IMG/VR virus record: IMGVR_UViG_3300045988_140943
DNA from: a virus
Length of the DNA: 47,256 bases
Direction: 5' to 3' (one strand)
Shown: positions 1 to 47,256 of the stretch, one piece after another
Layout: each line of letters starts with the position of its first letter
Position numbering within the stretch: the first letter of the stretch is position 1
Made by a program: the position numbers and the translations under genes
Notes under the pieces: model-generated
Seen by the model: the letters and a program-made list of their open reading frames with translations, nothing else
Database searches by the model: none
What the model was told of the DNA's origin: nothing

Positions 1-59
1 AGATGAAGAACTCTGGGAAGAGGAAAACATAAATGAAAAAGAAAAGGTAATATCCCAAA
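1..59. repeat. 59-nt terminal overlap, identical to 47198..47256 (circular or circularly permuted genome; unit length 47197 nt)
   Basis: The string agatgaagaactctgggaagaggaaaacataaatgaaaaagaaaaggtaatatcccaaa was read at both window ends. Confidence 0.95.
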
Positions 60-262
60 TAAATAAAACTCAAACTACTGAAGAAGATATTCCTCAAAGT
101 AAATATGAACAATATGAGGATATTCTCTCAGGTATCAATACTGATGTAGAAGAACAAAATCAAAAGAACAATAAAAGTATAAATAAAAAAGTAACCTCTA
201 AAAAGCCAAGATCTAAAGTACAATATACCCAAGAGGAACTGGAATGGTTAGGTGAAGGATAA
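2..262 (+). CDS. terS: terminase small subunit, C-terminal part (continues from 46686..47197 across the window junction)
   Basis: The frame is open from the window start and continues the frame that runs off the right end. The stop TAA at 260..262 overlaps the terL ATG (TAATG). Total across the junction is 774 nt = 257 codons plus stop. Confidence 0.75.
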   Translation, partial: DEELWEEENINEKEKVISQINKTQTTEEDIPQSKYEQYEDILSGINTDVEEQNQKNNKSINKKVTSKKPRSKVQYTQEELEWLGEG

Positions 263-1617
263 TGGTAATAAATAAACAAATTCCAGATAGGTTCATTGAT
301 TATGTGTTTGATTGGGACTATAGAAGATATTTACTTATTGGAGGATATGGTTCAGGTAAGTCTTATGATACTGCATTTAAAATCATTCTAAAATGTTTAT
401 CTGAAACTTCTAAGGTGTTGGTTATTCGTGAGGTATATGAAACAATAAAAGAATCCTGTTTTGATCTGTTCAATGAAATACTTGAGGATATGGAACTTAT
501 TGCTGATGATGGTAATAGAAGTGAATATAAAATCAAGGTAAGAAAGAAAAACTCACCTATGGAATTTATATTCCCAAATGGATCAAGAATCATATTTAGA
601 GGTATGGATAAACCAGCTAAATTAAAATCCTTAAATGGTGTAAATATAGTATGGATTGAGGAGTGTTCTGAAATCAAATATGAGGGATATAAAGAAATAT
701 CCTTAAGACTTAGAACTCCAAATAGAAAACAACATTTCTTATTAACCTGCAATCCAATCAGTAGAAGCAATTGGGTATATAATCATTTCTTTGTACATAT
801 GGACGATGAAGGCAAGACAAGAACTATATGTGATGAGAACGAGTTCTATGAAAGGAAAACCCTGATTAAAAATGGTACATATTATCATCATAGTACAGCA
901 GATGATAACCCATTCCTTCCTAAAGAATATATCAAAGAAATAGATGATATGCAAAATTACGATCCAACATTATACAGGATAGCAAGATATGGAAGATTTG
1001 GTGCAGTAGGCACAAGAGTTCTTCCCCAGTTCCAAGTTGCAAAAGATCCAAACAAATTCAAATCAGCTATTACCAATATTCCTATGAGGTATCATTTCTT
1101 TGGGTTTGACTTTGGTTTTGAAACTTCTTATAATGCTGTTGTATCAATGGCAGTAGATGATAAGAATAAATATCTTTATATTTATGATGAGATCTATGTA
1201 AATCATATTACCGATGATAAGATGGCCACATTGGATGAAATGCTAAGAATCAAACAAAGACAAGAAGAAGGCATATACATAAATCCAATCATTGGTGATA
1301 ATGAAGATCCAAAGGCAGTGGCATTCTATCGTCAATGTGGTTATAAGATTCGTAGTTGTAAAAATAAATTTGCAGGGTCCAGATTATCCAACACAAGAAA
1401 AATTAAAAGATTTAGGAAAATTATATGTAGTCCTAAATGTAAAAACACAATAAAGGAACTGAAGGAATTAACTTATGCTACTGATTCTAGAGGTAATATT
1501 ATCTTTGATGAATTTAGCATAGACCCACACACTTTTAGTGCTATATGGTATGCCTTAGACACTTATAATGTATCGGATGTTAAAGAACGTAAATACAATT
1601 CTAAAAGAGGTGATTGA
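262..1617 (+). CDS. terL: terminase large subunit
   Basis: Walker A LLIGGYGSGKSY, Walker B-like IVWIEECSE, nuclease-domain DFGFETSYNAVV; sits between terS and portal. Confidence 0.95.
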   Translation: MVINKQIPDRFIDYVFDWDYRRYLLIGGYGSGKSYDTAFKIILKCLSETSKVLVIREVYETIKESCFDLFNEILEDMELIADDGNRSEYKIKVRKKNSPMEFIFPNGSRIIFRGMDKPAKLKSLNGVNIVWIEECSEIKYEGYKEISLRLRTPNRKQHFLLTCNPISRSNWVYNHFFVHMDDEGKTRTICDENEFYERKTLIKNGTYYHHSTADDNPFLPKEYIKEIDDMQNYDPTLYRIARYGRFGAVGTRVLPQFQVAKDPNKFKSAITNIPMRYHFFGFDFGFETSYNAVVSMAVDDKNKYLYIYDEIYVNHITDDKMATLDEMLRIKQRQEEGIYINPIIGDNEDPKAVAFYRQCGYKIRSCKNKFAGSRLSNTRKIKRFRKIICSPKCKNTIKELKELTYATDSRGNIIFDEFSIDPHTFSAIWYALDTYNVSDVKERKYNSKRGD

Positions 1618-1619
1618 TA

Positions 1620-3131
1620 ATGATGAATGATAATACCAAACCAGGATTTATATATTGTGATAGAAGAATACCTTATTCAATAATCAATGAGGAATCTGAA
1701 ACACCTATGTATGTTCAGGAAAAATTTAAAAGGGTGTTTGAATATTATGATATTTATAAAAAGGGTGCAGAATTTACAACCGAAGGAACTAATGCCGATT
1801 ACATTGCTTCTGACCTTAAGCATAAAATGTGTGCAAGGTTAATAAATAAGGAAGCCCGTTTTATGTTTGCAGAAACACCTGATATTAAGGTAGAATCAAG
1901 TAACTCTGTGGATCCAAATGAGGTGATTGCAGAATTCATTGATAATACACAAGCTTATGTTGATAAGGTACTTGAAGTGAATGATTTTGATAAGCAATTA
2001 CTCCAGGCTGCTAAGGATTGTTTCATTGGTGGTAGAATTGCTTGTATGTTAAACTTTAATGTTGAATCAGGTGTGACAATAACCTTCTTAAAATCAACTG
2101 AATTTATTGCTGAGTATAAGGAAGATCAACCAAATATTCTTAAGAAATTTGTATCATTTCAAATTATTAAGGAAAGTGATAATCTTTCTGAGGTACGAAT
2201 ATTCAAAAAGAAATATATCCTTAAACCAAGCAGAAATAACGAAGGTGAAATACAAGATATATGTTATGCTGAAGATTCTATTTATGATGGTACAGGAAAT
2301 CTTCTTGAAGTAACATATCCATTGAAGGCAACTGAATTTGACAAGATACCTGCTGCAGTGTTTGTGAATGATGGTCTTATTGGTGATGAATATGGTGAAT
2401 CTGAAATTGAGAATCTTAAAGGATATGAATCTCAATACAGTAAATTAGCTAATGCTGATGTAGATACTGAAAGGAAGACAATGAACGCTCCAAGGTATAC
2501 CATTGATATGGAACCTAATAGTACAAAGGGTCTCTCAACTAGTCCTGGTGCTTATTGGGATTTAACCTCAGACCAAAATCTGGAATCATCTAGTCCACAG
2601 ATTGGTACGTTGGAAAATACAATGAGTTATAGTACTCCACTTGATACAACGTTAAGAAGGATAAAATCCTCAATGTATGACCAAGTAGATATTCCTGATA
2701 TATCCCTTGAAAATATGTCTGGTATGATTACTTCAGGCAAAGCATTAAAATCTGTTTATTGGCCATTGATTGTAAGATGCAAGGAAAAGATGAAAACTTG
2801 GGGTCCAAAAATAAGATACCTTATTTCCTGTATTATTGATGGGGCTACTTATTATCCTCAAACAATTAAGAGGTATACTAGTCAATCAATTGTTCCATTT
2901 GAATATACAGTAAAAATTGAAATCAACTATCCATTACCTGAAGATGAACAAGATGAAAAGAACATGGACCTCCAAGAGGTAATGCAACAAACAATGTCCA
3001 AGAAATCATATATGAAAAAATGGAGACTTTTATCTGATGATAAAGCAAATGAGGAATTAAAACAAATTGCTTTGGAAAAACAACTCTTTGAAGATTCTGG
3101 TTTTTCGGAAGATGATTTTGCTAATATGTAA
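1620..3131 (+). CDS. portal protein (SPP1 gp6-like size and position)
   Basis: About 503 aa directly after terL. ATG 1620 follows AGAGGTG; the track start at 1614 is a TTG inside the terL stop region. Confidence 0.75.
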   Translation: MMNDNTKPGFIYCDRRIPYSIINEESETPMYVQEKFKRVFEYYDIYKKGAEFTTEGTNADYIASDLKHKMCARLINKEARFMFAETPDIKVESSNSVDPNEVIAEFIDNTQAYVDKVLEVNDFDKQLLQAAKDCFIGGRIACMLNFNVESGVTITFLKSTEFIAEYKEDQPNILKKFVSFQIIKESDNLSEVRIFKKKYILKPSRNNEGEIQDICYAEDSIYDGTGNLLEVTYPLKATEFDKIPAAVFVNDGLIGDEYGESEIENLKGYESQYSKLANADVDTERKTMNAPRYTIDMEPNSTKGLSTSPGAYWDLTSDQNLESSSPQIGTLENTMSYSTPLDTTLRRIKSSMYDQVDIPDISLENMSGMITSGKALKSVYWPLIVRCKEKMKTWGPKIRYLISCIIDGATYYPQTIKRYTSQSIVPFEYTVKIEINYPLPEDEQDEKNMDLQEVMQQTMSKKSYMKKWRLLSDDKANEELKQIALEKQLFEDSGFSEDDFANM

Positions 3132-3153
3132 ATAAAGAAAGTAGGTGAAAGTA

Positions 3154-5058
3154 ATGCCCCTTGAATTTGGTAAAAGTGATTTATACCACAAGAAATTAAC
3201 TGATACTGCAGAAAAGAGAATGAAGAAACTTTATGAAAATGCCTATAATAAAATCTCAAAGGAAATCAAAAAGCTTGATGAGGGTATTAACACAAAGTCT
3301 ACTTCATATCAAAAAGGGTATTTACTTGACCTCCAAAAGAAAATGAAAGCTGCTTATGACGATGTGGCTTTAGATACATTTTCCCAGGTACAGTATAACA
3401 TTAAAGATATTTCTGAGGCTGTGGTAAATGATAACGTAAAAATTCTCAATCAATATGGATTGAATATTAAGGGGGCTTTCTCTTATGTTCCAAAAGATGT
3501 AGTCACCTCTATTACTAATGGAAGTCTTTATAAATCAAAATGGACTTTATCTAGTAGAATTTGGGATATTAATAATGCTACAAACAGAGATATTAGAAAG
3601 ATAATTGCTCAAGGGATTGCAATGCAGACCCCAACTTATGATATAGCAAAAGATCTTGAAAAGTATGTAAATCCTTCTGCCAAAAAGAATTATGATTGGT
3701 CAAGGTTATATCCCGGAAGTAATAAGAAGGTTGATTATAATGCACAACGTTTGGTAAGAACAACAATAACCCATGCTTATCAACAATCAGTAAAAGAAAT
3801 AACTGAACAAAATCCTTTGTCTGATGGGATTCTTTGGTTAGCAACTGGTTCCAAAAGAATGTGTGATATATGTGCTAAAAGAAATGGTAAAGTATATGCT
3901 CCTAATAAGCTTCCTTTAGATCACCCCAATGGCCAATGCACCATGGCTACACATTTTTCAAAAACACCTAAACAAATATCTAAAGAAATGCAAGATGAAT
4001 TATCTCCTAAAAGAGATGAATTAAGAGCTAAGCTTGAGGCACTGAAAAAGAATGCTCAAGAAAAGGATTCCGGTTTTGTTGACAAGGTATTTAATGAGGA
4101 CCAACAAGAATATTTAACCCCATATGGATTTACCCCTGATAATGTTCCAAGCGATTTTAATGATTGGTCACATAAGGTATCTACTTCACAAGCTGGTAAA
4201 ATATTAGAAGATATGGGAACTAGTTGGGGTGATCCACACCCTTATCAGCAATTGGAAAAATTCTATAATAAGAAACTTGCTCCAAACAGAATGATAACAG
4301 GCGAAAAGCTAATCAATCAAGCTGAAAAATCTGCTGCTAAACAATCAATCCAAAATGAGGAAGATCTACATAAATTCATCAAGGAAAAATGGATGGATAA
4401 AATAAAAGAACAAACTGAAAGTCATATGTTAAAACTAGAAGACCAAGTTTTTGATAAACTATCAAAAAAAGAAATTGAAGGACTAAAAACTTATACAGGT
4501 AATGCTTATAGAGAAATCAATTCCTATTTAAGATTAATAGAGGGGGGCAAAACAAAAAGTCAAGCAAAATCAATTTCCCAAATTCCTGATTATTATATCG
4601 AAGCATTAAAAAATGCAAAAGGTGGACTAGATAAGGTTGAACTAGCAGAAGACTTGGTATTAAGAAGAGGAACAGATCTGGGTGATTTAGCAGGATTGCT
4701 TTCTGGGGATTTTGATAGCAATAAAAAAATGCTATATAAATTAAAATACGCATTTAATGATGATGAATTGTTTGTTAAAGAATTAAATGAACGATATGGA
4801 GGATTGCAAGGAAAACTTGCAGGATTCACTTCAACAAGCTCTTTATATGGTAGAGGATTCAATGGTGATGTGGAAGTAATATTGTATGCTCCAAAAGGTA
4901 CAAAAGCTTCCTCTATTATGCGTATATCTAAATTTGGTAAAGGTGAAGGAGAAACGTTATTAAATGCAGGAACTAATGTAGAATTTATTAAAGCTGAAAA
5001 ATCTGATGGTCATAAAGGTTCTGAGGTAAGAATCTTCCTACGAATTTTAAATATTTAA
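3154..5058 (+). CDS. MuF/SPP1 gp7-like minor head protein fused to a C-terminal R-S-E ADP-ribosyltransferase domain
   Basis: MuF part: NAQRLVRTTITHAYQQS and MCDICAKRNGKVY..LPLDHPNGQC. ART part: YTGNAYREINSYLR, LVLRRGTD (Arg), GFTSTS (STS), GKGEGETLL (ExE). ATG 3154 follows AGGTGA. Confidence 0.85.
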   Translation: MPLEFGKSDLYHKKLTDTAEKRMKKLYENAYNKISKEIKKLDEGINTKSTSYQKGYLLDLQKKMKAAYDDVALDTFSQVQYNIKDISEAVVNDNVKILNQYGLNIKGAFSYVPKDVVTSITNGSLYKSKWTLSSRIWDINNATNRDIRKIIAQGIAMQTPTYDIAKDLEKYVNPSAKKNYDWSRLYPGSNKKVDYNAQRLVRTTITHAYQQSVKEITEQNPLSDGILWLATGSKRMCDICAKRNGKVYAPNKLPLDHPNGQCTMATHFSKTPKQISKEMQDELSPKRDELRAKLEALKKNAQEKDSGFVDKVFNEDQQEYLTPYGFTPDNVPSDFNDWSHKVSTSQAGKILEDMGTSWGDPHPYQQLEKFYNKKLAPNRMITGEKLINQAEKSAAKQSIQNEEDLHKFIKEKWMDKIKEQTESHMLKLEDQVFDKLSKKEIEGLKTYTGNAYREINSYLRLIEGGKTKSQAKSISQIPDYYIEALKNAKGGLDKVELAEDLVLRRGTDLGDLAGLLSGDFDSNKKMLYKLKYAFNDDELFVKELNERYGGLQGKLAGFTSTSSLYGRGFNGDVEVILYAPKGTKASSIMRISKFGKGEGETLLNAGTNVEFIKAEKSDGHKGSEVRIFLRILNI

Positions 5059-5070
5059 TTATTAATTTTC

Positions 5071-5121
5071 TGTAAACATTACCCAAAATCTATTTACAAA
5101 ACCAGAAATCTGTGATATAAT
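5071..5121 (+). promoter_or_regulatory. consensus sigma-A-type promoter cassette P1 (upstream TGTAAACA, -35 TTTACA, extended -10 TGaTATAAT)
   Basis: TGTAAACA 5071..5078, TTTACA 5093..5098, 17-nt spacer, TATAAT 5116..5121, then a G-poor A-rich leader and cttacagaggtg SD. Confidence 0.8.
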
Positions 5122-5171
5122 ATAATTATAAAAATAAAATAAACAATTAATCTTACAGAGGTGAATAAGAT

Positions 5172-5384
5172 ATGGGTGAGAATATAAATGAAAGATATGA
5201 AAGTGAACAAAAAGCATTTATGAGAATTACTAATGATAACCTTAAATGTAAAGATTGTTTATATAAGTACGATGATACAACAATCTATGGTAATACTTCT
5301 AGATGTTCAATGTTCAATCATAAACCAGACAAAGTTATTCTTGGAGGAGAGTGTGATAAGTATGTTAAGTTCACTGGAAAATAA
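5172..5384 (+). CDS. small four-Cys (zinc-ribbon-like) protein, function unknown
   Basis: Served by the full promoter/leader/SD cassette. Cys pattern CKDC..RC..EC. Its 3' end overlaps the ARH start. Confidence 0.7.
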   Translation: MGENINERYESEQKAFMRITNDNLKCKDCLYKYDDTTIYGNTSRCSMFNHKPDKVILGGECDKYVKFTGK

Positions 5385-6258
5385 GATCTTAGGTTCTCTC
5401 TATGGTTTTGCCATAGGAGATGCAATGGGAGCTACAATGGAGTTTCAGGAAAAGATAACTGATGAATCCAAAAAGATTAAGGATTTAATTGGAGGAGGTT
5501 GGTTAAATCTTTCCCCTGGTGAAACTACAGATGATACCCAAATGTCAGTATGTGTTTTGAAGGCTTTGATGGAACAAGCTAACAATCCAGAAAAGAAATT
5601 TATGGACTTAGTTGCCAAAAATTTTATTGATTGGTTTGACTCTAATCCAAAAGATATTGGTAATACTTGTGCCAGAGTTTTGAGGGTAGCAAAAACATTA
5701 CTTGATGAGGGTAATGAAATTCATTATGTTGCAGGTAAAATGAAGCTAATTGCCTTTGATGTTAAAGCTCTTGGAAATGGAGCTTTGATGAGGGCTTTAC
5801 CTTGTGCATTGTTTAACAAGATCTGGAAAAACTTAGATCAAGCTTTTATGACCCACAATAATGTTAGTCAAGAAACTTGTATTATAACTTATGACGCTCT
5901 TATAAAGCATTTGCTTGTTCCTGTTAGTCCATTATGTTTTTCTTACGGTTTGCATTCCATATTTAAAATAAAGGAACCAATGGAACCAACTGGTTGTGTA
6001 ATAAATACAATGAATAATGCTTGTTACTATGCTCTTAATTGTAATTCCTTTGAGGAATGTATAATCAATGCAGTAAATGATGGTGGAGATGCTGATACGA
6101 TTGCTGCTATTGCAGGAAGTATTGCTGGTGCAATATTTGGATATGACAGTATTCCGAAACGTTGGAAAGAGGTATTTAAAACAAATCCTCTGAACTATGA
6201 AACAATTGAATTGTTTGAAAAGGTTCCCGAGGTTTTGGATAAGCTTAAAGTTTATTAA
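5362..6258 (+). CDS. ADP-ribosylglycohydrolase (ARH/DraG family)
   Basis: GFAIGDAMGATMEF, PGETTDDTQM, GGDADTIAAIAGSIAGA. The track's N-terminal extension from 5233 is an out-of-frame read through the upstream gene; ATG 5362 (or GTG 5353) starts the conserved domain. Confidence 0.9.
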   Translation: MLSSLENKILGSLYGFAIGDAMGATMEFQEKITDESKKIKDLIGGGWLNLSPGETTDDTQMSVCVLKALMEQANNPEKKFMDLVAKNFIDWFDSNPKDIGNTCARVLRVAKTLLDEGNEIHYVAGKMKLIAFDVKALGNGALMRALPCALFNKIWKNLDQAFMTHNNVSQETCIITYDALIKHLLVPVSPLCFSYGLHSIFKIKEPMEPTGCVINTMNNACYYALNCNSFEECIINAVNDGGDADTIAAIAGSIAGAIFGYDSIPKRWKEVFKTNPLNYETIELFEKVPEVLDKLKVY

Positions 6259-6263
6259 CATTT

Positions 6264-6314
6264 TGTAAACAATTCTTATTATCTATTTACTTTTGCCCAA
6301 TTTTATGTTATAAT
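6264..6314 (+). promoter_or_regulatory. promoter cassette P2
   Basis: TGTAAACA 6264..6271, TTTACT 6286..6291, 17-nt spacer, TGtTATAAT ending at 6314, leader plus cttacggaggtaaat. Confidence 0.8.
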
Positions 6315-6358
6315 AATATCATAAATAAAACAAAACTTAACTTACGGAGGTAAATAAA

Positions 6359-6766
6359 ATGGTTGCAATAAAGGATTGGTATCTCAACAAAATGGGTATG
6401 CTTCATATTAAAGGTTGGAGTCTTGATATTGTAAAGGAAACAGAGAAAGCTTGCTTAATATCCCACAAGTTTGATGAAAATTCTGAAATTACTTGGTGGG
6501 TCCCTAAATCAGTTATTATTGATAAGTGGGAGGTTGAAGAGAAAAATGTTTCAAATTTTGCATATCATAATTATCTAGTTGATATATATTGTAAGGCATA
6601 CGATGAAAATAAAATAGAAAACTATATTTGGAGTAATGGTTATAATAAATATAATGGTAAAAGTTTTATTCACAAGGAAACAACTAAGAAAATAAAAGAA
6701 ATCCTTGATAAAAACAATGTTGATTATATGAATAAAACAGAGTGGGTAAAGGATAGTCTGAGGTAA
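6359..6766 (+). CDS. hypothetical protein (moron between head morphogenesis and scaffold genes)
   Basis: Full cassette upstream; 135-aa ORF; no motif recognised. Confidence 0.75.
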   Translation: MVAIKDWYLNKMGMLHIKGWSLDIVKETEKACLISHKFDENSEITWWVPKSVIIDKWEVEEKNVSNFAYHNYLVDIYCKAYDENKIENYIWSNGYNKYNGKSFIHKETTKKIKEILDKNNVDYMNKTEWVKDSLR

Positions 6767-6785
6767 ATCTTCAGATTTTCTTTGT
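6758..6785 (+). terminator. weak hairpin plus T-rich tract overlapping the stop codon
   Basis: ctgagg/cttcag stem (one G-U), loop taaat, then attttctttg. Confidence 0.35.
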
Positions 6786-6809
6786 TAATAAGAAAGGTGA
6801 AAAGAGAAT

Positions 6810-7412
6810 ATGCCAAAAATGATAAGAATCTCAATGCAATTTTTTGCTGAACCTGACAATAATTCAAGTAATGGATCTGATGATAACAAGAATCAGGACA
6901 ATCCACAAAATCAAGATAATTCTGGTCAGCAACAGAATAATGCAAATGACAATCAAAACCAAGATCAAACTCAACAGAATCCTGAGCCAAAGTTTGACTT
7001 TATGAAGGAATTGGGTATGTCTGAGGATGATATCAAAAAGCTTATTTCTAATAAGCATGAGGAAGATGAAAAGAATAAGACTGCAGAGGTAAAGCTTGCT
7101 GAAGCCACAGCAAAAGCAGCCAAGGCTGAAGCAAAGGTTGCAGCAATGCAGCTTGGTGTAAAACCTACTGCTGTTGATGATGTAATTGCAATTGCCTCGG
7201 CAAGGGACCCTGAAGGGAAGAATTTTAAGACAATTATTGCTGATATTCTTAAACAATATCCAACATTTTCTGTTGCGGATATTGAAGCAAAGAAGGGAAC
7301 TGGATCAAATCTTTCTGGCAAGAAGTCCCTGGGTAATAAGGAAGAATCTCTTGGCAAAAGACTTGCACAAAATGCAACAGTTAAAACCAAGAGTTCATTT
7401 TTCAATAACTAA
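6810..7412 (+). CDS. capsid scaffolding protein
   Basis: N-terminal MQFFAEPD motif typical of phage scaffold proteins, a Q/N/D-rich linker, an Ala/Lys coiled-coil segment; lies upstream of the capsid gene. Confidence 0.8.
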   Translation: MPKMIRISMQFFAEPDNNSSNGSDDNKNQDNPQNQDNSGQQQNNANDNQNQDQTQQNPEPKFDFMKELGMSEDDIKKLISNKHEEDEKNKTAEVKLAEATAKAAKAEAKVAAMQLGVKPTAVDDVIAIASARDPEGKNFKTIIADILKQYPTFSVADIEAKKGTGSNLSGKKSLGNKEESLGKRLAQNATVKTKSSFFNN

Positions 7413-7429
7413 GGAAAGGATGATGTGAA

Positions 7430-7834
7430 ATGTTAAACCAATCTGGAATTATAAAGGTCACTGGTGTAGCTCCAACCCAGATTCTGCTCAATACAGACCT
7501 CCAATATTCTATGGATGTTGTGGTAACAAATACCGGCCTTACTGCTGATTCTGAGGGAAAGAAAATCCTCAAAGCTGGTACTCCAATAACGGGCAACTTG
7601 GATGCAAGGACTACAGCTTTTACGAAAGCTACAACTACAGGTGATTCTACTCCAGCATCAAATGCAGTTGGGGTTCTTCTCCATGATGTTGATGTAACAA
7701 GTGGTCCTGCAAATGGTACAATTCTTATCTTCGGTTTTGTAAATACCAACAGACTGGATTCTACTGTTAAAACACTTATTGACACTGCTGTTAAGACTGC
7801 CCTTAATGGTAAGGTAACATTTATTGCAGGTTAA
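7430..7834 (+). CDS. putative head decoration or capsid accessory protein
   Basis: 134 aa, Thr/Gly/Val-rich beta-type sequence, between scaffold and major capsid genes. Confidence 0.45.
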   Translation: MLNQSGIIKVTGVAPTQILLNTDLQYSMDVVVTNTGLTADSEGKKILKAGTPITGNLDARTTAFTKATTTGDSTPASNAVGVLLHDVDVTSGPANGTILIFGFVNTNRLDSTVKTLIDTAVKTALNGKVTFIAG

Positions 7835-7856
7835 TTTAAAGAAAGGGTGATGTGAA

Positions 7857-8900
7857 ATGCCTAAGAGTATTTTTGATTTAGTAACTTCTACTGAACTGGC
7901 TGCGTATTGGACAACTCTTGCCCCAGGTGAACCACCTTATTTAGGTGAAGAACTTTGGGATACGCAGCAAAAACTTGGCCTTAATATTAGTTGGATTAAG
8001 GGTGCAAGTGGACTTCCTGCAGTTCTTAAGCCTTCTGCTTTTGATGCTGCTGCAATTCCAAGACCAAGAATTGGTTTTGATAAGCTTTCCGCTTCAATGC
8101 CATACTTCAAAGAATCAATGTATATCGATGAGGAGCTGAGACAGGAGCTCAATCTTATTCTCCAGACGGGTAACCAGAATTATATTGATTCTGTTATGAA
8201 CCGTGTATTCAATGATGAGGTAAGACTTATTCGTTCAGCAAGAATCACAAGAGAGAGAATGAGAATGATGGTCCTGACTACAGGTTTTATTTCAATTTCA
8301 GCAAATGGCCAGAATTATGCTTATGATTATGGTGTAACCCACAAGGGAGATGCGGCTACCAAGTGGTCCTCTACTTCAACTGCTGATCCAGTTTCTGATA
8401 TCCGCAAAGCAATTGAAACAGTTTATACAGAAACAGGTATCAAACCTAAGAGAGGTCTGTGTAATGGTGTTACTTGGCAGAGACTCAGAAATAATGAAAA
8501 AATCAAGAAGGCAATCTATGTTCTTACAAATGGTGTCGGCGAGGTTTCTGACGCTAAGCTTCGTTCTTATATTGCCGATGAACTTGATGGTTTCCAGATT
8601 GCTGTTTATGATAACAGATATGCTGATGAGACTGGTACTCCTACAAAGTTTGTTCCTGATGATGTGTTTACAATCTTCCCCGAAGGAAAGCTTGGAACAT
8701 TCTGGTTCGGTACAACTCCTGAACAGTCAGATCTTATGGCAAGTAATGTTGCTAATGTTTCTGTTGTTGATGTTGGCGTGGCTGTTACAACAAGCCAAAA
8801 GGTAGATCCAGTAAATGTAGAGACCAAGGTTTCTATGATTGGTATGCCTGACTTCCCAACAGCTGATAATATTTATATCATGGACACTGAACCATCTTAA
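7857..8900 (+). CDS. major capsid protein (lambda gpE-like class)
   Basis: 347 aa, position after scaffold and decoration genes, overall gpE-like layout (DEELRQEL.., ..AVYDNRYADETG..KFVPDD..). Confidence 0.85.
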   Translation: MPKSIFDLVTSTELAAYWTTLAPGEPPYLGEELWDTQQKLGLNISWIKGASGLPAVLKPSAFDAAAIPRPRIGFDKLSASMPYFKESMYIDEELRQELNLILQTGNQNYIDSVMNRVFNDEVRLIRSARITRERMRMMVLTTGFISISANGQNYAYDYGVTHKGDAATKWSSTSTADPVSDIRKAIETVYTETGIKPKRGLCNGVTWQRLRNNEKIKKAIYVLTNGVGEVSDAKLRSYIADELDGFQIAVYDNRYADETGTPTKFVPDDVFTIFPEGKLGTFWFGTTPEQSDLMASNVANVSVVDVGVAVTTSQKVDPVNVETKVSMIGMPDFPTADNIYIMDTEPS

Positions 8901-8914
8901 GAGGTGATGTTGTA

Positions 8915-9232
8915 ATGGTAACAATTTCTAACGGCAGAATGCAGGCTAAGGTAACAAGATCTGCATATGAAGAGGTATTTAAAAAGCAGGGGTTTAATAT
9001 TATTAATGAGAGTAAGATGGCTGATTTTGAGTCAGCCTCTACTCCAGTCCCTTCTAATAAAGAAAAGAAAAATGAGGATGAAGTTGAACTCGAACAAATT
9101 CTTTCTAAACCGGTTTCTTCTTGGAACAAGAGTGAACTTAAGTTTGTTGCTAGAATAAAGAATATCGATATTTCTGGTGCAAGTACAGTTTCCGAAGTGA
9201 AGGAAATTATTAAGGAAGCTCTTGGTATGTAA
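8915..9232 (+). CDS. hypothetical protein with a C-terminal SAP/Rho_N-like helix-hairpin
   Basis: GAGGTGA SD; C-terminal WNKSELKFVARIKNIDISGASTVSEVKEIIKEAL. Confidence 0.7.
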   Translation: MVTISNGRMQAKVTRSAYEEVFKKQGFNIINESKMADFESASTPVPSNKEKKNEDEVELEQILSKPVSSWNKSELKFVARIKNIDISGASTVSEVKEIIKEALGM

Positions 9233-9247
9233 CAGAGGTGAATAAGG

Positions 9248-9493
9248 TTGGAAAAAATTGACGAGTTGAGGTTACTCATTAGAGAAAAAGACTTGCCCTA
9301 TTTTTCAGATGAAGAATTAAAATTTTGGCTAAGTAAATACCCTGATGTAAATGAGGCAGCATATTACTGCTTGATCTATAAATCAGAAGATACAACTTTA
9401 AGTATATCTGGTTTAAGTGCCAATGATACTTCCCAATATTTCAAACGTTTAGCTTCCAAATACAAACCGAATAATTCTGGTATTTTAAAGTGA
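9248..9493 (+). CDS. head-tail connector (gp6-like/DNA-packaging adaptor) candidate
   Basis: TTG start after GAGGTGA; 81 aa; first gene after the capsid block. Confidence 0.5.
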   Translation: MEKIDELRLLIREKDLPYFSDEELKFWLSKYPDVNEAAYYCLIYKSEDTTLSISGLSANDTSQYFKRLASKYKPNNSGILK

Positions 9494-9503
9494 GGTGCTT
9501 GTC

Positions 9504-9878
9504 ATGCGTGGTAATAAAATTGATAGACACAAGGTTATCATATTTGTTAGACGTTATGGCAAGCCTTTTTGCTTTTATCGATCTAAAAAAGATGATTATG
9601 GTGAACCCTCAGAAGATATTGAGAATATAAATATTCAAGGTGTATTCCATGAAGGAAGCATATACGTATCTCAAAATACGAATGATGGATCAAAAAGTAG
9701 AAGTAAACCCCAGCCACAAATTTTAGCGTTATTTGAGGATTCTATAGGTATAGTAAATGGGGATATTTTAAAATACAGAGGAAATACTTATAAAGTTACA
9801 GAACTTCAAGATTTGAATAATTGGGGTATAGCTTTAGATATTTCTTTGGAGTTGGTTGATAGTGGCACTAGATTTTAA
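9504..9878 (+). CDS. head closure or head-tail adaptor candidate
   Basis: ATG 9504 after GAGGTG; KKDDYGEPSE...ILKYRGNTYKVTELQD pattern typical of head-closure proteins. Confidence 0.5.
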   Translation: MRGNKIDRHKVIIFVRRYGKPFCFYRSKKDDYGEPSEDIENINIQGVFHEGSIYVSQNTNDGSKSRSKPQPQILALFEDSIGIVNGDILKYRGNTYKVTELQDLNNWGIALDISLELVDSGTRF

Positions 9879-10215
9879 TACAGATGATTTAGCTAAAGAA
9901 TTATTAGCTTATGCAAAAGGTTGCAAAGAAAAATTTGATTTGTATGTTAATACTTCTGCCCAGCAGATGGAAGCATATGCTAAGCAAAATAGACCTTGGA
10001 AAGATAGGTCAGCAAGAGCAAGGCAGGGCTTAAAAGGGTCGGCAACTGAAGAGAACAATGTTTATACCATAACTTTATCCCATAGTGTTTCTTATGGAGT
10101 CTTTCTTGAGTATGCACATGAAAAAAAATATGCAATTATAGACCCTACAATAAAGATCAAATCCCCTGAAATCATGGATGGATTTGAAAGTCTAATTGAG
10201 TCAAGTAAAATTTAG
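9856..10215 (+). CDS. HK97 gp10-like neck or tail-attachment protein
   Basis: NRPWKDRSARARQGLKG...SHSVSYGVFLEYAHE resembles the gp10-family pattern; start uncertain (TTG 9856 or GTG 9862). Confidence 0.5.
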   Translation: MIVALDFNTDDLAKELLAYAKGCKEKFDLYVNTSAQQMEAYAKQNRPWKDRSARARQGLKGSATEENNVYTITLSHSVSYGVFLEYAHEKKYAIIDPTIKIKSPEIMDGFESLIESSKI

Positions 10216-10223
10216 AGGTTAAC

Positions 10224-10613
10224 ATGGCAAGTACAAGACAAAAAGATATTTTTGATAAATTAAAAGAAAAAGGTTTTGAGGTGTATTTTCCTGGGCAGCA
10301 TATAGGAGATGTTAAATCTAAATATATTGTGGTAAGACAAGGTGTAACTGCTAAAGTTCCAGGCTTAAGCACAATGGTTAGATACTATGATGTTATGGTT
10401 TATGTTCCTGAAGTCAATGTTCCAAGTATATTGGAGTTTGCAGAGAAAGTACAAAAAGCAATGTTAGATTTAAGTCCAATGATAAAATTTAATAATGTAA
10501 TGCAAGCCCCTTATTTTGATGATACAATAAAGGGGTATATGTTGAGTATGGAATATATAAGCTATTTTAAGTTTGATAGTGATTTATTCCAGAGGTTAGA
10601 TTATAAGGAGTGA
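10224..10613 (+). CDS. tail completion or terminator-like protein
   Basis: 129 aa directly upstream of the tube gene; AGAGGT SD. Confidence 0.45.
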   Translation: MASTRQKDIFDKLKEKGFEVYFPGQHIGDVKSKYIVVRQGVTAKVPGLSTMVRYYDVMVYVPEVNVPSILEFAEKVQKAMLDLSPMIKFNNVMQAPYFDDTIKGYMLSMEYISYFKFDSDLFQRLDYKE

Positions 10614-10618
10614 TATTA

Positions 10619-11218
10619 ATGGCAGGTACAACTACAACTAAAAGGCCACATGAGATTCCTACGATTGATTGTGTGCTGGTTACCCTTTCCCCTCATGTTG
10701 GAGAAGAGGAAGATAAGACAGAATACGCAATTAACACAGCTTCTAAGATTCAGGTGGATATTCAGACGGAGACAACTGACGCTGTTAAGCTGATTATTAA
10801 AGGGGTTCTCAAAGCCCAGAAGCATAAGCAAGTTACAGTCACAGGAAATCAGATTACATTAACCGATAATGTATTTACTCCTGAAATCGTAAAAATGCTT
10901 CAGGGTGGTGTTATTGAATATAAGACTCCATCAGATGCTACAAGTGGAATCAAGAGTTATACTCCCCCGGTTGTTGGTTCCCAGAGAGAAGAGCTTCCAA
11001 TATTTGATCTTTATGCTTATTCGGCTATCTATAATGCAGCAGGCATTATTACAGGTTATGAGAAGATCACCTATCCTAATTGCCAAGGAAACCCAATTAG
11101 CATGACAAGTGAAGATAATGTATTTAGAGTAAATGAGTATGTGATTGACTCTGCTCCAAATACAGGGGAGGCCCCATATAAGATTGAATATATAGACAGC
11201 CTCCCAACGGTATCATAA
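10619..11218 (+). CDS. major tail (tube) protein
   Basis: About 200 aa, AAGGAG SD before ATG 10619, upstream of the chaperone and tape measure genes. Confidence 0.6.
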   Translation: MAGTTTTKRPHEIPTIDCVLVTLSPHVGEEEDKTEYAINTASKIQVDIQTETTDAVKLIIKGVLKAQKHKQVTVTGNQITLTDNVFTPEIVKMLQGGVIEYKTPSDATSGIKSYTPPVVGSQREELPIFDLYAYSAIYNAAGIITGYEKITYPNCQGNPISMTSEDNVFRVNEYVIDSAPNTGEAPYKIEYIDSLPTVS

Positions 11219-11243
11219 AATTAAATTGAAAGGTTGAATTGAA

Positions 11244-11678
11244 ATGAAAAAGGAAATACAGGTAACGTCTCTGACAAAACTTAAAGAATATTCGGCAGGA
11301 CAAGTTGTGGAACTTCCACCATTTGCCGAGGGTATGCCATTCATTGCAAGATTAAGAAGACCATCCCTTCTTGCTCTTTGCAAAAGTGGTAAAATTCCAA
11401 ATTCATTGCTGAGTACAGCAAATAGCTTATTTACAGGAAGACCCCCTGAAAAGAAAGCTGCAAAAGCAGATACCCAAATGAAAGAGTATTTTGAGGTATT
11501 TGACGCAATTTGTGAAGCAGCTTTTGTTGAGCCAACCTGGGATGAGCTTAAGCAAAATAACATACAGTTAACAGATGACCAATACACATATATTTTTAAC
11601 TATACCCAGAATGGAGTAAAGGCTTTAGAATCCTTTCGTATCGAGCAAACAAATCTTAGATCTGATAGCACAAAGTAA
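11244..11678 (+). CDS. tail assembly chaperone (XkdN/TAC-like)
   Basis: VELPPFAEGMPFIARLRRPSLLALCKSGKIPNSLL motif; position before the tape measure. Confidence 0.65.
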   Translation: MKKEIQVTSLTKLKEYSAGQVVELPPFAEGMPFIARLRRPSLLALCKSGKIPNSLLSTANSLFTGRPPEKKAAKADTQMKEYFEVFDAICEAAFVEPTWDELKQNNIQLTDDQYTYIFNYTQNGVKALESFRIEQTNLRSDSTK

Positions 11679-11679
11679 G

Positions 11680-11856
11680 ATGTTTAATAAAACGCCGGCT
11701 GAGTTGTTATTTATTGACGACGAATATACGGCGTTTTGTTTAAATCAAGCTTGTGCATATATTAGAGCAAAGATTGAACAAGATGAAGAAATGCCAACAT
11801 TTAAGGTTTCTTATTCAAGCTTTACTGCATTATACGAAAGCATTGAGGAAAGATAA
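11680..11856 (+). CDS. small protein at the gpT-equivalent position (58 aa)
   Basis: ATG one nucleotide after the chaperone stop; the ORF ends 14 nt before the TMP start; below the track's length cutoff. Confidence 0.45.
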   Translation: MFNKTPAELLFIDDEYTAFCLNQACAYIRAKIEQDEEMPTFKVSYSSFTALYESIEER

Positions 11857-11869
11857 GAGGTGAAGATGT

Positions 11870-14800
11870 TTGGCAGTTGATCTTGGTGCAGCTAAAGGTT
11901 CATTAACTTTAGATGCAAATAGTTTTTTTGATAGTTTAAATTCAGCGTTGAAAAGCTTAGATAATTTTAACGATGAAATTGAATCATCTAAAAAAGCTTC
12001 TGATAATTTGGAATCCGCTCTTGAAGGAGCAGGTAAATCTTTAGATAAAGACCTTACAAATAAAGCTGACAAAGCAGCTGATAGTGTTGATGATCTTGAG
12101 TGGAGCATAAGTGGTACTTCAGATACAGTTATAGATTTGGGACTATCAGCAAAGAACACGGGAAAATCAATTGATAATTTTGGAAAAGATTTAAGCGGTG
12201 CAGGTAAAGAGCTAGATGAAATAAATGATAAAGTAAAAGAATCTGAAGGCTCCTTAGGAGATCAGAAAGAAGCAGTTGATGAAAGCAAAGGAATTTTTGA
12301 AAAATTTACTGAAACATTAAAATCAGCCGGTGCTGCAGTAGGAACTGCAATTGGTAAGCTTTCTGGTATGATACCTAAGATCGGCAATTTAAACAAAAAG
12401 GTCAAAGATTCTGTTCCTCCACTTGATGAACAAAAAGATAAAGTAAAAGATAATACTTCAGCCTTTGAAAAGTTTATTGATAAGATTGAAGCCACTAGCA
12501 AAAAATTAACAGCTGTTGGTGAGAAAATTTCTGGTTTTGGATCTAAGCTAACAAAATTTGTATCTCTCCCTATTTCTGGTGTAGGTACATATGCTTTAAA
12601 ATCTGCAATAGATGTAGAAAGTGCTACAGCAAAAATTTCTACTTATTTTGGAGAAGTTGGAGATGCAGCAACTACTAATGGTAAATTGGTAGAAGAGGTA
12701 TTTGCAAAAAATGTTACAACTGACCTCGATGAAGTTGCAAATGCAATTATCATGGTTAGAAAGAATATGTCTAATCTATCTGACAAAGAGATGGCTGATA
12801 TAGCTTCCCAAGCAATTGTTCTTGAGAAAACGTTTGGCATTGATATGAATGAGACCTTAAGGGGCGTTAATTCATTGATGGTTAATTTTGGACTTTCTGC
12901 TCAAGAAGCAATGGATTATATTGTAACAGGTACTCAAAATGGTTTGGACAAAACAAATGAACTTGGAGATAATTTAGCCGAGTATGGCCAATTATGGTCC
13001 CAGGCTGGGTTCTCAGCTAAGGAAATGTTTTCAATACTTCAAAATGGTTTGGAATCTGGAGCTTATAATCTGGACAAAGTAAATGACTTTGTAAAAGAAT
13101 TTACAATCTCTCTCTCAGATGGAAGAATCGAAGAAAATTTATCGAATTTTTCAGACCAAACAAAATCTCTCTTTTATTCATATAAAGATGGTAAAAGCAC
13201 AGCACAAGACGTATTTAATTCTATCATTAATGATTTAAGCACAACTATGACGAAGCAAGAAGCATTAACCGTTGCTTCAAATACATGGTCTTCTTTAGGT
13301 GAAGATAATGCACTGGCAATAATTACTTCTTTAAATAATGTAAGTACTGCTTATGATGATGTTTCAGGAGCAGCACAAAATATGCAAGATATATCATCTT
13401 CTACTTCAAGTACAACAATTACAGAGATAAGAAATCAAATTAAAACTCTTTCTTCTTCAATAGGTGAACAATTGCTTCCTGTTTTAAAGAATGTACTTGA
13501 AGTGGTTAATGATTTTGCTAAGTGGTTTTCTAATTTAAGTCCGCAAGCTCAGAAGATGATAGTTATTATTGGAGGGATTGTTGCAGCAATAGGTCCATTG
13601 ATTACAGTCATAGGTAAAGTTATTTCTGTAGTTAAATTATTAAAAGCTGCTTTTGCTGTTGTGTCTGGTCCAATTGGTTTGATAGTAACTGCAATTGCTG
13701 CATTAGTAGCTGGATTCATTTATCTTTGGAATAATTGTGAAGGATTTAGAAATTTTTGGATATCTTTGTGGAATACAATTAAATCAGCTGTTTTAGGAAT
13801 TGCTGATTGGTTATCTGACGCTCTGATGTCCATTGTGGAATTCTTTACAAATATTTCTGATACAGTTTCTGAATATATTGATTCTGCCGTCGAGGATATA
13901 ACTACATTCTTTACTGAAACAATTCCAGAAGCTTTTGATGAATTTATAGATACAGTTTCTGAATGGTTAACTACGCTCGTAGAGACTGTGGCAGGATTCT
14001 TTGAAGATGTTGGAACTTGGGTTTATGACAATGTTTTAGAACCGATACTTTCCGTGGTAGTTTCTGTTGTAGAAAAGATAATTGAAATTATTGCAAAGAT
14101 TTGGGAGATAATTACAACTTTGTTTAGTGTTGCAGCTAGTTGGGTCTATGATAATGTACTTTCCCCGATTATTAATGCAATATCAAGTTTTGTTACTTCC
14201 GTTGTTAATTTCTTCAAAAATCTTTGGAATAGCATTGTATCGATATTTTCAACAGTATTTAATTGGTGGTTAGATAATATAGCTACTCCGGTAATTAATG
14301 GAGTCACGTCGTTTATAGAAAGTATCAAAACATTCTTCCAAGGACTCTGGGATGGAATCAAAAACATTTTCAGTTCTGTGGCTGGTTGGTTTAAAGATAT
14401 ATTTAAAGCAGCATATAATGCCATCAAGTCTGTTTTCAACCCTATCAAGAAATTCTTTCAAGGCATATGGGACGGTGTAAAGTCAATCTTTTCTAAGGCA
14501 GCTGAAACAGTTGCAAATGCTTTTTCTGATGTTTTTAAATCAGTTATTAATGGTGTGTTAGCAACAATTGAAAGCATAGTTAATTTCTTTGTTGATGGAA
14601 TAAATGGAGTCATTGATATTATCAATGGTATTCCTGGTGTAAGTATTGGAATGTTGGACAGATTAAGTCTGCCTCGTTTATCTGTAGGTCTTGACTATGT
14701 ACCTTATGATGGATATGCAGCGGTACTCCATAAGGGTGAAAGAGTTATGACTAAACAAGAGAATGAGGAGTATTCTGAAGGTGGAAATAGAAATATTCCT

Positions 14801-14902
14801 GGAGGAAATACATTTAATTTTTATTCTCCACAGCCAATTGATGAAAATACTGCAGCCAGAGAATTTAAGAAAGTACAACAAGAATTGGCTGAAGGATTCT
14901 AG
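11870..14902 (+). CDS. tail tape measure protein
   Basis: 1010 aa; TTG start after AGAGGTGAAG; central hydrophobic segments; repeated FFxxLWxxIxxIFS / WVYDNVL modules. Confidence 0.9.
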   Translation: MAVDLGAAKGSLTLDANSFFDSLNSALKSLDNFNDEIESSKKASDNLESALEGAGKSLDKDLTNKADKAADSVDDLEWSISGTSDTVIDLGLSAKNTGKSIDNFGKDLSGAGKELDEINDKVKESEGSLGDQKEAVDESKGIFEKFTETLKSAGAAVGTAIGKLSGMIPKIGNLNKKVKDSVPPLDEQKDKVKDNTSAFEKFIDKIEATSKKLTAVGEKISGFGSKLTKFVSLPISGVGTYALKSAIDVESATAKISTYFGEVGDAATTNGKLVEEVFAKNVTTDLDEVANAIIMVRKNMSNLSDKEMADIASQAIVLEKTFGIDMNETLRGVNSLMVNFGLSAQEAMDYIVTGTQNGLDKTNELGDNLAEYGQLWSQAGFSAKEMFSILQNGLESGAYNLDKVNDFVKEFTISLSDGRIEENLSNFSDQTKSLFYSYKDGKSTAQDVFNSIINDLSTTMTKQEALTVASNTWSSLGEDNALAIITSLNNVSTAYDDVSGAAQNMQDISSSTSSTTITEIRNQIKTLSSSIGEQLLPVLKNVLEVVNDFAKWFSNLSPQAQKMIVIIGGIVAAIGPLITVIGKVISVVKLLKAAFAVVSGPIGLIVTAIAALVAGFIYLWNNCEGFRNFWISLWNTIKSAVLGIADWLSDALMSIVEFFTNISDTVSEYIDSAVEDITTFFTETIPEAFDEFIDTVSEWLTTLVETVAGFFEDVGTWVYDNVLEPILSVVVSVVEKIIEIIAKIWEIITTLFSVAASWVYDNVLSPIINAISSFVTSVVNFFKNLWNSIVSIFSTVFNWWLDNIATPVINGVTSFIESIKTFFQGLWDGIKNIFSSVAGWFKDIFKAAYNAIKSVFNPIKKFFQGIWDGVKSIFSKAAETVANAFSDVFKSVINGVLATIESIVNFFVDGINGVIDIINGIPGVSIGMLDRLSLPRLSVGLDYVPYDGYAAVLHKGERVMTKQENEEYSEGGNRNIPGGNTFNFYSPQPIDENTAAREFKKVQQELAEGF

Positions 14903-14913
14903 GAGGTGATAAT

Positions 14914-15819
14914 GTGATTGGTGAAGCTGAGATATATAACTCAACAAAAGGAGTGACTTTATACTTTAATCAGTCAGATGCTGAATTTTTGATTGATGAT
15001 GGGGGTTTACAAGTAGAGGACTTGGAAAGTGCAATATTAAGTTATTCTATTTTTGATAGAATTGGAGAGAAGATAAATACAGTTCAAATGGATTCTGGTA
15101 GAACAATTACTATCACTGGTTGGGTTATTAATGTTCCAGAAAGTTCTTTGGAAGATAAGAAGGCTAAGTTATCAAGAATAATCAATCCTTTAGATGAACT
15201 GAAATTCACCTCCAAAGGTAGAAGTATCAACTGCAGAGCAAAAAAGGCTATTGAATTTGGTAGTAATTATAAAGACAATAACGATTTGATTTGTAAATTT
15301 AAGATTGAACTGTATTGTCCTTATCCTCTCTTTGAAGGAGAAGCTATTAGACTACAGTATACAAAGATACCTGCTTCTATAGCTTATCCATGTAATCAAT
15401 TCTTGGAATTTGATTCAGCAGGTTCTTCTTTAGATTCTTTTGTAAACCCTGGAGATGTTACAACTGGATTTGAGATGGGTTTTACAACTTCAACAGCTTC
15501 TTCAGGGATTGGAATTAGTAATACATATCTAACAGAAAATAATATCTTCAAAATTAAAACCTCTAAAAGTATATCTGGTCAATATACTTTAAATACTGAG
15601 TTAGATACAGACTCTTATGGGTTCTATTCCCACTCTTCTGGAAGCAAAGTTTTGGACTTAGAAGGTTTGGATTTAAGCAGCTCATTTTTTGGATTACGTC
15701 CAGGAACTAATAAAATTAAAATAACAGGCTCAAATTCAAGTGGAGGAATAGCCTCTAAATTCATAAGTTCGTTATCTATAACATTTACACCCAAATATTT
15801 TTCATTGGAGGGACAATAA
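14914..15819 (+). CDS. distal tail protein (Dit-like)
   Basis: GTG after AGGAGGTG; 301 aa immediately after the TMP. Confidence 0.6.
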   Translation: MIGEAEIYNSTKGVTLYFNQSDAEFLIDDGGLQVEDLESAILSYSIFDRIGEKINTVQMDSGRTITITGWVINVPESSLEDKKAKLSRIINPLDELKFTSKGRSINCRAKKAIEFGSNYKDNNDLICKFKIELYCPYPLFEGEAIRLQYTKIPASIAYPCNQFLEFDSAGSSLDSFVNPGDVTTGFEMGFTTSTASSGIGISNTYLTENNIFKIKTSKSISGQYTLNTELDTDSYGFYSHSSGSKVLDLEGLDLSSSFFGLRPGTNKIKITGSNSSGGIASKFISSLSITFTPKYFSLEGQ

Positions 15820-16961
15820 TGGATTTGATTGTATATAAGCAGGGAATCTCCCAAGTTACAGCAATTGGTATTTTAAGTGACTGTATATCATATACCTATG
15901 AAAAGCAGTTTAATGCTCCTGGAGATTTTACGATTACGCTCCCGTATTCTGATGAGTATTATAAGTTGGTATCTCGTGAAGATATGAGAGATAAGTTAAT
16001 ACAAATTGATGAACATTTTCTTGGAATCGTGTATAAAGTTCAGAAAGAGTTAAAATCTAATCAAAAAAGGATTGTTGTAAAGGGTAAAGCAGCAAGTAAC
16101 ATATATTCCCACTATATCAGACAATCCATAGTTGGAAGTTTAAATGTGGAGGTTTATCACGATAATGTGGAAATGGATATGGGTCACCTTATACAAGTTT
16201 CCCACTTGAATCAAGACCAACCAGGAAAAGTAATGGCAGAAAGTGTTCCGCTTGAGATAGTACATAATGTTAATACAAATAATATGTCAAAAGCAGCTTT
16301 GGCTACTTGTCCTGTAGAAGATGTAACTTACTTATCGTTCTTAGAAAACAGCACCGCTATTTTAGGTCTTGGTTTTGATATGACAATAAACTCAGATAAT
16401 AAGCTAGAATCAAAGTTAATATATCCAAAAACAAGAGACAATGTTATCTTGTCAACAGAGTTTGGAGATTTATATGACTCTAGTTATGTTGAAAATAGCA
16501 TGAACTACTATGCAAGTGTTGTTGCTGTAATGTTAAATAATGCAGCTGCAGGGGTAGTTTCTGCTTTCCTCTATCAAGATGGCATTGATAGGACAAAGAT
16601 AGATGCTTCGCAAAATAAGGTTTATCCTTTAACAATCGACGGAACGAATGTGTCAGGTCCACCAACAAAAGCGATGGACTATGTACAAGGTTTAGCAAAA
16701 GCTTTCTTGGCAAATCACCGCTTAGTATCTGTCTATGATTCAAATGTAAACTTGGCTAATTCTAAATTTGTTCTTGGCAAAGATTGTAATTTAGGAGATA
16801 CAATTCTTGTTCAGGATAAGAATTTAGGATTACAAACTTCTGCTGTATTCAGCTCATTTACTAAATCCCTTGACTCTTCGGGTGTAACAATTACCCCGAA
16901 ATTTGGGTTTGGGCAAATTTCATTGAGTAAATTATTAAATCGAAATGGGGTGACAAAATAA
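15819..16961 (+). CDS. tail-associated or baseplate hub protein (Tal / Sipho_Gp37-like)
   Basis: Start coupled by TAATG; 380 aa after Dit. Confidence 0.5.
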   Translation: MDLIVYKQGISQVTAIGILSDCISYTYEKQFNAPGDFTITLPYSDEYYKLVSREDMRDKLIQIDEHFLGIVYKVQKELKSNQKRIVVKGKAASNIYSHYIRQSIVGSLNVEVYHDNVEMDMGHLIQVSHLNQDQPGKVMAESVPLEIVHNVNTNNMSKAALATCPVEDVTYLSFLENSTAILGLGFDMTINSDNKLESKLIYPKTRDNVILSTEFGDLYDSSYVENSMNYYASVVAVMLNNAAAGVVSAFLYQDGIDRTKIDASQNKVYPLTIDGTNVSGPPTKAMDYVQGLAKAFLANHRLVSVYDSNVNLANSKFVLGKDCNLGDTILVQDKNLGLQTSAVFSSFTKSLDSSGVTITPKFGFGQISLSKLLNRNGVTK

Positions 16962-17641
16962 TGGAATATTCACCACGAATTTTATACACTCTTCCCCTGA
17001 CTGGAAAAGAGACTGATGTGTTGGTTTATGCGAAACAAGGAGATTATAACTCAAGATTTGTTAATGTACAGTTACAAAATTGGGATGGTGTGACAGTTCA
17101 AATTCCAGAACAAACAGATGCCTATGGTTTAACAGTTTCTGCTAGAGCTAAAGTTTCAACAGGCTATTCTTATCCTTGTACTTGTGAGGTACAATCTGGT
17201 CGAAGAACAATTAAAATTGGACTTCCTCGTCAAGCCCTTGCAAATCCAGGTTTAGTTATAATAGATGTAATACTAACAGAGGGTAGATTGGAAGGGGCTT
17301 CTTTCTTGTCTTCTTCAACATTTAAGGTTCGAGTGACTCCATCGGCTGAGACCACGGGAATGGAACCAAGAACCAAAATGCAGATGATACAGATGTCTAC
17401 TGCAGAATTTGAAGCGATGGTGGTTCATGATGCTAATACAGTCTACTATGTCATTGACTCAGAGGGGAATGTTAAACAATATCTTGGTGATGTTGAAATG
17501 GCAGCTAAAGGGGAAGGAGCTTCCCTTACTGTTGGTACAGCCTATGCTTGGTCGGAAGGTGTGGCTGTTACTCCAATTGTTGGTACAGCTAGTGAATCCA
17601 CTGACGAGGCAGAAACTACAGAAGGAGAGGTGACAGAATAA
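16961..17641 (+). CDS. BppU-like baseplate upper protein
   Basis: N-terminal DVLVYAKQGDYNSRFVNVQLQNWDG resembles the BppU N-domain signature. Confidence 0.55.
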   Translation: MEYSPRILYTLPLTGKETDVLVYAKQGDYNSRFVNVQLQNWDGVTVQIPEQTDAYGLTVSARAKVSTGYSYPCTCEVQSGRRTIKIGLPRQALANPGLVIIDVILTEGRLEGASFLSSSTFKVRVTPSAETTGMEPRTKMQMIQMSTAEFEAMVVHDANTVYYVIDSEGNVKQYLGDVEMAAKGEGASLTVGTAYAWSEGVAVTPIVGTASESTDEAETTEGEVTE

Positions 17642-18306
17642 TGGCAATAACATATACAACTTTGATGAGCAATGTTCAGGTAGGTTCAAAGGATGTTTAT
17701 AAGGTTGTAGCAGTATATAATGCAATTCTATCAGCTTATACTTGGGAAACAGGTTCGGAAGTTTATGATATTGATAACATAGCAGCGATATATGGAAAAT
17801 ACTACTTTACGGCAAATAGTTATATAAAAATCAGCAATTATGTACCGCATAATTATGGAGTAAAAATTGAAATTGTAACACCAAGTGGTACAAAAACAAT
17901 CAGTCTACGAGACCCATACTATATGTTTTCAATCGGTAAAACGTCAAAAGGCATTTGTATCTGTGCTTACTCTGGTGCAAATACTTCAAGAAATTCTCAG
18001 TTTTATAATCTATATGTTGGGGAAGTTACAAAGCTTGATGGCTCAACAGCGCAGGGTTGTATTTATGCAGCAGATGATGGCACGTTGACTATTGCAACAG
18101 ATAGTGGAATATCTGAAGAAAGTTCACAAAATTCTGTTATCTCAGCAGATAAAAAAGCGGTTTTAATTCCTGTTGTAAATACAACAACAGGGGATATTTT
18201 CGAAGGTGTATTTATTATGAGATATTCGCCACTACGGTATAATATTATGGACGTTGATGGGCAGGGTGGTTTCCTTTGTGGAAAAGCTCTTGCGTTGAAA
18301 GATTAA
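17641..18306 (+). CDS. receptor-binding or tail-tip protein candidate, paralog 1
   Basis: Shares blocks with the next gene: ILSAYTWE, YYFT.NSYIKI, GKT.KGICICAYSG, FYNLYVGE, GCIY.ADD, ATD.GISEE. Confidence 0.55.
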   Translation: MAITYTTLMSNVQVGSKDVYKVVAVYNAILSAYTWETGSEVYDIDNIAAIYGKYYFTANSYIKISNYVPHNYGVKIEIVTPSGTKTISLRDPYYMFSIGKTSKGICICAYSGANTSRNSQFYNLYVGEVTKLDGSTAQGCIYAADDGTLTIATDSGISEESSQNSVISADKKAVLIPVVNTTTGDIFEGVFIMRYSPLRYNIMDVDGQGGFLCGKALALKD

Positions 18307-18320
18307 GGGGGACGTGGAAA

Positions 18321-18992
18321 ATGATTGAACATACAACGCTATTAAAAGATGCCGCTCTTACAAACAGTAATTCAAATCCTAGTATTTTTATATCTGCGCT
18401 TAATACAATTCTGTCGGCTTATACGTGGGAAAGTAACTCGAGTGTTAACGAGACTTCAAGTCTTACGTCAACTTACGGTAACTATTATTTCACTGGCAAC
18501 AGTTACATTAAAATCGATTACTGTGCTAACAGTAAAAGCTATCTGGGAATAAACTTAATCACCCCGAATGGAACGAAGCGCGTTCAATTCGGGGTTAGTG
18601 GACATTGTACAATCTCAGTTGGAAAGACAGATAAAGGTATTTGTATATGTGCCTATTCGGGTTCAAGTGGCTCAAGAGAACCACACTTTTATAACCTTTA
18701 TGTTGGAGAAATCACATTGCTTGACGGAACGACAACAAAGGGTTGTATCTATGTTGCTGATGATAATTTGTATGTTGTCGCAACAGATAACGGAATATCG
18801 GAAGAAGCAACATTTAGTTCGATTATTGACGGTACACGCAAAGGATATTTGATACCAGTAACAGATAGCACATTTGGAGGAACATTTAAAGATATCTATA
18901 TGATGGCTTGTGCCCCCATTCAGTTTAACAAGATGAAAGTTGCTGATAAGAAATATCTCTGTGGAAAAGCTTTCTGTCTGGCAGATGAATAA
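18321..18992 (+). CDS. receptor-binding or tail-tip protein candidate, paralog 2
   Basis: ATG 18321 after AAGGGGGA (the track start at 18276 reads through the previous gene's end); same conserved blocks as paralog 1. Confidence 0.55.
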   Translation: MIEHTTLLKDAALTNSNSNPSIFISALNTILSAYTWESNSSVNETSSLTSTYGNYYFTGNSYIKIDYCANSKSYLGINLITPNGTKRVQFGVSGHCTISVGKTDKGICICAYSGSSGSREPHFYNLYVGEITLLDGTTTKGCIYVADDNLYVVATDNGISEEATFSSIIDGTRKGYLIPVTDSTFGGTFKDIYMMACAPIQFNKMKVADKKYLCGKAFCLADE

Positions 18993-19009
18993 TAAGGAGG
19001 TAAAATCTT

Positions 19010-19210
19010 ATGAAACAAAAATTTGCTAAGTTGATTGATGTTAAGTCAATTGTGACTCTGCTTCTTACAGTTGTTTTCTGCATTCTTTCTATTCGTAAAG
19101 ATATATCTTCAGAACAATATCTGACAATATTTACGACAATCATTGCTTTCTATTTTGGAACGCAATATTCAAAATCAAGGGAGGTAAAGAAAGATGAAGA
19201 TAACTCTTGA
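19010..19210 (+). CDS. holin-like small membrane protein (two TM segments, charged C-terminus)
   Basis: AAGGAGGT SD; IVTLLLTVVFCILSI and LTIFTTIIAFYFG; tail SKSREVKKDEDNS. Confidence 0.55.
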   Translation: MKQKFAKLIDVKSIVTLLLTVVFCILSIRKDISSEQYLTIFTTIIAFYFGTQYSKSREVKKDEDNS

Positions 19211-19295
19211 TGAAGGTTATAATGCCATGTGTGACTTCGTCTATCTTGGTTATGTAGGTGAAGTAAATGCACGTGAAATATCTGTACTGAATTGA
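19194..19295 (+). CDS. 33-aa ORF, unknown
   Basis: GGGAGGT SD 9 nt upstream; its stop overlaps the SD of the XkdX-like gene. Confidence 0.35.
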   Translation: MKITLDEGYNAMCDFVYLGYVGEVNAREISVLN

Positions 19296-19301
19296 GGTTA
19301 A

Positions 19302-19433
19302 ATGCCAAATTGTAGCTACGATAAAGGTCTTTACAAGATAAAGCAAATGAAAAATTTTGTTAAAGCTAAAGCAATCACTCCAGAGGAGTATAAAGAAATT
19401 ACAGGGGATCTGTATGATGATGATGAAAACTAA
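19302..19433 (+). CDS. XkdX-family small protein
   Basis: 43 aa with AITPEEYKEITGD, the XkdX-type C-terminal signature; below the track's cutoff. Confidence 0.6.
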   Translation: MPNCSYDKGLYKIKQMKNFVKAKAITPEEYKEITGDLYDDDEN

Positions 19434-19478
19434 AATTGGAATACTTTAACAATTAACATTTTGTTTATATTTATTTAA

Positions 19479-19506
19479 TTACAAGTTAAAATAATTATGA
19501 TAAAAT
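19479..19506 (+). promoter_or_regulatory. candidate promoter for the endolysin block (degenerate)
   Basis: TTACAA, 16 nt, TGaTAAAAT in the 109-nt AT-rich gap before 19543. Confidence 0.4.
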
Positions 19507-19542
19507 ATAATCAAATACAAATAAAGGAAGGATGGATATTTT

Positions 19543-20361
19543 ATGACGATGAAAGGTATCGATGTATCTCATTATCAGGGGCAAATTGACTATGATAAGG
19601 TCAAGGCAGCAGGGTATGAATTTGTTATGATTAACGCGGGGTACGGTAAATATCTACACCAAAAAGATTCTTACTTTGAGGTTAACTACAAAAATGCAAA
19701 ATCAGCTGGACTTAAGGTAGGAGCTTATTGGTATTCCTACGCTATTTCAGAAAATGACGCCAAGGAAGAGGCTAAGGTATTTAAGCAAGTTATCAAAGGT
19801 AAGAAATTTGAAATGCCAGTGGTATTTGATATTGAAGATAAGGTGCAGAAAGAAATTTCCCAGAAAAGAATAGGTCAGATTGTAACAGCTTTTTGTACGT
19901 CAATGGAAAAATCTGGTTATTTCTGTTCACTTTATAGTTATGCCGATTGGCTGAAAAGAAAAGTGCCTTTAGCTGTAAGAAAAAGATTTGATGTATGGGT
20001 AGCACATTTCGGAGTTTCAAAACCAGATTACACTGCTCCCCATGGAATGTGGCAATATACAAGTGCAGCTTCAGTTCCAGGGGTGCATACCCGATGTGAT
20101 TGTAACATAGCTTATAAAGACTATCCGACAATTATCAAAAACAAAGGGTTAAATGGGTTCAGTAAAAAATCTAATGATTCTTCAAAAACAAATAACAAGC
20201 CTGATAGTTCCGAAAAAGTTATTACTTATGTTGTAAAAAAAGGAGATACTTTGTCTGCAATAGCTGCTAAGTATAAGACTTCTGTTTCAAAGTTGGTAAA
20301 GGATAATTCAATAAAGAATCCAGATCTTATTTATCCGGGTCAAAAAATAAAGATTAAGTAA
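19543..20361 (+). CDS. endolysin: GH25 muramidase plus C-terminal LysM
   Basis: [29 protein letters not shown] (GH25); [43 protein letters not shown] (LysM). Confidence 0.9.
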
Positions 20362-20376
20362 GTGAGGTGTTGTTAT

Positions 20377-20673
20377 TTGGATGGAGCAACGATTACATTC
20401 TTAATCGGAGTTATCTCTTGTATTATTGGTATTTTGACTTTTATTTCTGGACGTATTTCAAAAGCTGAGCAAGATGGAAGGTTATCTGAAAAACTTGATA
20501 CTTGTGCAAAAGGTATTGAGGAAATTAAAGTAAAATTAGACGGGCAAGAGTCCATTCAAAATCAGCAAAATGTTATGATTAACTCTCACGAAATAATTAT
20601 AAAAAATCATACAGAAAAGATTGAACATATTGAAAATACCTTGGAAAGTTTAAAGGGAGGTAGCCATCAATGA
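20377..20673 (+). CDS. N-terminally anchored coiled-coil membrane protein (lysis accessory?)
   Basis: TM ITFLIGVISCIIGILTFI then a heptad-like segment; TTG 20377 after GAGGTG (track start GTG 20362). Confidence 0.55.
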   Translation: MDGATITFLIGVISCIIGILTFISGRISKAEQDGRLSEKLDTCAKGIEEIKVKLDGQESIQNQQNVMINSHEIIIKNHTEKIEHIENTLESLKGGSHQ

Positions 20674-20963
20674 ACCCTGAGAAGGAAAATGCTTTAAATG
20701 AAAGCTTGGCTATGACGAAGTTAACGATTGATCTTTTAAATCAAAAGAAAAAAGATTCTTTAAGATTATGGATAGTAATTATCATAATGATAATCGTAAA
20801 TTTAGTGGAAGCAGGTTTATTTGTCTGGTATGAACTGCAATACGAAGATGTAAGTACTGTTACTACTACGACAACAACAGAAGATATAGATCAAAATGCA
20901 GAAAGTGGCAATAACGTTTACCAAGCTGGAGAAAATGCACAATATAATGAAGGAAATGAATAA
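20670..20963 (+). CDS. single-TM membrane protein with an acidic, Thr-rich tail
   Basis: LWIVIIIMIIVNLVEAGLFVWY; ATGA overlap with the upstream gene. Confidence 0.6.
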   Translation: MNPEKENALNESLAMTKLTIDLLNQKKKDSLRLWIVIIIMIIVNLVEAGLFVWYELQYEDVSTVTTTTTTEDIDQNAESGNNVYQAGENAQYNEGNE

Positions 20964-21070
20964 TGGCACGACAACACATAAGAAGAACAACTACAGTTGT
21001 AACTACTAAAACGGTAAGACGACGGCGTTCTGGTGGTGCAACTAAGAGAAGAAGACGAAGGAAGCCATAG
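20963..21070 (+). CDS. 35-aa extremely Arg-rich peptide
   Basis: MARQHIRRTTTVVTTKTVRRRRSGGATKRRRRRKP; start coupled by TAATG. Confidence 0.4.
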   Translation: MARQHIRRTTTVVTTKTVRRRRSGGATKRRRRRKP

Positions 21071-21080
21071 GTGATGTTAT

Positions 21081-21313
21081 TTGAGTTCAGAACATATTAA
21101 TACAAGGAATAAACTGAAATCAATTCCAAAGGTTGCAACTTTTATGGAATTACTGGATTCTTGTACTTTAAGTGATGAGGATAAACAAATAGTTAAAATG
21201 TATTATCTTCAAAATAAATCTATTGCTACATTGCAGATATTCTTGGGTATTCGGAATCTAATATCAAGAAACGGCACAATAAAATTTTAAACAAGTTAAG
21301 CAAATTAATTTAA
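21081..21313 (+). pseudogene. sigma-70 region-4 / YlxM-like HTH regulator with a broken reading frame (segments 21081..21230 and 21230..21313)
   Basis: Frame 1 gives ..LSDEDKQIVKMYYLQNKSIAT, then nonsense. The -1 frame from 21230 gives IADILGYSESNIKKRHNKILNKLSKLI with its stop at 21311..21313, just before the terminator. Confidence 0.65.
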
Positions 21314-21324
21314 TATAAATTCAG

Positions 21325-21367
21325 ATAAGACCTACTGGTATTAATTTACTGGTAGGTCTTATTTTTA
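21325..21367 (+). terminator. rho-independent terminator closing the late/lysis block
   Basis: 11-bp stem ataagacctac/gtaggtcttat followed by tttttat. Confidence 0.8.
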
Positions 21368-21389
21368 TACTTTCGTTAACCTTCTAGTA

Positions 21390-21418
21390 TATTTATTGTT
21401 TGTAAATTGTGTTATAAT
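21390..21418 (+). promoter_or_regulatory. promoter P4 (extended -10 TGtTATAAT, poor -35)
   Basis: tgtgttataat is identical to the -10 region of the other cassettes; TATAAT at 21413..21418. Confidence 0.55.
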
Positions 21419-21451
21419 ATAATTAAATAAAAACCATAAGGAGTGATTAAA

Positions 21452-21994
21452 ATGTATAATGGATTCTACAATCCCATGTTAAATGCTCAGCAAAGATTAA
21501 ATCAGATGGAGCAACAATATCCACAATTTGCAAATAACAATCCAATGTTTCAAAATCCTCAACCAATGCAAAATCAAATGCAGCCTATAAGCAATATTCT
21601 GAAAGGTAGAGCTGTTACAAGTATTGACGAAGCAAAAGCAGCAATGATTGATTTAGATGGATCGGTATTTGTATTCCCCGATATTGCAAATAAAAAGATC
21701 TACACAAAACAGATCAATCTTGACGGTACAGCTTCTTTAAATGTATATGGTTTAGAAGAACCTATTATAAACAGCCAACCAAAAGTAGAAAATATTTCTA
21801 TGGTAACAAAAGAAGAATTTGACAATGTGGTTACACAATTAACCAACCACATAAAAGTTCTAGAACAAAAATTAAATTCTGAGGTGATAAATAATGTTCA
21901 ATCCTATGCAGATAATGATGTTCCAAATGCAAAATCAGTTAATGAACAATCCTTTGTTCAAGAGAGCCCAAGAAATGGCAAATGGAAAAAGTGA
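21452..21994 (+). CDS. Q/N/M/P-rich protein, unknown function
   Basis: AAGGAG SD before ATG 21452; low-complexity N-terminus, then LKGRAVTSIDEAKAAMIDLDGSVFVFPD..IYTKQINLDGTASLNVY. Confidence 0.7.
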   Translation: MYNGFYNPMLNAQQRLNQMEQQYPQFANNNPMFQNPQPMQNQMQPISNILKGRAVTSIDEAKAAMIDLDGSVFVFPDIANKKIYTKQINLDGTASLNVYGLEEPIINSQPKVENISMVTKEEFDNVVTQLTNHIKVLEQKLNSEVINNVQSYADNDVPNAKSVNEQSFVQESPRNGKWKK

Positions 21995-22097
21995 GCAAGA
22001 ATTAGAGCAAATTGCCAAAAATTTATGTCAACAACGTGGAATAAATTTAGATGAAGCAAAAAACCAATTTGCTCAAATGTTTAATCAGAGGAAATAA
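21894..22097 (+). CDS. 67-aa Q/N/M-rich protein, unknown function
   Basis: GAGGTGA SD 7 nt upstream; overlaps the upstream ORF by 101 nt out of frame. Confidence 0.6.
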   Translation: MFNPMQIMMFQMQNQLMNNPLFKRAQEMANGKSEQELEQIAKNLCQQRGINLDEAKNQFAQMFNQRK

Positions 22098-22152
22098 TCG
22101 TAGCCCATACGATTATATAAATTTATTTTATTTTCAAAAGGAGGAATGATTT

Positions 22153-22830
22153 ATGGGTATGGAAGGTTCCGGTTTATCCGTAGCAGATGCTCTTGCTCTT
22201 CAAGACAGAGGCACAAACGATAATATGTTTGGTGGCAATGGTGCTTGGGTATTTTTCCTGTTCTTCTTGCTTGCTTGGGGCGGCAATGGAATCTGGGGTA
22301 ACAGAGGAAATGCAGATCTGCAAGGAGCTCTTACAAGAGCTGATCTTTGTCAGGATATGAATTTCCAAAGTCTTGAGAATTCTGTAAGAGGAATCCAGAG
22401 TGGTCTTTGTGATGGATTCTATGCAATGAACACAACTGCTCTTCAGGGGTTCAATGGTATTTCAAGAGATGTTGCTCAAGGCTTTGCTAATACCAATGCG
22501 GGCATTACAGATCTTGGCTACCAGATGAAGACTTGCTGTTGCGAAACAAACAGAAATATCGATGCTGTTCGCTATGAGAATGCACAAAATACTTGTGCCA
22601 TTACAAATGCAATTCATGCAGAGGGTGAACAGACAAGAGCCCTTATCCAGACAAATGAGATCCAAGCTCTCAGAGATAAGGTTGCTGATTTACAGCTTGC
22701 TCAGAGTCAATGTGCTCAAAATGCTTATCTTGTTGATAAGCTTCAGCCTGTTGCTCGTCCGGCATACATTACTTGTAGCCCTTATGCAACTAATACTTGT
22801 GGTTATGGCTGCGGCAACTATTCAATGTAA
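22153..22830 (+). CDS. Gly/Trp-rich membrane protein with Cys clusters and a coiled-coil segment
   Basis: AAGGAGG SD; GGNGAWVFFLFFLLAWGGNGIWGNRGN, CCCETN, C-terminal CSPYATNTCGYGCGNY. Confidence 0.75.
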   Translation: MGMEGSGLSVADALALQDRGTNDNMFGGNGAWVFFLFFLLAWGGNGIWGNRGNADLQGALTRADLCQDMNFQSLENSVRGIQSGLCDGFYAMNTTALQGFNGISRDVAQGFANTNAGITDLGYQMKTCCCETNRNIDAVRYENAQNTCAITNAIHAEGEQTRALIQTNEIQALRDKVADLQLAQSQCAQNAYLVDKLQPVARPAYITCSPYATNTCGYGCGNYSM

Positions 22831-23051
22831 TGGATTCTCTTCACGGAGATGAAAGCCAATTAGGTTTATTAGATATTCTAGCTATGGTTAGCTTTTGTAT
22901 TCAGTTGATGAATATGGAAAAGAACGCCAAACAGCTTAGCAATGACGATATAATGGAAGAATTGCAAAGGCAAGATGGGCAATATCTAGAAACAATAATT
23001 GGCAATCAAAATAAAATTATGAGTATGTTGGAGAAACTCCAAACCAATTGA
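22830..23051 (+). CDS. 73-aa protein with one hydrophobic segment
   Basis: TAATG coupling; LGLLDILAMVSFCIQLMN. Confidence 0.6.
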   Translation: MDSLHGDESQLGLLDILAMVSFCIQLMNMEKNAKQLSNDDIMEELQRQDGQYLETIIGNQNKIMSMLEKLQTN

Positions 23052-23075
23052 TGGCTTGCTCAAATAATTTTTAAG

Positions 23076-23109
23076 GAGGGTAAGTTAATCTTGCCCTCTT
23101 ATTTTTTTT
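23076..23109 (+). terminator. rho-independent terminator
   Basis: gagggtaag/cttgccctc stem, loop ttaat, then a T8-containing tract. Confidence 0.8.
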
Positions 23110-23125
23110 AAGGAGGTTTTTAATT

Positions 23126-23549
23126 ATGATTAACTCAGTAAACACTTCAACACAAACGGTAAATGACACCCAGCCAGTAGTATTTACTTCAAGTAATGTA
23201 AGAACTCGTTCTTGCAGGTCTTGCTGTGGAGGTTGGCTTTCTCACACAGATAACTCAGGCCTTTTTCACGATTACAGAACCAGGTATTTATGAGGTATCA
23301 TTTAATGCTGATGTAGCCCAACCAACTACAGCTGGTGCAATTACTCTTGATATTGCTCAAGGTGGCACTACAATCCCTGGAGGCAGAATGATAACAACCC
23401 CAACTGTTATCAATGCTTTCTTTAATGTTTCTTCAAGTGTTCTGGTAAAGGTAAATTGCAGAGAAACAGCTGCTATCAGTGTTATTAATAACTCAGGTAC
23501 AGATATCACAGCTCAACAAGCAAGTTTGACAATTAAAAGACTTTGTTAA
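23126..23549 (+). pseudogene. C1q/TNF-like (BclA C-terminal-domain-like) protein split by a +1 frame change at a T5 run
   Basis: AAGGAGG plus ATG 23126 gives MINSVNTSTQTVNDTQPVVF..SHTDNSGLF, then a stop at 23291. The +1 frame continues FTITEPGIYEVSFNADV...ASLTIKRLC to 23549. The frames meet at ttttt 23262..23266. Confidence 0.65.
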
Positions 23550-23565
23550 TTGGAGGTGAAAGCAA

Positions 23566-24147
23566 ATGCTGATTAATGGTCAAGAAGGATCGGCTGCAAA
23601 TTATTCAGAAATGTCTCCAATAGAAATCTTTGAGAAAATCAATAATCATCAGCTTAAGGGAATTATGTTCCATGATAGTTTGATCTCGTTGTTTGACTTC
23701 TTGTATCTTCCCGGATTTAAGCGTTGGCAAATGTGCCAGCTTAGGTCTGAATCCGAAGAACGTTGTGAATTCAAGCATTATGTAATGAGGAACCATCATA
23801 AACTTCTTAAAGATGCTCCTGACACTAAAGAAGAAATTATCCCCGAAGATTGGTATCAATATACTAGATTTGATGTTACCCCACAACTTAGAAGACAGTA
23901 TGTGGAAAGTGCATTTATCAAATATAAGGAATGGGAAAATAAGACCAAAGTTTTGTATGAACAATGTTCAAAAGTCCTTTATGATAATGGTAATATTTTA
24001 GATGCTTGTAAAGTTCAGGAGTTGGCAGAAGATGTGGAAGAAGAATTGGCTTGTGTCAATAAGTACTACCTCAAACTTAAAGCTGTTGGGTTTGATTCTG
24101 AATTTATTTATGAAATGCAAGAACATTTTCACAAGAAATATAAATAA
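23566..24147 (+). CDS. hypothetical helical protein (possibly ferritin-like four-helix bundle)
   Basis: GGAGGTGA SD; 193 aa; helical, His/Glu-containing repeats; no firm motif. Confidence 0.7.
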   Translation: MLINGQEGSAANYSEMSPIEIFEKINNHQLKGIMFHDSLISLFDFLYLPGFKRWQMCQLRSESEERCEFKHYVMRNHHKLLKDAPDTKEEIIPEDWYQYTRFDVTPQLRRQYVESAFIKYKEWENKTKVLYEQCSKVLYDNGNILDACKVQELAEDVEEELACVNKYYLKLKAVGFDSEFIYEMQEHFHKKYK

Positions 24148-24154
24148 ATGATAT

Positions 24155-24188
24155 AAGGCCACCTATTCTGGGTGGCTTTTTATTTTGT
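24155..24188 (+). terminator. rho-independent terminator
   Basis: aaggccacc/ggtggcttt stem (one G-U), loop tattctg, then ttttatttt. Confidence 0.8.
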
Positions 24189-24247
24189 AAACAATTTGTT
24201 AAATATATCATTTGCCTATTTACAAATGCCAAAATCTGTGATATAAT
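24186..24247 (+). promoter_or_regulatory. promoter cassette P5 (two upstream elements)
   Basis: TGTAAACA at 24186, TGTTAAAT at 24197, TTTACA 24219..24224, 17-nt spacer, TGaTATAAT ending at 24247. Confidence 0.8.
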
Positions 24248-24304
24248 ATAAACATAATAAAACATAAGATAAAACCTAATAAAACTTACGGAGGTAAATT
24301 AAAA

Positions 24305-24517
24305 ATGATGAAGGTAACAAAAACAACATTTTCAATGATAGTAAAGAACAGATATGAGGCTAACAAAAAGGTTGCAATGCTCCAGAAGAAACTTAAGAGT
24401 GGTAAATGGGGAAAGCCAGTTTCATATGAAATGTTTAGTGGAGAAAAGAATTCCGAAGATGTTCTTGCAAGGATTGAAAAACTCAATCCTGGTTATGAAT
24501 GGAGAGTTGCAGAATAA
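24305..24517 (+). CDS. hypothetical 70-aa protein
   Basis: cttacggaggtaaat SD cassette. Confidence 0.75.
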   Translation: MMKVTKTTFSMIVKNRYEANKKVAMLQKKLKSGKWGKPVSYEMFSGEKNSEDVLARIEKLNPGYEWRVAE

Positions 24518-24531
24518 GCTTAATTATATAA

Positions 24532-24588
24532 ATTCCCCTGATGAGTCTCGGAAGATTGAGACGAAACTCCCGAAAGGGAGTCGGGAAT
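24532..24588 (+). ncRNA. hammerhead self-cleaving ribozyme, type I topology (stem I open)
   Basis: Stem I AUUCCC/GGGAAU; core CUGAUGA 24538..24544; stem II GUCUC/GAGAC with loop GGAAGAUU; GAAA 24563..24566; stem III CUCCC/GGGAG with a GAAA tetraloop; GUC triplet with predicted cleavage after C24582. Confidence 0.9.
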
Positions 24589-24625
24589 AAAATCCAACAA
24601 ATAAAATTTACGGAGGTAAAAAACT

Positions 24626-24823
24626 ATGGCAAACTTTAATTATGAATGGTGGACAGTTTCAGTTAAATGTTTAACTGGTGTATATTCATACGAATTCAAG
24701 ACAAAGAATAAGCAGAACGTTATCCGCCAAATTAAAAAGCTGGAAAAAGAAGACTTCAGTATAGTAGAAATTTTCTGGGATACGTTAAAGCTTGATAGAG
24801 TTGGTTATCAAAGATTAAGCTAA
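24626..24823 (+). CDS. hypothetical 65-aa protein
   Basis: tttacggaggtaaaa SD but no promoter; sits 43 nt downstream of the predicted ribozyme cleavage site. Confidence 0.75.
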   Translation: MANFNYEWWTVSVKCLTGVYSYEFKTKNKQNVIRQIKKLEKEDFSIVEIFWDTLKLDRVGYQRLS

Positions 24824-24927
24824 TAAAAAGTAACTGTAAGTCTTATTGTTAGGTGGGATAATGGTAGCGGACTTAATTGTTATTTATGGTGAGAATATTA
24901 TTTGTAAGATATAAAGGAGGAAATACT

Positions 24928-25338
24928 ATGAAAGAAATGGTATATAAACAATTTGACGAGAATGGACAAAAGATTATTGATATGCTTGACGAAGGAGTTT
25001 ACAATGACTTTCATTATGCCATAGTTTCTTATGGCACTCACCCTTGTGCTTATGTTGAAATTCCAGAGGGACATGGGTTATATGATGTTAGTGATGAAGA
25101 TGAGCTTGTTAATATTGATTGTCATGGCGGTATTACTTATGTTTCTAAAACAGGACTCATTAGACCTAGTAATAAGAACTATAGAGATGGATGTTGGATA
25201 GGTTGGGATTATGCACACTGCATGGACTATTATTGTTCGCCTTATAATTTTGAATTTTTTAATGAGGGCAAGAAATGGACAACTAAAGAAATATTTGAGG
25301 AAGTTAAAGACGTTATTAAACAGCTAACAAAAAAGTAA
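24928..25338 (+). CDS. hypothetical protein (conserved phage-type HPCAYV..HGGITY..GWDYAH pattern)
   Basis: AAAGGAGG SD before ATG 24928 (the track start at 24877 lacks an SD). Confidence 0.75.
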   Translation: MKEMVYKQFDENGQKIIDMLDEGVYNDFHYAIVSYGTHPCAYVEIPEGHGLYDVSDEDELVNIDCHGGITYVSKTGLIRPSNKNYRDGCWIGWDYAHCMDYYCSPYNFEFFNEGKKWTTKEIFEEVKDVIKQLTKK

Positions 25339-25350
25339 ATGTTAACTTTC

Positions 25351-25401
25351 TGTAAATTCTGATAAAAACCTATTTACAAATTACTGAAGGTGTGATATAA
25401 T
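25351..25401 (+). promoter_or_regulatory. promoter cassette P6
   Basis: TGTAAATT at 25351, TTTACA 25373..25378, 17-nt spacer, TGaTATAAT ending at 25401. Confidence 0.8.
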
Positions 25402-25483
25402 AAATATATAAAATAAAACAAGAATAAATCACTTGAAAGAATCAAGTCGATAATGAACGGTAAATCTTATGGAGGTAAATCAA

Positions 25484-25843
25484 ATGGAAGTTAAAACTTT
25501 AAAAGAGATCGCTGTAGCAGATGCTATTAATATGCCTTATCTAATAATTGATATGGCTACACCCGTTAAGGGTTATGAAAAATACAATTTTCATAGAGGA
25601 ATGAGATGTAAGGTTAATGGCTTTCCATTTGAGCTTATGTCAGAAAATGAAGAATTATCTTTGGAAGCGGAGGCAATTTCAATAACCAGATGGAGGCAAA
25701 AGGAATCAAACACTCTTAAGCTTATTCCTGAATTTAAAGGTGGAGAAACTATTGCAATCATAAAAATATTTGATGGTTATGCAAAAGCTTTTACATATAC
25801 TCTTCCCAACAAAGTACGGCAGCAATCTTTCATAATCAAATAA
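25484..25843 (+). CDS. hypothetical protein
   Basis: ATG 25484 follows cttatggaggtaaat. The track start at 25469 is the ATG inside that SD motif. Confidence 0.75.
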   Translation: MEVKTLKEIAVADAINMPYLIIDMATPVKGYEKYNFHRGMRCKVNGFPFELMSENEELSLEAEAISITRWRQKESNTLKLIPEFKGGETIAIIKIFDGYAKAFTYTLPNKVRQQSFIIK

Positions 25844-25886
25844 AATTTTGGTGTAAGTGAAGCGATAACACTTAAAACACTAATAT

Positions 25887-25973
25887 GCCTCTGTGGTGGA
25901 ATTGGTAGACACAAAGGACTTAAAATCCTTCGGAGTAAAACCCGTACCGGTTCAAATCCGGTTAGAGGTACCA
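25887..25973 (+). tRNA. tRNA-Leu (anticodon UAA), type II with a long variable arm, CCA encoded
   Basis: Hand fold: acceptor GCCTCTG/TAGAGGT (two G-U), D GTG/CAC, anticodon stem AAGGA/TCCTT with loop CTTAAAA, variable CGG..CCG, T arm ACCGG-TTCAAAT-CCGGT, then ACCA. Confidence 0.85.
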
Positions 25974-26207
25974 TTAAGTTCGACAGATAAAAACTTGTGT
26001 TGTGAGCACATAAGAACATTTTAGAACTTATTCTTGTACATTGAGCAAGTACAAGGAGGTGGACGAACTGGTTGTATAACTCTTTTTACAACATAATATT
26101 GGACAAAAATATCAAGTACGCCAATCAATATGATTTTATTACGGCTTTTGAAGAATATCATACATACAGCTCCCAATGCCTATGAGGTTAAATTAGGTAG
26201 TCCACTT

Positions 26208-26283
26208 TGGGATATAGCCAAGAGGTAAGGCAACGGACTTTGACTCCGTCATTCCACTGGTTCGAATCCAGTTATCCCAACCA
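26208..26283 (+). tRNA. tRNA-Gln (anticodon UUG), CCA encoded
   Basis: Hand fold: acceptor TGGGATA/TATCCCA (U1-A72), anticodon stem ACGGA/TCCGT with loop CTTTGAC, T arm ACTGG-TTCGAAT-CCAGT, then ACCA. Confidence 0.85.
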
Positions 26284-26331
26284 ATACTCTTAAACATTCA
26301 AGAGGGATAATAAAATACGGAGGTAAATATT

Positions 26332-26862
26332 ATGGAACCTTATACAAAAGAATGCTTGGAAAGCTATACGGTTGCAGATCTCAGAAAGATTGCTAAAAAC
26401 TTTCATATTGTTGGCAGATGGGAGATGAATAAATCCGATCTTATAATGTACATTCTGTTAGCCCAGAAAGATTGGGAGATTAGAAAAGAATCCTGTCTTA
26501 ATGCAACTGAAGTTTATGAAGCAGAAAAGAAACAGCCTGAAAAAGAGCAGACTGAAGAAACTCTTGAGGATAAGAAAATTCTGCAAGATAATTTCAACAA
26601 CAATCACTCAAAATACTTAGCTAATATTGAAGTTGGAAGGCTGGTTGCTTTTAATGACCATAATATGGGAATCGTAAGAGCAGCCCGAGTTGTAAATATC
26701 TCTCAGAAAAGACAGCAGCTTAAGGTCATTGATATTTATGGAAGTGTTGAGGTAATATCTTTCGAGCAAGTTGCTTGGGTAAAAACAGGAAAGCGTTGGC
26801 CAAGAAGATTGTTCCACCTTATTAGATGTGGTCAGCTTCTTCAATATATGCTTAGAAATTAG
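26332..26862 (+). CDS. hypothetical protein with an N-terminal Rho_N/SAP-like motif
   Basis: acggaggtaaat SD; YTVADLRKIAKNFHIVGRWEMNKSDLIMYIL. Confidence 0.75.
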   Translation: MEPYTKECLESYTVADLRKIAKNFHIVGRWEMNKSDLIMYILLAQKDWEIRKESCLNATEVYEAEKKQPEKEQTEETLEDKKILQDNFNNNHSKYLANIEVGRLVAFNDHNMGIVRAARVVNISQKRQQLKVIDIYGSVEVISFEQVAWVKTGKRWPRRLFHLIRCGQLLQYMLRN

Positions 26863-26872
26863 GTGGTATAAG

Positions 26873-27361
26873 TTGAACAAAAAGACCAAGCAGCAACTTG
26901 ACGATTTAATCATTAATTACAAGAAAAATAAAGAAAGAATCGAAAAGTTGCAGAGTGACAATGACTTTATTAAAAACAGAATCATGTTTCTGTTAGGTAA
27001 AGCAAAAACAAAAACCTTTGAATATTACAACCCGGAGATGTTTCCAGATATAATCAAGTGTACAGTATGTGAAAGAAAAACTTTGAGTTATAATGTCCAA
27101 AGAGCCAAAGAACTTCTTGGAAGAAAAAGACTAAATTCTATCTTGGATAAAGATTATTCTATAGGTGATATTGAAAAGCTTAAAGAATTGGCTAAATCCC
27201 ATGGAATATCTGCAAATGAATTAAAGTCTTGCTTGGAAGTTCAAGAAAAAATAAATAGTAAGAAACTAGATCAAGCTTATAACTTAGGAGAAATTGATGA
27301 TGAGGAAGTTGAGGAATTTGTTAAGGTTGACACAACTTCTAAGTATTTAACTTTCAAGTAA
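26873..27361 (+). CDS. hypothetical coiled-coil protein
   Basis: TTG 26873 after AGGTGG; the track start at 26828 overlaps the previous gene. Confidence 0.6.
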   Translation: MNKKTKQQLDDLIINYKKNKERIEKLQSDNDFIKNRIMFLLGKAKTKTFEYYNPEMFPDIIKCTVCERKTLSYNVQRAKELLGRKRLNSILDKDYSIGDIEKLKELAKSHGISANELKSCLEVQEKINSKKLDQAYNLGEIDDEEVEEFVKVDTTSKYLTFK

Positions 27362-27375
27362 GTTGGTGTTATAAA

Positions 27376-28320
27376 ATGTTGGATAACAAACAAGGGGAAA
27401 ATCTTGCTAAAGTATTATTATATTATGGTTTGATTGAAAGTCCTGATGTAAGTGACCAAAAAATAGTTTGTCCATTCCACGAAGATGTAAATCCTTCAAT
27501 GGCAATTAATTTAGTTGATGGCACATATTATTGTTTTGGCTGCAATAAATCTGGAGGCCCTGAAAGTTTTGTATTTCGGATGGAATCAAAATATAATGGA
27601 CTGAATGATTTGCAATCCTTGATAAAATATCATAAGATTCTCAAGTCAAATAAATCACTTCATTTGAAATTCTCTAGGAGTAGAAAGTATAAGAAAAGTG
27701 ATAAAATTTATTTGGTAATGGCGCATGATTATTATTATTGCCTATCCAAAACAGATTGGTATAGTAATGACCCGGAAGTTTTAAGGGTACTATCATACAT
27801 GAAACAAAGAGGATTTACTAGAAAGATCTTAAGTAAAGTTGGTGCAAAGATAACCTATAATAGTTCTTATCCAATCATTTTTCCAATTATGGACAATGAA
27901 GAATTCAAAGGTTATGTATGTAGAACAACAGATAAATCCATAGAACAAAAAAGGAAATATCTTTATAATGAAGGTTTTTCAAGAGCAACTACTTTGGTGG
28001 GAAAATATTCAGAGGAATGTATACCGATTATAGTTGAGGGCTATATGGATATGCTTAAACTTATCCAGTTTGGTGAGGAAAATGTAATTGCTTTATTTGG
28101 TTGGAAAGCTACTGAAAATCAAATAAATAAAATGAAAAAAGCAGGGATTAAAAAGATAATCTGTGCTACTGATAATGATGATTGTGGAGTCAAAGGTTAT
28201 CATTACCTTAAGAATTTTTTTGATGTAAAAAGATTTTGCTTTCCCAAAGGGGTTAAAGATGTGGGGGAGATGAATGTACAAACATACAAAAGATGCAAAA
28301 TAAAAACGATGAGCAAATAG
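27376..28320 (+). CDS. DNA primase (DnaG-type zinc finger plus TOPRIM)
   Basis: CPFHEDVNPSMAINLVDGTYYCFGCNKSG; IVEGYMDMLKL...ATDNDDCGVKG. Confidence 0.85.
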   Translation: MLDNKQGENLAKVLLYYGLIESPDVSDQKIVCPFHEDVNPSMAINLVDGTYYCFGCNKSGGPESFVFRMESKYNGLNDLQSLIKYHKILKSNKSLHLKFSRSRKYKKSDKIYLVMAHDYYYCLSKTDWYSNDPEVLRVLSYMKQRGFTRKILSKVGAKITYNSSYPIIFPIMDNEEFKGYVCRTTDKSIEQKRKYLYNEGFSRATTLVGKYSEECIPIIVEGYMDMLKLIQFGEENVIALFGWKATENQINKMKKAGIKKIICATDNDDCGVKGYHYLKNFFDVKRFCFPKGVKDVGEMNVQTYKRCKIKTMSK

Positions 28321-28517
28321 ATCGGAGCTTATAAAATGCTGGAAATAGTCTTGCTTGATTTGACACTGGACTAAAATAATTTACACGGTTCGGGCTTGGG
28401 ATAATTCATTTCTTGGGAGCTATATAGCTTAATTGATATGGCCGATCTGCTGAAGGTTTAATGCTATTAATTGTCAAGTACATTTGGTAAAATTTATATT
28501 TAAGGAGAATAATACAA

Positions 28518-29315
28518 ATGGGAATTTTGAGTAAAATTAAAAGTGACGTTAAGAAATCTGGTCAAAATAAAGGAAAGTTTATGTACTTTCGTGAAGGTGT
28601 GAAAACCCGTGTGAGATTCTTGACGGATATGGAAGATGGTATGGAGGTAGTCTTCCACGATAGTTACGCAGACGGCATAAATGTTCCTTGTAGAGAAACA
28701 TTTGGTAAGTCTTGTGATTATTGTGAACAGGAAGGACTCCGTACAAGAAGCCAGTATATATGGTCTGTATGGGACTACGAAGCAAAAGAAGTAAAGCTGA
28801 TTATGGCACCAGTAAATAACTGCTCCCCAGTTCCGGCATTGGTTGCTCTTTATGATACATACGGCACCCTTACTGATAGGGACTATGTAATCACAGTTAC
28901 CGGCAAGCAGCAGAATAAGTCTTTTTCTGTAATTCCAATGGATAAGGCAAAGTTCAGAAATGAGAAGGCAAAACCATTCTCACAGAAGAAGGTTTTGGAA
29001 CTTCTTGATAAAGCTTTCCCTGATGAGAATGAAGACGACGAAGATGAAGAATATGAAAAGCCAACAAAGAGAAAGCCGACAAAAACTTCTCAGAAATCTA
29101 AAGAGGTTGACGATGATTGGGAAGACGAGGACAATGAAGATCTGGACTATTCGGAAATGTCTCCGAAGGAACTTTACAAACTTTGTAAAGAAAGAGATAT
29201 TGATGTAGAGCCAAAGAAGAATTCCAAGTACTATATCAATCAGCTTGAGGAATATGACCAGGCTCAGGATGATTGGGCCGATGAAGACGACGATGATTGG
29301 GAAGACGATGAGTAA
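28518..29315 (+). CDS. putative ssDNA-binding protein (gp32-like Zn/OB layout) with HeH motif and an acidic C-terminal tail
   Basis: PCRETFGKSCDYCEQ Cys cluster, central beta-rich core, YSEMSPKELYKLCKERDIDV, tail DDWADEDDDDWEDDE. Confidence 0.5.
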   Translation: MGILSKIKSDVKKSGQNKGKFMYFREGVKTRVRFLTDMEDGMEVVFHDSYADGINVPCRETFGKSCDYCEQEGLRTRSQYIWSVWDYEAKEVKLIMAPVNNCSPVPALVALYDTYGTLTDRDYVITVTGKQQNKSFSVIPMDKAKFRNEKAKPFSQKKVLELLDKAFPDENEDDEDEEYEKPTKRKPTKTSQKSKEVDDDWEDEDNEDLDYSEMSPKELYKLCKERDIDVEPKKNSKYYINQLEEYDQAQDDWADEDDDDWEDDE

Positions 29316-29799
29316 AAACATTATTATCTTCGGTTGTGACAATTCCGGCAAAACCACATTAGCCTCTAATTTATTTTCCCGCATGATGGGTGCAGTGTTA
29401 TTCCCTCCCTTGGGCCCTGCAACCTTGGATCAGCAAAAGGCTTATCTGAAAAGAATACGGGAAAGTAAATCTAGGTGTATATGTGATAGATTCCCACCTA
29501 TAGAAGAAATGGTTTGCGGAAATGTTTTGAGAGGTACTTCTAATTTTAAAGAGGATGATCTCAAAGAATTTTTGGATTGCCAATTTATTTGGTGTAACCC
29601 AAGTTTTACCTCGATTTTAAATTGGGGCGAACGGGAGCAAATGAAGGGTGTAAAAGAAAATATTGTCCCTTTATATTTTGGGTATCTCAAAATTTTTATG
29701 AAGTTAAAAGAACTCGGTGCAGACGTATTTGAATACAACTGGGAAAAAGAAGAAGAATTTAAAAACTTGTGTTGGCATATAAATGAAAGAGGTAATTAA
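29308..29799 (+). CDS. P-loop kinase-like protein (nucleotide or nucleic-acid kinase candidate)
   Basis: IIIFGCDNSGKTTLASNL Walker A right after ATG 29308 (ATGAGTAA overlap with the upstream gene). Confidence 0.55.
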   Translation: MSKNIIIFGCDNSGKTTLASNLFSRMMGAVLFPPLGPATLDQQKAYLKRIRESKSRCICDRFPPIEEMVCGNVLRGTSNFKEDDLKEFLDCQFIWCNPSFTSILNWGEREQMKGVKENIVPLYFGYLKIFMKLKELGADVFEYNWEKEEEFKNLCWHINERGN

Positions 29800-29801
29800 G
29801 A

Positions 29802-30473
29802 ATGAATATTACTCACGCAATTCACGAAGAAGTTACTGGAGATAAGTTAGAGGCGATATTTAAAAGACAATCCGAATTGATGTTTAAGTATCATGATATT
29901 GAAAAGAGATCGGGATTGCTTCAGACTGAAGATTGTCCTGTTAATCTGGATGACAAAAGAGGACAGGCAAGAATTAAGGATTTTGCTTGGAGAGTAACTG
30001 AGGAAGTGGGAGAAGCTTTGGATGCTTATCGTAGTAGAGATGATGAACATTTCCACGAAGAACTCATTGATGGGCTTCATTTCCTTACGGAGCTTTCAAT
30101 TTTGGCAGGAATTACCCCAAAGGAAATTGTGCAAAATCTAGTTGATTCTATACCTACCCTTCCAACCGATGCTGCCAAAGATAAGGATTGCTTGGATTCT
30201 ATTTATGAATTGGCTCAGATCCAGATTTACTTGGATGGAGCAATTACTGCTTTTGTAGAATCAATTGGAATGATGTGCAATTGCCTCAAAAATAAACCTT
30301 GGAAACAGAGCAATATGGTTACAGATAAGGAAGCATTTTATAAACGTCTTTCCAACCTTTGGCTCAGTTATATTTCCGTTTTGGCAACAGCTAAGCTTTC
30401 ACCGGAAGAAGTGGTTGATGTTTACCTCAAAAAATCCCAGGTCAATAAATTCCGCCAGAGGAGTAATTATTGA
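29802..30473 (+). CDS. all-alpha NTP pyrophosphohydrolase (dimeric dUTPase/dCTPase-like)
   Basis: VTEEVGEALDA, HEELIDGLHFLTEL, NKPWKQ, C-terminal KKSQVNKFRQRSNY. Confidence 0.55.
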   Translation: MNITHAIHEEVTGDKLEAIFKRQSELMFKYHDIEKRSGLLQTEDCPVNLDDKRGQARIKDFAWRVTEEVGEALDAYRSRDDEHFHEELIDGLHFLTELSILAGITPKEIVQNLVDSIPTLPTDAAKDKDCLDSIYELAQIQIYLDGAITAFVESIGMMCNCLKNKPWKQSNMVTDKEAFYKRLSNLWLSYISVLATAKLSPEEVVDVYLKKSQVNKFRQRSNY

Positions 30474-31228
30474 TGTTGGTAAGAAAATATCAAAATCTAA
30501 CGGAAATGTTTATGGAACTTAATCGGGAGATTATTTCAAAGCCATCCCAAATGCTGGATTATGTTCATGGAATTCTTGGTTACATAGATAACGTAGTATT
30601 AGCTTCCAAAAGTTGTGACTTTGATTTTGATTTATCCAAGGTGGGTTACAAGGTTGGTAAATGGAGTCATCTACTTAGAACCTATGTAGATTATGAAGGA
30701 TTGATTGAGTTTCATAAAAAACTAGAGGATTCAACTGCTCTTTCCTTGACCTATTATTTTAAACAAAAGAAAGTGAATAATGGATCTTGTTTAATTGCCA
30801 TTGTTGTGTCTAGAAATGACCGGAAAAAGAAATGGACAAAGGTTAATGTTTTATATCGTACGACAGAAGTCCAAAGAAGATTTGCTGCTGATTTAACATT
30901 GGTGCAATCTTTTATCAAAGAACTCCCTTCCTGTTGTGAAATCAACAGAATAATATTTTACTTCCCGCAAATGTATATAAATGCTAAGGTTTTAAATGGG
31001 TATTTTAATATATTTGGAATTCCAATGGAATCCTTGGATAAATCTAGTGAATGGGTTAAAACCATGATTAGAGATTATGAATTAAATTATGTTCCGGGAA
31101 GTAGAATAACTACTTACCAATCAATTGCTAGAATGCAGAGGTTAAGGTTGGGATTGACTAAGTACGATCCATTGCCATCCAAGTCATTATCAATAAGAAA
31201 ATATTTTGAATCCAAAAAGGAGAAATAA
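30473..31228 (+). CDS. divergent thymidylate-synthase-fold protein (function unclear)
   Basis: NGSCLIAIVVSR...VNVLYRTTEVQRRFAADLTLVQSFI aligns by eye with the PCH..QRSxD..N region of the ThyA family; TGATG overlap. Confidence 0.4.
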   Translation: MLVRKYQNLTEMFMELNREIISKPSQMLDYVHGILGYIDNVVLASKSCDFDFDLSKVGYKVGKWSHLLRTYVDYEGLIEFHKKLEDSTALSLTYYFKQKKVNNGSCLIAIVVSRNDRKKKWTKVNVLYRTTEVQRRFAADLTLVQSFIKELPSCCEINRIIFYFPQMYINAKVLNGYFNIFGIPMESLDKSSEWVKTMIRDYELNYVPGSRITTYQSIARMQRLRLGLTKYDPLPSKSLSIRKYFESKKEK

Positions 31229-31230
31229 AA

Positions 31231-31917
31231 ATGAGGATATATGTAGATTGGCCTGAGTGCTATGAAGAAGTAAAAAGAGATCTTGCTGAAATGGGTATTT
31301 TGGTTAAACCAAAAACAATGCAGGATAAGGTTATTGAAAACAATGAAGCCTATGAAACAATGGAGCTTCAGAATTATTCTTACTCTCTGTTAAATGCAAA
31401 ATCCAATGCAATTACAAGGGTTGTTCAGCCTTGGGCAGATGCGGAATTTGAAGAGAGAATAAATCCTGCTGGTAATATAAACCCTGGAGAAGCTTGGAAG
31501 TTAAGGGAAGATGTATGGACTGAGTATTTGCATGATGGCAAAATGGCTTATACATACAACGAAAGAATTATGTTTAATAACCAGCTTAATAAAATCATCA
31601 AACGGCTTAAGGAAGATCGGGACTCTAGACAGCTTTGGTTGTCAATTTGGAATCCAGCTATTGACCCTGATAAACTTGGTGGTATTTCAAGAGTTCCTTG
31701 TTCTTTAGGATATAATTTCCAGTTTAGAGACGGGAAACTTAATATGCACTATGTAATGCGGAGTTGTGATTTTAACACGCATTTTATAAATGATGTATAT
31801 TTGGCTATCAAGCTTTTGGAATATGTGGCAAAGGAATGTGGTATGGAAGTGGGCTCTTTCACCCACACAATGTTCTCCCTTCACGTTTACCGCAAGGATA
31901 TTTCAAACGTATTCTAA
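31231..31917 (+). CDS. ThyA-family enzyme (thymidylate synthase or dNMP hydroxymethylase-like)
   Basis: DRDSRQLWLSIWNP..D....RVPCSLGYNFQFRDGKLNMHYVMRSCDFNTHFINDVY...SLHVY. Confidence 0.7.
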   Translation: MRIYVDWPECYEEVKRDLAEMGILVKPKTMQDKVIENNEAYETMELQNYSYSLLNAKSNAITRVVQPWADAEFEERINPAGNINPGEAWKLREDVWTEYLHDGKMAYTYNERIMFNNQLNKIIKRLKEDRDSRQLWLSIWNPAIDPDKLGGISRVPCSLGYNFQFRDGKLNMHYVMRSCDFNTHFINDVYLAIKLLEYVAKECGMEVGSFTHTMFSLHVYRKDISNVF

Positions 31918-31918
31918 A

Positions 31919-31979
31919 TGTAAATAATCTGTTAACCTATAAATTTTCTATTGACTTTCTGGGAATGGTGTGATATAAT
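31919..31979 (+). promoter_or_regulatory. promoter cassette P7 (two upstream elements)
   Basis: TGTAAATA at 31919, TGTTAACC at 31930, TTGACT 31951..31956, 17-nt spacer, TGaTATAAT ending at 31979. Confidence 0.8.
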
Positions 31980-32017
31980 ATAAATATAATAAATAAAAAC
32001 TTACGGAGGTAAATATT

Positions 32018-32665
32018 ATGAACAACAAGGAAGTTATTGAAAAGGTTAAAAAGATTCTTGCTCTTGCAGAAAATAACCCAAATGAAAATGAAGCTTTAGC
32101 TGCTGCTCTTAAGGCTCAAAAGATGATGGCTAAATTCCATATTCAGGAAGAAGATCTTAGAGATGAGGTTACTGAATCTACAATTGATTCCATCGTTGCT
32201 AAACACAATGGAAAGACTGCAAAATGGAGATTGTCTTTAGCTTTGGTTATAGCAGCTAATTTTAGATGTAGGGTTTATATACAGAATGGTAAGGATGTTT
32301 GCTTTATGGGGTACGAGGAAGATGCTGTGATTTGTAAAGAGGTATTCCTTTCTATGTATTCTATTGGTGAAAAATTATCAAACAAACTTAAGAGAGAAAC
32401 TAGAAAATCTAAAGGTACAGCTACAGGTGTTAAGAATACATTCTGTTGTGGTTTTGTTGATGGAATAAAATCGGAATTGGAAAAGCAATGTACAGCTTTG
32501 GTTTTGATTGTTCCTAAGGAAGTCAATGAAGCCTTTGAAGCAAAGACGAGTAATGTAAAAAGAAAGAAAGTTTCTTTGAAAATCTCTAATGACTCAGAGG
32601 TTTATAATAAAGGGTTTGTAAGTGGTAAGAATTCTATTCAGGCAAGGGCAATTGAAAACAAGTAA
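32018..32665 (+). CDS. DUF2786-like phage protein
   Basis: VIEKVKKILALAENNPNENEALAAALKAQKMMAKF N-terminal signature. Confidence 0.65.
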   Translation: MNNKEVIEKVKKILALAENNPNENEALAAALKAQKMMAKFHIQEEDLRDEVTESTIDSIVAKHNGKTAKWRLSLALVIAANFRCRVYIQNGKDVCFMGYEEDAVICKEVFLSMYSIGEKLSNKLKRETRKSKGTATGVKNTFCCGFVDGIKSELEKQCTALVLIVPKEVNEAFEAKTSNVKRKKVSLKISNDSEVYNKGFVSGKNSIQARAIENK

Positions 32666-32674
32666 TAAATGATT

Positions 32675-32704
32675 CTAGGAGGGTTTTCCCTCCTAGTTTT
32701 ATTT
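32675..32704 (+). terminator. rho-independent terminator
   Basis: ctaggaggg/ccctcctag stem, loop tttt, then ttttattt. Confidence 0.8.
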
Positions 32705-32718
32705 AAGGAGGGAAAAAA

Positions 32719-35466
32719 ATGGGATTTGATTTGCATAGACACGATGAGGCAAGTAGCTTTGATGGATTTGGTAAACCAACAGAGTTAGCAAGCTTGGCTA
32801 AAGAGTATGGGTATACAATGTTAGCTGTAACAAATCATGGAAATACTACTAGCTTAGTTCAGCATTATTTGGCTTGTAAAGATGTGGGGATAAAACCAGG
32901 TCTTGGGGTAGAGGGATATTTTCTTCCGAAGTATAAACCCCAAGACAGAGGGTTCCATTTAATACTGTTGGCTAAAAATGCTCAAGGTTATGCCAATATG
33001 AACCGGATCCAGTACGAAGGTGAGAAACAGAAGTATTACAATCCTATTTGGGATTTTAAAATTCTGGAAAAATATCACGAAGGGCTGATTTGTTCTACTG
33101 CTTGTGTAGCGGGATATTTAGGACAATGTATAATTAAAGGTAAGATAGAAGTAGCTGCCAAATATCTTAAAAGAATGAAGTCAATATTTGGGGAAGATTT
33201 TTATGTTGAGATTCAGCCATATTCAATTTCTGAAGAAGGCCTTCAAGAAAAGATAAATGTTAAGTCCATTGAGTTGGCGAAGAAATTGGGTATCAAGTGT
33301 ATATTAACTTCAGATTCTCACCGAGGAAGAAAAGAAGATTTTGATACTTACCTGAAGATGCACGAGATCAAAAAACCTGGTAATGCTGAATGGTTAGAGC
33401 ATGTTACAAAAACTTATAAAGAACGTTATATGCCTAAGCCTGGGGAAATGATGAAAAGATTTTATAAAATGCACAAGAGTGACTTTGGGGAGGTTGAAGC
33501 CAAAAGATTGGCTAAGGAAATGGAAAGAAACCTTGATGAAATTGAAGCTAAGGTTGAGGATGATATATTCAAGGATTTTAAACAGACCTTGCCAAAATTC
33601 TCTGAAGAGGATTCCACAAAATTGCTTGTGGAAAAGTTAAGGCAAAGCATGAAACAAAGAGGTAAAACAACAAAAGCCTATATTAACAGAGTCAAGGAAG
33701 AACTGGAGGTTATAAAGTCTTTGGGATTCCAAGATTACTTTTTGATTGTAGCAGATTATGTTAACTGGGCAAAGAAACAAGGAATTACTGTTGGACCAGG
33801 AAGAGGTTCTGCTTGCAATTGTGAAGTAGCTTATTTTCTGGGTATTACGGAGGTAGACAGTTTGTATTTTGGACTAGACTTCCGAAGATTCCTCCGTAAA
33901 GATAAAAAGAAAATGCCTGATATTGATATTGACTTTGAAAGGTGCAGAAGACAAGAAGCCATTGAATATCTCATTAACAAATATCCAGGTCATACAGCAA
34001 GGATTGCTTCCTATGGTTTGTATAAGGTTGATAATCTTATCAATGACTTGGCCAAAGTTTGTGGGTTGCCAACTGATAGCAAGGTGGATCCGGAAATTGT
34101 TAAGTATAACAAGAAAATGATTGCAGACCTTAAGTCTTTGATTAAATCTTATATTGATGAGGACGGAATGTTAGATTCTAAAGGTTTGTTGCAAAATAAA
34201 ATTTCCAGATGTTTTAATTCCGATTATGATAACATAGTAAAACACTTTACCAAGCTCTATATGAAGTTGAGGTTTATTGGAACCCACGCAGCAGGTGTTG
34301 CTGTTACTGGCGGAAACATTTTGGATTTTACTTCTTTGAGAATTGATAAGAATGGTGATATTTTTACTAGTTTTGATTTGAACGATATGGAAAATATCCA
34401 CGTTATCAAGTTTGATATGTTAGGCCTGAGGACAATGGAAAGTACAGGGGAGTTGAGGGAGTTAACTGGTTGTTCTGGAATCACAGAGGAAATCGTAAAC
34501 GATCCAAAACTCTATGAGAATTTCAGAACAGGGCAAACTGATGGTGTATTCCAGTTTGACAAGGAAGCAGTAAGAGGAATTCTGAAGGAAATCAATTGTG
34601 ATTGTTTTGGAGATGTTATTGCAGCAAATGCGATGAACAGACCTGGCCCTTTGAAGATGAAACAGCCTCAGCTTTATGCGGATAACAAATTGGAAGGCGG
34701 AACTGGATCAGCTGATGATATTTATAAATACACCAAAGATTCATACGGTACAATCATTTACCAGGAACAAATCCAGCAAATTTGCGTAGGGGTTGGAGGT
34801 ATGACTTGGGGAGATGCGGATAAGGTAATGAAGATGATTGGTGGACAATCCCAGTCAGCTGACGCTAAAGCCCAATTTGAAAGAGACAAAAAAGAACTTC
34901 ATGATAAGTTCGTACAAGGAGCTGTTAAAAATGGCTTCCCAAAATCTAGAGCAGAAGAAATCTTTGATATGGTCCTTGTATATTCCTTCAATAAAGGTCA
35001 TGCTTGTGGCTATTCTCTAATATCTTTGGAGGAGATGTATTATAAAACCTATTTCCCTTTGGAGTATTGGTACACTCGTATTAAATATGCTCCGACTGAT
35101 TCTGATTATGATAGGTTTTGTGGTAAAGCTGTGGCAAATGATGTGGTTATATTTTTGCCTCACGCAAATTATTCGGCTTCTTTTACTTCGATTAGAGTTG
35201 TTGATGGTGATAGAGTTATCCAACAAAGCCTAAATCGAATTAAAGGTGTTGGTAATAAGGCTGCTGATTTTATAGTTGAGGAAAGAAAAAGAAATGGAAT
35301 TTTTACCTCATATGATAATTTTTATGATAGATGCAAAAGCCGAGTTGTTACCACGAGAGTAATATCTTTATTGGATGAAGCTGGGGCTTTAAATTTTAAT
35401 AAGAAAAAGTATTTACAGAGAGTTGTGAAATATAACTCTAGTTTGTATGCAAAAGCTTTGAGGTGA
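32719..35466 (+). CDS. DNA polymerase III alpha-like replicase (PHP domain plus polymerase core)
   Basis: FDLHRHDEASSFDG..AVTNHGN (PHP), GPGRGSACNCEVAYFLGITEVD, PDIDIDFE, AANAMNRPGP. Confidence 0.9.
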   Translation: MGFDLHRHDEASSFDGFGKPTELASLAKEYGYTMLAVTNHGNTTSLVQHYLACKDVGIKPGLGVEGYFLPKYKPQDRGFHLILLAKNAQGYANMNRIQYEGEKQKYYNPIWDFKILEKYHEGLICSTACVAGYLGQCIIKGKIEVAAKYLKRMKSIFGEDFYVEIQPYSISEEGLQEKINVKSIELAKKLGIKCILTSDSHRGRKEDFDTYLKMHEIKKPGNAEWLEHVTKTYKERYMPKPGEMMKRFYKMHKSDFGEVEAKRLAKEMERNLDEIEAKVEDDIFKDFKQTLPKFSEEDSTKLLVEKLRQSMKQRGKTTKAYINRVKEELEVIKSLGFQDYFLIVADYVNWAKKQGITVGPGRGSACNCEVAYFLGITEVDSLYFGLDFRRFLRKDKKKMPDIDIDFERCRRQEAIEYLINKYPGHTARIASYGLYKVDNLINDLAKVCGLPTDSKVDPEIVKYNKKMIADLKSLIKSYIDEDGMLDSKGLLQNKISRCFNSDYDNIVKHFTKLYMKLRFIGTHAAGVAVTGGNILDFTSLRIDKNGDIFTSFDLNDMENIHVIKFDMLGLRTMESTGELRELTGCSGITEEIVNDPKLYENFRTGQTDGVFQFDKEAVRGILKEINCDCFGDVIAANAMNRPGPLKMKQPQLYADNKLEGGTGSADDIYKYTKDSYGTIIYQEQIQQICVGVGGMTWGDADKVMKMIGGQSQSADAKAQFERDKKELHDKFVQGAVKNGFPKSRAEEIFDMVLVYSFNKGHACGYSLISLEEMYYKTYFPLEYWYTRIKYAPTDSDYDRFCGKAVANDVVIFLPHANYSASFTSIRVVDGDRVIQQSLNRIKGVGNKAADFIVEERKRNGIFTSYDNFYDRCKSRVVTTRVISLLDEAGALNFNKKKYLQRVVKYNSSLYAKALR

Positions 35467-35470
35467 TAAT

Positions 35471-35632
35471 GTGAATAGAGATTATTTTGTAATAATGAAT
35501 GAAAGTGATGAATTGTTACATAACACAAAAATAGGCGAAGCAGACACACTTGAAGAAGCTAGGGAATTGGAAGCAAAATGTAAAAAGGCATATCCAAACG
35601 CAAAAATAAAAATATATGAAATAATCGAATGA
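35471..35632 (+). CDS. 53-aa ORF, unknown
   Basis: GTG after GAGGTGA; fills the gap to the next gene; below the track's cutoff. Confidence 0.4.
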   Translation: MNRDYFVIMNESDELLHNTKIGEADTLEEARELEAKCKKAYPNAKIKIYEIIE

Positions 35633-35663
35633 TAAATTAAAATTATATTGTGAGGCTGATGTA

Positions 35664-36197
35664 ATGAAGGTAACAATTTTGAGATACCCAACTAAAGAGG
35701 ATTGGGAACGCTGTAAAATGATGGCGATGAATACGATTGGTAAGAACTGGGCGGGTGAAGTTACTGATATCTGGAAGGATAAAATTTTAAGAGCAAGACA
35801 CTCCCCGATAAGAACTTTGATGTTTACAATTAAAATGGAAGTTCCTTATTATGTGTCCGTGCATTTTGTTCGCCACAAATATGGGGTAGAACATTATGTA
35901 TCATCCCAGAGAAATGATAGGCAAGATAAATATGATCGGCGGGAAGCTAAACAGTCAATTCCAGTGATCCATATTATGGATGTTAATGCAGAGGAATTAA
36001 TGACCATTGCTAATCGAAGGTTGTGTAATCAAGCTGATGTTAAAACAAGGGAAGTTATGAACCTGATTGTGAAAGAGGTTTTGAAAACTAACCCCGAGTT
36101 TACTCCACACCTAGTTCCCCAATGTCTTAAGTTGGGTTTGGGAATTTGTCCAGAGTTCAAACCTTGCGGGAGAATGAGCAAAAAGGATGATAAATAA
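35664..36197 (+). CDS. ThyX-like (flavin-dependent thymidylate synthase family) protein, short form
   Basis: HSPIRTLMFTIKMEVPYYVSVHFVRHKYGVEHYVSSQRN resembles the ThyX RHR..S....S.R region; 177 aa is short for the family. Confidence 0.5.
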   Translation: MKVTILRYPTKEDWERCKMMAMNTIGKNWAGEVTDIWKDKILRARHSPIRTLMFTIKMEVPYYVSVHFVRHKYGVEHYVSSQRNDRQDKYDRREAKQSIPVIHIMDVNAEELMTIANRRLCNQADVKTREVMNLIVKEVLKTNPEFTPHLVPQCLKLGLGICPEFKPCGRMSKKDDK

Positions 36198-36204
36198 ATG
36201 ATCT

Positions 36205-36235
36205 TATGCCAGTTTAAACGCTGGCATATTTTTTA
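36205..36235 (+). terminator. rho-independent terminator
   Basis: tatgccag/ctggcata stem, then ttttttaat. Confidence 0.8.
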
Positions 36236-36245
36236 ATATTTCAAT

Positions 36246-36307
36246 TGTAAATAATTTATTAACTCTTGCTTTTATCTATTGACTTTTGCAAGATTATGCT
36301 GTATAAT
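36246..36307 (+). promoter_or_regulatory. promoter cassette P8 (two upstream elements)
   Basis: TGTAAATA at 36246, TATTAACT at 36257, TTGACT 36279..36284, 17-nt spacer, TATAAT 36302..36307. Confidence 0.75.
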
Positions 36308-36357
36308 ATATACATAAACAAAAACAAAATATATAAATCTTACGGAGGTAATTAACT

Positions 36358-36834
36358 ATGAAAACTACAAAGAAAACTATGATTGCTGAAATGCTCAACA
36401 AGGTAAACGCTAAGAAGAATGAAGAAGGTAACTTCTCAATAACAGCTGAAGCTCTTGATGAACTCAGAACACTGGTTGAAGAATCCGAGATGTTCAAGGT
36501 ATGCAAGAACAAGAAGGATGAGACTTTGTTCTCTATCTATGATAAGCCTGGCAAAACAAAGTTTGTAGTCCTTAAGCTTGTCAAGAAGACAAAGAAAACT
36601 ACAAACAAAACTACAAATGGTTTTGGAACAACCAAAGGTAAGTTTAAGTTTTACTCCATTGTTATCAAAGCCTTTGGTAGTGATGAGGTTAAGGAAATCA
36701 CTTCCCTTAATACTTGTGAACAGGTAAAGGCATTTCTTAAGCAACTCAACAAAAAGAATGTAGAATTCCTTAGAATCTACTCTGAAGGCAAAGAGGTAAG
36801 AAAATCAGCTTGGATCGAAAGAATCTCTGCATAA
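36358..36834 (+). CDS. hypothetical Lys-rich protein
   Basis: cttacggaggtaatt SD cassette; 158 aa. Confidence 0.75.
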   Translation: MKTTKKTMIAEMLNKVNAKKNEEGNFSITAEALDELRTLVEESEMFKVCKNKKDETLFSIYDKPGKTKFVVLKLVKKTKKTTNKTTNGFGTTKGKFKFYSIVIKAFGSDEVKEITSLNTCEQVKAFLKQLNKKNVEFLRIYSEGKEVRKSAWIERISA

Positions 36835-36850
36835 CAAAATTAAACACTAT

Positions 36851-36874
36851 TGGCTGGTTGAAATACACCAGCCA
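36851..36874 (+). other. RNA hairpin without a T tract (processing or stability element?)
   Basis: tggctggt/accagcca 8-bp stem directly before cattacggaggtaaac. Confidence 0.5.
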
Positions 36875-36896
36875 TCCATTACGGAGGTAAACATTC

Positions 36897-37307
36897 ATGA
36901 GACTTTGGCATAAGGATTTAATCGAATATCTTCCGAGACAGCAACTGTTAGCTCAATGGAGGGAGTGCTGTTGTATAGCACGAAACATTAAAGTAAATGG
37001 TACCCCAAACCATTTGCTAGTAAACAAAATTCTTAAATACCCCATAACTCATTTTGTAACCTATTCAATGCTGGTTGCCAATGAAATGGAACGCAGGGGT
37101 TATAAGGTAGATCTTAATAAATTCACAAAATATCTTTGTGGACCATCCTATTGGACTTTTGTGCCATATGATGATTTGTTTGCCAATTGGCACGATAAAC
37201 GCTATCTTACTCAATGCTATTATAACCTGGAAGAAAAATACGATTGTGGTGGTATTCCCAAAGATGAGTGGGAAAAGGTTGTCCAAGGTTATTACAAATA
37301 TAAATGA
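36897..37307 (+). CDS. pyrimidine-dimer DNA glycosylase-like protein (DenV/TIGR02328-type)
   Basis: MRLWHKDLIEYLPRQQLLAQWRECCCIARN...NEMERRGYKV. Confidence 0.65.
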   Translation: MRLWHKDLIEYLPRQQLLAQWRECCCIARNIKVNGTPNHLLVNKILKYPITHFVTYSMLVANEMERRGYKVDLNKFTKYLCGPSYWTFVPYDDLFANWHDKRYLTQCYYNLEEKYDCGGIPKDEWEKVVQGYYKYK

Positions 37308-37318
37308 GGTTTGATAAA

Positions 37319-38260
37319 ATGGCAAAAACAAATAAAGCTGAGATCATTAAGCTTTGTAATGAGATAAACAAAAAAGAAGGCGAAGGTTCTATTTATTCAA
37401 TTGGATCTAAACACGCCAACCTTAATATCAATCGTTGGTCAACGGGAATTGAAGACCTAGACAATATCATTGGTGGTGGTATGCCAGAGGGAAGGGTTGT
37501 TGAAATCTTTGGCCCTGAAAGCTCAGGTAAAACAACTTTGATGTATCATCTCTGTGGCCTTCACGATCTTTGTCTAGATATTCCGATTGAAGGCACATTT
37601 GACGCTGAAAGAGCAAAGGTGTTTGGAAATCGTCCAAAACAGATGCTAATATATAGAGCAAAATACGGGGAGGACGCTTTCAACAAAACAATTAAATTTG
37701 CTAAAGCTGGAATCCCCTTGATTGGCATTGACTCCGTTCCAAGTATGATTCCAAAAGATGACGCTGAGAAAGTTTTTAAATCTGTTGAGAAGGATTCCAT
37801 TGAGGAACAAAGAATTGGCGGTGTTGCTCGATTGATGAATAAATATCTTCCAGTTGCTGAAGAAATAATTGAGGTAACAGGAACTACCCTTATATTTGTC
37901 AATCAGGTAAGGGATAAAATGAACGCTTTGATGTTTGGGGAAAAAACTGATACTCCTGGTGGTAGAAAACTAAAACACGCTTGTTCCTTGCGTATTCAGG
38001 TAGCTCGAAGAGCTTGGATTGAAATTCCAAATAAAGATCCAAGAAATTCAGCTAATTCCAAAAAGATCGGAATGATAATGAAGTGTAAGGTGGTCAAATC
38101 AAAGGTTTGCAACCCGATGGGTGAATGTGAAATCCCACTGATCTTTGAAAGAGGTTTTGTTTCTTTTGATGATGTTCCAGCAATCAGAAAAGAAATGATG
38201 AAAGCCGAAGCTGCTAAGTATGGCAAAAGAATTCCAAAGGAGTTTATGGATGATGAATGA
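37319..38260 (+). CDS. recA: RecA-family recombinase
   Basis: GGGMPEGRVVEIFGPESSGKTTL, LIFVNQVRDK, FGEKTDTPGGRKLKHACSLRIQV; ATG 37319 after GAGGT. Confidence 0.85.
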   Translation: MAKTNKAEIIKLCNEINKKEGEGSIYSIGSKHANLNINRWSTGIEDLDNIIGGGMPEGRVVEIFGPESSGKTTLMYHLCGLHDLCLDIPIEGTFDAERAKVFGNRPKQMLIYRAKYGEDAFNKTIKFAKAGIPLIGIDSVPSMIPKDDAEKVFKSVEKDSIEEQRIGGVARLMNKYLPVAEEIIEVTGTTLIFVNQVRDKMNALMFGEKTDTPGGRKLKHACSLRIQVARRAWIEIPNKDPRNSANSKKIGMIMKCKVVKSKVCNPMGECEIPLIFERGFVSFDDVPAIRKEMMKAEAAKYGKRIPKEFMDDE

Positions 38261-38564
38261 TAAGTTTGAACTTTCTAGAGAATATTCTGAAGAAGCGGAT
38301 AAGATGAGAAAAAATCGGGTGGAGGTTTCTTTCCATAAATATGGGCCAGCAAGAATAAACTTTGGAGAAAGATTGGTAGATGCAATTAAATCTTCTGATT
38401 TATGTGTTGAAAAATATAATAAAACTGGTAATACAGAATACTTGCTAGATGCAATGAACTACTTGATGTTTGAATTTATGTTCCCCCAAAAAGAAGGAGC
38501 ATATTTTAAAGCAACTGATTCGAAGGAATCTGCCGGCCATGTAGGTAAAGCTTATAAAGAATAA
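38250..38564 (+). CDS. hypothetical protein (possible all-alpha NTP-pyrophosphatase-like)
   Basis: AAAGGAG SD before ATG 38250; SFHKYG...YNKTGNTEYLLDAMNYLMFEF. Confidence 0.6.
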   Translation: MMNDKFELSREYSEEADKMRKNRVEVSFHKYGPARINFGERLVDAIKSSDLCVEKYNKTGNTEYLLDAMNYLMFEFMFPQKEGAYFKATDSKESAGHVGKAYKE

Positions 38565-38589
38565 AATTAAATGAAAGAGGTAAATTAAA

Positions 38590-38808
38590 ATGAGCAAGAA
38601 GTATTTTAAATATCTTAATGAAGATGTTTCCGCAAATGATTTTTTTAAACTCTCAAACGAAAGAATCAGGAAAGATAAAAAGCTTAAGGAAGAAAGAAGG
38701 ATGTTGCTGTTTTGTAAGCTGTCTACAATCTTGTGTATTATGATGGCAGCATTTCTTTTGGTTTGTATGCTTCTTGGCTTTTTGGATATTTTAAGAATGC
38801 TTCCTTGA
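38590..38808 (+). CDS. small membrane protein
   Basis: AAGAGGT SD; C-terminal TM LSTILCIMMAAFLLVCMLLGFL. Confidence 0.6.
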   Translation: MSKKYFKYLNEDVSANDFFKLSNERIRKDKKLKEERRMLLFCKLSTILCIMMAAFLLVCMLLGFLDILRMLP

Positions 38809-38818
38809 GGAGAGTGCA

Positions 38819-39292
38819 ATGGAAAGAATCAGTAAAAGAAAATATTATTTGAATATTGCAAGAGCAGTATCAAAAAGAAGCAGTTGTTTAAAACGCAGAT
38901 ATGGCTGTATCATTGTTAAGAATGATGAGATAATTGCAACAGGCTACAATGGTTCCCCAAGAGGTGTAGAAAATTGTTGTGATAAAGGAAAATGTCCTAG
39001 GTTCTCTAAACCACACAATTCTGGAGATTATTCAGATTGTCCTTCTGTCCATGCTGAACAAAATGCAATGTTATCTGCTAGTCGTAAAGATATGATTGGC
39101 GCTACAATGTATTTGGCAGGCGATGAGATAAATTCTTCAGACCCATCTAATTCTTACCCCTGTTGGATTCAGTTGGTTAAATGCGAACCTTGCCCAATAT
39201 GTGCAAGAATGATTCTCAATGCTGGAATCTCTGAGGTAGTTACATTATATGATACATATACAAGAGATGATATAGCCAAGAGATTAATCTAA
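38819..39292 (+). CDS. dCMP (deoxycytidylate) deaminase
   Basis: HAEQNAM and PCPICARMILNAGI zinc-binding motifs; RSSCLKRRYGCIIV. Confidence 0.9.
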   Translation: MERISKRKYYLNIARAVSKRSSCLKRRYGCIIVKNDEIIATGYNGSPRGVENCCDKGKCPRFSKPHNSGDYSDCPSVHAEQNAMLSASRKDMIGATMYLAGDEINSSDPSNSYPCWIQLVKCEPCPICARMILNAGISEVVTLYDTYTRDDIAKRLI

Positions 39293-39303
39293 AGAAGGTT
39301 TAC

Positions 39304-39843
39304 ATGAAGATAGCAAAGAAAACAAGATTTGTTCCTTATAATGGAATACATAAAGACGACGAATATGAAACCCCTAAACAGGCTGTTGAAATAATAGCCC
39401 AATATATCCCCAAAGATGCTATTATATGGTGCCCATTTGATTTGCCTAAAAGTAATTTTGTAAAAGTTTTTGAAGAACGTGGTAATACTGTATACCATAG
39501 TCATATATGTCAAGGCAAAGATTTTCTTAAAGGCAAGATAAATAAAAAGATAGATTATATCATAAGTAATCCTCCTTATAGTTGTAAAGATTTAATCTAT
39601 GAACGTTTGATTGATTTGGATATACCTTTTGCTATGTTGGTAAATATGCAAGGTATATTTGATTCAAAAAAAAGAGTTGAATTATTTAAGGATAAAAATA
39701 TTCAGCTTCTATATATTTATCCACGAATATGCTACATAAAAGATGGAATACAAACAAAAAGCAATATATTCCAATCTGGATATATTTGTTATAAAGTGCT
39801 TCCTAAGAATTTAATCATATATAATAGTGAGAAAGGTAAATAA
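39304..39843 (+). CDS. putative N6-adenine methyltransferase (NPPY)
   Basis: EYETPKQAV...IWCPFD...IDYIISNPPYS. Confidence 0.5.
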   Translation: MKIAKKTRFVPYNGIHKDDEYETPKQAVEIIAQYIPKDAIIWCPFDLPKSNFVKVFEERGNTVYHSHICQGKDFLKGKINKKIDYIISNPPYSCKDLIYERLIDLDIPFAMLVNMQGIFDSKKRVELFKDKNIQLLYIYPRICYIKDGIQTKSNIFQSGYICYKVLPKNLIIYNSEKGK

Positions 39844-39846
39844 TAA

Positions 39847-40695
39847 ATGACCCTAATAGAAAATATTCGTACCCAAGCTTTTCCAAATAATAAAGGACCA
39901 AAAACAATTAATGAAATGCAATTGGAAAAGATCTTCAACAGAATGTTTTATCTTGATAAGAATATTGAAGAAGAAACAAAGTTTGTAAAGCAGGTAATGA
40001 CAAGAGGTGCTGAAACCCAAGAAAGAGTTGGACTTCACGCTTCCGCAATGATTGTTTCAGATAATGCTTTTTGTATTCGTCAACAGGTTTTAAGTTTGAT
40101 TTATAAACAACTCCAGGGCGAACAAATAAACGTAAGCTTGAAGAGAATCTTTGAAGAAGGCAATGCGATCCACGAGAAGTGGCAAAGATTATTTATAAGA
40201 GCTGGATATGGAAAAGCTGAAGATATGGATTTTACTCGTATGTGTAAGGAATATGAACTTAGCTTTACGCCAGATGCTATAATTGATATCCCGGAATTTG
40301 GAAAGATGGTTGTTGAAATCAAATCAGTTAATACATTCCAGTTTAAGAAAATGACTGGCCATTCTAGTGGTGAAAAGCAATTACAATTTTATATGAATAG
40401 AACTGGAATCCATCAAGGCATTGTTCTCTGTGATGATAAAAATACCCAGGATTTTAAAATATTTTATAAGAAATATGATCCAAACATAGTTGCCCCATTT
40501 ATTGAACGTTGTGAGCAAGTTCAGTATTTTAAACAAAAGCTTTTGGATGAGCACAAAATTGTAAGGCGTTGTGAAGGTTGTAATTCATATACTTGTAAGA
40601 GGGCTGAAAGTTGTCCAATGAAAGATGCCTGTTACAATCGAGGAATGGGTAAAGTTTTAAATAACAAGTATTCAAAAATTCTTGGAAGAGATTGA
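39847..40695 (+). CDS. Cas4/RecB-like PD-(D/E)XK exonuclease with Cys cluster
   Basis: EEGNAIHE, PDAIID, VVEIKS, QLQFY; N-terminal CIRQ plus C-terminal CEGCNSYTCKRAESCPMKDAC. Confidence 0.65.
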   Translation: MTLIENIRTQAFPNNKGPKTINEMQLEKIFNRMFYLDKNIEEETKFVKQVMTRGAETQERVGLHASAMIVSDNAFCIRQQVLSLIYKQLQGEQINVSLKRIFEEGNAIHEKWQRLFIRAGYGKAEDMDFTRMCKEYELSFTPDAIIDIPEFGKMVVEIKSVNTFQFKKMTGHSSGEKQLQFYMNRTGIHQGIVLCDDKNTQDFKIFYKKYDPNIVAPFIERCEQVQYFKQKLLDEHKIVRRCEGCNSYTCKRAESCPMKDACYNRGMGKVLNNKYSKILGRD

Positions 40696-40709
40696 GGGAG
40701 AAATTTAAA

Positions 40710-40931
40710 ATGACGTTTAAGGAATTTGTTCAGTTTATGGCCAGTGATGAGGTGAAGGAAAATATTACTTCAATTGAATTAATAGCTTTCCGAATGAACT
40801 TTGAAGTTTTTAAATATATTGCCTCAGATGAAGTCAGGGAAAGAGTTTGGCAGGAACGGTACAAAGAAAAGACTATGCAAGATCTGGTAATTCCTATAAA
40901 GAAAAGATTGGAGCTTAAATCAAATGGATAA
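40710..40931 (+). CDS. hypothetical protein
   Basis: ATG 40710 after GAGGGAG. Confidence 0.6.
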   Translation: MTFKEFVQFMASDEVKENITSIELIAFRMNFEVFKYIASDEVRERVWQERYKEKTMQDLVIPIKKRLELKSNG

Positions 40932-41319
40932 GAAATATGATTGTTCAAAAGTTATTGATTATGTACATGAAATGAAAAGAATGTGTAATCTGTATTCTGA
41001 TCATTGTGATGGTAAATGTCCTTTGGCAAATTATCCTGATTGTAGATATACAGATGAGCTTACTGAGAAGCACATTGAAGCAGTTCAAAAATGGTCTGAT
41101 GAACACCCCGAGAAGCCTGAAAAGGTTGAAGTAACCAAAAGGGATGATGAGGGGCTAATGACTGCAATGGTTACTAAAATATGTGATTATGCTGTCAATA
41201 ATAATCTCAGTCCTAATGAATCCCTTAAGATTGTTTCAGAAAATATTTTAGCTCTCTTGGAAATTGCTTCGTTTGATAACTGGGAAGGTAAGAATTCAAA
41301 TGACTCACCAAATTCGTAA
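40924..41319 (+). CDS. hypothetical Cys-containing protein
   Basis: 131-aa ORF; CNLYSDHCDGKCPLANYPDC. Confidence 0.65.
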   Translation: MDKKYDCSKVIDYVHEMKRMCNLYSDHCDGKCPLANYPDCRYTDELTEKHIEAVQKWSDEHPEKPEKVEVTKRDDEGLMTAMVTKICDYAVNNNLSPNESLKIVSENILALLEIASFDNWEGKNSNDSPNS

Positions 41320-41923
41320 AATTGTGATTGGCATTGACCAATCATATAAAAATACCGGTATTTCAGTTTCAGCCGATGGTAAAATAAAAAATATATCAAA
41401 TCTCAGATTAGACTGTTTTGATAACAATTCCGAAAGAAGACAAAAGCTTAAAGATAAGCTTGATAAGGTGTTTGAAAAATATTTTTTATTAGCAGATAAT
41501 TGTGGGGCTGAATTGATAGTTATAATCGAAAGAATTCGTTTAAGATCAGAGGGTTTTCTCAATATTGATTACATAAAATCCATTGGTGCTCTTAACTCGA
41601 TTGTTATTGATTGTGCATATAAATTTGGCATTCCAGTTTATTCTGCTGATACAAGGGCTTGGAAATCCCAAATTATTGGTACTTCAAAACCCCAAAACAA
41701 TCCATACGGCATTGACCCAAAAAAATGGCCAACAATCAAATGGCTAATATCACAAGGTTTTGAAAATAAACTCATTCGTCCCGTTAATGGTAGGAAAAAG
41801 AAAGCTGTGATTGAAAGGCAAGGTAAAAGATTTACCTATGACGACGACGCCGCCGACTCGGCCTGTATATCATTATATGGTTTTATTCCATTAACGCAAC
41901 AAAAACTCAATAAGGAGAAATGA
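41300..41923 (+). CDS. RuvC-like Holliday junction resolvase
   Basis: IVIGIDQSYKNTGISV, LIVIIERIR, DDDAADSACISLYG. Confidence 0.7.
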   Translation: MTHQIRKIVIGIDQSYKNTGISVSADGKIKNISNLRLDCFDNNSERRQKLKDKLDKVFEKYFLLADNCGAELIVIIERIRLRSEGFLNIDYIKSIGALNSIVIDCAYKFGIPVYSADTRAWKSQIIGTSKPQNNPYGIDPKKWPTIKWLISQGFENKLIRPVNGRKKKAVIERQGKRFTYDDDAADSACISLYGFIPLTQQKLNKEK

Positions 41924-41925
41924 TA

Positions 41926-42117
41926 ATGGCTATCAAGAATCCCTGTTATCAATGTGAAGAAAGAAAATTAAATTGCCACTCCTCTTGTGAATTATATAAA
42001 GAGTTTAAAGTAGAAGTTGACAAAAAAAGAAAATTTTTAAATGATTGGCAGCAAGCTGATTCTGATAGTATATTTCGTTTAAAAAGAATAAATGCCTACA
42101 ACAAACGCAGAAAATAA
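41926..42117 (+). CDS. small Cys-rich (zinc-binding?) protein
   Basis: AAGGAG SD; CYQCEERKLNCHSSC. Confidence 0.6.
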   Translation: MAIKNPCYQCEERKLNCHSSCELYKEFKVEVDKKRKFLNDWQQADSDSIFRLKRINAYNKRRK

Positions 42118-42130
42118 ATTATTAATTTTT

Positions 42131-42181
42131 TGTAAATTACTCCAAATCCCTATTGACAAATCAAAAGACTTGTGTTATAAT
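42131..42181 (+). promoter_or_regulatory. promoter cassette P9
   Basis: TGTAAATT at 42131, TTGACA 42153..42158, 17-nt spacer, TGtTATAAT ending at 42181. Confidence 0.8.
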
Positions 42182-42243
42182 AATATTAAATTAATAAATA
42201 ACATTTGTTTATTATAACCTACCAAAAGAAGGTTAAATAAAAT

Positions 42244-42576
42244 TTGAAATTTAAAAATCCATATTGGAATATAACAACTAAAATCCAAATGTTAGAGAAC
42301 TGGTTATTAGTTCACTGTTATTTATACTATGTACTTGGTATTTCAGTTGTAGATGATTACACATACGACTGTAATTCTCAACAATTAGCTAGATTGTTAA
42401 ATAAATATCCTGAAGAATCAGAAAAGACAATTTATGCTTATGTATTCTATGATTTTGATCCAAGTACTGGTTATGATTTGTACTCAAGGTTATTACCCAA
42501 AGAACAAGAAATAATAACAATGACTGGTGATAGAATAAAGATGTTAGTTGACCAAGGAGAAATTGAAAAGAAGTAA
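42244..42576 (+). CDS. hypothetical protein resembling the N-terminal Ia helix pair of NAD-dependent DNA ligase
   Basis: WLLVHCYLYYVLGISVVDDYTYDCNSQQLARLLNKYPEE; start uncertain (TTG 42244 or ATG 42289). Confidence 0.5.
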   Translation: MKFKNPYWNITTKIQMLENWLLVHCYLYYVLGISVVDDYTYDCNSQQLARLLNKYPEESEKTIYAYVFYDFDPSTGYDLYSRLLPKEQEIITMTGDRIKMLVDQGEIEKK

Positions 42577-42585
42577 GGTGAATAT

Positions 42586-42990
42586 ATGTCCCGAGTGTAT
42601 GAAACCTTTACTAATCAAAAACAATGGAAAGAATATATCCAAGATCTACTGGATAAAAATCCTAATGCTTTATATAAAGCCGTATTGGTTGTGTATAATA
42701 ATCAAACATACGAGGAGAGACAATCAGGTGTAACAATATCGGAGAATAACAAAGGATTCTCAAAAATTGATTGTGTATTTCTTACCCATATTGCTCATAA
42801 GATAAAACGAAGGCAAAATTTAACCGCAAAAGAATTTTATCAAACAAGGGCAAAAATGAAGAAATATTGGAAACAATTGATGATAGAATCTAAAAGAAAC
42901 CTGATAAGGAAAGAGGAAATTGAAAAAGCTAAAAAGGTTAAATCCTATTTTGCCTTTGATTATGATGGACAATTAATGTTCATATTATGA
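42586..42990 (+). CDS. hypothetical protein
   Basis: AAGGTGA SD; 134 aa. Confidence 0.7.
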   Translation: MSRVYETFTNQKQWKEYIQDLLDKNPNALYKAVLVVYNNQTYEERQSGVTISENNKGFSKIDCVFLTHIAHKIKRRQNLTAKEFYQTRAKMKKYWKQLMIESKRNLIRKEEIEKAKKVKSYFAFDYDGQLMFIL

Positions 42991-42999
42991 GAGGTAACA

Positions 43000-43467
43000 A
43001 TGCAAAAAAGAACGTTTAAATTTTACCGAAAGAATGAAGCTGAGGTAATGGAATCCTTGGGTTTAAAACCTACTTTGAATTCTGGTTCAACTTGGATTGA
43101 AAAAGAGGATGGTCAAAACGACTATATTATTTGTCAACTTAAAAGCACAGATGCTCAAAGTATAAAGGTTAATCAAAAGGATATAAGAACTTTAGAAAAG
43201 AATGCTTTGACTGCTCATAAAATTCCGATGTTTGCAATTCAGTTTTTGAATACAAATGAGGTTTGGTTGATGATAAAACCCATTGATGTGGAAGATGTAG
43301 CTCAGTACATTGAAACAGGTAAATGTAAAAAGCAAAATCAAGAATTGGATCTTGATGATGTAAAACCAAAAACTATAAAAAATAAAATCAAATCTAGTGA
43401 AAATGCTAGAAATGAATTTTATAAACAAAAAGAAGAAAAATACAGAAAGGAAAGAAAAGCATGGTAA
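43000..43467 (+). CDS. PD-(D/E)XK nuclease-like protein (Hjc/RecU-type resolvase candidate)
   Basis: NEAEVMESLG..LNSGSTW..EDGQNDYIICQLKST...HKIPMFAIQF. Confidence 0.45.
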   Translation: MQKRTFKFYRKNEAEVMESLGLKPTLNSGSTWIEKEDGQNDYIICQLKSTDAQSIKVNQKDIRTLEKNALTAHKIPMFAIQFLNTNEVWLMIKPIDVEDVAQYIETGKCKKQNQELDLDDVKPKTIKNKIKSSENARNEFYKQKEEKYRKERKAW

Positions 43468-43850
43468 ACAAATACAGATTTGCTCTTAAGTGTGTAGCCC
43501 ACTACAATGGCCACAGCCTCAAGAAGAATGGCAATATTGATCTTTCAATTACCTGTGATTATTCAGAGTTATCTAATTACATTCAGTTGATTCAGGCATT
43601 AAATAATGATGTTGTTATTGTGGCTAAACTCCCTGAGGAAAAACCATTTAAGCTTGGTATGTTCCGCATTAAATCAATCACAGTTGATGGTGATGGCGAG
43701 GGTATCATTAAGTTTAATAGTATTACTGATTATGTTGAAACAGATAATGTTAATAAGCTTATTGGTTCAGAAAGATTCGTTGCTAAATTTACTTCAATGA
43801 TTGAGGTTGAGGAAGGAGGCAATGAAGATGAAGTTCAAACAGAGGAATAA
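43461..43850 (+). CDS. hypothetical protein
   Basis: ATGGTAA overlap with the upstream gene; 129 aa. Confidence 0.65.
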   Translation: MVNKYRFALKCVAHYNGHSLKKNGNIDLSITCDYSELSNYIQLIQALNNDVVIVAKLPEEKPFKLGMFRIKSITVDGDGEGIIKFNSITDYVETDNVNKLIGSERFVAKFTSMIEVEEGGNEDEVQTEE

Positions 43851-44091
43851 TTACGAGGAATTAGCTTCCCTGAAAATCAGCAAATCAAGACAGTTGGTAA
43901 TTTCTTCCGTTCCAGGTAAAGGATTTACAATGGCCCAGCAATTATTTGTTGAGGAATCTGGAAGAAACACTACTGTATTTCTTAAGGGCGCAATTCATAT
44001 TGAGTCAATTGATTCCCTTAAGGAATTGAGAGATGCTCTTAATGTAGCGATACATAAGGCTGAGGAAGATGCAAGCAATTGGGATGGATAA
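43822..44091 (+). CDS. hypothetical protein
   Basis: GGAAGGAGG SD before ATG 43822. Confidence 0.65.
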   Translation: MKMKFKQRNNYEELASLKISKSRQLVISSVPGKGFTMAQQLFVEESGRNTTVFLKGAIHIESIDSLKELRDALNVAIHKAEEDASNWDG

Positions 44092-44106
44092 ATTCTATTA
44101 AATTTT

Positions 44107-44157
44107 TGTAAACATTCCTCAAACCCTATTTACAAACAATAATTTTTGTGTTATAAT
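44107..44157 (+). promoter_or_regulatory. promoter cassette P10
   Basis: TGTAAACA at 44107, TTTACA 44129..44134, 17-nt spacer, TGtTATAAT ending at 44157; about 97 nt from the end of the -10 to the ATG. Confidence 0.8.
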
Positions 44158-44254
44158 ATAATCATAATCAATAAACCAAATAAATAAATTACTGATGTGA
44201 ATTTGGTTGACACGGTTAAAACAAAATCTAATTATTAAAAAGGAGAAATTTATT

Positions 44255-44938
44255 ATGGCAAAGAATTGGACAATGGCAGAAGCAATGAAGGTAATCTCAG
44301 CAGCAGACCTTAACTCAGAGGAGATTGCAGATCTTTATAAGAGATTCCCAAATGTGGCAAGACTTATGACGGCTATTGCTTCCGGTGACACAATGGCAGC
44401 TAAGATGCTTATTCATTTCCTTCCTGAATGGGCAACTGTTGGTAAGCTTGAGAAGGCTATCAAGAATGCAGGTGAAGCTGACGACAATGCAGAAGATGAT
44501 GTTACTTCCGGCGATGAGGAAGTTGAGGAAGAGACTGAGGAGGAGGAAGCTCCTAAGCCAAAGAAGAAGGCAAGAAAGTCAAAGAAGGCTGCCAAGGTTG
44601 AGGAACCAGAGGACGAGGAAAACGACGATTCTGATGAGGAAGATTCCGAAACAACTGATTATGAGTCAATGACTGCTCAGGAACTCTTCAAGCTTTGCAA
44701 GGAGAAGGGTATTGCTGTAAAGCCAAAGAGAAGTGTTAAGTCCTATATTGAGAAGCTGAAGGCTGCTGAGGATGTACAGGACAACGATTCTGATTCTGAC
44801 GATTGGACAGACGATGAGGTTGAGGAAACACCAAAGGCAAAGAAGGCTGTTAAGCCTGCTGCTGAAAAGGCTGCTCCAAAGAAGGCAAAGAAGGCTGCTA
44901 AGGTTGAAGACGACGACGATGAAGATTGGGATATTTAA
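44255..44938 (+). CDS. highly acidic/Lys-rich protein with an HeH (SAP/Rho_N-like) motif and a DDW-type acidic tail
   Basis: AAAGGAG SD before ATG 44255; YESMTAQELFKLCKEKGIAVKPKRSVKSYIEKL; tail EDDDDEDWDI. Confidence 0.75.
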   Translation: MAKNWTMAEAMKVISAADLNSEEIADLYKRFPNVARLMTAIASGDTMAAKMLIHFLPEWATVGKLEKAIKNAGEADDNAEDDVTSGDEEVEEETEEEEAPKPKKKARKSKKAAKVEEPEDEENDDSDEEDSETTDYESMTAQELFKLCKEKGIAVKPKRSVKSYIEKLKAAEDVQDNDSDSDDWTDDEVEETPKAKKAVKPAAEKAAPKKAKKAAKVEDDDDEDWDI

Positions 44939-44983
44939 TTAAATAAACCACTCCATTTTTAAACTTCCTATATATTTTACTAA

Positions 44984-45013
44984 AGGCCGGCTTGGTTGAT
45001 CTAGGCCGGTCCT
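44984..45013 (+). other. GC-rich hairpin after the acidic-protein gene (no T tract)
   Basis: aggccgg ... ccggtcct pairing with one bulge; a local GC island in AT-rich DNA. Confidence 0.4.
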
Positions 45014-45043
45014 ATTAGTAAATAAGGAAATGAGGTAATCAAA

Positions 45044-45409
45044 ATGAAAGTAACTTTAGAAGATATTATGAAGCTTGACTGCTCAGATGAAAGTCAAAAA
45101 GAGAAGCTCATAAAAGTAATAAGAAAAATAAAACCATTTGACAGGTACTCCTTAGATGAGGAAATTCCAATGGATATGTTGGAAAAATATATGAATAAGG
45201 CAATGGATAAGTATTGTTTTAAGATCGGCTACATATTCCACAACAATAGTAATATTCCAAGGTGTTGGACAATTTCTTTAAGAGATGTGGTTGGCAAAAC
45301 ATATTTAGATACTATTTATGCTATTTCCATCAATGAACTTATGATGAAAGTGGTAATCAGAATCTATTTTGCCATAAGGGATAAAGAGGTGAAGAAAAGA
45401 AAGAAATGA
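45044..45409 (+). CDS. hypothetical protein
   Basis: GAGGTAA SD; 121 aa. Confidence 0.7.
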   Translation: MKVTLEDIMKLDCSDESQKEKLIKVIRKIKPFDRYSLDEEIPMDMLEKYMNKAMDKYCFKIGYIFHNNSNIPRCWTISLRDVVGKTYLDTIYAISINELMMKVVIRIYFAIRDKEVKKRKK

Positions 45410-45924
45410 GTGAAATAAAAATATTTACCGATGGTGCTTGCTCTGGAAATCCAGGAATTGGAGGATGGTCTTCTATATTCTGTTTTTCCAGTGGTGTAAA
45501 AATCTATTCTGGAAATGCAATACACACAACAAACAACAGGATGGAATTAACTGCAATCGTTGAAACATTGGCATTTATTTATACTCTGTATAACAAAAAC
45601 AAATGGATTCGGAATGAGGTTGACCAATTTAAAATATGCTCAGACTCTGCATATTGTATCAATGCAATCAATAACAATTGGGTTCAAAAATGGCGAATGA
45701 ATGATTGGAAAACCCAATCCGGTGAAGAAGTGAAGAACAAAGATCTTTGGTTATTATTCTGGAGGTCCTACCTGAAGTGTAAAAATGAAATCCCTATTGT
45801 GTTTGAAAAGGTTGCAGGTCATTCGGGAAATCCCCAAAATGAATTAGCTGACAAGGTAGCTAAAAAAGAGGTAGCAGATTTGAAGGTGTTTTTAATTGAA
45901 AATGATGAAACAATTTCTAATTAA
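45406..45924 (+). CDS. rnhA: ribonuclease HI
   Basis: IFTDGACSGNPGIGGW, NNRMELTAIVETL, SDSAYCINAI, GHSGNPQNELADKVAK. Confidence 0.9.
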   Translation: MSEIKIFTDGACSGNPGIGGWSSIFCFSSGVKIYSGNAIHTTNNRMELTAIVETLAFIYTLYNKNKWIRNEVDQFKICSDSAYCINAINNNWVQKWRMNDWKTQSGEEVKNKDLWLLFWRSYLKCKNEIPIVFEKVAGHSGNPQNELADKVAKKEVADLKVFLIENDETISN

Positions 45925-46285
45925 TATCTATCATAAAGCAAAAAGAATTCTTGGTCAAGCTCAAAATCTATGTTTAGATGTGATTCTCATAACGATCATC
46001 ACAGTGGAATCAAAAATTTATGATGTATATCCACTTTACGTGTTTTTACTTTCCTTTATAGTTCTCTATTTAATTTATAATTTCTTTAGGTGGGTGTTGA
46101 ATAGACCACTTTTTGATAAGCTAAAGTCTCCACCCAAAAGATTTACAACAAATGAAAGTTCTGATGTCTGTAAAGTAGATGCTAAAAGAATTCCAGAAAT
46201 GATAAAATGGGTGAATGAATTGGAGAATGAATTAGAGAATCAAGGCTATTATGACAATCCAAAGGTAAAGAATAAAGTAAAATAA
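45902..46285 (+). CDS. membrane protein, unknown function
   Basis: VYPLYVFLLSFIVLYLIYNFF TM; start uncertain (TTG 45896, ATG 45902 or ATG 45905). Confidence 0.55.
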   Translation: MMKQFLINIYHKAKRILGQAQNLCLDVILITIITVESKIYDVYPLYVFLLSFIVLYLIYNFFRWVLNRPLFDKLKSPPKRFTTNESSDVCKVDAKRIPEMIKWVNELENELENQGYYDNPKVKNKVK

Positions 46286-46297
46286 CTATTAACATTT

Positions 46298-46348
46298 TGT
46301 AAACAATGAATTAAACCTATTTACTTTTGCCTAAATCTATGTTATAAT
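46298..46348 (+). promoter_or_regulatory. promoter cassette P11
   Basis: TGTAAACA at 46298, TTTACT 46320..46325, 17-nt spacer, TGtTATAAT ending at 46348. Confidence 0.8.
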
Positions 46349-46398
46349 ATATATAATAAATAATAAAAAATATACAAATCTTATGGAGGTAAGATACT

Positions 46399-46602
46399 AT
46401 GAATGAACATTCAGAACTTAAGAAAATGATTAAGGATTTAATCAAGCAAAAGAAAATCGAAAACAAATATGAAGGTATTATTGAAATATATCCCCATAAA
46501 TTTACAAACACAATTGTTCTTAATGCTTTCCTTGTTAAACTCAAACAAGAGTATAATATACATAAACTAACAAATACCTGGATAAGAGCATTTAAGAAAT
46601 AA
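46399..46602 (+). CDS. hypothetical 67-aa protein
   Basis: cttatggaggtaaga SD cassette. Confidence 0.7.
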   Translation: MNEHSELKKMIKDLIKQKKIENKYEGIIEIYPHKFTNTIVLNAFLVKLKQEYNIHKLTNTWIRAFKK

Positions 46603-46620
46603 ACCCAAATAAATAAATTT

Positions 46621-46654
46621 AAGCTTCTATTGGTGTAATATCCGATAGGGGCTT
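46621..46654 (+). other. 13-bp RNA/DNA hairpin upstream of terS
   Basis: aagcttctattgg / ccgataggggctt (three G-U pairs), loop tgtaatat. Confidence 0.45.
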
Positions 46655-46685
46655 AAATCTATTTATAAAGAACTTTAAAAAGGAA

Positions 46686-47256
46686 GTGATTCTTATTTCA
46701 AATTCAAAAGCAAAAACAACCCATAAGTCTTATGTAGATGAATGGTTAACAGAAGATAAATTAATGTTGATAGAATGTTGGGCAAGAGATGGTTACACAA
46801 GAAATGATATATGTAAAAGAATAGGAATCACAATTCAAACATTCTATAGATGGATAGAACAATATCCACAATTTAAAAAAGCTTTATATAAGGGTAAAGA
46901 GGTTATAGATTATCAGGTAGAGAATGCTTTATTAAAATCTGCTTTAGGTTATACTACTAGGGAGACAAAGGTAATAAGAAGTAATAGGCCTGATAAAGAT
47001 GGTAATTTTGAAATCAGAACTGAAATAACAGAAAAGGAAATTGCTCCTAATACAACAGCTATTGCTATATGGTTAAATAATAGAAAGCCAGACCAATGGA
47101 AAAGAAATAGGGATAACTCCCTTGAGCTTAAAGATTCTGATAATAAGATAACTGTAAACATATATAAGGCTTCAGATAAGAAAGATGAAAATAATGAAGA
47201 TGAAGAACTCTGGGAAGAGGAAAACATAAATGAAAAAGAAAAGGTAATATCCCAAA
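46686..47256 (+). CDS. terS: terminase small subunit, N-terminal part (runs off the window; continues at 2..262)
   Basis: WLTEDKLMLIECWARDGYTRNDICKRIGITIQTFYRWIEQYPQFKKAL (HTH) and EKEIAPNTTAIAIWLNNRKPDQWKRNRD. Not in the track because no stop occurs before the window end. Start approximate (GTG 46686 next to AGGAAG). Confidence 0.75.
   Translation, partial: MILISNSKAKTTHKSYVDEWLTEDKLMLIECWARDGYTRNDICKRIGITIQTFYRWIEQYPQFKKALYKGKEVIDYQVENALLKSALGYTTRETKVIRSNRPDKDGNFEIRTEITEKEIAPNTTAIAIWLNNRKPDQWKRNRDNSLELKDSDNKITVNIYKASDKKDENNEDEELWEEENINEKEKVISQ
47198..47256. repeat. second copy of the 59-nt terminal overlap (= 1..59)
   Basis: Exact identity, read by eye. Confidence 0.95.

Follow-up and report, generated by a model that had tools for sequence, protein, structure and literature searches.

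The 47,256-nt window analysed here, the whole stretch of the IMG/VR virus record IMGVR_UViG_3300045988_140943, carries in its head module a group of genes that we read, with a probability of about 0.6, as a polymorphic toxin cassette of the MuF type, with self-immunity at two levels, in an apparently non-temperate phage. The head-morphogenesis protein, whose C-terminus is a putative ADP-ribosyltransferase (ART), would be incorporated into the capsid beside the portal. A host sigma-A-type promoter would allow the next two genes, a translationally coupled pair encoding a 70-aa four-cysteine (Cys4) protein and an ADP-ribosylhydrolase (ARH), to be transcribed before, and independently of, late transcription. 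Late read-through transcripts would likewise span both genes, and the island would stop at a terminator near position 6780. The Cys4 protein would be an ART-specific neutraliser, binding or occluding the ART domain, and the DraG/Tri1-like ARH would generically remove arginine-linked ADP-ribose from proteins that become modified. Together they would keep the infected cell and the phage proteins working while the MuF::ART protein accumulates and is packaged. A preliminary description, made from the sequence letters, had proposed a virion-associated MuF::ART fusion paired with a separately promoted ARH. Profile searches recovered both enzyme families and support this overall interpretation.

The MuF::ART fusion and its phage

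The fusion gene (3145..5058, + strand) was delimited using the ORF list, gene calls in identical contigs and full-length matches to PHROG minor-head-protein families (phrog_115 spans aa 13–623). It starts at GTG 3145 (637 aa) or at ATG 3154 (634 aa), the latter being picked by gene callers in the identical contigs. The N-terminal domain (aa 17–287; 3193..4005, + strand) matched the PHROG head-morphogenesis family phrog_1657 (E 1.2e-49) and phrog_21401, ‘pilot protein for DNA ejection’ (E 1e-41). TIGR01641 (E 1.2e-6, 28.8 bits) and Pfam Phage_Mu_F PF04233 (E 0.002, 19.1 bits) also matched, below their respective cut-offs of 39.65 and 29.6 bits. By tblastn, head-morphogenesis proteins of Clostridium and C. 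difficile phages were retrieved, together with a Dp-1 protein annotated ‘minor structural protein’ or ‘head morphogenesis’. With phrog_1657 and proteins of cultured phages both matched, the MuF/SPP1 gp7-type identity given to the domain was confirmed. The gene lies directly 3′ of the portal gene, in a packaging and head module ordered TerL (262–1617), portal (1614–3131; PF05133), MuF::ART (3145–5058), scaffold and major capsid protein. The fusion would be packaged into capsids and its ART domain ejected.

The C-terminal ART domain (aa 431–624; 4435..5016, + strand) matched Pfam ADPrib_exo_Tox PF03496 with E 1.8e-16 and 60.5 bits for a cut-off of 23.4. The motifs YTGNAYREINSYLR, LRRG, FTSTS and GEGETLL were located, and the complete R-S-E signature announced for the end of the head protein was found intact (R508-G509, S563-T564, E601-x-E603). 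The top PDB match was Listeria Lmo0066 (chain 8za7_B), with whose RG, STT and EAE motifs R508, S563-T564-S565 and E601-G-E603 are aligned. Catalytic residues are 93–100% conserved in 54 distinct homologues. The domain is probably an active R-S-E ADP-ribosyltransferase, with arginine as its putative target residue.

No integrase, repressor or antirepressor was found in the phage with Pfam and PHROGs, in agreement with the preliminary description, and all its genes are on one strand. Public metagenome assemblies contained the exact ARH sequence in 177 indexed blocks, several of them apparently human-associated and none with a contig longer than 50 kb. In the genome scan (80 loci kept), the triad of ART, Cys4 and ARH genes was confined to phage-sized MAG contigs. 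The source is apparently a siphophage of a low-GC Firmicute; it is called non-temperate on the basis of the lysogeny genes not found.

The downstream transcription island

A sigma-A-type promoter (TTTACA-17-TGaTATAAT; 5093..5121, + strand) precedes the Cys4 and ARH genes, and scores 11/12 with an extended −10. A generic promoter scan of the AT-rich window gave 57 sites for 54 in shuffled sequences, i.e. no excess. When the + strand matches in the whole window are ranked by strength, nine of the top 10 are fully intergenic, although gaps make up 6.5% of the sequence. In 39 of 51 distinct related loci, a promoter with a score of at least 10/12 comes directly after the stop codon of the ART gene, compared with about 8% of length-matched random segments, and its position is also kept in the diverged loci L007–L009. 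Because of this intergenic placement and this conservation, the promoter is not considered a chance match, and the separate promoter attributed to the two genes is upheld. Strong sigma-A promoters in the window are limited to the early/replication region and the cassette. Within the structural module, the only strong sites are the one at 5093 and a second one (TTTACT-17-TGtTATAAT; 6286..6314, + strand). No terminator-like site was found in the sequence between the ART stop codon and promoter 5093.

The second promoter is followed by a 135-aa accessory ORF (6359..6766, + strand), which is confined to the closest relatives and has no family match besides a weak PHROG of unknown function; it is variable cargo of the cassette slot, where relatives hold other extra genes. 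An intrinsic-terminator-like hairpin with a U-run (6755..6787, + strand) lies just 5′ of the scaffold gene (−14.7 kcal/mol, z −3.07; 0 of 200 shuffles folded as well). Cargo with its own promoters and terminator is thus enclosed in the late operon, as in a moron-like early transcription island. Transcription of the Cys4 and ARH genes would be early.

The Cys4 gene (5172..5384, + strand; RBS AGAGGTG at 5157–5163) was taken from the ORF list, and its product was characterised by an AF2 model and by co-variation with the ART. The gene starts 113 nt 3′ of the fusion gene, so that a small ORF (<150 aa) follows the toxin domain. The protein has exactly four cysteines (C26, C29, C45 and C61), arranged as one CxxC and two single residues. 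All four are conserved and K51-P52 is invariant. The family comprises 174 representatives (clusters at 50% identity). No match was obtained in Pfam, PHROG, NCBIfam or PADLOC. The AF2 model, a confident one (pLDDT 88.7), consists of four short helices with almost no strand; Foldseek gave no match to it in PDB or BFVD, and the family profile found nothing significant in PDB (HypA at E 0.23). Of the earlier label of a four-Cys ‘Zn-ribbon’ partner, the four conserved cysteines are confirmed, and the ribbon is at most putative, the model being mostly helical and matching no known fold. The protein is probably metal-binding. It is proposed as the cognate, non-enzymatic immunity partner of the ART, to which it would bind physically. 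Cys4 domains were also found apart from any recognisable ART, in fusions with DUF6508 (next to an integrase), with a GNAT, and with DUF1643 (next to genes for PARG and Macro). A natural small::ARH fusion in four contigs (including P0145) stands alone, away from any ART. In view of these occurrences, the domain may be a module of wider use.

The ARH gene (5362..6258, + strand; 298 aa; RBS GGAGGAG at 5343–5349) was identified by Pfam ADP_ribosyl_GH PF03747 (E 1.3e-45, 156.8 bits, cut-off 26.2), in line with the ARH/DraG family assigned to it earlier. The motifs GDAMGATMEF, TDDTQM and GGDADTIAAIAG were located. PDB matches were DraG (2woc, E 8e-37), Tri1 (6dre, E 1.5e-28) and chain A of 8za7 (Lmo0067), the entry whose chain B matches the ART; ARH1 chains matched only over the C-terminal segment (E about 8e-4). 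Residues E27, D57/D58, D98, D243, D245 and T246 align with DraG and are invariant in 31 homologues. In DraG, E28, D60, D97 and the GGDxDT motif provide the catalytic E-D-D and metal-binding residues (PMC8120803). Scores stayed below the equivalog thresholds, TIGR02662 (DraG) giving 169 bits of the 337 required and NF041672 (Tri1) 134 of 490 (E 5.6e-39). These scores place the enzyme in the DraG/Tri1 subfamily neighbourhood, as an equivalog of neither. The predicted overlap of its start with the small gene was verified (23 nt). It is a conserved feature: among 42 distinct loci, the small gene ends 4–29 nt inside the ARH gene in 31, and the two genes directly adjoin in another 7.

Co-variation and alternative explanations

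Among 80 IMG/VR loci with a related ARH, from many environments, an ART is present in 52, where the ARH lies directly 3′ of MuF::ART, and the three-gene cassette in 48. Three of the four ART-positive loci scored as having no small protein contain a divergent Cys4 ORF in the slot. The triad also occurs in loci L007–L009. Divergence was compared across 49 distinct loci. The Cys4 protein follows the ART (r 0.84, partial 0.76, Mantel p ≤ 5e-4) and not the ARH (partial 0.25; correlation −0.01 among backbone-diverged pairs). The ARH follows the MuF N-domain (r 0.79). Agreement between clusterings (ARI) was 0.74 for ART and Cys4, 0.22 for ART and ARH, and 0.12 for Cys4 and ARH. Neither the ARH nor the MuF N-domain tracks the ART clades: distances within and between these clades were 0.53 and 0.54 for the ARH, and 0.51 and 0.53 for the N-domain. 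ART and Cys4 thus appear to be swapped as a unit, a variable cassette carried by a conserved N-terminal scaffold. With a small protein that tracks the ART and an ARH that tracks the phage backbone, these comparisons give the pattern of a toxin paired with its cognate immunity protein, an eraser of generic action being present as well. Part of the co-variation could be due to comparable rates of evolution or to the way recombination is structured locally.

The preliminary description had considered timed reversal of the modification made by an injected ART, self-protection during assembly, and removal of host defence marks. On sequence grounds self-protection fits best, because the co-variation of the Cys4 protein with the ART is that of cognate immunity, and the ARH has the behaviour of a generic eraser. 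Against it, the gain from self-immunity is clearer for a lysogen than for a phage whose cycle is strictly lytic, and an eraser made early would also undo the marks of an injected ART. In a less likely alternative, the packaged ART would enter the cell along with the DNA and mark host targets during the first minutes, like T4 Alt, and the early Cys4 protein and ARH would then end the pulse. The match of the N-domain to a pilot protein for DNA ejection, the membership of the cassette promoter in the class of early/replication-region promoters and the lysogeny genes not found with Pfam and PHROGs are all in favour of such a timer, and Alt itself is packaged and acts straight after infection (PMC8120803; PMC5576092). 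However, no phage is known to use one, plain immunity accounts equally well for the co-variation of ART and Cys4, and early removal of a takeover mark seems self-defeating unless the modification does harm at a later stage. Timer and self-immunity are compatible with each other. In a broader and rather doubtful version, the lytic-phage timer would consist of a writer, an off-switch and an eraser, and the Cys4 protein would be a new, widely used ART-neutralising module teamed with ARH, PARG and Macro folds in phages and other mobile elements.

It is unlikely that the Cys4 protein serves the ARH as subunit, cofactor or regulator instead of inhibiting the ART, for instance as a metal-binding targeting module that guides the eraser to its substrates. 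Translational coupling of the two genes in most loci, the small::ARH fusion in four contigs away from any ART and the fusion to DUF1643 beside PARG and Macro eraser genes would all suit this role. Yet the Cys4 protein follows the ART and not the ARH despite the gene overlap (partial r 0.76 versus 0.25; ARI 0.74 versus 0.12). In addition, close chromosomal ARH homologues of Parvimonas, Finegoldia and Anaerococcus have no small gene, so the ARH does not need it. We consider it improbable that the pair reverses ADP-ribosylation by a host defence or a rival toxin, unrelated to the phage's own ART. Such a use would agree with an ARH that tracks the phage backbone and not the ART, with the existence of stand-alone ARHs and of the stand-alone fusion, and with the suggestion by Iyer et al. 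that ARG-centred systems oppose foreign ADP-ribosylation (PMC9503650). The position of the ARH directly 3′ of MuF::ART in 52 of 80 viral loci argues against it, as does the lack of a PADLOC match. The known ADP-ribosylating defence systems DarT and CmdT also count against it, since they mark DNA and RNA and not protein arginine. Characterised DraG/Tri1-like enzymes, for their part, cleave arginine-linked ADP-ribose on proteins (PMC8120803). Finally, the fusion might be an effector directed at eukaryotes and freed at lysis, the immunity genes merely sparing the producing bacterium. Bxa, active on gut epithelial cells, is a precedent (PMC11699363), and several of the 177 assembly blocks with the exact ARH are apparently human-associated; related cassettes in IMG/VR nevertheless span many environments, and we regard this explanation as very improbable.

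Comparison with known systems

MuF polymorphic toxins with adjacent immunity genes are, as had been stated, a described class (Jamet et al., 2017, PMC5576092; Bxa, PMC11699363). An N-terminal MuF domain encoded beside the portal is followed by a C-terminal toxin domain and a small downstream ORF, and ARTs make up 14% of the set (PMC5576092). These toxins are common, their biological role is still unsettled, and so far they have been tied to temperate phages: they were seen only in temperate phages and prophages, and in none of the predicted-virulent phages (Jamet et al., 2017, PMC5576092). In contrast, no lysogeny module is seen in the present phage or in its relatives with the triad, and these occur on phage-sized contigs only. 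Because these phages are apparently lytic, competition between lysogens cannot explain the cassette.

The closest design is Bxa/Bsi/BAH of the Bacteroides stercoris prophage phiBxa, an experimentally characterised set in which a MuF::ART is accompanied by a neighbouring ARH and by a small immunity protein that is not an enzyme (Alexei et al., 2024, PMC11699363). BAH reverses the modification (enzymatic immunity) and Bsi binds the toxin (structural immunity); Apk2/Tis1/Aph1 is a parallel MuF system (PMC11699363). A head-module MuF with a C-terminal ART, an adjacent ARH, a small partner and the two-tier logic proposed here are shared. The host phylum is different, the present phage being of low-GC Firmicute type. 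BAH is described as ARH1-like, whereas our ARH is DraG/Tri1-like. Bsi is globular, alpha-helical and at least 94 aa long, whereas the partner here is a 70-aa Cys4 protein with no homology detected to it. Lysogeny genes were not found here, unlike in the prophage phiBxa.

In the T6SS toxin–immunity pair Tre1/Tri1 of Serratia proteamaculans (PDB 6DRE/6DRH), a single Tri1 chain provides both kinds of immunity, active-site occlusion and a DraG-like hydrolase, against the R-S-E ART Tre1 (PMC8120803). The ARH resembles Tri1 (6dre, E 1.5e-28; NF041672, E 5.6e-39), and the relative P0145, with a small domain at the ARH N-terminus, has a Tri1-like length and architecture. Here the candidate occluder and the ARH are on separate, overlapping genes, and delivery would be by the phage capsid instead of a T6SS. 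A Tri1-type bifunctional chain was rejected for the ARH itself, which aligns to positions 67–220 of the Tri1 profile, without the ART-occluding N-terminal extension. No sequence similarity to that extension was found in the Cys4 protein or the P0145 fusion.

Like T4 Alt, the fusion has an R-S-E ART, would be capsid-associated through its head domain and is plausibly delivered with the DNA; beyond a weak match to PHROG 802, ‘Alt-like’ (E 2e-4), no significant sequence relationship to Alt was found. To our knowledge, Alt is not fused to a MuF domain, and T4 encodes neither an eraser of its marks nor an inhibitor of it. Listeria Lmo0066/Lmo0067 (PDB 8za7) resembles the present pair in that chain B is the best ART match and chain A matches the ARH. 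Those genes form a chromosomal pair without MuF, in which no small Cys4 partner was seen; no paper describing it was found in a literature search.

The preliminary description had called the design unusual. It is less so than stated there, since double immunity to such a toxin is already known from Bxa/BAH/Bsi (PMC11699363) and Tri1 (PMC8120803). A toxin with a double antidote is now placed among apparently lytic Firmicute phages that form a large, uncultured clade. The Cys4 family, with its evolution locked to the ART domain, is a candidate new class of ART inhibitor, and the conserved host-type promoter in a late operon suggests a simple rule for immunity timed ahead of toxin production. Compared with the known toxins with two antidotes, what is new here is the previously unannotated Cys4 family, the apparently non-temperate phage context and the conserved early-promoter island inside the late operon.

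Gene content, enzyme identities and lifestyle

The window spans a complete phage genome, circularly permuted, about 47 kb long and with about 33% GC, in which the credible genes lie without exception on the + strand. The map starts with the large terminase gene (TerL, 262–1617), which is followed by an SPP1-type portal gene (1614–3131, PF05133) and by the gene for the head-morphogenesis protein carrying a C-terminal ADP-ribosyltransferase (MuF::ART, 3145 or 3154 to 5058). After a spacer of 113 nt come an ORF encoding a 70-aa protein with four cysteines (Cys4, 5172–5384), the gene of the ADP-ribosylhydrolase (ARH, 298 aa, 5362–6258) and orf135 (135 aa, 6359–6766), which has no family match. Genes for a scaffold, a decoration-like protein and the major capsid protein are located downstream of orf135, also on the + strand. 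For the ARH, the start at 5233 giving the longest ORF was rejected, since the start at 5362 is preceded by a ribosome-binding site, is the one chosen in the gene calls and lines up with the DraG start.

Residues 17–287 of MuF::ART matched PHROG head-morphogenesis families (E 1e-49) and also a PHROG family annotated as pilot protein for DNA ejection. In Clostridium and C. difficile phages and in Streptococcus phage Dp-1, this domain matched head-morphogenesis or minor structural proteins. The Pfam Phage_Mu_F and TIGR01641 profiles cover the same stretch with scores under their curated cut-offs, and it is thus considered a divergent MuF domain. Residues 431–624 matched Pfam ADPrib_exo_Tox well over threshold (E 1.8e-16). 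The closest solved ART is Listeria Lmo0066 (8za7_B), to whose motifs R508, S563-T564 and E601-x-E603 align, and the catalytic residues are kept at 93–100% in 54 distinct homologues. The ARH matched ADP_ribosyl_GH (E 1.3e-45); its nearest solved relatives are DraG (2woc, E 8e-37) and Tri1, the immunity protein of the ART toxin Tre1 (6dre, E 1.5e-28). The DraG catalytic E-D-D and the GGDxDT metal site (residue roles from PMC8120803) are present and invariant in 31 homologues; the enzyme is nevertheless an equivalog neither of DraG nor of Tri1. The ARH also matched Lmo0067, the partner chain in the PDB entry of the ART match; the literature searched on Lmo0066/67 contained no description of the pair. 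All the motifs from which the preliminary description had read an ART and an ARH were found at their positions. The observation is confirmed, and both identifications are supported by the profile searches.

Elsewhere in the genome, Pfam and PHROGs identified DNA polymerase III alpha, a primase, RecA, an SSB-like protein, resolvases, a Cas4-like exonuclease, dUTPase, thymidylate synthase, dCMP deaminase and RNase H. The same annotation showed no integrase, repressor or antirepressor, in agreement with what had been noticed from the sequence alone. Nucleotide-metabolism genes are densely clustered in the region 29245–39292, which encodes a thymidylate-kinase-like protein, dUTPase_2, thymidylate synthase, a faint Thy1-like match, dCMP deaminase, a T4 endoV-like Pyr_excise protein, RecA and a full DNA polymerase III alpha (32719–35466). 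Such self-sufficiency is unusual in a siphophage of 47 kb and may point to a modified base.

A scan of 185 579 species genomes yielded 453 hits. Among the best 80 loci, the triad of MuF::ART, small gene and ARH was present only on phage-sized MAG contigs (L101, L105, L108 and L112). Given this distribution, the lack of lysogeny genes and the chromosomal ARHs described next, the phage is probably virulent, with a host of the low-GC Clostridia or Tissierellia type, both proposals resting partly on absence of evidence. The closest chromosomal ARHs among the same 80 loci are 42–50% identical and belong to Parvimonas, Finegoldia, Anaerococcus, Helcococcus and Ezakiella; the small-protein and ART profiles gave no match at these loci. 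Candidate hosts are Peptoniphilaceae, for example Parvimonas, Finegoldia or Anaerococcus. Three were inspected, on the chromosomes of Parvimonas (L099, 8004–8813), Finegoldia magna (L102, 7983–8819) and Helcococcus kunzii (L114, 7962–8801), and each carries a stand-alone ARH among unrelated genes. Chromosomal ARHs of this kind may have given rise to the phage gene, may point to the host, or may protect hosts against phage ARTs.

A promoter island in the late operon

The small gene and the ARH gene had been proposed to possess their own sigma-A promoter. The candidate, P1 (TTTACA-17-TGaTATAAT, 5093–5121), scores 11/12 and has an extended -10. A generic promoter scan of the AT-rich window gave no enrichment over shuffles (57 vs 54). 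Nine of the ten strongest + strand matches are nevertheless wholly intergenic, although gaps make up 6.5% of the sequence, and each of the nine lies 39–112 nt upstream of a gene. Seven of them are in the early/replication half (24.2–46.3 kb); in the structural module (to about 21 kb), intergenic strong matches occur only at 5093 and 6286.

The position of P1 is also conserved. In 39 of 51 distinct related loci, the end of the ART gene is directly followed by a promoter scoring at least 10/12, which only about 8% of random segments of matched length attain; its form is frequently TTTACAAA...TGnTATAAT. TTGACT-17-TAxAxT is kept in the spacer of relatives whose small protein is only 51–57% identical. 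The intergenic bias and the conserved position, two independent tests, led us to reject a chance match in AT-rich DNA, and on these sequence grounds the proposed separate promoter is real.

At 6755–6787, a stable hairpin with a U-run behind it (-14.7 kcal/mol, z -3.07) closes the island. Together with the evidence on P1, it delimits an island with host-type promoters within the late operon, composed of P1, the small gene, ARH, P2, orf135 and the terminator. No terminator-like site was seen between the ART gene and P1, and late read-through can cover the island as well. The part immediately after ARH (6286–6787) forms a second self-contained cassette with P2 (TTTACT-17-TGtTATAAT, 6286–6314), orf135 and the terminator-like hairpin.

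Further near-consensus sigma-A promoters were located on the + strand at 24219, 25373, 31951, 36279, 42153, 44129 and 46320, all intergenic, 39–107 nt upstream of a gene and in the early/replication half. Besides the two of the island, one strong match falls in the structural module, at 1106 inside the TerL coding sequence. As strong sigma-A matches are nearly absent from this module, the late genes must depend on a different type of promoter or on an activator.

The Cys4 protein, its relatives and its probable partner

The small protein had no match in Pfam, PHROGs, NCBIfam or PADLOC. A word-indexed search gave only seven clusters, an underestimate of the family, and an exhaustive profile search recovered 174 cluster representatives, nearly all of 55–95 aa. 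C26, C29, K51, P52 and C61 are invariant; N21 and C45 are near-invariant. The AF2 model reached a pLDDT of 88.7 with a 60-sequence alignment (39.8 from 8 sequences) and predicts short helices with almost no strand. Foldseek of this model against PDB and BFVD returned no match, the sequence profile found nothing significant in PDB, and homology to the N-terminal extension of Tri1 was not detected. Of the 'Zn-ribbon partner' of the preliminary description, the four cysteines stand and the protein probably binds metal, but the helical model and the pattern of conserved cysteines do not justify the Zn-ribbon label.

The ARH sequence recurs unchanged in 177 indexed blocks of public assemblies, with no contig above 50 kb. 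An IMG/VR scan by ARH alignment gave 80 loci, which were scored with HMMs built from the window proteins. An ART is directly upstream of the ARH in 52 of them and the full triad is present in 48; at three of the four ART-positive loci scored as lacking the small protein, a divergent Cys4 ORF occupies the slot. In one MuF::ART and ARH locus, a 69-aa Cys-free ORF fills it (L032, 5723–5932); beside an ART that is more divergent, this ORF may have replaced the small partner without being homologous to it. The small gene and ARH are translationally coupled: at 31 of 42 distinct loci the stop of the former overlaps the start of the latter by 4–29 nt, and at seven more the two abut.

Extra variable genes separate the promoter from the small gene in some relatives, and orf135 is limited to the closest ones, which marks the slot between the MuF and scaffold genes as a cargo hot spot. 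One or two unrelated small genes follow the ART stop and the conserved promoter, ahead of the small gene, in L012, L016, L022, L024, L030, L033 and L037, for example a 223-aa protein in L012 (5132–5803).

Pairwise divergence of four segments was compared across 49 distinct loci. The small protein follows the ART (r 0.84; partial r 0.76 with ARH and the MuF N-domain controlled; Mantel p ≤ 5e-4), and the ARH follows the MuF N-domain (r 0.79, partial r 0.70). Clusters agree for ART and small protein (ARI 0.74) far more than for ART and ARH (0.22) or small protein and ARH (0.12). Within an ART clade, small proteins are closer than between clades (0.51 vs 0.65), whereas neither ARHs (0.53 vs 0.54) nor MuF N-domains (0.51 vs 0.53) are. 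ART domain and small gene are thus swapped together while the scaffold is conserved, despite the overlap of the small gene with ARH. Such joint exchange is the hallmark of polymorphic toxins with a cognate immunity protein, and the ARH behaves, as judged from these comparisons, as a generic, backbone-linked eraser. The rival view that the small protein is a subunit of the ARH fits the gene overlap; against it, the partial r between the two is 0.25, and the correlation is -0.01 in 1057 diverged-backbone pairs.

In rare fusions, Cys4 domains also occur outside the phage cassette. A 351-aa small::ARH fusion (P0145), whose architecture resembles that of Tri1, was found on four contigs from different samples (L093, 1597–2652; L094, 510–1565), next to GIY-YIG and DUF3987 genes and with no MuF::ART nearby. 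In L092 (4979–7518), the domain is at the C-terminus of a DUF1643 protein, whose gene is directly followed by those of a bacterial-type PARG and a Macro-domain protein; the Cys4 domain is thus tied to ADP-ribose erasers in a second setting, away from phage heads. DUF6508::small beside an integrase and a CI-like repressor (L175, 1575–2147) and GNAT acetyltransferase::small in a chromosomal context (L176, 5001–6119) indicate that the domain is in wider use than the ART cassette.

Proposed mechanism and comparison with known systems

From the domain identities, the intact active sites, the conserved early-type promoter, the translational coupling and the co-variation of ART and small protein, we propose a toxin with two antidotes, a reading to which we give a probability of about 0.6. 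MuF::ART would be packaged and possibly ejected. The small protein would bind and block its own ART, a specific role for which we consider the chances even, and the ARH would strip arginine-linked ADP-ribose off proteins modified anyway. The sigma-A promoter would supply both antidotes before, and independently of, late toxin synthesis, and the inhibitor would stay behind on packaging of the fusion protein or on its unfolding for ejection. A writer/eraser timer is compatible with this two-antidote scheme. Counter-defence and a eukaryote-directed effector are the other rivals to it; the toxin–immunity signature in the joint exchange of ART and small gene is the observation on which we prefer the two-antidote scheme.

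Cultured phages offered no close counterpart. Megablast of the window region 3000–6800 against 50 697 cultured phages gave no match. With tblastn against cultured phages, the ART domain found nothing at 1e-5, the small protein only spurious QueE matches (E > 0.1), and the ARH only jumbo phages and actinophages (<36% identity, none beside a MuF gene). This agrees with a 2022 survey of sequenced viruses, in which phage ARH domains are rare and confined to jumbo phages and some actinophages (PMC9503650). Membership of the Bacteroides Bxa group was rejected for the distant IMG/VR ARH loci L073–L091, of which one, L081, was inspected: it has 54% GC and an ARH near an integrase, without MuF::ART.

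Precedents for the design have been published. In phiBxa, a Bacteroides stercoris prophage, the MuF::ART Bxa is neutralized by the hydrolase BAH and the small binder Bsi, and a hydrolase and a binder analogous to these accompany the MuF-(p)ppApp synthetase Apk2 (PMC11699363). In Tri1, a single chain both occludes the active site and carries a DraG-like domain (PMC8120803). The 2017 catalogue of MuF toxins with downstream small ORFs, 14% of them ARTs, comprises temperate phages only (PMC5576092). The features that had been called unusual in the present phage are mostly those expected of a toxin–immunity cassette and are matched by a published case (PMC11699363). The present system differs from Bxa in several respects. 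The ARH is DraG/Tri1-like whereas BAH is ARH1-like, and the small partner belongs to a Cys4 family that is related to the alpha-helical Bsi neither in size nor in predicted fold. An early-promoter island has been documented here and is conserved, and the phage, unlike phiBxa and those of the MuF catalogue, is apparently non-temperate. To a design already known, our analysis adds a Cys4 family in lock-step with the ART, the apparently lytic-phage context and a conserved promoter architecture.

Follow-up and report, generated by a model that had tools for sequence, protein, structure and literature searches.

Promoter cassettes in the window

The window, the whole 47,256-nt stretch of DNA that was analysed, comes from a circularly assembled, virulent-type phage of 47.2 kb from gut or rumen. 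A pattern scan of the whole window confirmed nine sites of shared architecture on the + strand (P1, P2 and P5 to P11), all at the positions given by the first-pass annotation. In each, the -35 hexamer TTKACW is separated from TATAAT by exactly 17 nt, Y/A stands at the inferred start, and a leader rich in A with a strong ribosome-binding site (RBS) follows. The cassettes, the partial site P4 and the intrinsic terminators are as follows.

P1 cassette, 5060..5174, + strand: box 1 TATTAA 5060-5065, box 2 TGTAAA 5071-5076, -35 TTTACA 5093-5098, TGTGA-TATAAT with -10 at 5116-5121, inferred start A5128, RBS CTTACAGAGGT 5152, ATG 5172; downstream, a 70-aa ORF and an ADP-ribosylglycohydrolase gene (5233-6258).
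P2 cassette, 6253..6361, + strand: box 1 TATTAA 6253-6258 (overlapping the previous stop codon), box 2 TGTAAA 6264-6269, -35 TTTACT 6286-6291, TATGT-TATAAT with -10 at 6309-6314, inferred start A6321, RBS CTTACGGAGGT 6341, ATG 6359; downstream, scaffold, capsid, tail and lysis genes.
Intrinsic terminator, 21323..21364, + strand: 18-bp stem, at the end of the lysis module and just before P4.
P4, 21401..21454, + strand: extended -10 only, TGTGTTATAAT 21408-21418, single TGTAAA 21401-21406 in the spacer, AAGGAG RBS, ATG 21452.
Intrinsic terminator, 24155..24179, + strand: directly upstream of P5.
P5 cassette, 24186..24307, + strand: box 1 TGTAAA 24186-24191, box 2 TGTTAA 24197-24202 (perfect TGTWAH-N5-TGTWAH), -35 TTTACA 24219-24224, -10 24242-24247, inferred start A24254, RBS 24285, ATG 24305.
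P6 cassette, 25340..25486, + strand: box 1 TGTTAA 25340-25345, box 2 TGTAAA 25351-25356 (perfect TGTWAH-N5-TGTWAH), -35 TTTACA 25373-25378, -10 25396-25401, inferred start A25408, 76-nt leader with a hairpin, RBS 25466, ATG 25484.
P7 cassette, 31919..32020, + strand: box 1 TGTAAA 31919-31924, box 2 TGTTAA 31930-31935 (perfect consensus, 1 nt nearer the -35), -35 TTGACT 31951-31956, -10 31974-31979, inferred start A31986, RBS 32000, ATG 32018.
Intrinsic terminator, 36205..36228, + strand: directly upstream of P8.
P8 cassette, 36246..36360, + strand: box 1 TGTAAA 36246-36251, box 2 TATTAA 36257-36262, -35 TTGACT 36279-36284, -10 36302-36307 without TG extension, inferred start A36314, RBS 36339, ATG 36358.
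P9 cassette, 42120..42246, + strand: box 1 TATTAA 42120-42125, box 2 TGTAAA 42131-42136, -35 TTGACA 42153-42158 (core match 12/12), -10 42176-42181, inferred start A42188, structured 56-nt leader, plain AAGG RBS, TTG start 42244.
P10 cassette, 44096..44257, + strand: box 1 TATTAA 44096-44101, box 2 TGTAAA 44107-44112, -35 TTTACA 44129-44134, -10 44152-44157, inferred start A44164, 91-nt leader with a hairpin, AAAGGAG RBS, ATG 44255.
P11 cassette, 46287..46401, + strand: box 1 TATTAA 46287-46292, box 2 TGTAAA 46298-46303, -35 TTTACT 46320-46325, -10 46343-46348, inferred start A46355, RBS CTTATGGAGGT 46380, ATG 46399; on the circular map, no other cassette lies ahead of the small and large terminase genes.

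The core pattern TTKACW-N17-TATAAT returned -35 starts at 5093, 6286, 24219, 25373, 31951, 36279, 42153, 44129 and 46320, plus a chance match at 1106, inside a terminase gene and without boxes; the - strand of the window gave zero matches. The composite TGTAAA-N13-CTATTKAC-N18-TATAAT (≤2 mismatches) was found 8 times against 0.01 expected by chance, and the nine best-scoring sigma-70-type sites of the window were exactly the nine cassettes (10-12 of 12 matches). An A stood at the inferred start, 7 nt past the -10, in 9/9. Across 79 related loci the same core pattern fell 187 times on the gene strand vs. 4 on the other, and in 81% of matches position +7 past the -10 was A. From their sequence, the cassettes are supported as putative promoter-leader-RBS units of housekeeping-sigma (sigma-A/sigma-70) type.

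Some details of the first-pass description needed correction. The extended -10 ascribed to all nine was present as TRTG in eight, but P8 (ATGCTGTATAAT) lacks the TG. Between the 15-mer CTTAYGGAGGTAAAT and ATG lie 3-5 nt rather than 5-7, and the GGAGG-to-ATG distance is 8-10 nt. P4 does share the -10 part only: its -35 position reads TATTTA, with no -35 match and no tandem box. Cassettes were said to lie close to the previous stop codon without a terminator; they do begin 1-5 nt past it in 7/9 (P2 overlaps it), but good intrinsic terminators stand immediately before P5 and P8, and also before P4. The -35 hexamer was TTTACA in 4/9 promoters and TTTACT, TTGACT or TTGACA in the rest, and blocks kept in the same order included CTA before the -35 and CTTAY before the RBS.

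Tandem boxes upstream of the -35 hexamer

All nine promoters carried two 11-bp-phased direct repeats, TRTWAA-N5-TRTWAA (17 bp), with boxes starting 33 and 22 nt before the -35 hexamer (32 and 21 in P7); the pair spans approximately -68 to -52 from the inferred start, centred near -60. A single upstream element had been described at 22 nt in six promoters, and at 32-33 nt with a second copy in three. Those positions were right, but the six '22-nt' promoters have a further, overlooked box (TATTAA or TGTTAA) at -33, 11 nt upstream of the known one, so the two-box layout is the same in 9/9 and the order of the box variants is the sole difference in layout. In seven promoters box 1 lies 1-5 nt past the stop codon of the gene before it, and so delimits the functional unit on the upstream side.

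Both boxes were present in 9/9 promoters; when the 60-nt regions upstream were shuffled 20,000 times, the mean was 0.0013. T1, T3, A5 and A6 of both hexamers were kept in 9/9, vs. 4-6/9 for flanking and intervening positions, and the hexamers were fixed while spacer composition differed between two promoter sub-types. The published WalR consensus is TGTWAH-N5-TGTWAH, strong VicR footprints include TGTAAA-N5-TGTTAA (nlmC) and TATTAA-N5-TGTTAT (bmsH), and S. mutans VicR prefers A after the hexamer (PMC4168254). In the window the strict consensus had 4 matches vs. 0.71 expected, three of them P5, P6 and P7; TRTWAH-N5-TRTWAH had 19 vs. 4.3 expected, with all nine promoters included. Position 2 of one half-site was A instead of G in 6/9 sites, and the base after each hexamer was mostly C or T.

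The element in other phages and in Clostridia chromosomes

In many unrelated phage contigs of public collections, pattern scans placed the tandem box at a locked distance of 15-16 nt before the -35 hexamer. IMG/VR was queried with TGTAAA-N5-TGTWAA upstream of TTKAC-N18-TATAAT, and the gap was varied from 6 to 30 nt; gaps of 14, 15, 16 and 17 nt gave 4, 10, 24 and 3 matches, and all others 0-3 each, with small satellites ~10 bp off. When both spacings were left free, a spacer of 5 and a gap of 15-16 predominated (5-nt spacer in 29/57 unbiased matches). Promoters of the same unrelated contigs that lay outside the search pattern had perfect boxes exactly at -33, and boxes in reverse orientation had their own locked register (gap 8-10, satellites at 19-21).

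Within the phage's own polymerase family the boxes occurred at offset -33 only, and in some lineages only (this phage and L020). Close relatives had phased A-tracts in the same space (AAAAA-TTTT-CAAAAACCTA) with the look of a classical UP element, and one 126-kb phage, L117, mixed both upstream types. This mixing, together with the A-tracts of the relatives, suggests that boxes and A-tracts may be functionally interchangeable, which would be as compatible with contact by the RNA polymerase alpha C-terminal domain (alpha-CTD) as with a transcription factor.

In public genomes, at least 120 loci had the position-locked tandem box, mostly in Clostridia, against a composition-based chance expectation of at most ~7. 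Among the 80 loci listed, ~70 were from Clostridia and none from Bacillus, Staphylococcus or Streptococcus. They adjoin ordinary chromosomal genes of heterogeneous function, with the tandem box upstream (RpsO, RpsB, DnaA, pyrophosphatase, Fe-ADH, sugar kinases, CorA, Fur, MarR, tRNAs); cell-wall hydrolases, the hallmark of the WalR regulon, were not enriched among them. The first-pass reading of a helically phased, UP- or activator-like element is supported; the element is position-locked here, in unrelated phages and in chromosomes of Clostridia.

The companion proposal of the first pass, a dimer bridging the element and a mirrored -35 box, is not supported. Only 4/9 promoters have TTTACA, whose reverse complement is TGTAAA, as their -35 hexamer; TTGACA prevails in the wider data, with 76% G at the variable -35 position in host matches and TTGACA in 16/24 phage matches with a 16-nt gap. 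The conserved unit is a direct repeat of 11-bp period, not an inverted repeat.

Possible readers of the boxes: a host regulator or RNA polymerase itself

The same locked element stands at Clostridia housekeeping promoters and in unrelated phages, and so has the look of a host site that boosts promoters and is copied by phages. Our tentative first choice, held with somewhat less than even confidence, is that the boxes form a class-I-positioned site for a host factor, at best guess an OmpR-family regulator. The anatomy of the element, its position lock, its spread and its match to a published consensus are observed. From these we infer that a host protein may bind TRTWAA-N5-TRTWAA and recruit or stabilise RNA polymerase from a class-I-type position; an alpha-CTD, placed between this protein and sigma region 4, would have a short A-/T-tract at ~-44 to -40 left to it. 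A dimeric winged-helix response regulator of the OmpR/PhoB family would suit both the sequence and the head-to-tail repeat of 11 bp, the best-matching candidate being the essential WalR/VicR regulator. Each cassette is predicted to be a strong housekeeping-sigma promoter with an A-rich, unstructured leader and a near-optimal RBS attached, and the nine, with the weaker P4, would set the transcription units of the genome. The element itself would be no phage invention but a copied upstream module of gut or rumen Clostridia, used there on many housekeeping genes; such copying would tie phage transcription to the strong, growth-coupled promoters of the host.

Core promoters already near consensus should not strictly require an activator. 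Against WalR in particular stand the heterogeneous host genes, a consensus derived from Bacilli whereas the loci listed are nearly all from Clostridia, A at position 2 of one half-site in 6/9 sites, and mostly C or T after the hexamers.

The main rival, which we consider unlikely yet serious, is that the boxes are a lineage-specific UP element contacted directly by the two alpha-CTDs of Clostridia RNA polymerase, with no separate factor. At -68 to -52 they lie over and just upstream of the distal subsite, and an A-/T-tract occupies the proximal one. In 159 related-phage promoters the same register holds phased A-tracts, with A peaks at -29, -19 and -8 and T peaks at -23 and -13 from the -35 hexamer, a pattern that we take to resemble the E. 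coli UP consensus. L117 has CAAAAA-N5-TGAAAA-N5-CAAAAACCCC in frame with its TGTAAA boxes, and the host genes behind the element include typical strong housekeeping genes (r-proteins, tRNAs, dnaA, pyrophosphatase). An A-rich UP-like region upstream of the -35 was also noted in C. phytofermentans transcription start data (PMC5171806). However, the hexamers stay fixed although spacer composition differs between promoter sub-types. Known alpha-CTD contacts are to minor-groove A/T-tracts with no conserved G, unlike these hexamers, in which T1, G2 and T3 are invariant or nearly so. A 1-bp position lock with separate registers per orientation is likewise tighter than flexibly tethered alpha-CTDs predict.

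It is improbable that the upstream TGTAAA and a TTTACA -35 form a CcpA 'cre-var' site (TGTAAA-Yx-TTTACA) placing the phage promoters under catabolite control. CcpA binds such cores with 0-40 nt spacers in C. acetobutylicum (Yang et al. 2017), where a natural promoter with a 15-nt spacer has the geometry seen in the window (PMC5263246). Four window promoters fit (P1, P6 and P10 with N16, P5 with N27), some jumbo-type phage contigs have a box 2 that continues into a perfect canonical cre, TGTAAACGATTACA, and several host genes behind the element serve carbon metabolism. Yet 5/9 window promoters have no TTTACA partner, box-bearing promoters elsewhere mostly have TTGACA, the host logo has no CG after box 2, window sites are at least 3 positions off canonical cre, and a LacI-family dimer is not expected to read the direct repeat that is conserved.

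A phage-encoded DNA-binding protein that reads the boxes and times or boosts phage transcription is more improbable still. Many small phage ORFs have no recognisable function, and candidates would be the 67-aa protein encoded after P11 and the small ORFs that follow P4 and P5; however, no sigma factor, helix-turn-helix or winged-helix protein, or transcription regulator was recognised among the ~70 phage ORFs scanned, and a protein specific to the phage cannot account for the element's presence, at an unchanged position, in unrelated phages and many Clostridia chromosomes. Shared ancestry only, with functionless boxes in a duplicated cassette like the T4-type mobile promoter cassettes, is scarcely credible: several blocks do recur in the same order, including CTA and CTTAY, but between-block positions are near random (4-6/9) against 9/9 for the hexamers, and the position lock recurs in independent lineages and host chromosomes.

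Comparison with known systems

The cre-var sites of solventogenic clostridia have a core hexamer identical to the phage box, and one natural site has a 15-nt spacer to TTTACA, a possible -35 box, as in P1, P6 and P10; they are inverted repeats of free spacing, whereas the phage unit is a direct repeat of fixed spacing whose partner hexamer is usually TTGACA or TTKACT (PMC5263246). The OmpR-family regulator RR_1586 of C. difficile reads DRTTAAGNWWW direct 11-bp repeats (PMC6222199), similar to the TATTAA/TGTTAA half-sites of the phage, but it needs G at position 7, where the phage boxes have C or T, and it prefers a hexamer other than TGTAAA.

WalR sites upstream of the -35 are activating in either orientation, and the direct S. 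aureus regulon includes dnaA and ribosomal genes (PMC10746227); Wal-responsive genes of C. difficile carry TGTAAA-TAAAC-TGTAAA and TGTTAC-AAAAT-TGTAAA (PMC9210968 supplement). The WalR/VicR (YycF) boxes of Firmicutes share with the phage boxes the hexamers, the 5-nt spacer and the head-to-tail 11-bp period. Unlike them, the phage element, a putative binding site, stands at one fixed distance from near-consensus promoters, on all phage promoters and on varied housekeeping genes rather than cell-wall hydrolase genes, and within the sample almost only in Clostridia.

UP elements and phased A-tracts (curved DNA) precede strong promoters such as rrnB P1 and Bacillus phage early promoters. They resemble the phage boxes in their -40 to -70 location, helical phasing, very strong promoters and shared register in related phages, but are degenerate A/T-rich tracts, whereas the boxes have an invariant T-G-T, a discrete 6-5-6 repeat and a 1-bp lock.

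Host response-regulator sites are reportedly also found in phi29 early promoters (Spo0A boxes, repression) and upstream of cyanophage pstS/phoA (PhoB pho boxes, stress induction). As proposed here, such sites put promoters of a virulent phage under a two-component response regulator of the host and thereby link them to host physiology; there few promoters are involved, whereas here every cassette promoter carries the element, in a putatively activating position.

Genome organization and gene content

The first and last 59 nt of the window (1-59 and 47198-47256) are identical, a terminal direct overlap that makes the window a circular assembly with a length of 47,197 bp. The genome has 34% GC, with every gene on the + strand. 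PHROG and Pfam scans identified genes for the terminase, portal and scaffold, the major capsid and head-morphogenesis proteins, and an endolysin. Also found were genes for primase, SSB and nucleotide metabolism, a gene for a 915-aa DNA polymerase, and genes for a UvsX-like recombinase, dCMP deaminase, methyltransferase, Cas4-type exonuclease, RuvC-like resolvase and RNase H. These scans turned up no sigma factor, winged-helix protein or other recognisable transcription regulator in the window. Megablast with the window found no close relative among GenBank phages, and the capsid has distant relatives only (58% amino-acid identity to Clostridium phages CS266P1-4).

A small-terminase-like ORF (from about 46686) crosses the circular junction to 261 and adjoins the large terminase gene. 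The head-morphogenesis protein (3145-5058) weakly matches Alt-like RNA polymerase ADP-ribosyltransferases (phrog_802, E = 2e-4), and the next unit, that of promoter P1, encodes an ADP-ribosylglycohydrolase (5233-6258, E = 4e-44); a writer/eraser pair inside the structural module is possible. Region 28518-39292 holds a nucleotide-metabolism set (dNMP kinase-like protein, MazG-type NTP pyrophosphohydrolase, a 251-aa unknown protein (phrog_34294), a short ThyA-like protein of 228 aa, a Thy1 (ThyX) fragment, pyrimidine-dimer glycosylase and dCMP deaminase), a hint that the phage DNA contains a modified pyrimidine. A 176-aa protein at 26332-26862 matches Rho_N at its N terminus (E = 7e-6) and is otherwise without recognisable domain.

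Promoter cassettes and transcription units

The first-pass annotation listed nine promoter-leader-RBS cassettes (P1, P2, P5-P11) and one site with an extended -10 only (P4). Both strands were scanned, and the nine cassettes proved real, all on the + strand. The pattern TTKACW-N17-TATAAT matched these nine and one further site inside the terminase gene, which has no upstream box, with 0 matches on the - strand; the composite pattern TGTAAA-N13-CTATTKAC-N18-TATAAT gave 8 matches at ≤2 mismatches vs 0.01 expected. Compared with sigma-A/sigma-70 promoters, the -35 and -10 hexamers match at 10-12 of 12 positions in all nine, and the spacer is exactly 17 nt. A generic promoter scanner found no overall excess of promoter-like sites in the window, and its best-scoring sites were exactly the nine cassettes. 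The TG extension (TRTG) one base upstream of the -10, earlier ascribed to all nine, is present in eight and missing from P8; P4 has the TRTG-extended -10 without a -35. A pyrimidine followed by A, the A standing 7 nt after the -10, was found in all nine window promoters, and 81% of 159 related promoters have A at this position, which was taken as the putative +1. As promoters, the cassettes are of the ordinary strong phage kind. They do not fit a mobile or duplicated cassette (PeSL-like), for which high identity would extend over non-functional positions too; positions between the conserved blocks are identical in just 4-6 of the nine.

Leaders were A-rich, as first described (48-59% A, 32-91 nt), and the seven short ones are almost G-free before the RBS. 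CTTAYRGAGGT occurs in 7 copies in the genome, all at promoter-proximal ribosome sites only, and its shorter form TTACGGAGGTAAA additionally serves three internal genes; the distance from the leader 15-mer to the ATG is 3-5 nt, correcting the 5-7 nt initially reported. Most leaders are predicted to form a weak RBS hairpin, UUAY-GGAG-GUAA (-1.5 to -2.6 kcal/mol, z about -0.8), P11 being the sole leader with a stronger one (-5.2 kcal/mol, z -2.15). The long leaders of P6, P9 and P10 hold hairpins at 25428-25451, 42192-42214 and 44174-44208 (about -8 to -10 kcal/mol, z -0.7 to -2.0), that of P6 being kept in contig 147269, a sibling of the window. Rfam recovered two tRNAs only in the window and no known leader RNA, including at these three hairpins. 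The first gene of P9 has a TTG start, and the N-terminal domain of its product is DNA-ligase-like.

Taken for this phage alone, these data yield a complete predicted transcription-unit map.

Predicted transcription units, with strand
P11 unit, +, 67-aa ORF, weak hairpin, small and large terminase, portal and head-morphogenesis genes
P1 unit, +, 70-aa ORF and ADP-ribosylglycohydrolase gene
P2 unit, +, scaffold, capsid, tail and lysis genes, ending at terminator 21323-21364
21452-23051, +, P4 unit (extended -10 only)
23074-23100, terminator, followed by 23126-24147 (+) and then terminator 24155-24179 (+)
P5 unit, +, after terminator 24155-24179
P6 unit, +, after P5, two tRNAs, primase, SSB and nucleotide genes
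P7 unit, +, up to bidirectional terminator 32675-32696
DNA polymerase gene, +, after 32675-32696, ending at terminator 36205-36228
P8, P9 and P10 units, +, in succession after terminator 36205-36228

The cassettes had been described as usually lacking preceding terminators, which does not apply to P5 and P8, as both directly follow one. The tRNAs in the P6 unit are tRNA-Leu(UAA) and tRNA-Gln(UUG) (25887-25973 and 26208-26283, +). The element at 32675-32696 separates the P7 gene from that for the DNA polymerase and is a GC-rich hairpin whose 9 bp pair perfectly, with T-runs on either strand; the polymerase gene is without a cassette promoter of its own. Early and late promoters showed no visible sequence difference among the window promoters; any temporal control would have to arise by other means (read-through, terminators or small unknown ORFs).

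A tandem box upstream of the nine promoters

Alignment of the nine promoters on the -35 revealed two upstream hexamers, TRTWAA-N5-TRTWAA (box1 and box2), starting 33 and 22 nt before the -35 (32 and 21 nt in P7), with box2 ending 15-16 nt before it in all nine. Six promoters carry TATTAA or TGTTAA, then N5, then TGTAAA, and three (P5, P7, P8) carry TGTAAA, then N5, then TGTTAA or TATTAA. The upstream element had previously been divided into a 22-nt and a 32-33-nt class; those distances hold as the positions of the boxes, and the separate classes give way to one layout in nine of nine, in which the order of the variants differs. T1, T3, A5 and A6 of both hexamers are identical throughout, vs 4-6 of nine at neighbouring positions, and the occurrence of both boxes in nine promoters compares with a mean of 0.0013 after shuffling of the 60-nt upstream regions. 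The 17-bp element spans about -68 to -52 relative to the putative +1, with its centre at about -60. Since box1 begins 1-5 nt past the previous stop codon in seven of the nine cassettes, the unit has its upstream edge there. Phylogenetic footprinting was powerless with the sibling contig, whose promoters are about 90% identical over their whole length (boxes 100%, gap 94%). Judged from sequence, the tandem box is a putative upstream activating promoter element with a putative binder, and matches a known regulator consensus.

In promoters with TATTAA or TGTTAA ahead of TGTAAA, a T-rich spacer (NTTTY) separates the boxes and the proximal tract is mostly A-rich (P1, P6, P9, P10, P11); in those with TGTAAA ahead of TRTTAA (P5, P7, P8), the boxes are separated by YAATY and followed by a T-rich proximal tract. 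P4 (21401-21418) has a single TGTAAA in the spacer of its perfect extended -10, at about -23 to -18, where a box-binding protein, if existing, would sit in a repressing position.

Occurrence in related and unrelated phages

The DNA polymerase query retrieved 79 related IMG/VR loci (48-99% identity), in which the core promoter occurred 187 times on the gene strand vs 4 on the other. Most related promoters have phased A-/T-tracts upstream, e.g. GAAAAAATTTTCAAAAACCTA-TTTACA, and family-wide A peaks lie at -29, -19 and -8 from the -35 hexamer. In a dereplicated set of 152 promoters from outside the window's own species, the box (≤1 mismatch) was found three times at -33, all in one locus (L020), and once at -43; with matches nearly confined to L020 at -33, the box type is thus lineage-restricted and patchy in the polymerase family.

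An IMG/VR scan for TGTAAA at -22 plus the core matched many unrelated contigs. Several had a second TGTAAA exactly 11 nt upstream, not demanded by the search pattern, and further promoters in the same contigs, picked by -35/-10 alone, carried perfect boxes at -33. With the distance left free (TGTAAA-N5-TGTWAA-N6..30-TTKAC-N18-TATAAT; 55 dereplicated matches), gaps of 14, 15, 16 and 17 nt gave 4, 10, 24 and 3 matches and every other gap 0-3, with small satellites about 10 bp from the main peak. When both spacings were free, a spacer of 5 with a gap of 15-16 dominated (24 of 57 matches, unbiased first 80 loci). The opposite orientation, TTTACA-N5-TTWACA, was rarer (45 dereplicated matches, complete scan) and kept its own register, with a gap of 8-10 nt and satellites at 19-21.

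Boxes in this opposite orientation often occurred several per contig (L479, L107, L193, L518 and other IMG/VR loci). In L117, a 126-kb IMG/VR contig, >10 promoters are of an A-tract type, CAAAAA-N5-TGAAAA-N5-CAAAAACCCC, and two have TATGAA-N5-TGTAAA; the -10 and start regions are near-identical across both types, which suggests two promoter classes within one genome.

Occurrence in host genomes

In bacterial genomes sampled at one genome per species, the tandem box with a gap of 15-16 nt was found at at least 120 loci, with a chance expectation of at most about 7 matches (our own composition estimate, the whole collection assumed to be 35% GC). About 70 of 80 among the matches listed were Clostridia, including Ruminococcus (with R. 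albus 8 and R. flavefaciens), Blautia, Oscillospiraceae, Acutalibacteraceae, Lachnospira and Eubacteriales; a few were Erysipelotrichaceae or other gut Bacilli-class MAGs, and none of the 80 was Bacillus, Staphylococcus or Streptococcus.

Among the matches listed, sites stand before ordinary chromosomal genes, and 86 downstream ORFs were scanned with Pfam. MarR and NTP_transferase were found four times each, Ribosomal_S15, CorA, Fe-ADH, FGGY kinases and Fur three times each, and Ribosomal_S2, DnaA, MurA-type, ZnuA and pyrophosphatase twice each; the families of a cell-envelope/autolysin regulon (NlpC/P60, CHAP, LysM, amidase) were not enriched in these 86. Three more of the listed sites precede tRNAs, and an A/T-rich flank was the sole common feature beyond the fixed bases. 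Across 259 unselected promoter-like matches in host loci, a noisy set in which most are chance sites inside genes, the element was not clearly enriched. Clostridia housekeeping promoters and many unrelated phages have the tandem box in common, as a discrete module locked in position.

Candidate binding proteins

The best explanation of the tandem box would be a site for a host OmpR/PhoB-family regulator, with WalR as leading candidate; we only infer this identity, from the match to the WalR/VicR consensus and the similar 11-bp repeats of Clostridia OmpR-family regulators. A protein bound on one helix face would help RNA polymerase in a manner like class I activation. Such a binder is suggested by the rigid 6-5-6 head-to-tail repeat, the 1-bp positional tolerance, the satellites at about 10 bp, the orientation-specific registers, the centre near -60 and a short A/T tract near -42.

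A serious alternative is that the alpha-CTD of RNA polymerase contacts the boxes directly, as in an UP-type element. It stays serious because the mixed housekeeping genes behind the host sites, the restriction of these sites to Clostridia among the matches listed, and the interchangeability of the boxes with A-tract elements in relatives argue against WalR specifically. UP elements are A/T-rich tracts at -40 to -60 with the consensus AAAWWTWTTTTNNNAAANNN; the phased A-tracts of the relatives resemble the E. coli consensus, and their upstream tracts fit an UP element well. In the window the fit is confined to the A-tract phase, the boxes having an invariant T-G-T and extending to -68.

Binding by CcpA is of low probability. 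In its favour, there are some large phage contigs in which box2 leads into a perfect canonical cre, TGTAAACGATTACA (perfect or near-perfect in L122, L150, L183, L198, L235, L264 and L265 of IMG/VR, 80-170 kb), at the same fixed distance from the -35. A variant, cre-var (TGTAAA-Yx-TTTACA), has been published as a flexible CcpA site, one natural promoter having a 15-nt spacer (PMC5263246). Both inverted core hexamers of cre-var are present in four of the nine window promoters (P1, P5, P6, P10) and absent in five, and published cre-var sites may in part be an upstream box plus a -35 element. Canonical cre (TGWAANCGNTNWCA, a 14-bp palindrome with central CG) was rejected, the window sites missing ≥3 defining positions; CG after box2 was not enriched in 100 host sites among the matches listed, so these are not canonical cre either.

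The upstream element had also been proposed to mirror the -35 box, with a dimeric factor bridging the two. TGTAAA is the reverse complement of TTTACA, but just four of the nine -35 hexamers are TTTACA and TTGACA predominates elsewhere, so the bridging factor is unsupported. PhoP boxes of B. subtilis are four TTHACA repeats with an 11-bp period on the coding strand, replacing the -35; the window promoters have two repeats instead of four, and these are reversed and precede a consensus -35 that is intact. The CodY box (consensus AATTTTCWGAAAATT) matched 12-13 of 15 positions at P1, P6 and P9, with a mismatch at the invariant T of TGTAAA, and fitted the other promoters poorly, so it was rejected. 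A divergent promoter using TGTAAA as - strand -35 has no -10 at the correct distance as read from the sequence, and the known forms of TnrA/GlnR, Rex, Spo0A and LytTR-type motifs are incompatible with a 6-5-6 direct repeat.

Implications

No description of the tandem box as a general promoter architecture was found in full-text literature searches, TSS papers included; TSS studies limited to 50 bp upstream of starts would have missed it. A broader reading is possible, on balance doubtful: gut and rumen Clostridia hosts would own an undescribed position-locked module of two TGTAAA-type hexamers that repeat with an 11-bp period and stop 15-16 bp short of the -35. Either a WalR-like response regulator, essential and growth-coupled, or a Clostridia-specific RNA polymerase feature would read this module; it would drive ribosomal, tRNA, dnaA and central-metabolism genes, and many unrelated phages would have copied it, here onto every transcription unit. 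If so, some published cre-var CcpA sites would be the module plus a TTTACA -35 box, and both the published CcpA cre-var sites and the predicted clostridial WalR sites would invite re-reading. A general Clostridia module would also supply a sequence signature predicting phage hosts at class level, a testable route for phage sensing of host growth state and, if activating, a simple, transferable building block for strong promoters in gut and rumen anaerobes that are difficult to engineer.

Comparison with known regulator sites

The WalR/VicR consensus, the direct repeat TGTWAH-N5-TGTWAH, is perfect at P5, P6 and P7 and has one G-to-A mismatch at the other six, like the footprinted bmsH site of WalR/VicR (PMC4168254); footprinted VicR sites include TGTAAA-N5-TGTTAA and TATTAA-N5-TGTTAT (PMC4168254). 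Wal-responsive genes of C. difficile carry TGTAAA-TAAAC-TGTAAA and TGTTAC-AAAAT-TGTAAA (PMC9210968 supplement), and the Clostridia OmpR-family regulator RR_1586 binds similar 11-bp repeats, DRTTAAG (PMC6222199). The direct WalR regulon of S. aureus includes dnaA and ribosomal genes, and WalR sites upstream of the -35 activate there in either orientation (PMC10746227). At activated WalR promoters the site lies upstream of the -35 (PMC10746227), the same placement as at all nine window promoters.

What the first reader, a model, noticed from the sequence alone, without database searches (positions are those of the whole stretch)
24532..24588. Textbook hammerhead ribozyme between two small cassette genes
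All invariant hammerhead core positions are present in the right order.
- Stem I is AUUCCC (24532..24537) paired with GGGAAU (24583..24588).
- C3-A9 is CUGAUGA (24538..24544).
- Stem II is GUCUC/GAGAC with loop GGAAGAUU.
- G12-A15.1 is GAAA (24563..24566).
- Stem III is CUCCC/GGGAG, capped by a GAAA tetraloop.
- The cleavage triplet is GUC, ending at C24582.

Stem I is the open stem, which makes this a type I topology. The element lies in the 108-nt gap between ORF 24305..24517 and ORF 24626..24823. The downstream gene has the conserved ttacggaggtaaa ribosome site but is one of the few cassette genes without its own promoter.

Cleavage would leave a 43-nt leader starting at G24583. That is similar to the roughly 30-50 nt leaders expected from the promoter cassettes. 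The ribozyme may therefore substitute for a promoter by creating a defined monocistronic 5' end, or uncouple the stability of the two mRNA halves. tRNA processing at 26283 would do the same for ORF 26332, leaving a 48-nt leader.
Basis: partly seen in the sequence, partly recalled or inferred. Interest (0 to 1): 0.85.

Follow-up and report, generated by a model that had tools for sequence, protein, structure and literature searches.

The report
Type I hammerhead ribozyme in phage operon
This is very probably a real self-cutting RNA (a type I hammerhead ribozyme) sitting between two small genes of a gut phage; such ribozymes are already known to be common in phages, so it is a good new example rather than a new kind of thing.

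Summary
The motif is at 24532-24588 (+) exactly as described. All core positions are present, and three perfect helices form the minimum-energy fold. Rfam's type I hammerhead model scores 32.0 bits, just under its 34-bit cut-off (E 1.3e-6 locally), and whole-window Rfam scans miss it.

I found a phage subfamily of type I hammerheads that shares its stem II and loop II (GAARAUU) and conserved A's flanking a 5-6 bp stem I. The three helices covary strongly. A model built without the window scores it 81.5 bits (E 2e-21). It is the only copy in the genome.

It lies in an operon driven by the promoter at 24219-24247, 14 nt after ORF70 and 43 nt before ORF65. Near-identical phages carry other alleles here: L003 has no ORF70 or ribozyme, L001 has a different gene and no ribozyme, and L002 has the same ribozyme with a core U4-to-A change. 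The ribozyme is therefore the 3' end of an optional 322-nt module.

Across 87 phage type I hammerheads, 40% lie 15-60 nt upstream of a gene start, against 10% of random positions.

Most likely role: cutting the transcript into separate mRNAs. This was proposed in 2011 and is still untested. Verdict: new member of a known kind, moderate interest.

The parts
24155..24179 (+). Terminator-like hairpin with a T run. It closes the preceding transcription unit.
   Evidence: 11 pairs, 5 of them G-C, followed by a T run.
24219..24247 (+). Promoter of the unit that contains the ribozyme: TTTACA, 17 nt, TATAAT, with an upstream TG. It is one copy of the phage's repeated promoter cassette.
   Evidence: 11 of 12 consensus matches. 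families D1 and D2 (8 copies in the genome).
24286..24298 (+). Conserved ribosome site TTACGGAGGTAAA of ORF70. It is also the left copy of the 13-nt repeat that bounds the optional module.
   Evidence: Homology with L003 and L001 stops at 24298/24299.
24305..24517 (+). ORF70, a small gene of unknown function upstream of the ribozyme.
   Evidence: 100% identical in L007, 46% identical homologue in L008. No Pfam or PHROG match.
24299..24620 (+). Optional 322-nt module: ORF70, the hammerhead and a leader with a ribosome site. It is absent from the near-identical phage L003 and replaced by another gene in L001.
24530..24532 (+). Conserved A's at positions -8 to -6 relative to C3. They are a family-specific 5' flank and a presumed tertiary-contact partner of loop II.
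   Evidence: among 50 subfamily members, A is 64% at -8, 94% at -7 and 82% at -6.
24532..24537 (+). Stem I, 5' strand (AUUCCC).
24538..24544 (+). Catalytic core C3-A9 (CUGAUGA).
24545..24562 (+). Stem II hairpin (GUCUC and GAGAC) with loop GGAAGAUU.
   Evidence: The loop is shared with L053, L103, L131 and others.
24563..24565 (+). Core G12-A13-A14.
24566..24581 (+). Stem III hairpin, from A15.1 to U16.1 (ACUCCC, GAAA loop, GGGAGU).
24582..24583 (+). Predicted cleavage site between C17 (24582) and G1.1 (24583).
   Evidence: Position in the hammerhead consensus. Cleavage itself was not tested.
24583..24588 (+). Stem I, 3' strand (GGGAAU). These would be the first six nucleotides of the downstream product.
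24583..24625 (+). 43-nt leader of the downstream mRNA after cleavage. It includes the ribosome site at 24608-24620.
   Evidence: D6: 78% identical to the promoter-derived leader at 36321-36360.
24626..24823 (+). ORF65, the small downstream gene of unknown function.
   Evidence: homologues at 47-97% identity in six viral contigs.

Best explanation
The element is a genuine type I hammerhead self-cleaving ribozyme. It belongs to a subfamily that is common in phage contigs.

It is transcribed from the promoter at 24219-24247 as part of one RNA: ORF70, ribozyme, ORF65 and onward. The RNA folds into the three-way junction and cuts itself between C24582 and G24583.

- The upstream product is the ORF70 mRNA. 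It ends in the compact ribozyme with a 2',3'-cyclic phosphate.
- The downstream product starts with a 5'-hydroxyl at G24583. It carries only six ribozyme nucleotides plus a 43-nt leader of native length with the conserved ribosome site.

The two halves of the operon thereby become separate molecules whose stability and translation are uncoupled. The ribozyme came in as the 3' end of an optional ORF70 module inserted between a promoter/ribosome site and ORF65. It gives ORF65 back a short leader like the one it has when the promoter drives it directly.

Shown: the sequence, the fold, family membership by covariation, and the gene context. Inferred: cleavage itself, and its effect on expression.
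For: **Sequence and fold**
- The core and helices are exact.
- The minimum-energy fold is the hammerhead junction.

**Model scores**
- Rfam RF00163 gives E 1.3e-6.
- The leave-one-out family model gives 81.5 bits, E 2e-21, with a single hit in the genome.

**Family evidence**
- A pattern that fixes only the core, the first 3 bp of stem II and the GUC triplet hit at least 120 viral stretches.
- Of 110 distinct matches, 92 have at least 5 contiguous stem I pairs, against 0.6% of controls.
- In a 26-sequence subfamily alignment, 95.3% of cells pair against 70.9% when shuffled. There are 90 double-sided changes against 21.2 when shuffled. All slid registers collapse to 30-45% paired.
- The window also has the family-specific features outside the core: loop II GAARAUU, A's at -8 to -6, and A at +7.

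**Context**
- 40% of 87 phage type I hammerheads have a Shine-Dalgarno-preceded gene start 15-60 nt after the cut, against 10% of random positions.
- In the window the distance is 43 nt.
- No promoter or terminator lies between ORF70 and ORF65.

**Comparison with related phages**
- L003 has the same promoter and ribosome site directly on ORF65.
- The post-cleavage leader resembles promoter-derived leaders (D6).

**Literature**
- Prophage hammerheads that flank small genes cleave in vitro and in E. coli, and transcript processing has been proposed for them (PMC3088659; PMC6155905).
Against: - No cleavage data exist for this sequence.
- The Rfam score is 2 bits below the curated cut-off.
- The only other copy of this exact ribozyme (L002, a phage 98.3% identical) has U4 changed to A in the catalytic core. 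It is the only difference in about 200 nt. Activity may therefore not be under strong selection. L144 has U4 changed to C.
- L001 carries a different inserted gene at the same place with no ribozyme. L008 has an ORF70 homologue without one. ORF65 expression therefore does not need it.
- The host is probably a Firmicute (terminase nearest to Clostridium phages). There, from my knowledge of glmS and RNase J1, a 5'-hydroxyl can mark an RNA for decay rather than protect it.
- Relatives were collected with patterns taken from the window's own core and stem II. For the alignment, at least 4 stem I pairs were required, which inflates stem I pairing (but not stem III, nor stem II pairs 4-5).
Confidence: 0.6

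Rival explanations
1. The ribozyme is active, but its effect is to turn down the distal genes. In a Firmicute host, the 5'-hydroxyl product would be a substrate for RNase J1, as with the glmS ribozyme. Cleavage would then set a fixed lower level of ORF65 and downstream mRNA relative to ORF70.
For: - The host is probably a Firmicute: the terminase is closest to Clostridium and Bacillus phages, ribosome sites are strong GGAGG, and G+C is low.
- glmS cleavage followed by RNase degradation is the only well-understood bacterial case (PMC6765202). The RNase J1 specificity comes from my own knowledge.
Against: - The product keeps a strong ribosome site 25 nt from its 5' end. Ribosome binding can block 5' exonucleases (my knowledge of STAB-SD elements).
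- The enrichment of hammerheads 15-60 nt upstream of gene starts fits a role in making usable leaders better than one in destroying them.
- The host is not actually known.
Confidence: 0.15
2. The ribozyme is a hitchhiking or decaying element. It travelled with the ORF70 module by recombination, may still cleave, but contributes nothing to fitness here.
For: - Presence is polymorphic among phages 93-98% identical.
- L002 has the U4-to-A core change.
- L001 and L008 manage without a ribozyme.
Against: - The window copy is perfect in all core positions and in all 17 helix pairs. It also keeps the family-specific flanks and loop.
- At 1.7% divergence, one substitution in a 57-nt element is expected by chance, so the L002 change is weak evidence.
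- The family as a whole is strongly conserved and positioned non-randomly.
Confidence: 0.15
3. The element is one end of an RNA that is excised and circularised or mobilised, like retrozymes or viroid-like RNAs.
For: Type I hammerheads serve this role in eukaryotic retrozymes (PMC7229834 and PMC7761336, listed). Perreault et al. considered ligation or circular products.
Against: - There is only one hammerhead in the 47-kb genome, and no other known ribozyme class, so there is no second cut to release a unit.
- Perreault et al. looked for spliced or circular products and found none.
Confidence: 0.03
4. The match is a chance resemblance to the hammerhead consensus and has no activity.
For: - The hit is below the Rfam gathering score.
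- A loose core pattern also matches once inside a coding region, at 44631-44689.
Against: - E 2e-21 with an independent family model.
- Perfect helices, family-specific loop and flanks, and an intergenic position.
- The 44628-44670 look-alike scores only 14.3 bits and has broken helices.
Confidence: 0.02

Closest known systems
Type I hammerhead ribozyme (Rfam RF00163, clan CL00010)
   Same: It has the full catalytic core, three helices with stem I open, and a GUC cleavage triplet. The Rfam alignment covers the whole model, positions 1-45.
   Different: - It scores 32.0 bits against the 34-bit gathering score.
- Stems II and III are longer than the model consensus.
- Stem I is only 5-6 bp, with conserved unpaired A's at its open end. 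The Schistosoma-type ribozyme has an internal loop there instead (my knowledge).
Clustered prophage and phage hammerheads flanking small genes (Perreault et al. 2011, PMC3088659; de la Pena 2017 review, PMC6155905)
   Same: It is intergenic, co-oriented with small genes of unknown function in a phage, and has the same proposed role of cutting long transcripts into gene-length mRNAs.
   Different: - This genome has one copy rather than a cluster.
- It is type I, whereas the 2011 work stressed type II and pseudoknot contacts.
- Natural alleles with and without the ribozyme exist at the same locus.
RAGATH-1 hammerhead variant (Rfam RF03152)
   Same: It shares an A-rich linker (UAUAAA) just 5' of a 5-bp stem I, and the same core. 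It scores 30.6 bits.
   Different: - The score is far below the gathering score of 56.3.
- The defining upstream hairpin is not formed: two of its four pairs are non-standard in the alignment.
- Stem II here is a full 5-bp hairpin rather than a minimal one.
Synthetic ribozyme insulators such as RiboJ
   Same: A self-cleaving hammerhead placed between upstream sequence and a ribosome site, so that the downstream gene gets a fixed leader whatever lies upstream.
   Different: - RiboJ is an engineered type III satellite-virus ribozyme with an added hairpin.
- This one is natural and type I, and it leaves only six ribozyme nucleotides on the downstream RNA.
glmS ribozyme (PMC6765202)
   Same: Self-cleavage in the leader of a Firmicute mRNA, producing a 5'-hydroxyl product whose fate is set by cellular RNases.
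   Different: - glmS is ligand-dependent and has an unrelated fold.
- It lowers expression.
- No ligand pocket or regulation is evident here.

Membership tests
Hammerhead ribozyme, type I | Invariant core: C3 U4 G5 A6 N7 G8 A9, G12 A13 A14, the A15.1-U16.1 pair, and H17 at the cleavage site. | tested here: met
   Read directly from the sequence: CUGAUGA at 24538-24544, GAA at 24563-24565, A24566-U24581, and C24582.
Hammerhead ribozyme, type I | Three helices around the core, with stems II and III closed by loops and stem I open. | tested here: met
   The minimum-energy and centroid folds are this junction. There are 6, 5 and 6 Watson-Crick pairs.
Hammerhead ribozyme, type I | Score at or above the Rfam RF00163 gathering threshold (34 bits). 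| tested here: not met
   32.0 bits and E 1.3e-6 in a 161-nt search. Not listed in whole-window scans. The miss is narrow, and the E-value is still significant.
Hammerhead ribozyme, type I | Helices supported by compensatory changes in related sequences. | tested here: met
   11 of 16 pairs change on both sides, and the covariation score is 0.592 against 0.126 shuffled and at most 0.09 in slid registers. The leave-one-out model gives 81.5 bits. Caveat: the first 4 stem I pairs were a selection criterion.
Hammerhead ribozyme, type I | A tertiary contact between stem I and loop II, needed for fast cleavage at physiological Mg2+. | tested here: inconclusive
   Loop II (GAARAUU) and the unpaired A's at -8 to -6 and +7 are conserved across the subfamily, and the window has them. 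No base-pairing pseudoknot could be identified. The contact itself cannot be shown with these tools.
Hammerhead ribozyme, type I | [quoted passage not shown] | not testable with these tools
   This needs in vitro transcription or end-specific RNA-seq.
RAGATH-1 hammerhead (RF03152) | An extra hairpin 5' of stem I, a minimal stem II, and a score at or above 56.3 bits. | tested here: not met
   30.6 bits. The upstream hairpin has non-standard pairs and a 4-nt deletion, and stem II is a full hairpin.
Phage transcript-processing hammerheads (functional class proposed in PMC3088659) | Intergenic, co-oriented with the flanking genes, and inside a multi-gene transcript. | tested here: met
   All genes are on the + strand. 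The promoter is at 24219-24247. No promoter or terminator lies between ORF70 and ORF65. The element is 14 nt after one gene and 43 nt before the next.
Phage transcript-processing hammerheads (functional class proposed in PMC3088659) | Cleavage changes the stability or translation of the flanking cistrons. | not testable with these tools
   There are no expression data. Reviews call this an open question.

The most novel reading that the evidence does not exclude
The hammerhead is the built-in 3' insulator of a promoterless, mobile gene module. Such modules recombine into phage operons at the conserved 13-nt ribosome-site repeat. The ribozyme cuts the newcomer's mRNA away, so the resident gene keeps its native short leader.

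If this is general, it would explain why phage hammerheads flank small, non-conserved genes and sit 15-60 nt upstream of the next start codon.
Probability: 0.2. Interest if true: 0.6.

Novelty: new member of a known kind. Interest (0 to 1): 0.33.

Why it matters
Hammerhead ribozymes next to small phage genes have been known since 2010-2011. What they do there is still described as an open question in the reviews (PMC6155905, PMC6765202).

This locus does not change the picture, but it is an unusually clean test case. It has one ribozyme, a mapped promoter, and four natural alleles in phages 93-98% identical:
- no insert (L003);
- an insert without a ribozyme (L001);
- an insert with an intact ribozyme (the window);
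- an insert with a core-mutant ribozyme (L002).

Comparing expression of the downstream gene across these alleles would directly test the processing or insulation hypothesis.

Two practical points also follow. Rfam-based annotation misses this subfamily in whole-genome scans.

Tried and rejected
**Rfam scans**
- The whole-window scan at gathering thresholds finds only the two tRNAs.
- The whole-window scan at E <= 0.5 lists only a weak RAGATH-1 hit and drops Hammerhead_1, because of the speed filters.
- An E <= 0.1 scan of seven related loci missed the hammerheads in L002 and L004, which my own model later found.
- RAGATH-1 membership is rejected: 30.6 against 56.3 bits, and no upstream hairpin.

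**Other copies in the window**
- There is no second hammerhead.
- The look-alike at 44628-44670 scores 14.3 bits, has broken helices and is coding. I rejected it.

**Other ribozymes**
- No other ribozyme class is in the window, nor in the L001 segment that replaces the module.

**Searches for close relatives**
- A megablast of 22000-28000 against GenBank phages found only tRNA-sized matches. No annotated close relative exists.
- The exact 49-nt ribozyme has no hit in the metagenome collection. The 28-nt core plus stem II gave four loci, none of the window's lineage. The frequency of the U4-to-A variant therefore could not be measured.
- The genome scan found only five bacterial or MAG contigs with the GGAAGAUU-loop form, and it gave no host assignment.

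**Tertiary contact**
- I looked for a Watson-Crick pseudoknot between loop II and the flanks. I found none convincing, only conserved A's.

**Literature**
- Supplements of Perreault 2011 and a full-text search did not contain the subfamily's stem II sequence. I therefore cannot say whether this exact subfamily has been described or assayed.

**Proteins**
- Pfam and PHROGs give no function for ORF70 or ORF65.

Full report
**1. The observation**

- Stem I is AUUCCC (24532-24537) with GGGAAU (24583-24588).
- The core is CUGAUGA (24538-24544).
- Stem II is GUCUC with GAGAC around the loop GGAAGAUU.
- GAA follows, then a stem III hairpin from A15.1 to U16.1 (ACUCCC-GAAA-GGGAGU), then C17 at 24582.

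This order, with stems II and III closed and stem I open, is the type I topology.

The 57-mer folds into precisely this junction as its minimum-energy and centroid structure (-22.2 kcal/mol; 1 of 200 shuffles folds as well). The junction survives in a 141-nt context.

Rfam's Hammerhead_1 model aligns end to end at 32.0 bits, E 1.3e-6 in a 161-nt search. That is 2 bits under the curated 34-bit cut-off. Both whole-window Rfam scans fail to list it, so a standard pipeline would not annotate it. The RAGATH-1 hammerhead model gives 30.6 bits against a cut-off of 56.3, and the extra hairpin that defines that variant is not there.

**2. Relatives and covariation**

I scanned IMG/VR with a pattern that fixes only the core, the first three pairs of stem II and the GUC triplet.

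- Among 110 distinct matches, 92 have at least five contiguous stem I pairs in flanks the pattern did not specify. Controls give 0.6%.
- 90 have at least three further stem III pairs.

Type I hammerheads are therefore abundant in phage contigs.

Within them is a subfamily that matches the window element closely:

- a 5-bp stem II;
- an 8-nt loop, UGAAAAUU or GGAAGAUU;
- a 5-6 bp stem I;
- a hairpin stem III of variable length.

The closest members are informative.

- L053, L134 and L145 have the identical stem II and loop, but a different stem I (CAGCC/GGCUG) and a different stem III (GCCC-GAAA-GGGC).
- L103 keeps the loop but swaps two stem II pairs.
- L004 has the same stem I with different stems II and III and a GUU triplet.

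On a 26-sequence alignment:

- 95.3% of cells form standard pairs, against 70.9% in shuffles;
- there are 90 double-sided changes, against 21.2 in shuffles;
- all registers slid by 1-3 columns fall to 30-45% paired.

Caveat: sequences entered the alignment only if the first four stem I pairs formed, and stem II pairs 1-3 were fixed by the search pattern. The unbiased evidence is therefore stem III, stem II pairs 4-5, and the count.

A covariance model built from the 25 relatives without the window scores the window element at 81.5 bits, E 2e-21, with no other hit in the genome at E <= 0.1.

Outside the helices the family conserves A at positions -8, -7 and -6 relative to C3 (64%, 94% and 82%) and A at +7 after the cut (76%). 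The window has A at all four (24530-24532 and 24589). These unpaired A's at the open end of a short stem I lie opposite a conserved loop II. They are the obvious candidates for the stem I/loop II tertiary contact that natural hammerheads need. I could not identify a base-paired pseudoknot, so this remains an inference.

**3. Context in the window**

The window is a complete, circularly assembled phage genome of 47,197 bp; its first and last 59 nt are identical (D7).

- All genes are on the + strand.
- G+C is about 34%.
- Its large terminase is closest to those of Clostridium and Bacillus phages at 50-60% identity. A Firmicute host is likely but not shown.

The ribozyme lies in a unit that begins after a terminator-like hairpin (24155-24179). 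The promoter at 24219-24247 (11 of 12 consensus matches plus an upstream TG) is one of eight copies of a repeated promoter cassette. The unit then runs:

- ribosome site 24286-24298;
- ORF70 (24305-24517);
- 14 nt of spacer;
- the ribozyme;
- a 43-nt leader containing the same 13-nt ribosome site (24608-24620);
- ORF65 (24626-24823).

No promoter-like or terminator-like site lies on the + strand between ORF70 and ORF65. The leader left after cleavage is 78% identical to the leader that follows the promoter at 36246-36308 (D6). It is also about the same length, assuming transcription starts about 7 nt after the -10 element.

Neither small protein matches Pfam or a PHROG of known function. Both have protein-level homologues in other viral contigs.

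**4. Natural alleles at the same locus**

| Contig | Relation to the window | What lies at the locus |
|---|---|---|
| L002 / L130 | 98.3% identical over 13 kb | Same ORF70 and same ribozyme, but CAGAUGA for CUGAUGA (U4 to A), the only difference in about 200 nt |
| L003 | 93-98% identical | Homology stops at 24298; the ORF65 homologue (94% aa) follows directly and DNA homology resumes at 25322. The same promoter and ribosome site drive ORF65 directly. The 322-nt segment 24299-24620 is missing and is bounded in the window by the two copies of TTACGGAGGTAAA |
| L001 | about 93% identical | A different 134-aa gene in place of ORF70. It ends 37 nt before ORF65, with no ribozyme of any Rfam class |
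| L008 | distant ORF70 homologue | No ribozyme after the gene |
| L004 | otherwise unrelated phage sharing only ORF65 | Subfamily hammerhead with the same stem I, 47 nt upstream of the gene after ORF65 |

The ribozyme is therefore the 3'-terminal part of an optional ORF70 module. It is not a fixed feature of ORF65 expression.

At 1.7% divergence, a single substitution somewhere in the 57-nt element is expected by chance. The U4A change is a flag, not proof of decay. U4-to-C also occurs in L144, and Perreault et al. noted rare tolerated core variants.

**5. General placement of such ribozymes**

I examined 87 distinct type I hammerheads in the fetched viral loci.

- 40% have a Shine-Dalgarno-preceded start of an ORF of at least 50 codons 15-60 nt downstream of the cut, against 10% of random positions on the same strands.
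- The median distance among those with a start within 400 nt is 38 nt. In the window it is 43 nt.

The gene calling was crude, but the enrichment is clear.

With type I topology nearly the whole ribozyme stays on the upstream product. Only the 5-6 nt of the stem I 3' strand stay on the downstream RNA. That suits a role in giving the next gene a clean, short leader.

**6. Mechanism and rivals**

*Best explanation (overall confidence 0.6; about 0.9 that the element is a genuine, cleavage-competent hammerhead).* The operon RNA cuts itself at 24582/24583.

- ORF70 mRNA ends in a compact structure with a cyclic phosphate.
- ORF65 mRNA starts with a 5'-hydroxyl and a native-length leader.
- The fates of the two halves are uncoupled.

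This is the hypothesis of Perreault et al. 2011 for prophage hammerheads. Reviews repeat it as unproven.

*Main rival (0.15).* The effect has the opposite sign. In Firmicutes the 5'-hydroxyl product of the glmS ribozyme is degraded (the RNase J1 detail is from my own knowledge). Cleavage might therefore turn down the distal genes.

*Second rival (0.15).* The ribozyme is a passenger of the module with no benefit here. The presence/absence polymorphism and the U4A allele support this. The perfect conservation of every helix pair, the family-specific flanks and the non-random placement argue against it.

*Minor rivals.* A circular or mobile RNA is unlikely with only one cleavage site in the genome. 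Chance is excluded for practical purposes.

**7.

The tRNA-Gln gene ends at 26283 and ORF 26332 follows 48 nt later, as stated. However, both tRNA genes encode their CCA end. From what is known of Bacillus tRNA maturation (my knowledge), CCA-encoding precursors are trimmed by 3' exonucleases rather than cut precisely by RNase Z. A defined 5' end at 26284 is not a safe expectation.

**8. Comparison with what is known, and verdict**

The element meets the defining sequence and structure features of a type I hammerhead. It has covariation support from relatives. It narrowly fails only Rfam's curated bit-score threshold. Catalysis and tertiary contacts could not be tested.

Hammerheads in phage intergenic regions, flanking small genes of unknown function, are well documented. 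This is a new member of a known kind.

Three things are modestly new:

- a definable phage subfamily that Rfam scans miss;
- the quantitative placement upstream of ribosome sites;
- this locus offers four natural alleles, which makes the open question of function directly testable.

Interest is about 0.33.

Noticed in passing
window 1-59 and 47198-47256: The first and last 59 nt are identical. The window is therefore a circularly assembled, apparently complete phage genome of 47,197 bp (family D7).
   Followed up: no
window 5060-5122, 6253-6315, 24186-24248, 25340-25402, 36246-36308, 42120-42182, 44096-44158, 46287-46349: There are eight copies of a 63-90 nt promoter cassette. Each has an upstream TGTAAAC-like element, a TTTACA or TTGACA -35 element and a TGTGATATAAT extended -10 element. 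Several are followed by a similar A-rich leader (families D1-D3, D6 and D8).
   Followed up: partly
window 6342, 24286, 24608, 32001 and 36879 (exact), plus four one-mismatch copies: The ribosome site TTACGGAGGTAAA occurs 9 times, against 0.05 expected. TTAC and GTAA are complementary, so the RNA can form a small hairpin that presents GGAG in its loop, as in the fold. The two copies at 24286 and 24608 also bound the 322-nt ORF70-plus-ribozyme insertion/deletion, so the repeat may serve as a recombination point for gene cassettes.
   Followed up: partly
window 24838-25321: A 484-nt segment carrying the next gene is absent from L001, L002 and L003. That gene probably starts at ATG 24929 after AAGGAGG, is 136 aa long and matches phrog_2164. 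The segment is flanked by an imperfect 20-nt repeat at the two stop-codon regions (24818-24837 and 25322-25341). This is a second cassette-type insertion/deletion right next to the first.
   Followed up: partly
window 25974-26207: A 234-nt non-coding gap lies between tRNA-Leu(UAA) and tRNA-Gln(UUG). It has no Rfam match even at E <= 0.5. Both tRNAs encode CCA.
   Followed up: no
L002:2913-2919 (the same contig is also held as L007 and L130); L144 around 7253: Natural core variants of otherwise intact subfamily hammerheads occur: CAGAUGA (U4 to A) in the 98.3%-identical sister phage, and CCGAUGA (U4 to C) in L144. Whether they still cleave is unknown.
   Followed up: partly
L092 (three copies, minus strand, cores starting at about 7844, 8442 and 9367 of the reverse complement); L109 1892-6196 (five copies): Some phage contigs carry three to five type I hammerheads within a few kb, each just upstream of a gene with a ribosome site. 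This is the clustered arrangement described for prophages in 2011.
   Followed up: no
L129, L137, L141 and L153: The same stem II and GGAAGAUU loop also occur in hammerheads with type III topology, where stem I is a hairpin and stem III is open. This loop may therefore be a reusable tertiary-contact module across topologies.
   Followed up: no
window 26332-26862: The first gene after the tRNAs has an N-terminal Rho_N (SAP-like) domain (Pfam PF07498, 26.3 bits). It is followed by a DnaG-type primase at 27376-28320. The ribozyme therefore sits at the start of the replication or early gene block.
   Followed up: no

What the first reader, a model, noticed from the sequence alone, without database searches (positions are those of the whole stretch)
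29308..31917. Pyrimidine-metabolism gene set suggesting a non-canonical pyrimidine in the phage DNA
A translationally coupled four-gene block lies directly after the SSB-like gene. It encodes a P-loop kinase-like protein, an all-alpha NTP pyrophosphatase (dimeric dUTPase/dCTPase-like), a very divergent thymidylate-synthase-fold protein, and a clearer ThyA-family enzyme (PC catalytic Cys, RSCD..N, HVY).

Elsewhere the genome also encodes a short ThyX-like protein (35664..36197), a dCMP deaminase (38819..39292) and another possible NTP-pyrophosphatase-like protein (38250..38564).

Three thymidylate-synthase-type proteins plus a deaminase and a nucleotide-pool-sanitising pyrophosphatase are more than dTMP supply requires. 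The combination resembles the enzyme logic of phages that replace T or C with 5-hydroxymethyl or hypermodified pyrimidines. In those phages a TS homologue acts as a dUMP/dCMP hydroxymethylase, an NTPase excludes the canonical dNTP, and a kinase acts on the modified nucleotide or on hmU in DNA. The divergent TS-fold protein could carry a different chemistry.

This is inference from gene content only.
Basis: inference. Interest (0 to 1): 0.7.

Follow-up and report, generated by a model that had tools for sequence, protein, structure and literature searches.

The report
Phage cytosine-modification cassette with extra synthase
This common gut-type phage carries a tightly linked gene set that most likely replaces ordinary cytosine (not thymine) in its DNA with a chemically modified form, and the set includes a previously undescribed enzyme family whose job is unknown.

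Summary
The four-gene block is real, translationally coupled and conserved in about 75 viral loci, from Clostridium perfringens phages to Gordonia phages.

- **A (29308-29799)** is a thymidylate-kinase-like P-loop dNMP kinase.
- **B (29802-30473)** is an all-alpha NTP pyrophosphatase in the same Pfam family as T4 gp56 dCTPase.
- **C (30473-31228)** is a confidently predicted, very divergent thymidylate-synthase (TS)-fold protein. Its family has no Pfam model.
- **D (31231-31917)** is a ThyA homologue.

The residue at the Asn177 position of D is Asp in 72/72 clade members, which is the dCMP-specificity switch. D also lacks the ThyA C-terminal tail. So the logic is T4-like for cytosine: dCTPase, then dCMP C5-modifying enzyme, then kinase. 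It is not for thymine.

D fits none of the three characterised product signatures:
- 5hmC: Asp/Glu at position -3 from the catalytic Cys. D has an invariant Arg there.
- 5hoC: D169N. D keeps Asp.
- 5mC: a full C-terminal tail, with a phage DHFR alongside in the one 5mC phage examined (PaMx74). D has neither.

Family C keeps the catalytic Cys, Arg166 and Asp at position 177, but lacks the Tyr94 loop. It is often duplicated.

Hydroxymethyl-dC is my best guess for the product. The chemistry is unproven. This is a new variant of a known kind.

The parts
28518..29315 (+). SSB-like gene that heads the probable transcription unit. This is context, not part of the pathway.
   Evidence: Weak PHROG SSB match at 1.6e-6, with an acidic C-terminal tail. 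A promoter-like site lies at 28471-28500. An SSB-like gene precedes A in about a third of the related loci.
29308..29799 (+). A: thymidylate-kinase-like P-loop dNMP kinase. Its inferred role is phosphorylation of the modified dCMP.
   Evidence: It has the Walker A motif GCDNSGKT and an invariant DR(F) motif. PHROG 761 matches at 9e-12. A profile search of PDB gives SPbeta YorR at 1.9e-9 and thymidylate kinases at 1.3e-6, both full length. It is present in 48 related loci beside B and D.
29802..30473 (+). B: all-alpha (MazG/dimeric-dUTPase type) NTP pyrophosphohydrolase. Its inferred role is a dCTPase that removes dCTP and supplies dCMP.
   Evidence: Pfam dUTPase_2 scores 43.3 bits against a cut-off of 22.9, and PHROG 12184 matches at 1.8e-41. 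T4 gp56 dCTPase falls in the same Pfam family and aligns pairwise at E 0.001. B sits beside a separate canonical trimeric dUTPase in 32 related loci.
30473..31228 (+). C: a member of an uncharacterised, divergent thymidylate-synthase-fold family. It retains the catalytic Cys, the Arg166 equivalent, Glu at position 169 and Asp at position 177. Its function is unknown.
   Evidence: The AF2 model has pLDDT 92. Foldseek against PDB gives AfhB, T4 dCH and MilA at probability 1.0 and TM 0.4-0.5. hhalign against a TS alignment gives 92% probability and E 6.6e-7, with Cys on C146, Arg on R166, Glu on D169 and Asp on N177. Cys, Arg and Asp are invariant in 97/97 and 73/73 family members. None of 73 members matches a Pfam model.
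31231..31917 (+). D: ThyA-family pyrimidine C5-modifying enzyme with a dCMP-type active site. The probable product is 5-hydroxymethyl-dCMP or a related product.
   Evidence: Pfam PF00303 matches at 1.8e-19, covering profile positions 79-217 only. Alignments show C146 kept, D169 kept, N177->D, H147->S, L143->R, and the protein ending 8 residues after HVY. These features hold in 72/72 clade members. It scores below every NCBIfam TS equivalog cut-off.
31951..31979 (+). Promoter-like site that closes the cassette and starts the next unit.
   Evidence: TTGACT, 17 nt, TATAAT with an upstream TG, matching 11 of 12 positions. It is the best site in 28300-32100.
35664..36197 (+). Short ThyX-fold protein. 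It is a possible flavin-dependent dTMP synthase that would give the phage a separate dTMP route.
   Evidence: Pfam Thy1 scores 34.1 bits against a cut-off of 24.8. The AF2 model has pLDDT 83, and Foldseek gives T. maritima ThyX at TM 0.68. The motif is RHKYGVEHYVSSQR, against the ThyX consensus RHRxxSxxxxSxR as I recall it. NCBIfam thyX scores 17.6 against a cut-off of 87.9. The family has 2660 homologues of about 180 aa.
38819..39292 (+). dCMP deaminase family protein. It either supplies dUMP or deaminates the modified dC nucleotide.
   Evidence: Pfam dCMP_cyt_deam_1 matches at 8.9e-20, and PHROG 174 at 7e-43. The HAE and PCxxC motifs are visible in the sequence. A deaminase directly follows D in loci L063-L075.

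Best explanation
The block is a pre-replicative cytosine-modification cassette that works on the same logic as phage T4.

1. B hydrolyses dCTP to dCMP. This keeps ordinary C out of phage DNA and feeds the next step.
2. D is a thymidylate-synthase homologue whose active site is built for cytosine. It adds a one-carbon group at C5 of dCMP. The most likely product is 5-hydroxymethyl-dCMP, made non-reductively.
3. A phosphorylates the modified dCMP. Host kinases and the phage DnaE-type polymerase then place it in DNA.
4. C is a second, very divergent TS-fold enzyme that also has a cytosine-type active site. It most likely carries out a further or alternative step on a cytosine nucleotide.
5. The dCMP deaminase, plus the ThyX-like protein or host ThyA, cover dTMP supply separately.

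What is shown: the folds, the active-site residues and the conserved gene linkage. What is inferred: the substrates of A and B, the product of D, the role of C, and whether replacement of C in virion DNA is complete.
For: **D is built for dCMP.**
- Asp replaces Asn177, the experimentally established dUMP-to-dCMP switch cited in PMC13326640 and PMC8670742.
- This is seen in HMMER and MAFFT alignments and in 72/72 clade members.
- L. casei TS chains 1njc/1njd and 1tsx rank just above wild-type L. casei TS (1lca). 1njc is the N229D mutant bound to dCMP.
- His147 is replaced by Ser or Thr. Position 147 is the other residue that MetaGPA associates with cytosine-modified contigs.

**D is not a dTMP synthase.**
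- It scores far below all NCBIfam TS cut-offs, for example 80.8 against 174.55.
- Related cassettes hold a canonical ThyA (6.6e-89) or ThyX (1.3e-48) as well as C and D.

**Non-reductive chemistry is favoured.**
- D ends 8-19 residues after HxY. It therefore has no C-terminal tail, like T4 dCH. The tail seals the TS site for hydride transfer (PMC6400193).
- PaMx74 gp52, from a 5mC phage, keeps the full tail and has a phage DHFR nearby.
- No DHFR appeared among the window ORFs scanned.

**B shares a family with the T4 dCTPase.**
- B is in the same Pfam family as T4 gp56.
- B co-occurs with a separate trimeric dUTPase in 32 loci.

**A is a TMK-like nucleotide kinase**.

**The linkage is conserved.**
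- The order A-B-C-D, or B-C-C-D, recurs in C. perfringens phage P21, Gordonia phage Cozz, gut phage MT121964 and about 75 IMG/VR loci.

**C carries catalytic residues.**
- The catalytic-position Cys, Arg and Asp are invariant, and hhalign places them on the TS catalytic positions.
Against: No nucleoside data exist for this phage or for any relative I could find.

D does not meet the published T4 dCH signature.
- The residue three before the catalytic Cys is an invariant Arg, not Asp or Glu. In T4, the D145N mutant is inactive (PMC6400193).
- The Ser/Thr-x-Tyr motif reads Tyr-Thr-Tyr in D.
- The hydroxymethyl product is therefore a guess.

In a bioRxiv screen, 5 of 7 tested deaminase-associated N177D homologues made 5mdCMP.

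The specificity of B for dCTP, and of A for the modified dCMP, rests on analogy only.

The genome still under-represents CATG (0.32), GATC (0.56) and ATGCAT (0 observed, 11.3 expected). That would be unexpected if a bulky cytosine modification protected all such sites.
Confidence: 0.65

Rival explanations
1. Xp12/PaMx74-type pathway. D is a dCMP methyltransferase that makes 5-methyl-dCMP, so 5mC replaces C. The deaminase turns part of the 5-methyl-dC nucleotide pool into dT nucleotides.
For: D has N177D. A pyrophosphohydrolase lies next to the TS homologue and a dCMP-deaminase-family gene is in the genome, as in PaMx74. In the bioRxiv screen, 5 of 7 deaminase-associated N177D TS homologues made 5mdCMP. 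In loci L063-L075 the deaminase directly follows D.
Against: D lacks the C-terminal tail that TS needs for hydride transfer, whereas PaMx74 gp52 keeps it (PMC6400193). Position 143 is a charged Arg, not a bulky hydrophobic residue. No DHFR was found, although PaMx74 has one. The extra C enzymes remain unexplained.
Confidence: 0.17
2. Thymine-side pathway. D makes 5hm-dCMP (or 5m-dCMP), and the deaminase converts it to 5hm-dUMP (or dTMP). The non-canonical base in DNA, if any, is then a thymine analogue.
For: A dCMP-deaminase-family gene is in the window (38819-39292), and one lies immediately after D in L063-L075. Some phage deaminases convert 5hmdC nucleotides to 5hmdU in vivo.
Against: No 5-HMUDK, aGPT-Pplase or other thymidine-hypermodification family was found. 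A dCTPase-like gene is the most constant partner of D, present in 76 loci, which fits exclusion of dC rather than of dT. The P21-type relatives (53 loci) encode a polymerase fused to a UDG domain.
Confidence: 0.08
3. Ordinary nucleotide supply. D is a divergent dTMP synthase, B a dUTPase and A a thymidylate kinase. C is a decayed paralogue, and the DNA is canonical.
For: Public annotations call D 'thymidylate synthase' and the Cozz homologue of B 'dUTPase'. The PHROG names are thymidylate kinase and thymidylate synthase.
Against: Asp at position 177 in 72/72 members excludes dUMP preference by the established rule. D is below all TS equivalog cut-offs. Canonical ThyA, ThyX and dUTPase co-occur with the cassette in relatives. 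C keeps invariant catalytic-position residues across sequences only 17-40% identical, which argues against decay.
Confidence: 0.05
4. C and D form one hetero-oligomeric enzyme. C supplies in trans the parts D lacks (a lid and a second phosphate-binding Arg), so there is one reaction rather than two.
For: TS-fold enzymes are obligate dimers with shared active sites (textbook knowledge). D has Gln or Lys at the Arg127 position and no tail. C and D are adjacent, translationally coupled, and co-occur in 74 of 83 loci.
Against: Seven loci have D-A-B with no C, so D can stand alone. C keeps its own complete Cys/Arg/Asp set. C is often present in two or three diverged copies.
Confidence: 0.15

Closest known systems
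Phage T4 hydroxymethylcytosine pathway (gp56 dCTPase/dUTPase, gp42 dCMP hydroxymethylase, gp1 dNMP kinase, cd dCMP deaminase)
   Same: The three-enzyme logic is the same. B and gp56 share Pfam dUTPase_2. D and gp42 share Asp at the Asn177 position, within an 'ND' motif, and both have a short C-terminus. A dCMP deaminase is also present.
   Different: D has an invariant Arg where gp42 has the essential Asp145, and Tyr where gp42 has Ser94 (PMC6400193). A is TMK/YorR-like and showed no detectable hit to the gp1 structure. No glucosyltransferase is present. An extra TS-fold enzyme, C, is present. The genes form one coupled operon, whereas in T4 genes 56 and 42 lie about 9 kb apart.
5-hydroxy-dCMP synthases (RB69 gp48, DLP3 gp80, HY126 AfhB; PDB 9iqu/9iqc)
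   Same: These are the best solved-structure matches by sequence for D (9e-17) and by fold for C. They share N177D and a short C-terminus.
   Different: The diagnostic D169N substitution is absent. D keeps Asp in 72/72 members and C has Glu. D keeps the Trp80 equivalent; folate stacking by Trp80 is my recollection. D has Arg rather than Glu at position 143.
dCMP methyltransferases of 5mC phages (Xp12, PaMx74 gp52), with the adjacent pyrophosphohydrolase and deaminase
   Same: They share N177D. An NTP pyrophosphohydrolase lies directly upstream of the TS homologue, and a deaminase-family gene is in the genome.
   Different: PaMx74 gp52 keeps the full ThyA C-terminal region, and the phage encodes a DHFR. 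D has neither. The PaMx74 pyrophosphohydrolase is of the PRA-PH type, not dUTPase_2.
MilA CMP hydroxymethylase (mildiomycin biosynthesis)
   Same: It is a TS-fold enzyme specific for cytosine nucleotides, and it appears among the fold hits for C and the sequence hits for D.
   Different: MilA has Asp at the positions equivalent to both 143 and 177 (PMC13326640). It acts on CMP in antibiotic biosynthesis, not in a phage replication module.

Membership tests
ThyA thymidylate synthase (dUMP to dTMP), tested for D | Catalytic Cys146 within a Pro-Cys motif | tested here: met
   The VPC motif is present, and Cys is conserved in 72/72 clade members.
ThyA thymidylate synthase (dUMP to dTMP), tested for D | Asn177, which selects dUMP | tested here: not met
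   Asp is found in 72/72 members.
ThyA thymidylate synthase (dUMP to dTMP), tested for D | C-terminal tail that seals the folate site for hydride transfer | tested here: not met
   D ends 8 residues after HVY, where E. coli ThyA has about 55 more residues.
ThyA thymidylate synthase (dUMP to dTMP), tested for D | Score above curated equivalog cut-offs | tested here: not met
   The best NCBIfam score is 80.8 against a cut-off of 174.55; the others are 29-54 against 108-427. The Pfam domain cut-off is passed: 70.4 bits against 24.3.
T4-type dCMP hydroxymethylase, tested for D | Asp at the Asn177 position (T4 Asp179) | tested here: met
   The IND motif of D aligns to RND of T4 gp42.
T4-type dCMP hydroxymethylase, tested for D | Asp or Glu three residues before the catalytic Cys (T4 Asp145), which activates the substrate water | tested here: not met
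   Arg is found in 72/72 members. The signature comes from PMC6400193.
T4-type dCMP hydroxymethylase, tested for D | Ser or Thr two residues before the catalytic Tyr (T4 Ser94-x-Tyr96) | tested here: not met
   D reads Tyr107-Thr108-Tyr109, with Tyr at that position in 71/72 members.
T4-type dCMP hydroxymethylase, tested for D | Formation of 5hm-dCMP from dCMP and CH2-THF | not testable with these tools
   This needs an enzyme assay or nucleoside LC-MS.
5-hydroxy-dCMP synthase (AfhB / RB69 gp48), tested for D and C | Asn in place of Asp169 (D169N) | tested here: not met
   D has Asp in 72/72 members. C has Glu in 84 and Asp in 7 of 97. The rule comes from PMC13326640.
dCMP methyltransferase (Xp12/PaMx74 type), tested for D | Asp at position 177, a full ThyA-like C-terminus and a DHFR partner. 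This working definition comes from PaMx74 and the TS mechanism. | tested here: not met
   Asp177 is met. The tail is absent. No DHFR was found among the scanned ORFs.
All-alpha NTP pyrophosphohydrolase, T4 gp56 dCTPase type, tested for B | Membership of Pfam dUTPase_2 with an EExxE...EELxD-type helix motif | tested here: met
   B scores 43.3 bits against a cut-off of 22.9. T4 gp56 scores 25.4 bits in the same family. The pairwise E-value against gp56 is 0.001 over the motif helix.
All-alpha NTP pyrophosphohydrolase, T4 gp56 dCTPase type, tested for B | Hydrolysis of dCTP | not testable with these tools
   This is inferred only from linkage to a dCMP-type enzyme, and from a separate trimeric dUTPase in 32 related loci.
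Thymidylate-kinase-like dNMP kinase, tested for A | Walker A motif, DR(Y/F) motif and full-length similarity to TMK or dNK structures | tested here: met
   A has GCDNSGKT and an invariant D60-R61. PDB profile hits are YorR at 1.9e-9, and TMKs at 1.3e-6 (A. aeolicus, over the N-terminal half) and 4.5e-5 (vaccinia, near full length). The Pfam Thymidylate_kin model itself is not matched.
Thymidylate synthase superfamily, tested for C | TS fold | tested here: met
   The AF2 model has pLDDT 92 and pTM 0.90. The top 15 PDB hits are all TS, dCH, MilA or AfhB at probability 1.0, though TM is only 0.37-0.51.
Thymidylate synthase superfamily, tested for C | Catalytic Cys146, Arg166, an acidic residue at 169 and the base-reading residue at 177, all in register | tested here: met
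   hhalign gives 92% probability and E 6.6e-7, aligning Cys, Arg, Glu and Asp to those positions. Cys, Arg and Asp are invariant in 97/97 and 73/73 members.
Thymidylate synthase superfamily, tested for C | Match to Pfam PF00303, and presence of the Tyr94 loop | tested here: not met
   None of 73 members matches any TS model. The Tyr94 segment of ThyA has no counterpart in the hhalign alignment.
ThyX flavin-dependent thymidylate synthase, tested for 35664-36197 | ThyX fold and a Pfam Thy1 match | tested here: met
   Pfam scores 34.1 bits against a cut-off of 24.8. Foldseek gives T. maritima ThyX at TM 0.68 and probability 1.0.
ThyX flavin-dependent thymidylate synthase, tested for 35664-36197 | RHRxxSxxxxSxR motif (my recollection) and an equivalog-level score | tested here: inconclusive
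   The motif reads RHKYGVEHYVSSQR. NCBIfam thyX scores 17.6 against a cut-off of 87.9. The protein is 177 aa, against 208-221 residues for the matched T. maritima ThyX chains.
Thymidine hypermodification pathway (dUMP hydroxymethylase, 5-HMUDK, aGPT-Pplase) | A dUMP-specific (Asn177) hydroxymethylase plus a DNA 5hmU kinase or pyrophosphorylase | tested here: not met
   D has Asp177. No such Pfam or PHROG family appeared among the ORFs scanned. The structural half of the genome (1-18 kb) was not scanned.

The most novel reading that the evidence does not exclude
Family C is a new class of thymidylate-synthase-fold enzymes that act on an already C5-substituted cytosine nucleotide.

- Proposed mechanism: the invariant Cys attacks C6 of 5hm-dCMP, water leaves to re-form the exocyclic methylene, and another nucleophile is captured.
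- This fits the loss of the Tyr94 proton-abstraction loop, and the presence of one to three diverged copies per phage.
- If so, this abundant gut phage lineage, the C. perfringens biocontrol phages (CPD4, P21, CPAS-15) and Gordonia Emalynviruses would carry an undescribed hypermodified cytosine made at the nucleotide level.
- D, with its invariant Arg at position -3, would be a fourth product class of dCMP-specific TS homologues.
Probability: 0.25. Interest if true: 0.85.

Novelty: new variant of a known kind. Interest (0 to 1): 0.6.

Why it matters
Pre-replicative cytosine replacement is known from T-even phages (5hmC), Xp12 (5mC) and RB69/DLP3 (5hoC).

This cassette would extend it to a widespread lineage of roughly 47-58 kb phages of Firmicutes and Actinobacteria.
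- The exact D protein is on 161 contigs.
- The lineage includes C. perfringens phages that are being developed for poultry biocontrol.

Modified DNA affects several practical matters:
- restriction and CRISPR evasion;
- host range;
- sequencing and cloning behaviour;
- safety assessment.

The cassette also exposes two uncharacterised enzyme groups that are cheap to test by the plasmid LC-MS assay already used in the field.
- One is a dCMP-type TS clade that fits none of the three published product signatures.
- The other is a TS-fold family without any database model, linked to the first in about 90% of loci.

Either could yield a new base, or a new C5 chemistry useful for epigenetic sequencing tools.

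Tried and rejected
- **Megablast.** A search of the block against 50,697 phage records gave no match. Relatives were found only at the protein level.
- **C against PDB by sequence.** Only one chance-level hit, E 0.025.
- **hhalign, narrow profile.** The narrow C profile (A2) against a TS alignment aligned only the N-terminal helix, probability 18%. It worked only after the profile was broadened with distant members.
- **jackhmmer link to TS.** The link from C to a Mosigvirus TS homologue covers only residues 7-53, so I did not use it for active-site mapping.
- **ThyX-like protein against PDB by sequence.** No hit, so a fold search was needed.
- **Literature.**
  - Searches for PDB codes 9IQU/9IQC/9IR2 returned only chance matches, and no AfhB/HY126 paper is held.
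  - Nothing reports DNA modification in the C. perfringens phages.
  - Nothing reports it in the Gordonia phages.
  - Nothing relevant cites the MT121964 record.
- **Cellular genomes.** The scan found only two MAG contigs of about 55 kb that are themselves phage-sized, so it gave no prophage or host anchor. The diverse alignment A7 was too variable for that tool.
- **'CPAS-15 glycosyltransferase' label.** I rejected this public label for the C homologue, because the fold is TS.
- **C as a pseudoenzyme.** I rejected this because Cys, Arg and Asp are invariant at 17-40% identity.
- **Restriction-site avoidance.** It was computed but is too ambiguous to weigh heavily.

Full report
**1. The observation**

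The window is a phage-sized, one-strand genome with GC 0.34. Near-identical contigs of 46.5-48.4 kb occur in many metagenomes.

Four ORFs lie at 29308-31917 on the + strand. I label them:
- A, 29308-29799
- B, 29802-30473
- C, 30473-31228
- D, 31231-31917

The junctions are tight:
- The ATG of A overlaps the stop of the SSB-like gene by 8 nt.
- A and B are 2 nt apart.
- B and C overlap as TGATG.
- C and D are 2 nt apart.
- A purine-rich ribosome-binding-site-like motif lies inside the end of the preceding gene at the A/B, B/C and C/D junctions.

The two best promoter-like sites in the region bracket the SSB-A-B-C-D unit. One is at 28471-28500 and the other at 31951-31979, the latter matching 11/12 positions with an extended -10.

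**2. What each protein is**

*A* has a Walker A motif at its N-terminus.
- It matches PHROG 761 'thymidylate kinase' at 9e-12.
- In a 17-member alignment it has an invariant D-R(F) motif.
- A profile search of solved structures gives full-length matches to SPbeta YorR (1.9e-9). Thymidylate kinases also match: 2pbr at 1.3e-6 over the N-terminal half, and vaccinia 2v54 at 4.5e-5 over nearly the full length.
- It is a nucleotide-kinase-type protein, not a DNA kinase.

*B* passes the Pfam dUTPase_2 cut-off at 43.3 bits and matches a PHROG pyrophosphohydrolase family at 1.8e-41.
- The experimentally characterised T4 gp56 dCTPase/dUTPase falls in the same Pfam family.
- It aligns to B over the EELxD helix.

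*C* has no Pfam, NCBIfam or PDB sequence match.
- With 29 homologues it folds at pLDDT 92.
- Every leading Foldseek hit is a thymidylate-synthase (TS) superfamily member: HY126 dCMP hydroxylase AfhB, T4 dCMP hydroxymethylase, MilA and ThyA. Probability is 1.0 and TM 0.4-0.5.

*D* matches Pfam Thymidylat_synt at 1.8e-19, but only over profile positions 79-217.

**3. Elsewhere in the window**

- 35664-36197 passes the Pfam Thy1 cut-off. Modelled with 26 homologues, it has the ThyX fold (TM 0.68 to T. maritima ThyX). It is short (177 aa), its motif is altered to RHKYGVEHYVSSQR, and it scores far below the NCBIfam thyX cut-off.
- 38819-39292 is a dCMP-deaminase-family protein.
- 38220/38250-38564 matches nothing. 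The 'second pyrophosphatase' is unsupported.
- No DHFR, glycosyltransferase, 5-HMUDK or aGPT-Pplase family appeared among the ORFs scanned between 18 and 46 kb.

**4. The active site of D points to cytosine**

HMMER alignments to PDB chains, and MAFFT alignments with four reference proteins, agree. The references were:
- E. coli ThyA;
- T4 gp42;
- a Mosigvirus homologue;
- PaMx74 gp52.

In E. coli numbering:

| Position | State in D |
|---|---|
| Cys146 | kept |
| Arg166-Ser167 | kept |
| Asp169 | kept |
| Trp80, Tyr94 | kept |
| Asn177 | Asp (motif IND, as RND in T4 gp42) |
| His147 | Ser |
| Leu143 | Arg |
| C-terminus | ends 8 residues after HVY |

Across 72 non-identical clade members from 83 loci, including Gordonia phage Cozz, the pattern holds:
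- Asp177, Asp169, Cys146 and Arg143 are each 72/72.
- Position 147 is always Ser or Thr.
- The tail after HxY is 8-19 residues.

Asn177-to-Asp is the experimentally established switch from dUMP to dCMP. Positions 177 and 147 are the two residues most associated with cytosine-modified metavirome contigs. L. casei TS chains 1njc/1njd and 1tsx rank just above the wild type, and 1njc is the N229D mutant. The enzyme is built for dCMP.

**5. Which product?**

The published signatures are:
- an acidic residue three before the catalytic Cys, plus Ser/Thr-x-Tyr, for 5-hydroxymethyl;
- D169N for flavin-dependent 5-hydroxylation;
- a bulky hydrophobic residue at 143 with a sealing C-terminal tail for reductive methylation.

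D meets none of them. It has an invariant Arg at 143, it reads Tyr-Thr-Tyr, it keeps Asp169, and it has no tail.

I favour a non-reductive hydroxymethylase-like outcome, for four reasons:
- The tail is needed for hydride transfer.
- PaMx74 gp52, from a 5mC phage, retains the tail and sits near a phage DHFR.
- Trp80 is kept; I take this to suggest folate use (its stacking role is my recollection).
- Eleven related loci carry IspD-like and LicD-family genes directly after D, and those enzymes would need a hydroxyl acceptor.

This is inference. The clade may make something else.

**6. The cassette is conserved and is not dTMP supply**

Protein-level searches found the same order in several places:
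- C. perfringens phages P21, CPD4, Clo-PEP-1, CP3 and CPAS-15, where C is 43% and D 60% identical;
- gut phage records MT121964 and MT836181;
- Gordonia phage Cozz, as gp49 kinase, gp48 'dUTPase', gp46, gp45 'thymidylate synthase' and gp42 deaminase.

Two scans of IMG/VR gave 13 and 80 loci. In 83 non-window loci:
- B and D are each in 76, C in 74 (105 copies) and A in 48.
- Many loci have C-C-D, or a further C after D.
- Seven have D-A-B without C.

Relatives also carry, beside the cassette:
- a canonical trimeric dUTPase, in 32 loci;
- a full-length ThyX, in 9 loci (1.3e-48);
- or a full-length ThyA (L100, 6.6e-89).

So B is not the dUTPase there, and C and D are not the dTMP synthase there.

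**7. Family C**

- A profile search of 1.84 billion representatives found 309 clusters.
- None of 73 diverse members matches any Pfam model.
- In BFVD the closest folds are uncharacterised phage proteins, including one from Pseudomonas phage PMBT14. Annotated TS and dCH proteins follow.
- With the broadened profile, hhalign against the TS alignment gives 92% probability (E 6.6e-7, 176 columns).
- That alignment places Cys on C146, Arg on R166, Glu on D169, Asp on N177 and Trp on W80. The ThyA segment carrying Tyr94 has no counterpart.
- Cys, Arg and Asp are invariant in 97/97 locus-derived and 73/73 library-derived sequences that are only 17-40% identical to the window protein.

This is the pattern of an active enzyme that attacks C6 of a cytosine nucleotide, not of a decayed paralogue. 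What it makes is unknown.

**8. Mechanism proposed**

1. B removes dCTP and supplies dCMP.
2. D modifies C5 of dCMP.
3. A phosphorylates the product, and the phage DnaE-type polymerase (32719-35466) incorporates it.
4. C adds or alters a step on a cytosine nucleotide.
5. The deaminase, plus the ThyX-like protein or host ThyA, keep dTMP supplied.

The steps shown are the folds, residues and linkage. All substrates and products are inferred.

Rivals, each given as a standalone likelihood (they overlap with the main reading, so they are not meant to sum to 1):
- a 5mC (Xp12-like) pathway, 0.17;
- a route through deamination to a thymine analogue, 0.08;
- ordinary nucleotide supply, 0.05;
- a C-D heteromer performing a single reaction, 0.15 (compatible with the main reading).

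**9. Caveats**

- No nucleoside analysis exists for any relative that I could find.
- The genome still under-represents CATG (0.32), GATC (0.56) and ATGCAT (0 against 11.3 expected), which does not suggest blanket protection.
- The cellular-genome scan found only two phage-sized MAG contigs. The host is inferred only from relatives and composition.
- Work outside the searchable library may already have characterised this clade.

**10. Verdict**

- It is a new variant of a known kind of system.
- It contains two enzyme groups without a characterised member, and both are directly testable.

Noticed in passing
L087:7169-8786; also L021:9154-10774 and nine further loci: In 11 related loci an IspD-like cytidylyltransferase (Pfam 3.7e-25) and a LicD-family phosphotransferase (7.9e-39) sit directly after the D homologue. 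They could attach a CDP-activated phospho-alcohol to a hydroxymethylated base, or they could modify host teichoic acid. These genes are not present in this window.
   Followed up: partly
window 39304-39843: This is a small (179 aa) NPPY-motif DNA-methyltransferase-like gene (PHROG 799 at 2e-24). It varies among otherwise near-identical contigs: intact in L004, absent in L005, and split or truncated in L006 and L007.
   Followed up: partly
window 36897-37307: This is a T4 endonuclease V-type pyrimidine-dimer DNA glycosylase (Pfam Pyr_excise at 1.8e-19), lying between the ThyX-like gene and the RecA-like gene.
   Followed up: no
whole window: Several C-containing palindromes are under-represented against a Markov expectation. 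CATG is 47 observed against 145 expected (0.32), GATC is 0.56, and ATGCAT is 0 observed against 11.3 expected. CCGG, AGCT and CTAG are not under-represented.
   Followed up: partly
L043:4843-5994: In one related locus the ORF for the C homologue is 384 aa and contains an HNH_3 endonuclease domain at residues 89-130. This suggests a homing-endonuclease insertion or fusion at the start of C.
   Followed up: no
L001:13333-15771 (Clostridium phage P21) and 52 other loci: The relatives that carry the cassette mostly use a family A DNA polymerase with an N-terminal uracil-DNA-glycosylase domain (UDG at 1.9e-10, DNA_pol_A at 8.5e-80). This window instead has a 915-aa DnaE/PolIII-alpha type polymerase. 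The cassette therefore travels between different replication modules.
   Followed up: partly
MN417334.1 13259-13999 (Clostridium phage CPAS-15): The C homologue in this GenBank record is annotated 'colanic acid biosynthesis glycosyltransferase'. The predicted fold is thymidylate synthase, so that label is very likely wrong.
   Followed up: yes
window 38220-38564: This 104-114 aa ORF is conserved in the near-identical contigs but has no match in Pfam, PHROGs or NCBIfam.
   Followed up: yes
L077-L102 (for example L087:3192-4181): In one large group of related loci the B homologue ORF is about 290-340 aa, with the dUTPase_2 match only at its C-terminal end. No A-type kinase was found within 6 kb. 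The N-terminal part is unannotated, and it may be partly an artefact of my ORF extension.
   Followed up: no
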